Origin: Candidatus Heimdallarchaeota archaeon
GTDB taxonomy: Archaea > Asgardarchaeota > Heimdallarchaeia > Heimdallarchaeales > Heimdallarchaeaceae
DNA length: 29,348 nucleotides
Assembly (NCBI GenBank): GCA_021399395.1
Contig: JAAFKJ010000134.1
Coordinates: forward strand, 1 to 29,348
Direction of reading: 5' to 3'
The notes under the pieces were generated by a model that searched no databases, was not told the DNA's origin, and worked only from the letters and a program-made list of their open reading frames with translations. A program made the position numbers and the translations under genes. Shown one piece after another: positions 1 to 29,348 of the stretch (positions are counted from its first letter, which is position 1; every line of letters starts with the position of its first letter).

Positions 1-2
1 TC

Positions 3-3000
3 TTTTCTGGAGCTAAGATATATCTAATAATTGAAACAACTATTGGCTCTGATGAACTTGAGTTATTTCTAGTGAAAGCTAACATAACTGATGGAATGCC
101 AGATATGAGTGTACTTCTTTCAAACGCAACAAATGGCCCCTATAATCTAGCTAATCCAATAACTGAAAGTACTCTAGGTAATACGGTATTTTATGACTTT
201 CATGATATTGTTCTGACAGCAGGAACCTATTATATAGTCGCAAATCTTTCCAGTTATGATGCAGTTAATGGAGACGGTTTTAACTGGCGTGGACAACAAG
301 GATCAGTATTTGCGAGTTCCTATACCCATGATGGAACTGTATGGTCTGGGATAATAAACAAAGATTTCATCTTGGCTCCTGAATTAAGACAAACCTATGC
401 AGATGGATTACCAATAGTTTACTCTGATCCAGCATCAATTCAACTCAAAGATAATGGTGTAAATATTACTTCTTTAAACCAGCTGATAAGTGGGACTGGT
501 TCTCATGAATTAACTTCCAATACATCAGTGGAGATTAATATGAACAATTCATATTCATTCAGTAATTCATTTATTGCTAGTTCCTCTTTTCAAGCAGTTA
601 ATTCGTCTTATTATGATTATAGTATCTCATGGAATGTTTCATGGTTGAGCCCTTCAATAGATATTTCTCCTTATACTGATCCAAATCGTTATCAGATATT
701 TACTATCCCTGAAACCTGGAATGATGTATCTTTTACGTTACTCCTTGATAGTGTCGAACCAACAACCTACTCACTAAATGATAGAACTTTCACAATAGAT
801 TTGTTTGAACTACTTTCTGGTTCTACTTATAGTGAAGGAAGTTTATTATTTCAGTCAACAAGCAGAAATTTGCTCTATGATCTCACACAGTCTGATAATA
901 CATTTAACTTGGGTTACTGGGAAACTAATATTACACATGCAACAGGATATCGAGGGTCTTCTCTTATCTCTACTGTTGATGTAGGAGAAACTGCAATTAG
1001 TGAAGTCACTAATGGTGAGTTGAATTTCACAATCTTTGATCCTGATGGACAGATTGTTTCTTTCAAAAATAGTTTACCTAGTGAGTTAATATATAGTGAT
1101 ACAACTTACTATTCTCAACTAATCTTAACCCAGTCTGGACTCGGAGAATATTCTGCAAGTTCAGGTTTTGATCCTTCAGTGTATGGGAGTGATAGAGAAG
1201 GATATTGGACCGCATTCTATGTTTGGCAGAATGGTACAGATGTAGGAATTATATCCAAGATATTAACAGTCGTTAAACCAACTTATGCAATATTCGAATG
1301 GGAGGAAAGTGAAGGATCTGATATTTGGGTAAGTGATAACTTAGAAACAATTGAAAGAATAAACGGAGAGGGAATAAGAATTAGAGTTTATTATTATAAT
1401 ATTAGTGACCCCTTCTTCTCTGGAAGTGGAACATTGATAACAGCTGCAACTGTGTCTTATTACGCTGGGTGGCTAGATTCTGGAACAATTCCTTTTGGTA
1501 TATTTGCTTATGAATATGATATCATAACAGATGCTCCAGCAAACTCATTTTCTATAGACTTAAGTGCTCAAGGTCAATTCTTAGAGAATCATACTATTCA
1601 GTTTACAGTAGACATTCTCCATGTATTCCAGATCAATAAAGAATACGATAATTATTACACCAATTTTACAAATGATTTCATTATCAAATTTGATTTAATT
1701 GATATCTCTAATTTCAATACTCCAATAGAGCCAGATGATTTAGAACTTCAATTCTATGGTAATCCTTTACAATTGACAGACTTTTCGCAAAATTTCTCCG
1801 ACGGAAAAATTGTCTTGCAATTTGATTCAGGGGAATTAGGTTTAGATATAGGATTTCACATTTTAGATGTGAATATCTCGAAAGCAAATTACATAGATAT
1901 ATTAGGTCAAGAAAATACATTTGTAAGTTTTAATCTGAACATTATTCCAATTGAAACAGAAATAGAAGTTATAGAAACTGTTGAAGAAATGGTCATTAAC
2001 AGTCAGACAGTAATCAAATTTAGTTACATTGATACAAACCATTCAACACTCATTAGGGGTGGGAATGTTGATGTAAGTGTTGACATAGAAAATGTTGATG
2101 TGTGGTTGGATCCCGAAGTAGACGGAGTTTATTCTATAGTTGTAAAAACCTTAGAACCAACTGTAGCTTCGCTTAATATTTACATTGATGTTTCAAAAGA
2201 TGGGTATGAAACACAACTAAATCACAGACTTGTAGCAATCAGTATTATTATAACTGAACCTCTACCTCCTCCAGAAGGGTTTCCATTCTATATTTTCATT
2301 ATTATTGGAATTCTAGGTGCTGCAGCTTTGATTATACCTGTTGTTCTCATTGCTAGAAGAAAAGTAATGAGAGAAAGAAGGTCTCAGAAGACTCAATTTA
2401 CAAATATATACAAATTCTATGAGGGAATTCTATCCATTACGAAACTGATTATTGTTCATAATACTACTAGTTTGCCAGTTTATGAGATGGATTTGGGATC
2501 GGAAATCACAATTGAACCAACTTTAATTACTGGCTTTCTGTCAGCTGTTTCCACCGTAGGGGGAGAAATCAAGGGTGATAAAAGTGCTAGTGTTAAAAAA
2601 GTAGAGTACATGGATTTTCAAGTAGCAGCAAGTAAATCAGGTCACTTTACACTCTATACATTTTCTGAAGCTGAATTGAATAAAGAGATAGAGCAAAAAC
2701 TGACAGTAATTAGCGATTGGTTTGCTATGATGTTCAGCAATATAACTGATGATTGGGATGGTTCAACAGAATCATTCAGAATGAATTTAAAAGGAATAAC
2801 TGAAAAAATCATGAAAGAAATTCATCTCTGGATATTCTATCCTTTCAGAGTCTCACCAACTAAGGTTGTAGAAGTTGAACGAATGTCTGGTCTCAGAAAG
2901 AAACTGATAAATTATGTACAAGGACAAGATAATATCACGATAAGTAGACTCTTTGAGGATTTTGATGATGTCAAACTTGAGCAAGGATTACCTATACTTT

Positions 3001-3071
3001 TTGAGTTGATTGAAAAGAATATTCTAGAACCTGAATTTGATGCTTACAAAATAGCTACAGTTCGTTTTTGA
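3..3071 (+). CDS. Large single-pass membrane protein, 5'-truncated by the window edge: sequon-rich ectodomain, TM helix, cytoplasmic longin-like domain and C-terminal winged helix (paralog 1)
   Basis: The frame is open from position 3 (FSGAKIYLIIETTIGSDELELFLVKAN...) and aligns with the internal segment FYGTDIYLDIKG...AELDLFLLKD of the next gene, so GTG at 72 is internal. TM segment FYIFIIIGILGAAALIIPVVLIA followed by RRK. The cytoplasmic motif IIVHNTTSLPVYE...EPTLITGFLSAVS resembles Asgard longin-like domains. Confidence 0.8.
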   Translation, partial: FSGAKIYLIIETTIGSDELELFLVKANITDGMPDMSVLLSNATNGPYNLANPITESTLGNTVFYDFHDIVLTAGTYYIVANLSSYDAVNGDGFNWRGQQGSVFASSYTHDGTVWSGIINKDFILAPELRQTYADGLPIVYSDPASIQLKDNGVNITSLNQLISGTGSHELTSNTSVEINMNNSYSFSNSFIASSSFQAVNSSYYDYSISWNVSWLSPSIDISPYTDPNRYQIFTIPETWNDVSFTLLLDSVEPTTYSLNDRTFTIDLFELLSGSTYSEGSLLFQSTSRNLLYDLTQSDNTFNLGYWETNITHATGYRGSSLISTVDVGETAISEVTNGELNFTIFDPDGQIVSFKNSLPSELIYSDTTYYSQLILTQSGLGEYSASSGFDPSVYGSDREGYWTAFYVWQNGTDVGIISKILTVVKPTYAIFEWEESEGSDIWVSDNLETIERINGEGIRIRVYYYNISDPFFSGSGTLITAATVSYYAGWLDSGTIPFGIFAYEYDIITDAPANSFSIDLSAQGQFLENHTIQFTVDILHVFQINKEYDNYYTNFTNDFIIKFDLIDISNFNTPIEPDDLELQFYGNPLQLTDFSQNFSDGKIVLQFDSGELGLDIGFHILDVNISKANYIDILGQENTFVSFNLNIIPIETEIEVIETVEEMVINSQTVIKFSYIDTNHSTLIRGGNVDVSVDIENVDVWLDPEVDGVYSIVVKTLEPTVASLNIYIDVSKDGYETQLNHRLVAISIIITEPLPPPEGFPFYIFIIIGILGAAALIIPVVLIARRKVMRERRSQKTQFTNIYKFYEGILSITKLIIVHNTTSLPVYEMDLGSEITIEPTLITGFLSAVSTVGGEIKGDKSASVKKVEYMDFQVAASKSGHFTLYTFSEAELNKEIEQKLTVISDWFAMMFSNITDDWDGSTESFRMNLKGITEKIMKEIHLWIFYPFRVSPTKVVEVERMSGLRKKLINYVQGQDNITISRLFEDFDDVKLEQGLPILFELIEKNILEPEFDAYKIATVRF

Positions 3072-3169
3072 TAAATTAGAGCAAATAAAAGTGTTAATAA
3101 TCAAAATTCACTATCTATTAATATGCATTTTTTTCTTTCTATTGTTTATTATTAGAAAATATCTAATAA

Positions 3170-3177
3170 TTTATAAA
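3170..3177 (+). promoter_or_regulatory. Candidate archaeal TATA box (TTTATAAA) for paralog 2
   Basis: Consensus TTTAWAAA about 60 nt upstream of ATG 3238. The AT-rich background lowers confidence. Confidence 0.35.
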
Positions 3178-3237
3178 GAATAACGAATTTGTACTACTAA
3201 TATAATAGCGTATTGAAGTACATTGGGGTTTCGTGCT

Positions 3238-6200
3238 ATGGTTCTAAACTATTCAAAATATCGATTCTATAAGGTAATTGTAAGCGTTTTTCTGTTAACT
3301 CAATTGATTTCTACTTCAGTTTTATCAAATTCAAGTATTAATTTAGTTGGAGAGACGGATGTTCATGAAAGTAATCTACAATACAATGACTTTATTTCAT
3401 TTGATTCAATTCTGAAAGATGAAACATTATACGTTCCAAATAACAACATAGTAAAACTACAATATATCCCAATAGATAATTATTCTTCAGTGGGAGATAA
3501 TTTTGCAGTTGAAGATGATTTCTACTTATCCCACACATTTGAATTAAATCTGACAAAATCTACGTATACTTCCGATAGTACAAATCAGTTTTCAATTTCT
3601 GATATTGCTGGCTACTCCGACCAATTACAATATGGGATTGAAAATATAACAGCTATACCAGACTACTTTACAATTGAATCTGCAGTTAGTGGTTTTGATG
3701 ATTTAGCTGACTCTGATTATTTAGCTATAGCTCAAGGTTTTACGGTAGAATGGGATTATGCAGAATTCTATGGAACAGATATATATCTTGATATTAAAGG
3801 ATCTGGTTCTTTAGGGATTGCTGAATTGGACTTGTTTTTATTGAAAGATGAGGGAGCTGTTTTTCCTGATGTTACAAATATTAGTAAAATTCTATCAAAT
3901 TGTTCTGATAATTCTTTTACAGATGCTAATCCTGTTCCTTCAGCAGCAGCAGCAGCTTTAACCTATTATGATTTTGATGATGTGATTCTTGAGAAAGGGA
4001 AGTACTTCATTGTTGCTAATTTATCAACAGTAGATAGTACAAGTCCTGGACAAAATTTTGCCTGGACACTGAAGAATGGAGGTCCTTTTCTCGGAGAATC
4101 ATACCGATGGGATGCTATAGGTCTAACATGGGATAATCGAACAACTATTGTAGACTATACCTTAGCTCCCTTGTTATTACCACTTGATGAATTTCAAGAA
4201 CCTTTAACTTTTACAAATCCTGCTGCCATAGACTTAAAAGATGGCTTAACCTCAATTACTGCAGTTGATCAAGTAATTTCTGGAACAGGTGTTCATAATC
4301 TTGAATCAAATTATTCTGTCAATATAAAATTCAATAATAGTTACCATTTCTACAAAACAATCATAGCTACCTCATCATTTCAAGTAACAAATTCCTCTCA
4401 TGGCGACTATTCAGTTGATTGGTTTGTTACATGGGATATAATACAGGTAAACCTCTCGGATTATTCTAATCCAAGTAGGACGCATGTGATTTCTACACCA
4501 ACTGATTGGAATACCATGACTTACAACTTGTATGCTAATAGTTTTTTGCTGATACCTGGCATAAGAATTCCTGAAGGGTATTCATTTAATTTAACCTCAC
4601 TATCTTCTGGTGTTCTCTACCAAGCAGCATCATTAAACCTCTCTACTTCAAGTCCTAATTACATATTTGACTTAGATTTAAATTCATTGAATTTTGATTT
4701 AGGATATTGGGAAACAGATGGAATAAATGCAACTGGTTATAGTGGTTCATCAGTTACGGCTGATATATATGTCAAGGACTCATTAATGACTGATGTTTTA
4801 GATGGAAATGTTAATTTTACACTTTATGATCCAGATGGTTACATTGTTCCTGTAAAGAATGATTCACTCTTTCCAACTCTTATCTACAATGATGTATCCA
4901 ACTATACATTCCTGGAAACTAGTCAAACCGGGGTAGGCCTATATTCTGTTGAGACGAGTTTTGATCCCTCATTTGAAGGAACCGACAAAGAAGGATACTG
5001 GACTGCAGTGTGTTTTTGGCAAAACGGAACAGAGATAGGATTCTATTCACTTCAAATTTCAGTTAGTAAGTCTACAACCGCTTCTTTCAGATGGGAGGAG
5101 ACAGTAGGGGGAAGCATGACCTCTAATTCATCTATAGTTATTGAGAGAATAAATCTTAAAACAATCACTGCTCAAATTATCTACAATAACATAAGTGATC
5201 CTTTTTACTCTGGAAATGGAACTCCAATAATTGCAGCACCTGTAGCATATAATACATCTTGGGGAACATCTGGTCTTCTAAATTATGTGGGACCATACTA
5301 TGAATTAGATATTCCAATAAATGTTCTATCTGGTAACTATTCTGTTACCCTCATGGCAACTGGACTACTTTTAGAATCTCATTCAATTACATTCTACTTG
5401 ATAGTGCATCACACTTTTGATATCACTCCTGAATCAAGTAGTTTTTCCGCATATTACAACGATTTACAATCACTTATTCGCTTTACAGTAGAAGACACTG
5501 CAAATCTTACATATAACCCTATTTTACCTGATGAAATGTATTTCTATCTAGATGATGTATTACTGGTGAAAGATGTTGATTATGGGATAAGAGAACTGCC
5601 TGATAGTGAAATTCAATTAGAAATATACTCTGATATAGTAGGTCTAGATTTAGGTGTAGGATCACATCCACTTGACATTTCAGTTGCAAAACAAGGTTTC
5701 TTTGAAGATTACGGACAAGAAATTATTTCTGATGAAGTTTCCTTGACAATACTGGAGACGCCTACAGAAATTGTAATCTTATCATCGGAAGATGAAGTTA
5801 ACTTTGGAAATGAGACAACTATTTCTTTCATCTATGTTGATACTATTCATTCCCAGAATATCTCCGGTGCCACTTTTGATGTGTCGTTTGATATTGAAGA
5901 TGCTGAACTTATTACTCAATATGAAATAGATGGAGTTTACTACGTAACTTTAAGGATTCATGAACCTCAAGAAACCACTATTAATGTTTTTGTTACCATA
6001 TTCAAAGATGGATTTGAAAATCAGACTAATCTAGCCATTGAATCAATATCCATAATTAACCCTCAAATAACAGGAAAAATACCACCTATTTTATATGTTG
6101 TAATCAGCCTTTTTAGTGCAGCAGCAATTATCATTCCAATCGTTTTCCTAGTTAGGCGGCGATTAACTAAAAATAAACGCTTAGAAAAAGCTCTTTTCAG

Positions 6201-6870
6201 TAGAATTTATAGTCTTTATGAGAGTGTTTTGTCAATTACTAAAATTATTATTGTTCATAAAAATACTGGATTACCAGTATATGAAATGGATCTAGGTTCA
6301 GAAATTACATTGGATCCATCTCTGATAACTGGATTTCTTTCTGCTATATCCTCCATGGGAGTAGAACTTAGAGGTGATAGAGCCGGTTCTGTTAGAAGAT
6401 TACAATATAGAAATTTCTTGGTAACCGGAACAGAATCCGGTCAATTCACAACATATACTTTTTCTGATACTGAATTGAATGAAGAAATCGAAGAAAGACT
6501 TGCAGTCATCAGTGATTGGTTTGCTAAGATGTTCAGTCAGATTACAGAAGACTGGGATGGCTCAACTGAAGTATTCAGAATCAATCTACAAGGGATAACT
6601 GAGAAGATTATGAAGGAAATTCATCTTTGGATATTCTATCCTTTTACAGTTTCTCCTCACAAAACAAGTATTATTGAAGAATTTAATGGTCTCGAGAAAC
6701 TGTTAATTACCTATATTATAGAGAATGAAAATGTGACTATAAGCAAAATTTTCGATGAACTTGATCATATTAGAATAGAGAAAGGATTACCAATAATATT
6801 TGGATTTATAGAAAAAGGTATTTTAACACCTGTATTTGATGCATACAAAATAGCTACAGTAAGGTTCTAA
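3238..6870 (+). CDS. Large single-pass membrane protein with signal peptide, ectodomain, TM, longin-like domain and winged helix (paralog 2)
   Basis: 1215-aa ORF (TTG 3223; ATG 3238 is the likelier start). N-terminal hydrophobic segment VIVSVFLLTQLIS, many NxS/T sequons, TM ILYVVISLFSAAAIIIPIVFLV followed by RRR, motif DPSLITGFLSAISS. Ends in FDAYKIATVRF, identical to paralog 1. Confidence 0.85.
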   Translation: MVLNYSKYRFYKVIVSVFLLTQLISTSVLSNSSINLVGETDVHESNLQYNDFISFDSILKDETLYVPNNNIVKLQYIPIDNYSSVGDNFAVEDDFYLSHTFELNLTKSTYTSDSTNQFSISDIAGYSDQLQYGIENITAIPDYFTIESAVSGFDDLADSDYLAIAQGFTVEWDYAEFYGTDIYLDIKGSGSLGIAELDLFLLKDEGAVFPDVTNISKILSNCSDNSFTDANPVPSAAAAALTYYDFDDVILEKGKYFIVANLSTVDSTSPGQNFAWTLKNGGPFLGESYRWDAIGLTWDNRTTIVDYTLAPLLLPLDEFQEPLTFTNPAAIDLKDGLTSITAVDQVISGTGVHNLESNYSVNIKFNNSYHFYKTIIATSSFQVTNSSHGDYSVDWFVTWDIIQVNLSDYSNPSRTHVISTPTDWNTMTYNLYANSFLLIPGIRIPEGYSFNLTSLSSGVLYQAASLNLSTSSPNYIFDLDLNSLNFDLGYWETDGINATGYSGSSVTADIYVKDSLMTDVLDGNVNFTLYDPDGYIVPVKNDSLFPTLIYNDVSNYTFLETSQTGVGLYSVETSFDPSFEGTDKEGYWTAVCFWQNGTEIGFYSLQISVSKSTTASFRWEETVGGSMTSNSSIVIERINLKTITAQIIYNNISDPFYSGNGTPIIAAPVAYNTSWGTSGLLNYVGPYYELDIPINVLSGNYSVTLMATGLLLESHSITFYLIVHHTFDITPESSSFSAYYNDLQSLIRFTVEDTANLTYNPILPDEMYFYLDDVLLVKDVDYGIRELPDSEIQLEIYSDIVGLDLGVGSHPLDISVAKQGFFEDYGQEIISDEVSLTILETPTEIVILSSEDEVNFGNETTISFIYVDTIHSQNISGATFDVSFDIEDAELITQYEIDGVYYVTLRIHEPQETTINVFVTIFKDGFENQTNLAIESISIINPQITGKIPPILYVVISLFSAAAIIIPIVFLVRRRLTKNKRLEKALFSRIYSLYESVLSITKIIIVHKNTGLPVYEMDLGSEITLDPSLITGFLSAISSMGVELRGDRAGSVRRLQYRNFLVTGTESGQFTTYTFSDTELNEEIEERLAVISDWFAKMFSQITEDWDGSTEVFRINLQGITEKIMKEIHLWIFYPFTVSPHKTSIIEEFNGLEKLLITYIIENENVTISKIFDELDHIRIEKGLPIIFGFIEKGILTPVFDAYKIATVRF

Positions 6871-6942
6871 TAACTTTTTTTCTTCCTTCTTTCTTTACTC
6901 TATTGAGTAAAAGTTTTATTACTACTATCATATTTTCAATAG

Positions 6943-7290
6943 GTGATTATATTGAGAAAATTACTTTTTGTTATGTGGTCTGCAAATAAAGGAACTTTCA
7001 CACATGTTATGATGAACGTATTAGATTTTCATGAAAAAGGCTATGGGGTTGGTGTTGTCTTTGAGAGTGAAGGATGTAAATTGATACCTAGTTATGAAGA
7101 AAATATGAATGATAAATTCGAAAAAATGAAACAATTGAAACTAATTTTTTCTGTCTGTAAGGTTTGTGCAAAAGCCACTGGGGCTTTGGAATCGGCTGAA
7201 AAACAAGGATTGCCGATTCATGATGAACTTTTTGGTCATACTCCGCTTGAATTATGGGTAAAAGAAGGATACGAGATAATTTCAGTGTAG
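6943..7290 (+). CDS. DsrE-like family small protein
   Basis: About 115 aa with VVFESEG and CKVCA motifs and a GY-x-I-I-S ending typical of DsrE/DsrF-like proteins. TTG 6952, after an SD-like GGTGA, may be the real start. Confidence 0.7.
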   Translation: MIILRKLLFVMWSANKGTFTHVMMNVLDFHEKGYGVGVVFESEGCKLIPSYEENMNDKFEKMKQLKLIFSVCKVCAKATGALESAEKQGLPIHDELFGHTPLELWVKEGYEIISV

Positions 7291-7319
7291 AAAACTAATT
7301 TCATTTTCGATATTTTTTT

Positions 7320-8285
7320 CTATTTTTCTTTATCAGAATTTTTTACAGCTATAATTTCAGCTGCTATACTAATAGCTATTTCTTCAGGTGTATCACTTTT
7401 TATTTTCAACCCTATGGGAGAATGTACTGAATTAAGTAAATCTTCTGAAATTCCCTTTCTTTCTAAACTTGCATAGACTTGTTGTTTTTTAAACACACTA
7501 GCCATCATACCTAAATATCTGAATCTTTTTGAAATTAATTTCTCAAGTACTAATTCATCAGAAGAATGACCATAAGTCATAATCGTTACAAATACATTTT
7601 CCCCCTCTGGCACGTAAGACAAAATGTCCTCATAAGATATAACATGTTTCTCGTGAGCGTGGGAGTTACTTTTCATTGTTGGTAATTCTGGTCTGTCATC
7701 AAGGATTGTAATGTGAAAGTTCAGTGTGTCCATTATTCTGGATAAAGCAAGAGAGACATGTCCTCCACCTATAACAATTAGTTTGTCTTGTAATCCCATG
7801 TTTTCTTTATATTCCCAACCAGAATCTGTTTCAGTGTACTGATTATTTTCTTGTAGTGGTTCTACTTTTTCGTACAGAACACCATCTCCTGTTAGTGTTA
7901 AAACTCCAGGTATAGCATCTGTGAAAGCATTCTTTATTTCTTCAATAATGGGAATTTTATGCTTATTTAGAGGAAGTAAAGCAAAAGTTTGTGACCCTGA
8001 ACATATCATTCCAGAGTGATGTTCCTGTGTTCCTTCAGAATGATCCAGAAAGACTGTTTCAATTTTAGTACTGCCCTTTAATAAGGAGTTACGAGCGTGA
8101 TTAGTTAGCCTGTGTTCAGAAATTCCTCCACCTACAGTACCAATTAATGAATCAGCTGTTATTATCATCTTAGCACCTGGTACATTTGGGGCAGAACCAA
8201 TTCTATGTATCATAATAACAAGAATTATATCCTCACCTTTTCTCAAAAAATCTAACGCTGTTTTCCAAAACTGTTCTTCGTTCAT
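7320..8285 (-). CDS. xdhC: Xanthine dehydrogenase accessory/Moco maturation factor (XdhC/CoxI family)
   Basis: GSAPNVPGAKM, GTVGGG, MICSG, IGGGHV, MTYGHSSD, SPIGL and TPEEIAISIAAEII motifs; lies directly after xdhB. Confidence 0.92.
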   Translation of the reverse strand: MNEEQFWKTALDFLRKGEDIILVIMIHRIGSAPNVPGAKMIITADSLIGTVGGGISEHRLTNHARNSLLKGSTKIETVFLDHSEGTQEHHSGMICSGSQTFALLPLNKHKIPIIEEIKNAFTDAIPGVLTLTGDGVLYEKVEPLQENNQYTETDSGWEYKENMGLQDKLIVIGGGHVSLALSRIMDTLNFHITILDDRPELPTMKSNSHAHEKHVISYEDILSYVPEGENVFVTIMTYGHSSDELVLEKLISKRFRYLGMMASVFKKQQVYASLERKGISEDLLNSVHSPIGLKIKSDTPEEIAISIAAEIIAVKNSDKEK

Positions 8286-8290
8286 TTTAG

Positions 8291-10528
8291 CTATTCCTCA
8301 TGTAAGTAAAGCAGTAATTTTTCAGGTGTAATTGGTGCTGAGTAGACCCATTCTTTGTCTTTTCTGAATGCTTGTGCAGCATCCTTTAATGCGAAGTATG
8401 CTCCGATTCCATACATAAATGGAGGTTCTCCAATTGCTTTTGATTTCAAAACCGCGTATGGATTGTCTGCGTCTTCTAGAAATTTTGTGTGAATCTTAGG
8501 TGCAAAATAAATATCTGGGACCTTGTATGTTGCAAGAGCATCAGTGAGAAGTTTTCCATCTACATACTGTAATTCTTCTAGTGTCATCCACCCCATACCT
8601 TGAACTAATCCTCCTTCTATCTGGCCAAGATCAATTAGATAATTCAAACTTTTTCCAGCGTCATGAACAATATAGACGTTATCGAAAGTATATGTTCCCC
8701 GTAGACAATCAATTGTTACTTCAGTTACAGCTGTTCCAAATACATGATAAGCAAAAGGTTTACCTTTTTCTTTTTCAGCGTCATAATGAATTCCAGGCAT
8801 GGCGAAATATGCTTGAGAGGAAAGATTTACTCTGCTCAAGTAAGCAGACATGACTAACTCTTCCCATGTCAAATTTGTCTTCTCATCATTCAGATAAACT
8901 ATCTCATCTTTTAAAGCTAAATTTCCTTCCCCCAATTTCTCTTTTGCAACATTAAGTAATCGTTCATTAATTGCTTTACAAGCTATTTCAACAGCCTTAC
9001 CATTTAAATCTGCACCACTACTAGCCGCTGTAGGAGAAGTGTTAATCACTTTACCAGTATTTGTACTTTCCATCCTAATTCTATCTGGATTAATTGAGAG
9101 AGTGCGAGCTGCAATTGACTTGATTTTAGTGTTTACTCCCTGTCCCATTTCAACTGCTCCTGAACTTATATTAACACTCCCGTCATAGTAGACATTGACT
9201 AGTGCTCCTGCTTGATTCATAAAAGTAGCAGTAAAAGAAATCCCGAAACAAATAGGCATTATAGAGAAACCCTTCTTCACCAATTTGTTCTTCTTATTGA
9301 ATTCCTCTTGCTTCTCCTTTAAATCATCAAATTTTGAATCTTGAAGAACTTCTGCAAAGCTTCTCTTAGCTTGAGTCTTTTCAACTTTCATTCCATATGG
9401 AAATTGATCTCCTTCATCGAGCAAATTTCTTTCTTGTAATTTTTCTATTGATATACCTGATTTCTCAGATGCATGAGCTAATGCACATTCTATGACAAAC
9501 ATTCCTTGAGGACCACCAAATCCTCGAAAAGCTGTAAAGGGTACTAGGTTCGTTTTACAGGAATAAGCTGTTACCCTAACATTCGGAATGTAATAAGCGT
9601 TTGTAGCATGGAATAATGTTCTTCCTAGTATTGGCGTTGAAAGATCTGCTGCAGCACCAGCATTTTGATAGAATTTAGCTGAAAATGCAAGGATTTTGCC
9701 TTCCTTATTCAAGCCTAGTTTATAGTCAGTAGAATAAGGGTGTCTTTTTCCTGTTATAGTAATATCCTCTCGTCTATCTAGTACTAATTTGACTGGTCTT
9801 CTGGTATGATAAACCCCCAATGCACAGATAGCAGCCCAGTGAGTGGCTTGATCTTCCTTCCCGCCAAAAGCACCTCCCAATCGTTTAACATCAACCTCTA
9901 TTTTGTTCATGTCACAACCAATAACATTGGAAACGATATTCTGAACAGTTGAAGGATTTTGGGTGCTGGAATAGAGTAAGATTCTACCCTCTTCCCCTGG
10001 AATAGCAAGACAACCTTGTGTTTCCATATAGATGTGCTCTTGACCTCCGGATTCAGCTACGCCTTCGACAATAGTCTCACATTTATCCCAAATGGAATCA
10101 ATGTCTCCTAAAGATAATGTTCTAGAAGGAGCAATTAACATCCCTTTCTTTGCTGCTTCTCTAGGATCGAAAACAGCTGGAAGGGGTTCGTATTCTATAG
10201 TGATTAAATCTCTAGCCGTGTTAGCTTGATTTTTTGTCTCTGCGAAAACAACAGCTATAGGTTGTCCAATGAAATCTACTTTATCCTTAGCTAATAACTC
10301 TTCATCTTGGATAATTCGGCCTACTTCATTCTCACCTGGAATGTCTTCAGCTGTTATTATTTTAACTACTCCCTCACTTGCTTTTGCTTTTTGCATATTT
10401 AACTTGATAATCTTTCCATGAGGTATGTTTGAAATAAAGACTGCAGTATGAAGCATGTCTTTTGGTTCAGGAATATCATCAACAAAAACTGATTCACCTG
10501 TCGTGTGAGGAGGGATCAAATCGGTCAT
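8291..10528 (-). CDS. xdhB: Xanthine dehydrogenase molybdopterin-binding subunit
   Basis: GGQEHIYME, STQNP, LGGAFGGKE, RTLFH, AFRGFGGPQG, GISFT, VEMGQG, SPTAASSGADLNG and SKAIGEPP motifs of xanthine oxidoreductases. Confidence 0.95.
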   Translation of the reverse strand: MTDLIPPHTTGESVFVDDIPEPKDMLHTAVFISNIPHGKIIKLNMQKAKASEGVVKIITAEDIPGENEVGRIIQDEELLAKDKVDFIGQPIAVVFAETKNQANTARDLITIEYEPLPAVFDPREAAKKGMLIAPSRTLSLGDIDSIWDKCETIVEGVAESGGQEHIYMETQGCLAIPGEEGRILLYSSTQNPSTVQNIVSNVIGCDMNKIEVDVKRLGGAFGGKEDQATHWAAICALGVYHTRRPVKLVLDRREDITITGKRHPYSTDYKLGLNKEGKILAFSAKFYQNAGAAADLSTPILGRTLFHATNAYYIPNVRVTAYSCKTNLVPFTAFRGFGGPQGMFVIECALAHASEKSGISIEKLQERNLLDEGDQFPYGMKVEKTQAKRSFAEVLQDSKFDDLKEKQEEFNKKNKLVKKGFSIMPICFGISFTATFMNQAGALVNVYYDGSVNISSGAVEMGQGVNTKIKSIAARTLSINPDRIRMESTNTGKVINTSPTAASSGADLNGKAVEIACKAINERLLNVAKEKLGEGNLALKDEIVYLNDEKTNLTWEELVMSAYLSRVNLSSQAYFAMPGIHYDAEKEKGKPFAYHVFGTAVTEVTIDCLRGTYTFDNVYIVHDAGKSLNYLIDLGQIEGGLVQGMGWMTLEELQYVDGKLLTDALATYKVPDIYFAPKIHTKFLEDADNPYAVLKSKAIGEPPFMYGIGAYFALKDAAQAFRKDKEWVYSAPITPEKLLLYLHEE

Positions 10529-11886
10529 AGCAAATCCTCCAGTTCAGGAACTAGTTTCACAAAATGAGCATAAATCAGCTGCCTTAGAAGTAAACGTTTG
10601 TATCTAGCTGTTCCCCTAACATCATCAATTGGGCTGATTTCTGAGTCCGCTATTCTGGCTGCTTCTTTGACTACATCAGCTGTTATCTCTTTATCCTCGA
10701 GATATTGACATGTTTTCTCTAAATACATCGGTATCGGTCCAATACCTCCACCTGAGAGATGTGGTTCTGTTATTTTATTATCTTTATATTTCATTGAAAA
10801 TGCACTATTCACACTAGCAATATCCATGTGCATTCTCTTGGCAACTTTTTCAAAGGATAAAATCCTCTTCTCATTTTTGATTCTAAACCATTCCAATATT
10901 TCCCCATCCTCTAGATCTAGAATCTTGTATCCTTTGAACAAATCTTTCAGTTTGATAATTCTCCTCTCTTCTCCCAACAATAGACCAATGTCTGCATCCA
11001 ACGCAAGGAAGTATATAGTAAGATCTCCAATTGGAGATGCATTAACAACATTTCCTCCTATAGTAGCTTGTTGTCTGATGGGAAGGGAAGATACATTTGA
11101 AAGATGACTAGCTGTGTCAAATAAAGTGTTAAGCTCGTTGGAAATACGAATGGATTCTATATCCGCAGCGGCTCCAACAAAAATGTAATTATCATCTGAC
11201 CAGATTTTATCAAAACCGAGTTCAGATAAGAAGACAGGATCTTGAATGACTATGTTTCGATGAACAAATAAGTCGGTCCCTCCAGCAATATAGGTTCCTT
11301 TTTTCAATTTTGGCTGGATTTGAATTTTCTTCAGCATTTCTGGAATCTCGAGAAAGTATGACGGTAAATACTCTGCACTAACAAGTGCGGAAATTCTTCC
11401 TTTGGAATAATCTAAAGTTGCTATCTTCCTATTTGCAGAATCAGCTGCTCGGAGAATAGATTTATAACCAGTACATCTGCAGATGTTCCCCTCAATAGCT
11501 GTAATGATATCTGTGTTTATTAGATTCTCATTCATGAAGTAGGCCATTAGAGCAACTACAAAACCAGGAGTACAGAAACCGCATTGAGAACCACCTTCAT
11601 CAACTATTGCTTGCTGAACAGGATTTAGTTTCTCTAGATTTAACCCTTCAATCGTCACGACATGTTTCCCTGTTATTTTCCCTAATGGAAGCATGCATGA
11701 ATTAATTGCTTTGTAGATAACCTTATCGTCCTTGAGTTCTCCAACTAGAACCATGCAAGCTCCACAATCGCCTTCATGACACCCCTCTTTTACTCCTTTG
11801 ATCCCATTTTTTCTTAAAAAATCAAGTGTATGCAAACTAGGTGATTCATTAGTTTCCATTATTTCTCGATTGAGTATGAATTTCAT
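10525..11886 (-). CDS. xdhA: Xanthine dehydrogenase small subunit (2x[2Fe-2S] + FAD)
   Basis: KEGCHEGDCGAC, QCGFCTPG, GNICRCTGY, AGGTDL, ATIGGNVVNASPIGD and SPIDDVRGTA motifs; ATGA overlaps with both neighbours. Confidence 0.95.
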   Translation of the reverse strand: MKFILNREIMETNESPSLHTLDFLRKNGIKGVKEGCHEGDCGACMVLVGELKDDKVIYKAINSCMLPLGKITGKHVVTIEGLNLEKLNPVQQAIVDEGGSQCGFCTPGFVVALMAYFMNENLINTDIITAIEGNICRCTGYKSILRAADSANRKIATLDYSKGRISALVSAEYLPSYFLEIPEMLKKIQIQPKLKKGTYIAGGTDLFVHRNIVIQDPVFLSELGFDKIWSDDNYIFVGAAADIESIRISNELNTLFDTASHLSNVSSLPIRQQATIGGNVVNASPIGDLTIYFLALDADIGLLLGEERRIIKLKDLFKGYKILDLEDGEILEWFRIKNEKRILSFEKVAKRMHMDIASVNSAFSMKYKDNKITEPHLSGGGIGPIPMYLEKTCQYLEDKEITADVVKEAARIADSEISPIDDVRGTARYKRLLLRQLIYAHFVKLVPELEDLL

Positions 11887-13097
11887 TCTTCAAACCTTTT
11901 GATGACTTCTTGAATTGTGAATGTTGTTTTACTAATCGCCCCTTTAACTGCATTTACATCTTTAAGGCCATTTCCAGTAATAACTAGACAAACAGTATCT
12001 GTTTTAGTAATTTTCTCTTCGTAAATAAGTTTTTTCAGTCCTCCATATGGAACAGCACCTGCTGGTTCTGCAAAGATTCCAGTGATTTTTCCTAGATCTT
12101 TAATCGCATCAATAATCTCTTCATCTGTAAGAGAAATGTAATATCCACCACTTGCTTCAACATAAGTACATGCCTTTATGACATCTCTGGGTTTCCCCAC
12201 AGATATGCTATCTGCTACAGTGCTTCCATCAATTGAAATAGGTTTGTAAGGTTTACCTTTGTCAAAAACTTCCTTGATTGCAGGAATACCTGCAGCTTGA
12301 ACACCTATTATTTTAGGAATTTTATCTGTTAGTCCTATCTCTTTAAACTCCCAGAAACCTTTGTAAAGAGAACTAACAACAGTTCCATCTCCAACCCCAA
12401 TAAGAACATAATCTGGCACATTGAAGTCGTTTTGAATAATAATTTCAAATGCTCCTGTCTTCTTACCTTCTAGAAGGTACGGATTAATTGCAGCATGTCT
12501 ACAATACCAACCCTTCTTTAAACCAAGTTCTAGAGAGAAATCGTAGACTTCATCATAAGTTCCTTCAACAGCATACACTTCTGCACCAGAAATTTCAAGT
12601 TGAGTCCTTTTACCATCAGGAATTGCAGCAGGAACGAAAATATATGTTTCCATGTCAGTATGAGCGTTAAGCATAGCTAAAGATGAAGCAGCATTCCCAG
12701 TTGACGCACAGAACAGAATGTCATTCCCCTCATCAAGAGCTTTATTTATAGCAATAGAGCTAGCACGATCTTTGTAAGAACTAGAAGGATTAGAACCATC
12801 ATATTTTATGAGAACATCCTTAATACCAAACAGATCGAATTTATACAAAGGCGTACCACCTACATAGTCATCGAGTTTCAGTTTTGATTTAGTAGGTAGC
12901 AAGAAATCAAATTGATACATTGAAGCCTTCTTATCAAACTTTTTCTCCTTTAAAGCTGCATCATTTTTGATTGATTCATAATCATAGACTACTTCTAAAG
13001 TTCCCATTATTTTTCCACAGTCTTCACAGTAATAGAGACCTGGTTGGGGTTCAAATTCCTTTTTACAAGTTATACATCTTAATATGTAATTATTCAT
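11883..13097 (-). CDS. thrC: Threonine synthase-like fold-type II PLP enzyme (substrate uncertain)
   Basis: N-terminal CxxC...CxxC, NPSSSYKDR (PLP lysine), ASTGNA, GVGDGT, FAEPAGA and ITGNGLKD. The family is clear; the function may differ from threonine synthesis. Confidence 0.75.
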   Translation of the reverse strand: MNNYILRCITCKKEFEPQPGLYYCEDCGKIMGTLEVVYDYESIKNDAALKEKKFDKKASMYQFDFLLPTKSKLKLDDYVGGTPLYKFDLFGIKDVLIKYDGSNPSSSYKDRASSIAINKALDEGNDILFCASTGNAASSLAMLNAHTDMETYIFVPAAIPDGKRTQLEISGAEVYAVEGTYDEVYDFSLELGLKKGWYCRHAAINPYLLEGKKTGAFEIIIQNDFNVPDYVLIGVGDGTVVSSLYKGFWEFKEIGLTDKIPKIIGVQAAGIPAIKEVFDKGKPYKPISIDGSTVADSISVGKPRDVIKACTYVEASGGYYISLTDEEIIDAIKDLGKITGIFAEPAGAVPYGGLKKLIYEEKITKTDTVCLVITGNGLKDVNAVKGAISKTTFTIQEVIKRFEE

Positions 13098-14173
13098 CTA
13101 AGCACTCCATAAATTGCATCTACAGGACAACGAGATTCACACAATCCGCAGTGTATGCATTTCTCTTTATCCACAACAATATTTTCTTCAGCTGCTGAAA
13201 GAGCTCTAGCAGGACAGATTTTAACACAGAGCATACACATGGTACATTTTTCATTGAAAGAAGGATGATTATCAACAGCAGTATCTATGGCTTTGAACAA
13301 GGTAGTTTTTCTAACTTGTCTAATTTCCTCAATTGATGCGAAGCCGTACTTCTCAAGTGCTTTTGGGAGATCTTTAACTATCTTATCATACAATCCTCTT
13401 CCTCTAATCAATGCAGAGGAGAGCATTTGAACAAGATCAGCACCAGCGAGGATAAATTCTAAAACATCCTCAGCTTTTCCAATTCCTCCCACACCAATTA
13501 TAGGTATGTCAGGAAAAGCTTTTCTTATATTGTAAATCCTGTGAAGAGCTATTGGTTTAATTGCTGGACCACTCATCCAAATTTGTTCAGCTAGAAGTAC
13601 TGAACGTGCTTCTAGATCAATAGCTGTTCCTGGACCGAGAGAGTTAATGGCAACAATTCCAGTAGCACCAGCATCAATGACGGTTTTTACAAAACCAAGA
13701 AAATCATCGATATGGGGGCTAAGTTTCATGAAGATAGGCTTGTCAGTGATTTCTCTAATACTTCTGACTATTCCAGGAAGAAGATCCTCAGAAACATAAT
13801 GGGTAGATATTTCAAACATGTCTGCAAAAGGATCAAGTTTTGGGATGAGATATCTGAAATCTTCCTCTTTGTAACCTGCACTAATAACTATGAGTTTCTT
13901 TTTCTCTTTATGAATTGCTGGAAGGATCTCATTTATCCATTCATCTGAATGCAATTCAGACCAAAGCTCACAATTGTAAATGGTATTAGTAGTTCCAGCA
14001 ATGCAAGGTTTAGGAACAATAGCTCCTTCTACTGAAATTGTTTTGGCTACATTGTAACCACATAAATTGTCATTGAAAAACTGCATATTTTCTAGACCTT
14101 CAACGATAGGTCCAGCAGCAGGTCCGAGGGGATTTTCAAAATGCAAACCCAGAATATTAACTGACAAGTCCAT
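13094..14173 (-). CDS. Dihydroorotate/dihydropyrimidine dehydrogenase (PreA-like) FMN barrel with C-terminal 2x[4Fe-4S] ferredoxin domain
   Basis: NPLGPAAGP, AKTI, MKLSP, AINS, SGPAIKPIAL, IIGVGGI, GADLVQ; CTMCMLCVKICP and CIHCGLCESRCP. The active-site loop reads EISTHY rather than N-x-S-C-P. Confidence 0.85.
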   Translation of the reverse strand: MDLSVNILGLHFENPLGPAAGPIVEGLENMQFFNDNLCGYNVAKTISVEGAIVPKPCIAGTTNTIYNCELWSELHSDEWINEILPAIHKEKKKLIVISAGYKEEDFRYLIPKLDPFADMFEISTHYVSEDLLPGIVRSIREITDKPIFMKLSPHIDDFLGFVKTVIDAGATGIVAINSLGPGTAIDLEARSVLLAEQIWMSGPAIKPIALHRIYNIRKAFPDIPIIGVGGIGKAEDVLEFILAGADLVQMLSSALIRGRGLYDKIVKDLPKALEKYGFASIEEIRQVRKTTLFKAIDTAVDNHPSFNEKCTMCMLCVKICPARALSAAEENIVVDKEKCIHCGLCESRCPVDAIYGVLR

Positions 14174-15466
14174 TTAAGCAACACCTAACCTTTCCCATAG
14201 GGCTTTAGAAGCAATATGAGCATTCTTATATAATTTTTTCTCATCAAGAATACTCTCGTAATCCTCGATGAGTGTTTTTCCTTTAACTATGACGTCTGAG
14301 GGTTTGAAATTATCAAACAATCCATAGAAGACATGACCAAAAGCATTGCGTTCATTCATGTTGGTAGGGTTAAGATAAGGAACTAAAACCAAATCAGCAA
14401 CATATCCTTGCTTGATTTTGCCGATTTTTATCCCCATTCTTCGACCGAAGTATTCATACGAACCAATGATGTATTTTAGTAATTCGTCAAAACCAATTCC
14501 TGCTGCATTATTGATTCCAGCTTTACCAGCAAAGAAGAAGTATGTCCATTCTTTAGCTATATTTGTCCCCAATCCATCATTACCAATAAGAATCTGAATG
14601 TTTTTGTCTCTGAATAGATCAATGTTGAATGAACCAACAGCGTTGTTCATATTGGAAGTAGGATTAAGCGCGATAACAGCTTTGTTTTGACTAATGAATT
14701 TGGCTTCATCTTCGTTGATGTGCACACAATGGGCGAGGATGGAATCTTTATTCAAAAGACCGTAGTTGAGATAACGGTTGACAACCCTCATCCTGTATTT
14801 GTCAATAGAATCCTCTTCATCCTCTATACTCTCAGCTACATGAACATGAATGGGGGCACCTTTGAGAACTCTAGAAACTTTATCAAGAGTTTCTTCAGAA
14901 AGACTCATAGAAGCATGAAGGCCAAACATACCTTTAGCGTCAAAAGAATCATATTTCAGTCCTGCTAGGTTTTCTTCAATACATTCTGTAATATTAAAAC
15001 GATCACTAGTCTCAAAGCAGAATATTCCTCGCATACCGAGTTTGTCAACAATAGCTCTTTTTAGAGCATCAAGACTGCCAGTAATATCTATTCCGCTAGC
15101 ATGATGATCAATTAAGGAAGTAACTCCATTCTTAAGAGATTCTAACCCATAAACCATTGCACTGTGGTAGGTCGAAGTATTATCTAATTTGCTGTCAAAC
15201 TTCCACCAAAGTTGTTCCAAAATGTCTCTAAAGGTTCTTGGAAGGAAAGGAATAGCGGCTCCTCGAACAAGAGTAGAATAGATATGAGTGTGAAAATTAA
15301 TTAAACCAGGAAGAAGAATCTTACCCTTACCATCTATGATCTCACCATCAAAATCAGGAAAAAGGATCATCTCTCCAACTTCGAGGATTTCTTTGCCATA
15401 TATACAATAACCGTTTTCGATATAGGTTTCATAATCATAGATTTTAACATTGATTATAGCCTTCAT
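14174..15466 (-). CDS. ssnA: SsnA-like metal-dependent amidohydrolase
   Basis: PGLINFHTHIYS, LEQLWWKFD, GVTSLIDHHAS, CFETSDR, GLHASMSL, HVHVAES, AHCVH and NPTSNMNNAVG match SsnA-type motifs. The ORF track starts at 15490; ATG 15466 (MKAII) is likelier. Confidence 0.8.
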   Translation of the reverse strand: MKAIINVKIYDYETYIENGYCIYGKEILEVGEMILFPDFDGEIIDGKGKILLPGLINFHTHIYSTLVRGAAIPFLPRTFRDILEQLWWKFDSKLDNTSTYHSAMVYGLESLKNGVTSLIDHHASGIDITGSLDALKRAIVDKLGMRGIFCFETSDRFNITECIEENLAGLKYDSFDAKGMFGLHASMSLSEETLDKVSRVLKGAPIHVHVAESIEDEEDSIDKYRMRVVNRYLNYGLLNKDSILAHCVHINEDEAKFISQNKAVIALNPTSNMNNAVGSFNIDLFRDKNIQILIGNDGLGTNIAKEWTYFFFAGKAGINNAAGIGFDELLKYIIGSYEYFGRRMGIKIGKIKQGYVADLVLVPYLNPTNMNERNAFGHVFYGLFDNFKPSDVIVKGKTLIEDYESILDEKKLYKNAHIASKALWERLGVA

Positions 15467-15581
15467 GGTTTTACTACGCTTTACTTTCATATGAATTTTG
15501 TCTTTTTGGTGGTTAATGGAAATTGTTAATTGAGGTAATTTTGAACTAAAGGGGAAATTTTTTTATTTCCAATTACTATAG

Positions 15582-15617
15582 TACACGATTCGATAATTTT
15601 CGTGTAAATATACACGA
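15582..15617. promoter_or_regulatory. Triple alternating heptamer (TACACGA / TCGTGTA / TACACGA) forming overlapping inverted repeats; candidate operator
   Basis: TACACGA at 15582-15588, TCGTGTA at 15600-15606 and TACACGA at 15611-15617, in the divergent intergenic region. Confidence 0.45.
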
Positions 15618-15648
15618 GATAATTGAATAATCAAAATAGGTTATTATT

Positions 15649-17388
15649 ATGAAAAAGAAAAATAACAAAAGTAAAATTTTTATGGGCTTAAGTATTCTTA
15701 TAATTTGTTTTTTAATAAGCGCTTCTTCACTTAATATAACTAGCACAAATGCTCTAGTAGAGGAAAAAAATAATCAGTACAACACAGATTCCACTAATGG
15801 TTTTATTTGGGAATTGAATACAACGGAAGTAGTTTCCACAGAAAGTTCTGGAAAATCTTATCATCCATCCCAAACCATTGATTCTATAGGGAATGTGCAT
15901 GTAACGTGGGATGATCAAACTGCTTTCTCAGGCTCTGGCTCAGATTATGATATTTTCTACAAAAAATGGAACAAATTAACTTCTTCGTGGACTACGACAG
16001 AGGTTGTTTCTACTGGGAGTACACTTTCCTCTGCCAATCCTTCCATTGCTGTTGATGATGCATGGAATGTACATATAGCGTGGGAAGATTTGACTACGGG
16101 ATATTGGGAGATTTTCTACAGACGCTGGAACGCTTCTACCTTCTCTTGGACTGCGACAGAAGTGGTTTCAACAGAGAGTATAGTTGCTGCTTTTCATCCG
16201 TCTCTTGCTGTAGATACTTTAGGGAATGTCCATATTGCTTGGCAAGATTCTGGAGGAAATTATGATATATGGTATAAATGTTGGAACGCTTCTATCTCCA
16301 CGTGGACTACGACAGAAGTGGTTTCAACAGAGAGTACAACAGAATCTGGCTATCCCGCACTTACTACAGATGCTGTTGGGAATATTCACGTAACCTGGCA
16401 TGATCTTACTAATTATCTAGGTGCCGGAACAGAATATGATATTTTCTATAAACGCAGAGACGCTTCTACATCCTTATGGACTACGACAGAAGTGGTTTCC
16501 ACTGAGAGTACAGCGAACTCTATCTATCCCGCTCTTACTACCGATGCTGCTGGGATTGTACATATAGTATGGCAAGATTCAACTAATTATACTAATTGTG
16601 GTACCGATTCAGATATTTTCTATAAATATTGGAACGCTTCTATCTCCTCGTGGACTGCGACAGAAGTGGTTTCTACAGAGAGTACAGGAACTTCTTTTTG
16701 GCCTTCTCTTGATACAGATGCTGCCGGGAAAGTAAATATAGTATGGCAAGATTCAACTGATTATGCTGGGAATGGAACAGATTGGGATATTTTCTATAAG
16801 AACAGAGACACTTCTTCCTTCTTATGGACTATGACAGAAGTGGTTTCAACAGAAAGCACAGGTGATTCTTACTATCCTTCGATTAATGTCGGTGATACTG
16901 GTTGTGATTATCATGTTGTATGGTATGATACTACAGATTACGAAGGTGCTGGAGCAGATATCGATATTTTCTATAAAGGTACAACAGTTGATTTTTCATC
17001 TCCTTCAATTGATGATGTTACTTATTTTCCTTCAGAACCCACTTTTGATGATCAGATAACTATTAGTGCAACTGTTACCGATAATGTTGAAGTTCATAAC
17101 GTTACTCTTTATTATAATGTTGATGGAGGTTCATGGTTTAGTGCTTCCATGATTGCTTCAGAGACGATATACAGTGTTATTATTGGTCCTTTTGCCGCAG
17201 GTTCAACCATAGATTACTACCTTATTGCTTATGATATCAGTGGTAATAGTGCCCAGAGTTCCATAATGGATTTTGAAATAGCTCCTATTGTTGAAGAATT
17301 TGGTATAATTTCCAGTTTGATACTTGGTACCCTTGCCATCTCAGTAGTTATCATGAAAATTCGCAAGAAAAATTCTAAACCGAACTAG
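15649..17388 (+). CDS. Membrane-anchored surface protein: seven 52-60 aa repeats (probable beta-propeller), Ig-like domain, PEF-CTERM-like anchor
   Basis: Signal peptide; 7x W-T-x-TEVVSTES...PSLAVD..GNVH(I/V)xW.D...DIFYK; Ig-like ISATVTDNVEVHNVTLYY; IVEEFG + TM + basic tail. Confidence 0.85.
   Translation: MKKKNNKSKIFMGLSILIICFLISASSLNITSTNALVEEKNNQYNTDSTNGFIWELNTTEVVSTESSGKSYHPSQTIDSIGNVHVTWDDQTAFSGSGSDYDIFYKKWNKLTSSWTTTEVVSTGSTLSSANPSIAVDDAWNVHIAWEDLTTGYWEIFYRRWNASTFSWTATEVVSTESIVAAFHPSLAVDTLGNVHIAWQDSGGNYDIWYKCWNASISTWTTTEVVSTESTTESGYPALTTDAVGNIHVTWHDLTNYLGAGTEYDIFYKRRDASTSLWTTTEVVSTESTANSIYPALTTDAAGIVHIVWQDSTNYTNCGTDSDIFYKYWNASISSWTATEVVSTESTGTSFWPSLDTDAAGKVNIVWQDSTDYAGNGTDWDIFYKNRDTSSFLWTMTEVVSTESTGDSYYPSINVGDTGCDYHVVWYDTTDYEGAGADIDIFYKGTTVDFSSPSIDDVTYFPSEPTFDDQITISATVTDNVEVHNVTLYYNVDGGSWFSASMIASETIYSVIIGPFAAGSTIDYYLIAYDISGNSAQSSIMDFEIAPIVEEFGIISSLILGTLAISVVIMKIRKKNSKPN
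15988..16860 (+). repeat. Intragenic coding repeats with a near-identical DNA core TGGACT(A/G)CGACAGAAGTGGTTTC
   Basis: Cores at 15988, 16147, 16303, 16477, 16651 and 16825 (spacing 159, 156, 174, 174, 174). Confidence 0.85.
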
Positions 17389-17412
17389 TTCAAACTAGTT
17401 CTTACTTTTTTT
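17382..17412 (+). terminator. Hairpin GAACTAGT-TCAA-ACTAGTTC overlapping the stop codon, followed by a T-tract
   Basis: Perfect 8-9 bp inverted repeat at 17382-17401, then TTACTTTTTTT. Related copies at 18513, 20124 and 20285. Confidence 0.6.
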
Positions 17413-17611
17413 AATTTTATATCGGGAATTTCGTTTTAATTTTCATTTGAATTTTACCTTTTTTGATAGCCTAAGAAGATTATTGGTTCTTGGCAAATTA
17501 AATTAAAGAAAAACCACACAAAAAAGAAGAGTTTGAAGAATAACTTCTACTAAAAAGAGTTTGATTAGAGTAGTAGAAATTCTTGTGCTATAGTGTTTTA
17601 TATCAAGCATT

Positions 17612-18187
17612 CTAGAAATCAAAAGCATTTATCTCTTCCAGTTTTTTGTATGTATTTTCAACAGCTTCAAATACTTGCTTTTCATTTTTTGCTCCTGTAC
17701 AGACAAGATTTCCAGATTGAAATAGGAGCAGAACCGTCTTAGGCTCTTTTAATCTAAAGATTAATCCAGGGAATTGTTCTGGTTCATACATACTTTGGTC
17801 AAGCCAAAGAGCAATAAGCTCGAGATTCAACTGTTTGTGATTGAAATTTCCTGAAGCAACTATATTGTGTATAATGATTTCAGGTTCTTCAGTAATTATT
17901 GTTCCTACAGACCTAAGTATCTTAGAAATTTTCTTCACTCCTTTAGTTATATCATCTGTTGTCTTACCTCCAGTAATTACTAATTTGCCAGAATAGAAAA
18001 TAAGACAGGAAATTTTAGGATCTTTTATTTTAAGTATCACCCCAGGAAATCTGTCAGGATTATAATCTATATACAATTCTTCTTCATCAATAAGCAACTG
18101 ATAAATATTCACAAGATCTATTGTAGTAAACAAATCTACAGCAGCAACAATGTTTTGAATATTTATACCAAATTCGTATTTTGTCAT
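17612..18187 (-). CDS. tbp: TATA-box binding protein (archaeal TBP; possibly a secondary paralog)
   Basis: Two TBP repeats: IQNIVA...YNPDRFPGV...LIFYSGKLVITG and IHNIVASG...YEPEQFPGL...LLFQSGNLVCTGAK. Confidence 0.95.
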   Translation of the reverse strand: MTKYEFGINIQNIVAAVDLFTTIDLVNIYQLLIDEEELYIDYNPDRFPGVILKIKDPKISCLIFYSGKLVITGGKTTDDITKGVKKISKILRSVGTIITEEPEIIIHNIVASGNFNHKQLNLELIALWLDQSMYEPEQFPGLIFRLKEPKTVLLLFQSGNLVCTGAKNEKQVFEAVENTYKKLEEINAFDF

Positions 18188-18402
18188 CTCAAATCATTTT
18201 AATATTTATTGATAGATTTTTAGCATAATAAAAATTGTAAACCTAATGTAAGTGTTTGGTTGTGTACAGAATTAAAATGGAACAAAACAATAAGTTTGAA
18301 TTAACGAGTAATTTTCCTCTTGAGAATTTCCGATTCCTCCACGCTTGTAATTGGATTATAATTTTATTTTTATATTCTAACATCTATTGATAACTTTCAT
18401 GA

Positions 18403-18519
18403 TTTTATGAATTACCTCATGTCAGAGAATTTGGTATAATATCAAGTCTGATACTGGGTGCGTTTATAATTTTCCTTGTAATATTGAGGAAACGTAAAAT
18501 TAAATCAAAAGCGAACTAG
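18403..18519 (+). pseudogene. Orphan C-terminal remnant (anchor + TM + basic tail) of a surface-protein paralog
   Basis: Translates as FYELPHVREFGIISSLILGAFIIFLVILRKRKIKSKAN*, against ...APIVEEFGIISSLILGTLAISVVIMKIRKKNSKPN* for 15649..17388. In-frame TGA at 18400-18402 and no ATG in the remnant. Confidence 0.8.
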
Positions 18520-18543
18520 TTAATTCTAGTTCTCACTCTTTTT
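18513..18543 (+). terminator. Hairpin GAACTAG-TTAATT-CTAGTTC with T-rich tract
   Basis: 7-bp inverted repeat overlapping the remnant's TAG, with the same geometry as 17382. Confidence 0.55.
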
Positions 18544-18552
18544 CATCTTTGA

Positions 18553-18650
18553 TTTCTAGAAAATGTTTTTATTTCAAACGCTTAATGTTAACAATTTGAA
18601 AATTTCATTAATCTTGGACGAAATTAATACTGAATAGGGTTATTATGATG
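18553..18650 (+). repeat. About 100-bp duplicated promoter/leader, copy 1
   Basis: TTTCTAGAAAATGTTTTTATT...GCTTAATGTTAACAATTTGAAAATTTC...CTTGGACGA...GGTTATTATG aligns with 20158-20262 and contains a BRE/TATA-like GAAAATG-TTTTTATT. Confidence 0.8.
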
Positions 18651-20120
18651 AAAACAAAAATGAAAAAAAAGAAATTCACTATGAGTTTAAGTATTCTCAT
18701 TATATTATTTTTATTGAACAGTAATTTTAGCTTGTTTAATGCAAAAGCATTTGCAAATAGAAATACAAATCAACTCAACGCATATACACTTGATGAATCT
18801 ATTTGGATGTGGACAATTACTGAGGTGGTTTCTACAGAAAGTACAGAAATATCCTATCAACCTGCTATTGCAGCTGATTCTTATGGTGATGTGCATATAG
18901 TTTGGAGAGATTACACTGATTATCTTAGTTCTGGAACTGATATCGACATTTTCTACAAAAGATGGGATGCTTCTACATCTTTATGGACTGCAACAGAGAT
19001 AGTTTCTACAATAAGCTCGAATAACTCAGAATATCCTGCAATTGCAGTGGATGCTGAAGGAAATGCACACATAGCATGGAGTGAAGAAAATGAGTATGAT
19101 GAAAGTGGTGCAGATTTTGATATTTTCTATAGGTTTTGGAATACTACAACTTCTAGTTGGAATACTACAGAAGTTATTTCAACTGAAAGCACAAGTACTT
19201 CTCGAGATCCTTCTATAATAGTGGATTCTAAAAAGAATGTCCATATTGCATGGATGGATTATACTAATTATGCAGGATCTGGATCAGGTCCTCCTGATAT
19301 CTTCTACAAATTTTGGAATGCTTCTTTATCCACATGGACAATAACAGAAGTAATCTCAGCTAACAGTACATTTTGGGCGGATTATCCTTCGATTGATGTG
19401 GATTCGGAAGGAAATGTCTATTTAGCGTGGCATGATTACACTGATATTCTTGATAGTGGAGGAGACTCTGATATCTTTTATAATTATAGGAATGTTTCTA
19501 TTTCTTCATGGAATAGCACAGAACTCGTTTCTACTGGAAGCACAGCTGGTTCAGGGATTCCATCATTAGCTGTAGATACAACAGGGAATGTGCATATAGC
19601 GTGGGAAGATAGTACTGCTAATCTTCTTGGGAGTGGAGCTGATATCGATGTTTTCTATAGATGTTGGAATGCTTCTACTAATTCATGGTCCACTTTAGAG
19701 GTGGTAACAACAGAATCTGATGATCTTTCTGTAGATGCTTCTATTGCTGTAGATTCTATTGGTAATGTACATGTTACTTGGAAGCAGTGGTATGGGATTT
19801 TTTATAAGTTCTGGGATTCTTACTCTTCTACTTGGACTTCAGTAGAAATGATTTCAACTGAAAGTACTATGGATGTACAGAATCCTTCTCTTGCCGTAGA
19901 TACCACAAGAAATGTACATATTGTTTGGGCAGATAATACAGATTATGATTCTTCTGGTTCGGATCGTGATATCTTTTACAAAAAAACAGAAGAACCTCCG
20001 GTATTTCCTGAAATGGTATTTAATCTACCTTTCTCTAACAGAGCTATCATTTTTACAGTGATGATTTTTTGCATTTCTATTTCACTCTTTATAGTTAGAA
20101 AACGCTACAAAAAAAACTAA
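18645..20120 (+). CDS. Membrane-anchored surface protein with seven repeats (probable beta-propeller); paralog of 15649..17388 without the Ig-like domain
   Basis: Signal peptide, seven repeats of the same consensus, PPVFPEM, TM AIIFTVMIFCISISLFIV and tail RKRYKKN. Confidence 0.85.
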   Translation: MMKTKMKKKKFTMSLSILIILFLLNSNFSLFNAKAFANRNTNQLNAYTLDESIWMWTITEVVSTESTEISYQPAIAADSYGDVHIVWRDYTDYLSSGTDIDIFYKRWDASTSLWTATEIVSTISSNNSEYPAIAVDAEGNAHIAWSEENEYDESGADFDIFYRFWNTTTSSWNTTEVISTESTSTSRDPSIIVDSKKNVHIAWMDYTNYAGSGSGPPDIFYKFWNASLSTWTITEVISANSTFWADYPSIDVDSEGNVYLAWHDYTDILDSGGDSDIFYNYRNVSISSWNSTELVSTGSTAGSGIPSLAVDTTGNVHIAWEDSTANLLGSGADIDVFYRCWNASTNSWSTLEVVTTESDDLSVDASIAVDSIGNVHVTWKQWYGIFYKFWDSYSSTWTSVEMISTESTMDVQNPSLAVDTTRNVHIVWADNTDYDSSGSDRDIFYKKTEEPPVFPEMVFNLPFSNRAIIFTVMIFCISISLFIVRKRYKKN

Positions 20121-20123
20121 ACA

Positions 20124-20160
20124 GGATTAGTTAAGTAGTTCTTTCTTTTTTTTTGTTTTT
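20124..20160 (+). terminator. Hairpin GGATTA-GTTAAG-TAGTTC (two G-U pairs) with long T-tract
   Basis: Degenerate member of the GAACTAG hairpin family directly after the stop, followed by TTTCTTTTTTTTTGTTTTT. Confidence 0.55.
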
Positions 20161-20262
20161 CTAGAAAATGCTTTTATTCCTTGTGCTTAATGTGAACAAC
20201 TTGAAAAATTTCGTTCATACTTGAACGATTTGTAAATTTGATGAAAGGTTGATATTATGAAA
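20158..20262 (+). repeat. About 100-bp duplicated promoter/leader, copy 2
   Basis: TTTCTAGAAAATGCTTTTATT...GCTTAATGTGAACAACTTGAAAAATTTC...CTTGAACGA...GGTTGATATTATG. Confidence 0.8.
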
Positions 20263-20304
20263 AATAGTAAAAATAAATTAAAATGAACTAGTCAATACTT
20301 GTTC
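20257..20304 (+). pseudogene. Empty gene unit: family-like start (MKNSKNKLK*) joined directly to the family-like end AAC-TAG and hairpin
   Basis: ATG 20257 sits at the same place in the leader as in the intact paralog. GAACTAGT-CAAT-ACTTGTTC at 20285-20304 is followed by a pyrimidine tract. Confidence 0.6.
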
Positions 20305-20420
20305 CTTTCCCTTTTCTTCTTGATAGATTAGAAAAATTAATATTATACTATTGATGCGAAAAAGATTATATTAATGCGAATGTTTGAATTAACTAAGAGT
20401 ATTAAATATGTTTGGAGTAG

Positions 20421-21290
20421 ATGGTAATGATTCCGAGAAATCTATTTGGACGAACAGGACACAAAAGTTCGCGTATAATTTTTGGAGCCTATGCTTTAAG
20501 TAAAGCCAATCAAGAGGAAGCAAACTCTGTTCTAAAACTCTTATTGAAGGCTGGTATTAACCATATAGACACAGCAGCAATCTATGGAGATGCTGAAAAA
20601 CGAATTGGACCTTGGATGGAGAACCATCGTAGTGATTTTTTTCTAGCTACAAAAACTCGAAGTCGTTCGTACAGTGGAGCTTGGAAAGATTTAGAACTGT
20701 CTTTAAGTAGATTGAATGTAGATTATATTGATCTCTGGCAGATGCATGCATTAACCAATCCTCAAGGATGGGAAAAGGCTATGGGGCCAGAAGGTACTTT
20801 GGAAGCGTTTGTAGAGGCTCGAGATAAGGGTCTGGTGAAATATTTAGGAGTAACTGGTCATGGTAGTAAAGTACCTGTAGTACACCTGCGAAGTTTAGAA
20901 CGATTCGATTTTGATTCTGTTTTACTCCCTCATAATTATCTACAGCTACAGAATCCTCGTTATGAAAAGAACTTCAAAGAATTGAATGAATTATGTCTTA
21001 AGAGAAATGTTGCTTTGCAAACTATTAAATCTGTAGCTCGAAGACCATGGGAAGACCGACCTAAGAAATATAATACTTATTTCTATGAACCATTAGATGA
21101 TCAAGAATCTATCAACAAAGCTGTTCACTGGTCATTAGGATTAGAGAGTAGCTTTCTGATAACAGCTGGAGATATGGATATTTTACCTAAAATTATCAAA
21201 GCTGCAGAATTATTCAAGGAAAGACCATCTGAAGAAGATATGAAAACTCTAGTAGAGAATAATGATATCCAGCTGATTTTCTCATATTAA
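20421..21290 (+). CDS. Aldo/keto reductase
   Basis: FGRTG, GINHIDTAAIYG (Asp/Tyr), FLATK (Lys), DYIDLWQMH (His), GLVKYLGVTGH. Confidence 0.92.
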   Translation: MVMIPRNLFGRTGHKSSRIIFGAYALSKANQEEANSVLKLLLKAGINHIDTAAIYGDAEKRIGPWMENHRSDFFLATKTRSRSYSGAWKDLELSLSRLNVDYIDLWQMHALTNPQGWEKAMGPEGTLEAFVEARDKGLVKYLGVTGHGSKVPVVHLRSLERFDFDSVLLPHNYLQLQNPRYEKNFKELNELCLKRNVALQTIKSVARRPWEDRPKKYNTYFYEPLDDQESINKAVHWSLGLESSFLITAGDMDILPKIIKAAELFKERPSEEDMKTLVENNDIQLIFSY

Positions 21291-21371
21291 TTTGCCTTTC
21301 CTCTTCATCCTTATTACAACCATAATAAACTGAGTATAAAAGAAAAAGGAGAAAAAATAAAACTATAAGTT

Positions 21372-23177
21372 TTACTTCTTCCTTTTGATTATATAACTAA
21401 TTGAAATAATTGAGATAATACTCAAACTAACTAACAAAATACTCGTTTGCTGATATTCAGGTATCACAGCAATTACTGTAACGATTATGGTGCTAGCAAT
21501 GGAATTACCTGCGATATCAAAGAAAACAGTTGTATAGTTATGTACTCCTGCATCTAATCCATCAACATTCAAATTAATTATGTCAAAGCTTCTCCAAACT
21601 GCAGTTCTAAAAATTGAACCATTGAGCATCTGTTGGTAAAACCTTGGATATTGTTCAGATGCTTGCCAATAAATAGTGTTCCCTGTTTCACCTTCAGTAT
21701 AATCTAGGTCAACAGCTTTTACTACAATAACAGGACTAGTTGTATCAACTATTACATATGGGTCAACTGAGCCTGCAGAACCTTCTATAACATAATCTCC
21801 AGAACCAGAATAATCAGAATAATAATTACCAGTTAGAGTACTTTCATCAAACCATGTATTATTGAATCCTTCATCTAGAGCTTCAGAAATACCTCCAGGA
21901 TTGTTATTCAAGAAGAAATTATTGTGTATAGTGTTATTATTACATCCTGAATCAAAGTTTATGCCATAAAATCCAGAAGGACTGTTTTCAAAGATGTTGT
22001 ATGCGATTGTAGTTAAATCAAATGAATGAAACCTTAATCCTTGTCCTGAATTGCTTATTGTATTATTGTACACATTACCGACTGCATTGCTTTGATATCT
22101 GATACCATATTCTGAGTTATTTTCTATGGTGTTGTTGAAACAAGTAATATTGGGTGAATTAACTGCTATTACTCCAAAACTACTATCATGCAAGTAACAA
22201 TTGCGTATAATTGTATGCGCACTCGTACTGACATCAATTGCGCCATAAGGACTTACAAATCCCACCTCACAATCTTCAATAAGAGTGTTCCTACCTATTA
22301 CTCTGATTCCATATAAATAATTGTTGAGGCATGTATTGTTGAATAGATTTAATCCGTTAACTTCTACAGATATTATTGATGTAGCTGTATTCCCAATTAC
22401 TTGATCTCTTACGGTAACGTTATCCCCATCACCTATGATTATTTGGCCATAGATATTATCAGAAATTACTAAATCTTGAGGGTTAACAAAAAAGCCCAAT
22501 GGTTTTCCATTGACATAATTGTTTGTAACTACATGATTCTGGAACCAAGCACCATTTGTATAAATATTAAAACCTGTATCGATACAAGTGTTATTCTCAA
22601 TTATTGCAGATTGAGCATTTGCTAGATAGACTTGTTCACTACCAATGAAAGTGTTATTAATAATTTTCATTCCATCACTGAAGTAAATTCTAGCAGAATA
22701 CTGGCCACAATTTTGTATAGTATTATTGACAACTTCGAGATCATCCAGATTATTGATGTATATTCCGTGATTTGTATTTACGAGTGTATTGTTCTCAATT
22801 TGAACTTGACCCGCAACTGGACCTTCAATATTAATTGCATATTGTTCTGCATCAATGTAACAATCTTCAATGGTAAAATATGATGAAACACCTGAAATTT
22901 GAATCCCATAAGAGTTTGAGGTTTCTATTTTCAATTCTTCTATTTTGTACGGATCTCCATTTATGCCAGAACCTGAGAAACCTAGATTAGTGAAATCAAT
23001 TTCTTCATTTATCAATATTGGACCACTAATTGTGTAGTTCAAATCATCAATATTTCCACTTTCAAGGTCTGTTATTGCTTGAATCTGGAAACTAGCATTA
23101 AGGTTAAAACTTAGACTCAAAATTATACTCAAAGATATAAGAGTAAAAACTATATGTGTGCGTTTATTCATTAGCAT
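21372..23177 (-). CDS. Surface protein with right-handed parallel beta-helix (NosD/PbH1) repeats, Ig-like domain and PEF-CTERM-like anchor
   Basis: Signal peptide, GSGINGDPYKIE, many I-x-NN-T-I repeats, GNYYSDYSG, VIPEYQQ + TM + KRKK. Confidence 0.85.
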   Translation of the reverse strand: MLMNKRTHIVFTLISLSIILSLSFNLNASFQIQAITDLESGNIDDLNYTISGPILINEEIDFTNLGFSGSGINGDPYKIEELKIETSNSYGIQISGVSSYFTIEDCYIDAEQYAINIEGPVAGQVQIENNTLVNTNHGIYINNLDDLEVVNNTIQNCGQYSARIYFSDGMKIINNTFIGSEQVYLANAQSAIIENNTCIDTGFNIYTNGAWFQNHVVTNNYVNGKPLGFFVNPQDLVISDNIYGQIIIGDGDNVTVRDQVIGNTATSIISVEVNGLNLFNNTCLNNYLYGIRVIGRNTLIEDCEVGFVSPYGAIDVSTSAHTIIRNCYLHDSSFGVIAVNSPNITCFNNTIENNSEYGIRYQSNAVGNVYNNTISNSGQGLRFHSFDLTTIAYNIFENSPSGFYGINFDSGCNNNTIHNNFFLNNNPGGISEALDEGFNNTWFDESTLTGNYYSDYSGSGDYVIEGSAGSVDPYVIVDTTSPVIVVKAVDLDYTEGETGNTIYWQASEQYPRFYQQMLNGSIFRTAVWRSFDIINLNVDGLDAGVHNYTTVFFDIAGNSIASTIIVTVIAVIPEYQQTSILLVSLSIISIISISYIIKRKK

Positions 23178-23327
23178 CTCACTTTTGTTTATTGTATTAA
23201 TATTGAAAACATATCGATAAATGTAGTTTATAATTGTTTTGCATTATTTTTTCAAAGTTTGATGTTCTAATCTATTTGTCATCATGATACTGAAAATGAT
23301 ATATATTGGATTTGTATTTGAAGAACC

Positions 23328-24377
23328 ATGAAAACTGTTCAGCTAATTGAAATTAACCAAGATTTAGAGGACAGAGAAATACCAACCCCAATACCAATAT
23401 CGGATGAAGTGCTGATTAGAATCAGGGCTGCAGGTATATGTCATTCTGATGTACATTATCGTGATGGTGTCTCATCAGGTGTCTCATCAGGTGTCTCATC
23501 AGTTGGTTATCTTCCAATCGCTTTAGGACATGAGGTAGCAGGGGAGATAATAGAACTAGGTTCTGAAGTTACCGATTTCCAAATTGGAGATAGAGTTTGT
23601 CTCAATTATATGATTACCTGCGGTAAATGTAAATACTGTGTGCAGGGAACTGAACAATTCTGTGTTAAAGGTAAAATGATAGGTAAGGATATAGATGGAG
23701 GGTATGCTGAATATATCGCTGTACCAACTAGAGGTGTTTTCAAGTTGCCAGATTCAGTTTCTTATGAACATGCTGCAGTTATGATGTGCTCTTCCTCAAC
23801 CTCACTTCATGCTCTCAAAAAGACTAGATTCAGACCAGGAGAAACTATTGCAATATTTGGTTTAGGCGGATTGGGAATATCAGCATTACAGCTGGCCAAA
23901 GTTTTTGGTGCAGGAACAATTTATGCTGTTGATATTGATTCGAATAAACTTGAAGCTGCTAAAGAAATGGGTGCCATACCTATTAATGCTAAAACGAATG
24001 ATCCAGTTGAAAGAATTATGGAACACACTGAAGGAGACGGAGTAGATGTGGCTCTGGAACTTATAGGTCTTCCAGTAACAATGGATCAAGGAGTGAGATC
24101 ACTTGCAAGATTTGGACGTTTAGGGTTAGTTGGAATAACTGCTAATTCATTTGATGTCAACTCATACGAAACAATTTGTAGAGAAAAAGAGATTATAGGA
24201 GTGTCTGACCATCTATTGTCTGAATTACCTTTCCTACTAGATTTAGCTAAACTAGGAAAATTAGATTTGAGCAAAGTTGTAACAAAAACAGTTCCTCTTG
24301 AAGCTGAAGCTATTAACGAAATTCATCACCAACTTAAAGAGTATAAAGCAGATTTTAGAACTGTAATTGTTCCTTAA
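23328..24377 (+). CDS. Zn-dependent alcohol dehydrogenase (MDR family)
   Basis: GICHSD, GHEVAG, CGKCKYC...C structural Zn site, FGLGGLG Rossmann motif, AVDID. Confidence 0.93.
   Translation: MKTVQLIEINQDLEDREIPTPIPISDEVLIRIRAAGICHSDVHYRDGVSSGVSSGVSSVGYLPIALGHEVAGEIIELGSEVTDFQIGDRVCLNYMITCGKCKYCVQGTEQFCVKGKMIGKDIDGGYAEYIAVPTRGVFKLPDSVSYEHAAVMMCSSSTSLHALKKTRFRPGETIAIFGLGGLGISALQLAKVFGAGTIYAVDIDSNKLEAAKEMGAIPINAKTNDPVERIMEHTEGDGVDVALELIGLPVTMDQGVRSLARFGRLGLVGITANSFDVNSYETICREKEIIGVSDHLLSELPFLLDLAKLGKLDLSKVVTKTVPLEAEAINEIHHQLKEYKADFRTVIVP
23466..23501 (+). repeat. Perfect 12-bp tandem repeat (GGTGTCTCATCA)x3 encoding GVSS x3
   Basis: Read directly: copies start at 23466, 23478 and 23490. Confidence 0.95.
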
Positions 24378-24381
24378 TTGG

Positions 24382-25161
24382 TTACGTCTGAAACTTTGCT
24401 TTTATTTTTGTTTTAAAGTCAGTATCTTTAGTAAATCTATAGTGCATATACATTAAGAAACCACCAACAATGAAAGTTGGAACCAGAACAAAGAGCGACC
24501 ATGTTACAGTTACTTTCCCTTGAATTGTGCTCATTATGATTAAATCAAGACCAAGGTTTAGAATTCCAACTGCAAATAAGATAAAGGCGGCAATATTCAT
24601 ACCTTTGTTTTTCACCTTAATCGATGGTACAACAACTGCTACAGATAGTACTAAAACTAATGCAATTATAGGTAGAGCTAGTGTATGTATCCAGTCAAAC
24701 ATCCAATTGTCGAAGTAATCTACTAGGACTAAGAAACTGATTAGAGCAACTGCGATACCTACAATCATGATTACTGGTCTCTTGGTGAAAAGTAGAGGAA
24801 ATGTACATAGCATCCATGCTAACATAAGAGCTATCATTGGAAATCTTGCCCAGCTGATTGTTGCATTGATTATTAAATCTGTAAATGTAACGATTAGAAA
24901 AGGGGTCAACATTGAAGCAGTAATAACCTCCCATGCCTTGAAACGTTTTTCTTTTGGTGTTAACTTTCTTCTAGATGGATGTTCGATCTCCTTATCTGGA
25001 TATAGTTTACCATTTACTTGCTGATCAGTTCTATCAGGATACTTTCTTTTACTTGGTTTTTCAACAGTTTCATCAGGAAACTGTTGAATTGGTAGAGAGC
25101 ATAAGGGACATTCTTTAACATCGTCGTCCACTTCAACTCCACATTTGCTACAATAGGGCAT
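24382..25161 (-). CDS. Membrane protein with N-terminal zinc ribbon and about 6 TM helices (DUF6320-like)
   Basis: MPYCSKCGV...CPLC followed by six hydrophobic segments. ATG 25161 is likelier than GTG 25170; the gene is adjacent to the acyltransferase. Confidence 0.75.
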   Translation of the reverse strand: MPYCSKCGVEVDDDVKECPLCSLPIQQFPDETVEKPSKRKYPDRTDQQVNGKLYPDKEIEHPSRRKLTPKEKRFKAWEVITASMLTPFLIVTFTDLIINATISWARFPMIALMLAWMLCTFPLLFTKRPVIMIVGIAVALISFLVLVDYFDNWMFDWIHTLALPIIALVLVLSVAVVVPSIKVKNKGMNIAAFILFAVGILNLGLDLIIMSTIQGKVTVTWSLFVLVPTFIVGGFLMYMHYRFTKDTDFKTKIKAKFQT

Positions 25162-25172
25162 GTTTTTCACTT

Positions 25173-26504
25173 CTAGTTGGTTTCAATTTTCACAGAAATA
25201 CCGAGTTTTTTAAGTTTTCGAAAGAAATTTCTTTCAACAATAGGATCAGCAATTACTCTGCCAAAGTTGAGATATAGTTTATCCTTAAAACTTACCATTG
25301 CACAGCTAGCTTTGTTTGAAGGACTGGGTGCAGGTAAGAATTCAAATGATTCAACTTCATTACTAAATGCTTCTGGTAGTACTACTCTTCCCAGATTTGT
25401 TATTGTACCTGAATAGAGTTTTTCACCCATTCGAGAATATAGTACTATCCCTCCAACTCTTTTGATGAATAGGGGTGTGCCCCTCATTAAAGGATGGAGT
25501 TCTCCCCTAACATTTCTACTTATCTGTTGACTGATATATCTATCATTGACTTCGACTCTCATGTAATGATGAACTGTCTCCAATATCTCATCAAAGGAGA
25601 AGTGCCCCAATCGCGGGTCAATTCCTGGAGTGACAAATAAGCTGAAGTTTCGCATAGTCTTAGTTGGAAAGAAACGTCTAAGGTTGACAGGTATCATTAT
25701 TCTAATAGGCTTAGCTAATTTTTTCTGCATTTTTTCAGGAAGATCGTAGAAGATTTTCTGTAAGGAATCGATGTATACTGCGCTTAGAAATTCAGTTAAA
25801 GTGACATTGAGTTCTTTTGACTTAGCTAGAATCTCTTTGATATCTATAATCCCCGTTGTCATGTGAAAGATACCTGTCTTTTCCAACTTATGTGGGATTT
25901 GAAAGGCTACTTCTAATAACTTGGGTTTTGGGTACATAGGATTATAGAACCTTTTGAAAGCATCTTCGTATTCTTCATCGTGAGGTTGCTGACCAAAATG
26001 GTAGACCTCTCCCCAATCATCTGTTTTAATACCTTTTTGAGTCAAATATTCTGCAACAAGTGCTTTTAGAAAAGTTATCGCTCCTGTTCCATCAGTTAAA
26101 GCATGATAAAACTCTACAGCTATTCTATTCTGGAAAGCTCTGACTCTAAATGGAAAAATACCTTTTTTTCTCATGGGCATTTCTTGACTTGTATATTTTG
26201 AATCAGCCATAACTTTAGGTTTACCTAAATTTGTTTCCCAGTAAAACCAGAAAAATCCGGGTCTCTGATTAACTCTATAATAAGGGAATCGTCCAATGAT
26301 CCTATCAAGGGCTCTTTGAAGAACATTAACATTGATTGGTTCTTTTAAAGTTGCAGCCATACGAAAAAGACATGTTATACGTTCATTACAAACAAAACTA
26401 AAGAGAACAGCTGCATTATCCATACGATAAGAACGAATTTTGTTCTTCTCTTCCTGAGTTAAAGCAGCGGGATGCTCAATAGATTTTGTTTTAATGTTAT
26501 TCAA
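25173..26504 (-). CDS. Alcohol acetyltransferase-like CoA-dependent acyltransferase (CAT/condensation fold)
   Basis: HxxxDG motif (FYHALTDGTG), DNAA, GFFWFY, IPVNLRRFFPTKTMRNFS, TNLG. Confidence 0.8.
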   Translation of the reverse strand: MNNIKTKSIEHPAALTQEEKNKIRSYRMDNAAVLFSFVCNERITCLFRMAATLKEPINVNVLQRALDRIIGRFPYYRVNQRPGFFWFYWETNLGKPKVMADSKYTSQEMPMRKKGIFPFRVRAFQNRIAVEFYHALTDGTGAITFLKALVAEYLTQKGIKTDDWGEVYHFGQQPHDEEYEDAFKRFYNPMYPKPKLLEVAFQIPHKLEKTGIFHMTTGIIDIKEILAKSKELNVTLTEFLSAVYIDSLQKIFYDLPEKMQKKLAKPIRIMIPVNLRRFFPTKTMRNFSLFVTPGIDPRLGHFSFDEILETVHHYMRVEVNDRYISQQISRNVRGELHPLMRGTPLFIKRVGGIVLYSRMGEKLYSGTITNLGRVVLPEAFSNEVESFEFLPAPSPSNKASCAMVSFKDKLYLNFGRVIADPIVERNFFRKLKKLGISVKIETN

Positions 26505-26588
26505 AACCTAACTTCCTAATTTAATTCCTTATTAGATAACTTCTAGTTAGGTTGAATAAAAAACTACTCATTTAAGGAATATCGAGCA

Positions 26589-27905
26589 CTACTTTCTTGG
26601 AATAAATTGACCTTCCTTTTTACCAACAAGTTCTCTATTTTCAACAAGTAAGTTTCCTCTCAAAATGGTAGATTCGACTAAACCTTTTATTATCATTCCT
26701 TCATAAGGACTATAGTCAGATTGAGAATGACCCGAATCTATTTTAAATTCCTTTTCAGGATTAAAAATAACAAGATCAGCATCTGAACCCTCTTGAATAA
26801 TTCCCTTTTTGGGGAAGAGATTATGGATAACAGCTGGATTAATAGTATATTTTGGAATTATCTGTTCTCCAAATAGGTTGTACATTAGGGAAAAGCTATA
26901 TTCAAGCCCTCCAAGACCTTTAGGAACTTTACTTGCAGCAATATAACGCTGTTTTTCCTCTCTTCTAAAAGGTGCATGGTCTGTCCCGACAGTGTTTATA
27001 ATAGCTATATTTTTCCTTAATTTTTCTTGCTCATCTGTTGAACGGAGAGGTGGAGCTAGAAGGAATAAGTTTCCATTATCTGTTTCATAAACATCTTTGC
27101 TGAGATTGAAATATTGGGGACAACTTTCAACAAAGATATTATTTTGCAAAAGATCAGGATATTTCTCTTTGAGTAGTTCGATAGATGAACCACAAGTAAC
27201 ATGAACAATGTAAATTCTACCTTTGAGTTCTGAAACAATTTCAGCTAATTTATCGATTTCTTCTATTTCTGCATTAGCAGGCCTTGAGCTTTCATATATA
27301 GCTATTTGGTCTTCTACGTTTGAATTTAGTATGATTTCATCATTTTCAGCATGGATAAGTATAAGACTGCCAGTTAAATTTGAATTTTCAATGAATTCCC
27401 TTATCTTCTCATAAGAGCATCTACGATTTGATTCAGAGTAAGTTGTGAATAGTTTGATAGATGGAATGCCATTTTCAAGTGACAGTTTTACTAATTTATC
27501 TACATCATCTTTGAAATTCCCGACTGTTGTATGAAAGCTATAATCGATGAAAGAAGTTTCTGCTTCTTTCTGTTTCTGTTGAAGTTTTTCATGAAACTCT
27601 TCTACCTTATTTATAGGTTCTAAGAAATCAATGAATGTTGTGATTCCACCAAAAGCAGCTGCTTTTGAAGCACTTTCATAATCATCACTTGTTTTAAATT
27701 CACCCAAATCTAGATTGATATGAACATGTGGATCTATAAATCCGGGCATAACTAGTTTTCCTGAGCAATCTACAGTTTTTTTGCAACTTAATTTCTTATC
27801 AGGAGAAACTATTTCTGCAATTTTCTCTTTCTTAACGTAAACATCTAAAGGAGTGAAATGTCCATTACGATATGTTTTTCCATTTATCAAACCAAGGTCA
27901 TACAT
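26589..27905 (-). CDS. Cyclic amidohydrolase (dihydropyrimidinase/hydantoinase/allantoinase-like)
   Basis: PGFIDPHVH, AAAFGGITT, SIKLF (candidate carboxy-Lys), HAEN, YIVHV, ESCPQY, PPLR, GTDHAPF, GSDADLVIF, SDYSPYEG. Confidence 0.88.
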   Translation of the reverse strand: MYDLGLINGKTYRNGHFTPLDVYVKKEKIAEIVSPDKKLSCKKTVDCSGKLVMPGFIDPHVHINLDLGEFKTSDDYESASKAAAFGGITTFIDFLEPINKVEEFHEKLQQKQKEAETSFIDYSFHTTVGNFKDDVDKLVKLSLENGIPSIKLFTTYSESNRRCSYEKIREFIENSNLTGSLILIHAENDEIILNSNVEDQIAIYESSRPANAEIEEIDKLAEIVSELKGRIYIVHVTCGSSIELLKEKYPDLLQNNIFVESCPQYFNLSKDVYETDNGNLFLLAPPLRSTDEQEKLRKNIAIINTVGTDHAPFRREEKQRYIAASKVPKGLGGLEYSFSLMYNLFGEQIIPKYTINPAVIHNLFPKKGIIQEGSDADLVIFNPEKEFKIDSGHSQSDYSPYEGMIIKGLVESTILRGNLLVENRELVGKKEGQFIPRK

Positions 27906-28040
27906 AGATTTGCCTTTCCTAACTAGAGCATAAGCTAATGAATAAATAAAAGTTATCCAAAACTTATCCGGGAGTTTTTTATTTTCAAGATAATCACTGG
28001 ACGTCTGAACTATTATATATTGGTCTTATGTGGCTAAAAA

Positions 28041-28118
28041 AAAAGATTTATAAAGAAAAATTTCTACTGACAAATCTACATGTTTAATATGTAAATTTAC
28101 ATTATAATGATAAAGGAG
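28041..28118 (+). promoter_or_regulatory. BRE/TATA (TTTATAAA 28047-28054), perfect palindrome ATGTAAATTTACAT (28089-28102) and SD AAGGAG (28113-28118)
   Basis: All three elements read directly upstream of ATG 28126. Confidence 0.55.
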
Positions 28119-28125
28119 AATTATT

Positions 28126-29079
28126 ATGCGAAGTTTTAAAGGAAGAGATATAATCTCATTAAAAGATTTTGAACGTCACGAATTCGAGCGTATATTTGAA
28201 GTTGCAAGAAAACTGGAACCTATAGCTCGTAACAGGAAAAATGTTGATTTATTGAAAGAGAAAACCATGGTTACAGCTTTTTACCAGCCTTCAACTAGGA
28301 CTCGATTAGCTCACGAATCAGCCATGCTTAGATTGGGTGGTAAAGTGACAGGATTTGCTGACGCTAAAATGACTCGTGCTGGTGATTTTTATATGGAATC
28401 CATCAAGGATACTTTCAAAATGCTTGAAAATTATGGGGATGTCATTGTTATGAGACATTTCATGAAAGGTGCTCCTCAGGAAGCAGCAAAATGGGTCAGT
28501 ATTCCAATTATTAATGGTGGTGACGGGTGGGGAGAACATCCTACCCAGATCTTAACTGATCTCTATACAATCCTTCGAGAAAAAGGTCACATTGACGGTT
28601 TAAAATGGGTGGCAGTAGGAGATATGAGAATGCGAACTATGCACTCTCTTGGTCATGCTTTAACTCAATTTGACTGTCCAATTACTTTTGTTGCGCCAAA
28701 AGATATGTCGATGCCTGAAGAATATAAAGAAGATTTCAGACGCAACAGCTTAAACTTTACTGAAGCTGATGATGTTCGTGATGTTATCGCAGATGCTGAT
28801 GTCATTCTAGTAGAACCTGTAGTCCAACCAGATTATACAAAATCTCGTGATGAAAGAGATGGTGAAGTTGCTCAAACTCCACCTGAGTTCAAGATAACAA
28901 AAGAATTGCTTGAAACTAAAGCAAAATCTGATGCAGTACTATTACACTCTCTACCTCGTATGGATGAAATCCCACCAGATGTAGATCAAACCCGATGGGC
29001 TAGATACTGGCAAGAAGGATTTTATGGTGTAGTAATGAGGATGGCTCTTATAGCCTTGGTTTTAGGTGCAGAGGAGTAG
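28126..29079 (+). CDS. Aspartate/ornithine carbamoyltransferase family protein (ATCase-like, non-canonical acceptor site)
   Basis: STRTR, VMRH, NGGDG..EHPTQ, VGD..MRTMHS and LHSLPR are present; the ATCase SS-x-x-KGE and TR-x-Q-x-ER motifs are absent. Confidence 0.88.
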   Translation: MRSFKGRDIISLKDFERHEFERIFEVARKLEPIARNRKNVDLLKEKTMVTAFYQPSTRTRLAHESAMLRLGGKVTGFADAKMTRAGDFYMESIKDTFKMLENYGDVIVMRHFMKGAPQEAAKWVSIPIINGGDGWGEHPTQILTDLYTILREKGHIDGLKWVAVGDMRMRTMHSLGHALTQFDCPITFVAPKDMSMPEEYKEDFRRNSLNFTEADDVRDVIADADVILVEPVVQPDYTKSRDERDGEVAQTPPEFKITKELLETKAKSDAVLLHSLPRMDEIPPDVDQTRWARYWQEGFYGVVMRMALIALVLGAEE

Positions 29080-29088
29080 GTGTAATCT

Positions 29089-29348
29089 ATGCAATCTGAC
29101 TTACGCGGTCGTGATTTAATCGGTGACCTAGATTTTACAAAAGAAGAAGTAGATACTATCCTGGATGTAGCTTGGGATCTCAAGAAAAGAAGAGCCTTAG
29201 GTGAGCGACATGCTTTACTTCTGGATAAAACTCTCTGTATGCTTTTCTTCTTCTCCAGCACACGAACCCGTGCTTCTTTTGAGTCAGGAATGGCTCAGCT
29301 GGGAGGACAAGCCACATTTTTGGAGAGTCGTACAACTCAGGTTTCTCA
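29089..29348 (+). CDS. Second carbamoyltransferase (OTCase-like), 3'-truncated; not in the ORF track
   Basis: Translates as MQSDLRGRDLIGDLDFTKEEVDTILDVAWDLKKRRALGERHALLLDKTLCMLFFFSSTRTRASFESGMAQLGGQATFLESRTTQVS; STRTR motif; SD-like GGAG/AGGTG upstream. Confidence 0.88.
   Translation, partial: MQSDLRGRDLIGDLDFTKEEVDTILDVAWDLKKRRALGERHALLLDKTLCMLFFFSSTRTRASFESGMAQLGGQATFLESRTTQVS

Follow-up and report, generated by a model that had tools for sequence, protein, structure and literature searches.

The window, i.e. the whole stretch of 29,348 nt analysed here, is an entire contig (C41) of an 81.8% complete genome of an Asgard archaeon of the family Heimdallarchaeaceae. Its minus strand harbors an operon of six genes that abut or overlap by 4 nt, with a sole gap of 5 nt. 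Read from its first gene, this operon encodes an SsnA-like amidohydrolase (positions 14174–15490), a UacX/PreA-like reductase consisting of a DHO_dh (FMN) domain and a C-terminal 2x[4Fe-4S] ferredoxin domain (13094–14173), a ThrC-like fold-II PLP enzyme with an N-terminal four-cysteine motif (11883–13097), the 2Fe-2S- and FAD-containing small subunit of xanthine dehydrogenase, XdhA (10525–11886), the molybdopterin subunit of a classical xanthine dehydrogenase, XdhB (8291–10528), and finally an XdhC-type chaperone for molybdenum-cofactor insertion (7320–8285). The divergent intergenic region upstream of the operon (15491–15648) presumably contains its promoter and carries the palindrome TGTATATTTACA, which also occurs in the upstream region of the carbamoyltransferase gene atcl described below; the palindrome is not kept in the congeners. 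No RNA run was found that contains the window. A second block lies about 11 kb away from the operon and comprises the genes for a hydantoinase/dihydropyrimidinase-like amidohydrolase, the counterpart of HyuA (26589–27905, minus strand), and an ATCase-like carbamoyltransferase (atcl; 28126–29079, plus strand), as well as the first 86 codons of ct2 (29089–29348, plus strand), a gene for a YgeW-like carbamoyltransferase that runs past the window end. The intervening stretch (15649–26504) codes for a 579-residue protein of unknown function, TBP, a lipoprotein-like protein, an aldo-keto reductase, a beta-helix protein, a Zn-dependent alcohol dehydrogenase, a DUF6320 protein and an acyltransferase-like protein, for none of which a link to the pathway discussed here was seen. 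Hence, although all genes are located where an earlier note on this DNA had placed them, its single 22-kb cluster from 7320 to 29348 resolves into two blocks with unrelated genes in between.

The amidohydrolase at the head of the operon matches the SsnA models NF005540 (349.5 bits, cut-off 444) and TIGR03314 (320.4 bits, cut-off 455.5) best, with the next family at 138 bits, and relatives at 80–92% identity are present in 19 of 24 genomes of the same genus. The UacX-like protein combines PF01180 (127 bits) with Fer4 families and stays under the cut-offs for both pyrD (171 versus 269 bits) and PreA (128 versus 335 bits). XdhA contains the domains Fer2, Fer2_2, FAD_binding_5 and CO_deh_flav_C (TIGR02963, 321.5 bits, cut-off 467), and XdhC those of PF13478 and PF02625 (TIGR02964, 123.5 bits, cut-off 161.6). 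XdhB (TIGR02965, 800.4 bits, cut-off 849.5) finds its closest solved relatives in human (561 bits) and bovine (554 bits) xanthine oxidoreductase and in XdhB of Rhodobacter capsulatus (523 bits; 1JRO). The archaeal enzyme shares domain order as well as catalytic and substrate-site residues with these proteins, including all those aligned to human E803, R881, F915, F1010, T1011 and E1262 of the xanthine site, and differs from them in being translationally packed with putative ring-reducing and ring-opening enzymes. The hydantoinase (TIGR02033, 301.2 bits, cut-off 393) is 30% identical to E. coli HyuA and 24% to the genome's own PyrC.

Two of the proteins carry public names of biosynthetic enzymes, 'threonine synthase' for the ThrC-like protein and 'aspartate carbamoyltransferase' for Atcl, and both pass the respective cut-offs (TIGR00260, 184.5 versus 167 bits; TIGR00670, 258.5 versus 237 bits). 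The window might thus hold ordinary paralogues of thrC, pyrD, pyrC, pyrB and argF beside a stand-alone xanthine dehydrogenase. This would agree with a preprint in which the xanthine dehydrogenase of Heimdallarchaeia is read as a producer of antioxidant urate, and with a sister archaeal family in which xdhCAB stands alone in 3/3 loci. However, canonical copies with far higher family scores are encoded on other contigs, namely pyrB (347 bits) with pyrI, a pyrC-pyrK-pyrD cluster (pyrD, 328 bits), argF (426 bits) and thrC (543 bits), which makes the window genes extra paralogues, and neither a pyrI nor a pyrK partner accompanies them. Key residues of the substrate sites are gone as well. The ThrC-like protein (PF00291, 202 bits) shares the PLP fold, the lysine motif S-[FY]-K-D-R and the CASTGN motif with ThrC (2ZSJ, 6CGQ, 1UIM). 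It is only 27% identical to the canonical ThrC of the same genome and sits on a very long branch away from canonical ThrCs. The NS.NPYR motif of the solved and canonical enzymes reads AAINPYL here, so that its Asn/Ser-Ser pair and its arginine are replaced by alanines and leucine, with A203 and L208 being invariant in 15/15 members of the ThrC-like family. We take the residues of this motif to bind phosphate in ThrC and its arginine to be the phosphate-site arginine. Similarly, Atcl shares the fold of PyrB (Pyrococcus abyssi 1ML4, E. coli 1D09) and retains the carbamoyl-phosphate site (S52, T53, R54, T55, R105, H134, Q137, L267, P268 and R269) together with R167, but K84 is replaced by tyrosine and the aspartate-binding R229 and Q231 by proline and threonine in 5/5 family members, with a 5-residue insert in that loop. 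Together with the tight packing of the ThrC-like gene with ssnA and xdh and the co-occurrence in different phyla with carbamate kinase, YgeY and YgfK described below, these observations largely refute the biosynthetic reading, which we regard as highly improbable. The suspicion of the earlier note that such annotations hide a catabolic pathway is thereby supported.

Exact end overlaps of 80 and 83 nt join C41 to contig C1 and C1 to contig C84, respectively. The joined contigs supply the rest of ct2, a carbamate kinase gene (ck), a MocA-like gene and, about 6 kb beyond the window, the gene for a second, TIGR03311-type molybdenum hydroxylase; the same order of hydantoinase, atcl, ct2, ck and molybdenum hydroxylase genes recurs on a low-GC metagenome contig. 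The carbamate kinase, whose presence the earlier note had proposed to look for, thus lies just past the window end; it scores above its family cut-off (TIGR00746, 384.5 versus 358 bits) and is 50% identical to YqeA. The part of ct2 within the window covers positions 1–80 of PF02729, and the part on C1 shares 40% identity with E. coli YgeW versus 27% with the genome's ArgF. The second molybdenum hydroxylase likewise exceeds its cut-off (877.7 versus 830 bits). Its family is named selenium-dependent, though selD was not found in the genome, and neither were yqeB and yqeC. A search of this 81.8% complete genome also returned no purine permease of the NCS2 family (PF00860), and ygeY and ygfK, which the note had likewise proposed to look for, occur in related clusters of other genomes and are absent from this one. 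A CysK-like second PLP enzyme is encoded on other contigs of the genome; both this protein and the second molybdenum hydroxylase belong to the system and lie outside the window.

Since the two blocks are 11 kb apart, they could represent unrelated systems, with ssnA and xdh serving purines and the hydantoinase, the two carbamoyltransferases and carbamate kinase forming a separate ATP-yielding ureido or carbamoyl catabolism (of pyrimidines, oxalurate or of the citrulline/agmatine type) that merely lies nearby. In line with this, the atcl-ct2-ck module, which matches a bacterial block at 91% identity, differs in origin from hyd-ssnA-uacX-thrC-like, and ct2 scores about equally on the AOTCase (221 bits), OTCase (204 bits) and YgeW (193.5 bits) models, all under cut-offs. 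We nevertheless consider two independent systems quite unlikely. In Ca. Heimdallarchaeum endolithica as well as in bacterial clusters, the hydantoinase gene lies directly upstream of ssnA, with a YgeW-like carbamoyltransferase gene in the same contiguous run; in the former, the contiguous order is Mo hydroxylase-YgeY-CTase-CysK-like-hyd-ssnA-uacX-thrC-like-xdhABC, and many Bacillota and Thermotogota carry one contiguous cluster of these genes together with true YgeY. This contiguity argues for a grouping beyond chance. The six-gene operon is present in 5/5 congeners fetched, with the hydantoinase, atcl, ct2 and ck genes 10–18 kb away in the four whose contig extends far enough, and the conservation of the neighbourhood that the earlier note had anticipated is thereby borne out. 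Moreover, the bacterial atcl-ct2-ck modules are surrounded by genes for adenine deaminases, a Bmp/PnrA-type ABC transporter and HyuA-like, ThrC-like and molybdenum-dehydrogenase subunit proteins, and the genome has a separate argF. Also against two systems, none of the 20 SsnA-positive genomes of the genus has both atcl and ygeY (13 have atcl only, 3 YgeY only and 4 neither), although these genomes are related and represent few independent events.

The same limit, few independent events among related genomes, applies to the PLP enzymes, for which the 16 YgeY-positive genomes in a sample of 200 of the class Clostridia comprise 10 with DpaL only, 6 with the ThrC-like protein only and none with both or neither. 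DpaL was found in 0/16 ThrC-like-positive genomes tested, and a CysK-like protein accompanies the ThrC-like one in 7/7 positive genomes of the Clostridia sample. In 80 loci, the genes near that of the ThrC-like protein encode UacX-like proteins (39, in each directly upstream), YgeY (33), a molybdenum-enzyme subunit (33), SsnA-like (30) and YgeW-like (30) proteins, hydantoinase (28), CysK-like protein (26), carbamate kinase (13), YgfK (8), adenine deaminase (5) and DpaL in only 2. We therefore propose, in agreement with the earlier note, that the ThrC-like protein occurs in place of DpaL/YgeX, probably with the CysK-like protein as its partner; co-occurrence does not separate the two as the DpaL substitute. 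For Atcl, we propose that it may phosphorolyse a ureido group instead of the hydrolysis catalyzed by YgeY. In 38/43 metagenome loci with a length of 6 kb or more, atcl is directly followed by a YgeW-like gene. The replacement of YgeY by a second carbamoyltransferase suggested earlier agrees with the mutual exclusion within the family, yet it is not a one-for-one swap, because one genome of the genus (G004) combines YgeY with two OTC/YgeW-like transferases.

The SsnA-like protein, the hydantoinase, XdhA, XdhB and the YgeW-like protein all fall below their NCBIfam cut-offs, and identities to the characterized E. coli enzymes are 30–50%, so the substrate could be a related heterocycle. The same enzyme logic might act on a different oxopurine, on a pterin or on a pyrimidine (for example uracil or orotate), with the SsnA-, UacX- and ThrC-like proteins marking a sister pathway. 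That the SsnA-like protein is only 31% identical to E. coli SsnA and misses both SsnA cut-offs, that UacX is a homologue of the uracil reductase PydA and the hydantoinase one of dihydropyrimidinase, and that DpaL is missing and the PLP enzymes come from other subfamilies, would all fit. Still, we hold such a substrate to be unlikely, as XdhB retains the xanthine-binding residues, true YgeY (550–640 bits) occurs in ThrC-like clusters, as does true YgfK (1355 bits) in 8 loci, the ThrC-like gene takes the place of DpaL next to YgeY, and the neighbours include xanthine-type molybdenum enzymes, adenine deaminases and a deaminase of the CDA type.

We thus think it likely that the genes in the window make up most of an O2-independent, reductive system for purine/urate degradation (2,8-dioxopurine type), put together from three or more pieces gained by horizontal transfer. 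The chemistry of this pathway has been published (PMC12507026; bioRxiv 10.1101/2025.04.24.650524), and all steps of the route outlined here are deduced from homology and gene context. XdhAB, matured by XdhC, would oxidize hypoxanthine and xanthine to urate, from which the second molybdenum hydroxylase could remove the C6 oxygen to yield 2,8-dioxopurine; the choice of the molybdenum enzyme for this step is a guess. The UacX-like Fe-S flavoenzyme would then reduce the ring with electrons from ferredoxin, the SsnA-like enzyme cleave the pyrimidine ring of the reduced product to yield ureidomethylhydantoin and the hydantoinase convert the latter to 2,3-diureidopropionate. The YgeW-like and ATCase-like transferases together might cleave both ureido groups with phosphate, so that carbamate kinase could form up to two ATP per purine from carbamoyl phosphate instead of one. 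The remaining C3 diamino acid would be converted to pyruvate and ammonia by the ThrC-like and CysK-like proteins, replacing DpaL/YgeX. If this is correct, an Asgard archaeon most likely gains ATP from the anaerobic breakdown of purines such as uric acid by means of bacterial genes. The refuting tests named in the earlier note, which had predicted such a pathway variant in a probable Asgard archaeon, were run for gene copies and for conservation of the cluster, and none refuted it.

When compared to the known ygfK/ssnA/hyuA/ygeW/ygeY pathway, the archaeal system shares the clustering logic, molybdenum hydroxylases and homologues of SsnA (31%), HyuA (30%), YgeW (40%) and YqeA (50%), and relatives of its cluster in other genomes hold true YgeY and some YgfK. 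It differs in its archaeal host, in a xanthine dehydrogenase of the R. capsulatus/eukaryote type instead of XdhD-YgfM, and in the absence of YgfK, YgeX/DpaL and YgeY, in place of which a UacX-type reductase, the ThrC-like and CysK-like proteins and the ATCase-like transferase are found. The earlier idea of a different protein for each step is supported for the UacX-, ThrC- and ATCase-like proteins, whereas the SsnA-like protein, hydantoinase, YgeW-like transferase and carbamate kinase are homologues of the known enzymes. The substitution of YgfK by a PreA-like protein is supported but not novel, as UacX of Clostridioides difficile, a PydA homologue (PF01180) to which we matched our protein by description, is likewise an FAD-less, presumably ferredoxin-fed Fe-S reductase of the DHO_dh family adjoining SsnA (PMC12507026). 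New features appear to be the archaeal host, the pair of PLP enzymes and the presence of two carbamoyltransferases. C. difficile retains YgeX and YgeY and replaces YgeW and carbamate kinase by the hydrolase UacY (PMC12507026); the archaeon shows the opposite trend towards more phosphorolysis, with two transferases and a kinase. Formation of ATP by ureido phosphorolysis and carbamate kinase is also known from the arginine deiminase pathway with its catabolic OTCase, from which the archaeal block differs by two different transferases, purine-related neighbours and the lack of an arginine deiminase context. As for its origin, the earlier note had spoken of an archaeal variant, but the tree and the 91% identity of the atcl-ct2-ck module to its bacterial counterpart indicate that the variant is bacterial and was acquired by transfer rather than invented in archaea.

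Gene calls based on an ORF listing and on Pfam and NCBIfam scans of the window bear out the gene list that the earlier note had drawn up for it. The window is one of 201 contigs of a 2.8-Mb genome that is 81.8% complete, and has a G+C content of about 33%. Six genes on the minus strand form an operon in which neighbours abut or share 4 nt. They encode an SsnA-like amidohydrolase (14174–15490), a protein with a DHO_dh domain and a C-terminal 2x[4Fe-4S] part (UacX-like, 13094–14173), a ThrC-like fold-II PLP enzyme (11883–13097), XdhA (10525–11886), XdhB (8291–10528) and XdhC (7320–8285). A second block holds a hydantoinase/dihydropyrimidinase-like gene (26589–27905, minus strand), the ATCase-like carbamoyltransferase gene atcl (28126–29079, plus strand) and the opening 86 codons of another, YgeW-like carbamoyltransferase gene, ct2, which runs from 29089 to the window end. 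The genes between the two blocks (15649–26504) have no visible link to the pathway and encode an unknown 579-aa protein, TBP, a lipoprotein-like protein, an aldo-keto reductase, a beta-helix protein, a Zn-ADH, a DUF6320 protein and an acyltransferase-like protein. At the other end of the window lie two very large plus-strand ORFs of 999 and 1215 aa (72–3071 and 3223–6870) with zero Pfam or NCBIfam matches, followed by a 115-aa ORF (6943–7290) just upstream of the xdh end of the operon. Positions 1–25 are identical to one end of another contig of the genome (C179), an overlap too short to trust as a join.

The 3′ end of the window shares an exact overlap of 80 nt with the reverse complement of contig C1, which in turn overlaps contig C84 by 83 nt; the three contigs were read as separate pieces and not joined. 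On C1, the remainder of ct2 is accompanied by two unrelated genes and by a carbamate kinase gene (L006:701-1717) scoring above the TIGR00746 cut-off (384.5 versus 358.25 bits), so that the kinase which the earlier note had hoped to find is indeed present. The end of C84 contains a MocA-like gene and a gene for an 877-aa fused 2Fe-2S/Moco hydroxylase (TIGR03311, 877.7 bits versus a cut-off of 830). The chain of contigs is supported by the low-GC metagenome contig L122, because hydantoinase, atcl, ct2, carbamate kinase and Mo hydroxylase follow each other there in the same order.

Most pathway components score under the cut-offs of the curated families. The SsnA-like protein reaches 349.5 bits on NF005540 (cut-off 444) and 320.4 bits on TIGR03314 (cut-off 455.5), yet SsnA remains its best family by more than 200 bits. 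The hydantoinase stays below the cut-off of TIGR02033, its best family (301.2 versus 393.25), and the 266-aa C-terminal part of ct2 below those of the YgeW models TIGR03316 and NF005538 (189 and 193.5 bits versus 500 and 453, respectively). Full-length relatives of ct2 in Ca. Heimdallarchaeum endolithica (L040) and a Peptostreptococcaceae MAG (L041) likewise score 170–200 bits on the YgeW models, and ct2 shares 40% identity with E. coli YgeW. The best match to YgeY (TIGR03526) in the 81.8% complete genome of the window has 131.9 bits versus a cut-off of 321.5. This incomplete genome yielded no match to the purine permease family PF00860; it does encode an adenine deaminase.

The UacX-like protein (359 aa) combines PF01180 with two 4Fe-4S motifs, without a FAD/NAD domain. 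Its gene abuts that of the SsnA-like protein, a pairing that recurs in Heimdall and bacterial loci. By description, the reductase fits the DHO_dh/Fe-S architecture given for C. difficile UacX, a PydA-like yanthine reductase, in the available part of PMC12507026. The earlier note had proposed a PreA-like substitute for YgfK; its architecture and its place beside the SsnA-like gene agree with the substitution, but the UacX-for-YgfK swap, as well as an F420 variant in Chloroflexota, is already on record in that part of PMC12507026.

Comparison of the window proteins with all ORFs of the genome by local BLAST, followed by NCBIfam scans, located the housekeeping genes elsewhere: a canonical pyrB (346.7 bits) with adjoining pyrI, a pyrC-pyrK-pyrD operon (pyrD 328 bits), argF (425.8 bits) and thrC (PRK08197, 543 bits), along with one further ThrC-like gene. 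The window copies share only 24–35% identity with these paralogues and are thus not the genome's only pyr, thr and arg genes, the case in which the earlier note would have abandoned its reading. Public records nevertheless name proteins of the window type threonine synthase and aspartate carbamoyltransferase, a systematic misannotation of the ThrC-like and atcl families.

The cluster is conserved in Heimdallarchaeaceae and beyond, as the note's reading had called for. Relatives of the ThrC-like protein at 72–90% identity carry the names Heimdallarchaeota or Heimdallarchaeaceae, and one of them lies in the complete genome of Ca. H. endolithica. Within the genus, 19 of 24 genomes encode an SsnA-like protein at 80–92% identity; among 16 genomes from three other families of the order, SsnA matches reach only 30–33% identity, in four genomes. 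The six-gene operon is intact in all five congeners with fetched loci. In the four congeners with a long enough contig, genes of the hydantoinase/atcl/ct2/carbamate kinase set lie 10–18 kb from the operon, with variable genes between. In H. endolithica, one contiguous cluster runs from a TIGR03311-type hydroxylase through YgeY (630 bits), a YgeW-like transferase, a 487-aa CysK-like protein and the hydantoinase to ssnA, uacX, thrC-like, xdhA, xdhB and xdhC. Since this cluster is fully contiguous, the 11-kb gap in the window is secondary. In two congeners, G013 (gap in L027) and G014 (L034:2729-3661), uacX and the thrC-like gene are separated by an additional gene of about 1.1 kb. We take it for an insertion, as it is an opposite-strand radical-SAM gene (annotated in G014 only) in an otherwise packed operon.

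The same set of genes is found in bacteria. We collected 80 loci that surround relatives of the ThrC-like protein, many of them cut short by contig ends; six are from Heimdall genomes, and the bacterial ones belong to Bacillota, Thermotogota, Spirochaetota, Bipolaricaulota, Atribacterota and Fusobacteriota. Neighbour families were obtained by clustering 1,030 ORFs locally; the numbers of loci out of 80 are as follows: UacX-like 39, YgeY 33 (over the cut-off where scanned), Mo subunit 33, 2Fe-2S subunit 33, SsnA-like 30, YgeW-like 30, hydantoinase 28, CysK-like 26, carbamate kinase 13, YgfK 8 (1355 bits), CDA-type deaminase 7, adenine deaminase 5 and a homologue of E. coli YgeX (DpaL) 2. The Peptostreptococcaceae MAG locus is typical, with YgeY, transferase, CysK-like, hydantoinase, SsnA-like, UacX-like and ThrC-like genes followed by FAD, 2Fe-2S and Mo subunits. 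We built a tree from 81 ThrC and ThrC-like sequences (quick search, SH-aLRT support, no bootstrap). Its seven Heimdall rows form one clade (99) that lies inside a Bacillota clade (100) as sister to this MAG (93), and very long branches lead to the ThrCs of the genome itself. Judged from these sequences, the tree points to one transfer from Bacillota-like bacteria.

Two variants of the bacterial neighbourhood were also seen. Six Thermotogota loci (L077, L078, L079, L083, L084, L091) have, directly upstream of the UacX-like/ThrC-like genes, a gene with a KDD-type N-terminal half, which in the representative L091 exceeds the cut-off of the L-erythro-3,5-diaminohexanoate dehydrogenase (KDD) model (270 versus 200 bits); this hints at a link to diamino-acid metabolism. 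In six loci from Bacillota and Fusobacteriota (L089, L093, L096, L103, L104, L106), the ThrC-like gene is preceded by one for a 466-aa TRZ/ATZ amidohydrolase on which deoxyadenosine-deaminase and 8-oxoguanine-deaminase models outscore SsnA. BMP-family binding proteins are encoded upstream in these loci, and neither UacX nor YgfK lies nearby.

The ThrC-like protein scores above the threonine synthase cut-off (TIGR00260, 184.5 versus 167.1) and keeps the PLP lysine motif. The NS.NPYR.EGQKT motif of solved ThrCs is replaced by AAINPYLLEGKKT, so that the window motif reads AAINPYL. The Ser and Arg of NS.NPYR are, according to structure work on T. thermophilus ThrC, the phosphate site for O-phosphohomoserine. 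All of 15 ThrC-like members have A203 and L208, whereas the Arg is retained in solved ThrCs and in the canonical thrC of the genome. DpaL (TIGR03528) did not exceed its cut-off in any of five genomes that bear the ThrC-like gene, one of them the complete genome of H. endolithica, with E. coli as positive control; the best match in the window's genome has 47.6 bits versus a cut-off of 532.

We further scored 200 genomes drawn evenly from the class to which an Acidaminobacter genome belongs (a single additional genome remained unscored), with thresholds of E<=1e-80 for DpaL and E<=1e-90 for the ThrC-like protein. YgeY was present in 16 genomes, DpaL in 24 and the ThrC-like protein in seven. All 16 YgeY-positive genomes have exactly one of the two PLP enzymes, DpaL in ten and the ThrC-like protein in six, and none of the 200 genomes has both. 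Gene coordinates put DpaL or the ThrC-like gene within a few kb of YgeY in most of these genomes. As the sampled genomes are related, the independent replacement events are fewer than these counts suggest. The CysK-like protein occurs in all seven ThrC-like-positive genomes and in one DpaL genome; hence, the two PLP proteins travel as a pair. The CysK-like gene of the window's genome is divided between the ends of contigs C118 and C162. The proposal that the ThrC-like protein stands in for DpaL is supported by the exclusion; given the constant CysK-like partner, DpaL's job is predicted to be done by the ThrC-like protein, the CysK-like protein or both. About ten Thermotogota loci contain the UacX-like and ThrC-like genes only. 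The idea that these form a separate two-gene unit was rejected, as five of five of these genomes encode YgeY and an SsnA-like protein at other places, and DpaL was found in none of the five.

The product of atcl passes the pyrB model (TIGR00670, 258.5 versus 236.95) without a pyrI gene beside it. Compared with E. coli PyrB, it keeps S52, T53, R54, T55, R105, H134, Q137, R167, L267, P268 and R269, but differs by K84 to Y, R229 to P and Q231 to T (E. coli numbering) and by a 5-residue insert. We take R229, Q231 and K84 to be aspartate-binding residues of ATCase. Four bacterial relatives of atcl agree with it at the kept and the altered positions, the Y/P/T pattern included; the genome's own PyrB keeps R229 and Q231.

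Relatives of atcl at 79–82% identity carry the names Anaerolineae/Chloroflexota, and closer ones (86–92%) lie on bacterial-looking contigs. Among 80 metagenome loci around such relatives, 43 of at least 6 kb were counted: ct2 directly follows atcl in 38, 37 include a carbamate kinase, and ten contain a ThrC-like gene of a more distant kind (37–41% identity). Only two atcl loci have a Heimdall-like G+C content, the others ranging from 46 to 73%. In the metagenome contig L193, the products of atcl, ct2 and the carbamate kinase gene are 91, 91 and 91% identical to those of the window's genome (DNA 80–81%), but the flanking proteins only 24–47%, which argues that the three-gene block moved recently between domains. 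Next to the block in bacteria lie amidohydrolases, a HyuA-like gene and two adenine deaminases, as well as a GntR regulator and an ABC transporter of the Bmp/PnrA type, along with a ThrC-like gene and the FAD subunit of a Mo-dehydrogenase; this is a purine-catabolic setting. Among the 31 genomes of the archaeal family, eight have YgeY over the cut-off and 14 have atcl, with no overlap. The 20 SsnA-positive genomes of the genus divide into 13 with atcl only, three with YgeY only, four with neither and none with both. The earlier suggestion that a second carbamoyltransferase replaces YgeY is thus backed by exclusion within the family, but the exchange is not one-for-one, since the congener G004 has YgeY together with two OTC/YgeW-like transferases.

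XdhA and XdhB fall below the cut-offs of TIGR02963 (321.5 versus 467) and TIGR02965 (800.4 versus 849.5), respectively. The best solved matches of XdhB are human (561 bits) and bovine XOR (554 bits), then R. capsulatus XdhB (523 bits). XdhB looks like a true xanthine dehydrogenase, as it keeps all six checked positions (human E803, R881, F915, F1010, T1011 and E1262), presumably the catalytic Glu and the substrate-site Glu, Arg, Phe, Phe and Thr. Outside Heimdall, XdhB has its nearest relatives (58–62% identity) in Acidobacteriota, Aminicenantes, Spirochaetes and comparable groups rather than in Bacillota. Among 83 genomes of the class, XdhB occurs in 24 of 30 in the family, in seven of 12 in the sister family (50–54% identity) and in none of 40 others. 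In all three sister-family loci (L216, L217, L218), xdhC-xdhA-xdhB stand alone, with no other pathway gene within 11.7–19.9 kb, which suggests that the operon arose when resident xdh genes were joined to an imported block. The TIGR03311-type hydroxylase is our guess for the enzyme making 2,8-dioxopurine, because it adjoins YgeY in H. endolithica. This enzyme, whose family is named selenium-dependent, is present on C84, and the best match to selD in the incomplete genome has 62 bits versus a cut-off of 125; YqeC gave no match there and YqeB only an XdhC-like one.

To our knowledge, the reductive urate pathway was not elucidated until 2025, and then in bacteria alone; the locus would place it in an Asgard lineage of marine-sediment type. 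From the observed gene content, order, paralogy, conservation, exclusion and residue changes, functions are predicted for all enzymes of the following route. Purine bases would be converted to urate by XdhAB and urate to 2,8-dioxopurine by the second hydroxylase. The UacX-like protein would then reduce the ring with ferredoxin, the SsnA-like protein would give ureidomethylhydantoin, and the hydantoinase 2,3-diureidopropionate. Two phosphorolyses by ct2 and atcl would feed carbamate kinase and yield diaminopropionate, from which the ThrC-like protein with the CysK-like protein would release pyruvate and ammonia. The chemistry is taken from the available parts of PMC12507026 and bioRxiv 10.1101/2025.04.24.650524, which disagree on the ureido group that YgeW cleaves.

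We tentatively propose, with a confidence that falls somewhat short of an even chance, that Heimdallarchaeaceae ferment purines. Reduced ferredoxin would reduce the urate ring, so that purines serve as both electron sink and energy source with two ATP per purine; atcl would phosphorolyse ureido-aminopropionate in YgeY's place, and ThrC-derived and CysK-derived PLP enzymes would replace diaminopropionate ammonia-lyase. The xdh genes of these close relatives of eukaryotes would feed catabolism and not supply antioxidant urate. Bound to this reading and held just as tentatively, three enzyme functions (of the ATCase paralogue, the ThrC-derived and the CysK-derived PLP enzyme) appear to be undescribed. 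The two non-orthologous displacements, ThrC-like plus CysK-like for DpaL and ATCase-like for YgeY, would also be widespread in bacteria, and the latter would double the ATP yield.

A literature search for threonine synthase with ssnA, ygeY or diaminopropionate returned no description of this enzyme, and another found no publication in the searched collection that mentions both Heimdallarchaeota and xanthine dehydrogenase. A preprint, as far as its accessible text goes, ascribes the production of antioxidant urate to Heimdallarchaeia Xdh in discussing the archaeal ancestor of eukaryotes (bioRxiv 10.1101/2025.02.26.640444); this aerotolerance argument is touched by the position of Heimdallarchaeaceae xdh in a catabolic operon. 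The terms 'archaea', 'threonine', 'cysteine synthase', 'aspartate carbamoyltransferase' and 'Thermotog' are absent from the main texts of PMC12507026 and bioRxiv 10.1101/2025.04.24.650524, the supplements of which may show such clusters. The neighbourhood analysis of the pathway papers, as described in the available part of PMC12507026, counts any PF00291 protein as YgeX and any PF00185 protein as YgeW; scoring at this level would hence hide both swaps. Genomes of this kind would also escape surveys that use the seven canonical proteins or the cut-off of the SsnA family.

The palindrome TGTAWATTTACA occurs both upstream of the ssnA operon (15603–15614) and 25–36 nt before the atcl start (28090–28101). 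It has only three sites in the 2.8-Mb genome, two of them being these, from whose upstream regions the motif was itself derived. A shared operator for the operon and atcl was dropped, as the palindrome is not conserved at matching places in 11 related loci. Among the runs found to contain the stretch, there is no RNA run; six DNA runs from two studies, of sediment and cold-seep metagenomes, contain it. As for the genes between the blocks, the 579-aa protein (15649–17388) and the 491-aa lipoprotein-like protein (18645–20120), the latter with weak PDIAV-lipoprotein and beta-propeller matches, are related to each other, and their paralogues form a tandem array between the pathway blocks of the congener G001 (L029:8000-18000). 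The gene for the TATA-box-binding protein (17612–18187, minus strand; PF00352, 178 bits) also lies between the blocks and has a counterpart of 95% identity in G001.
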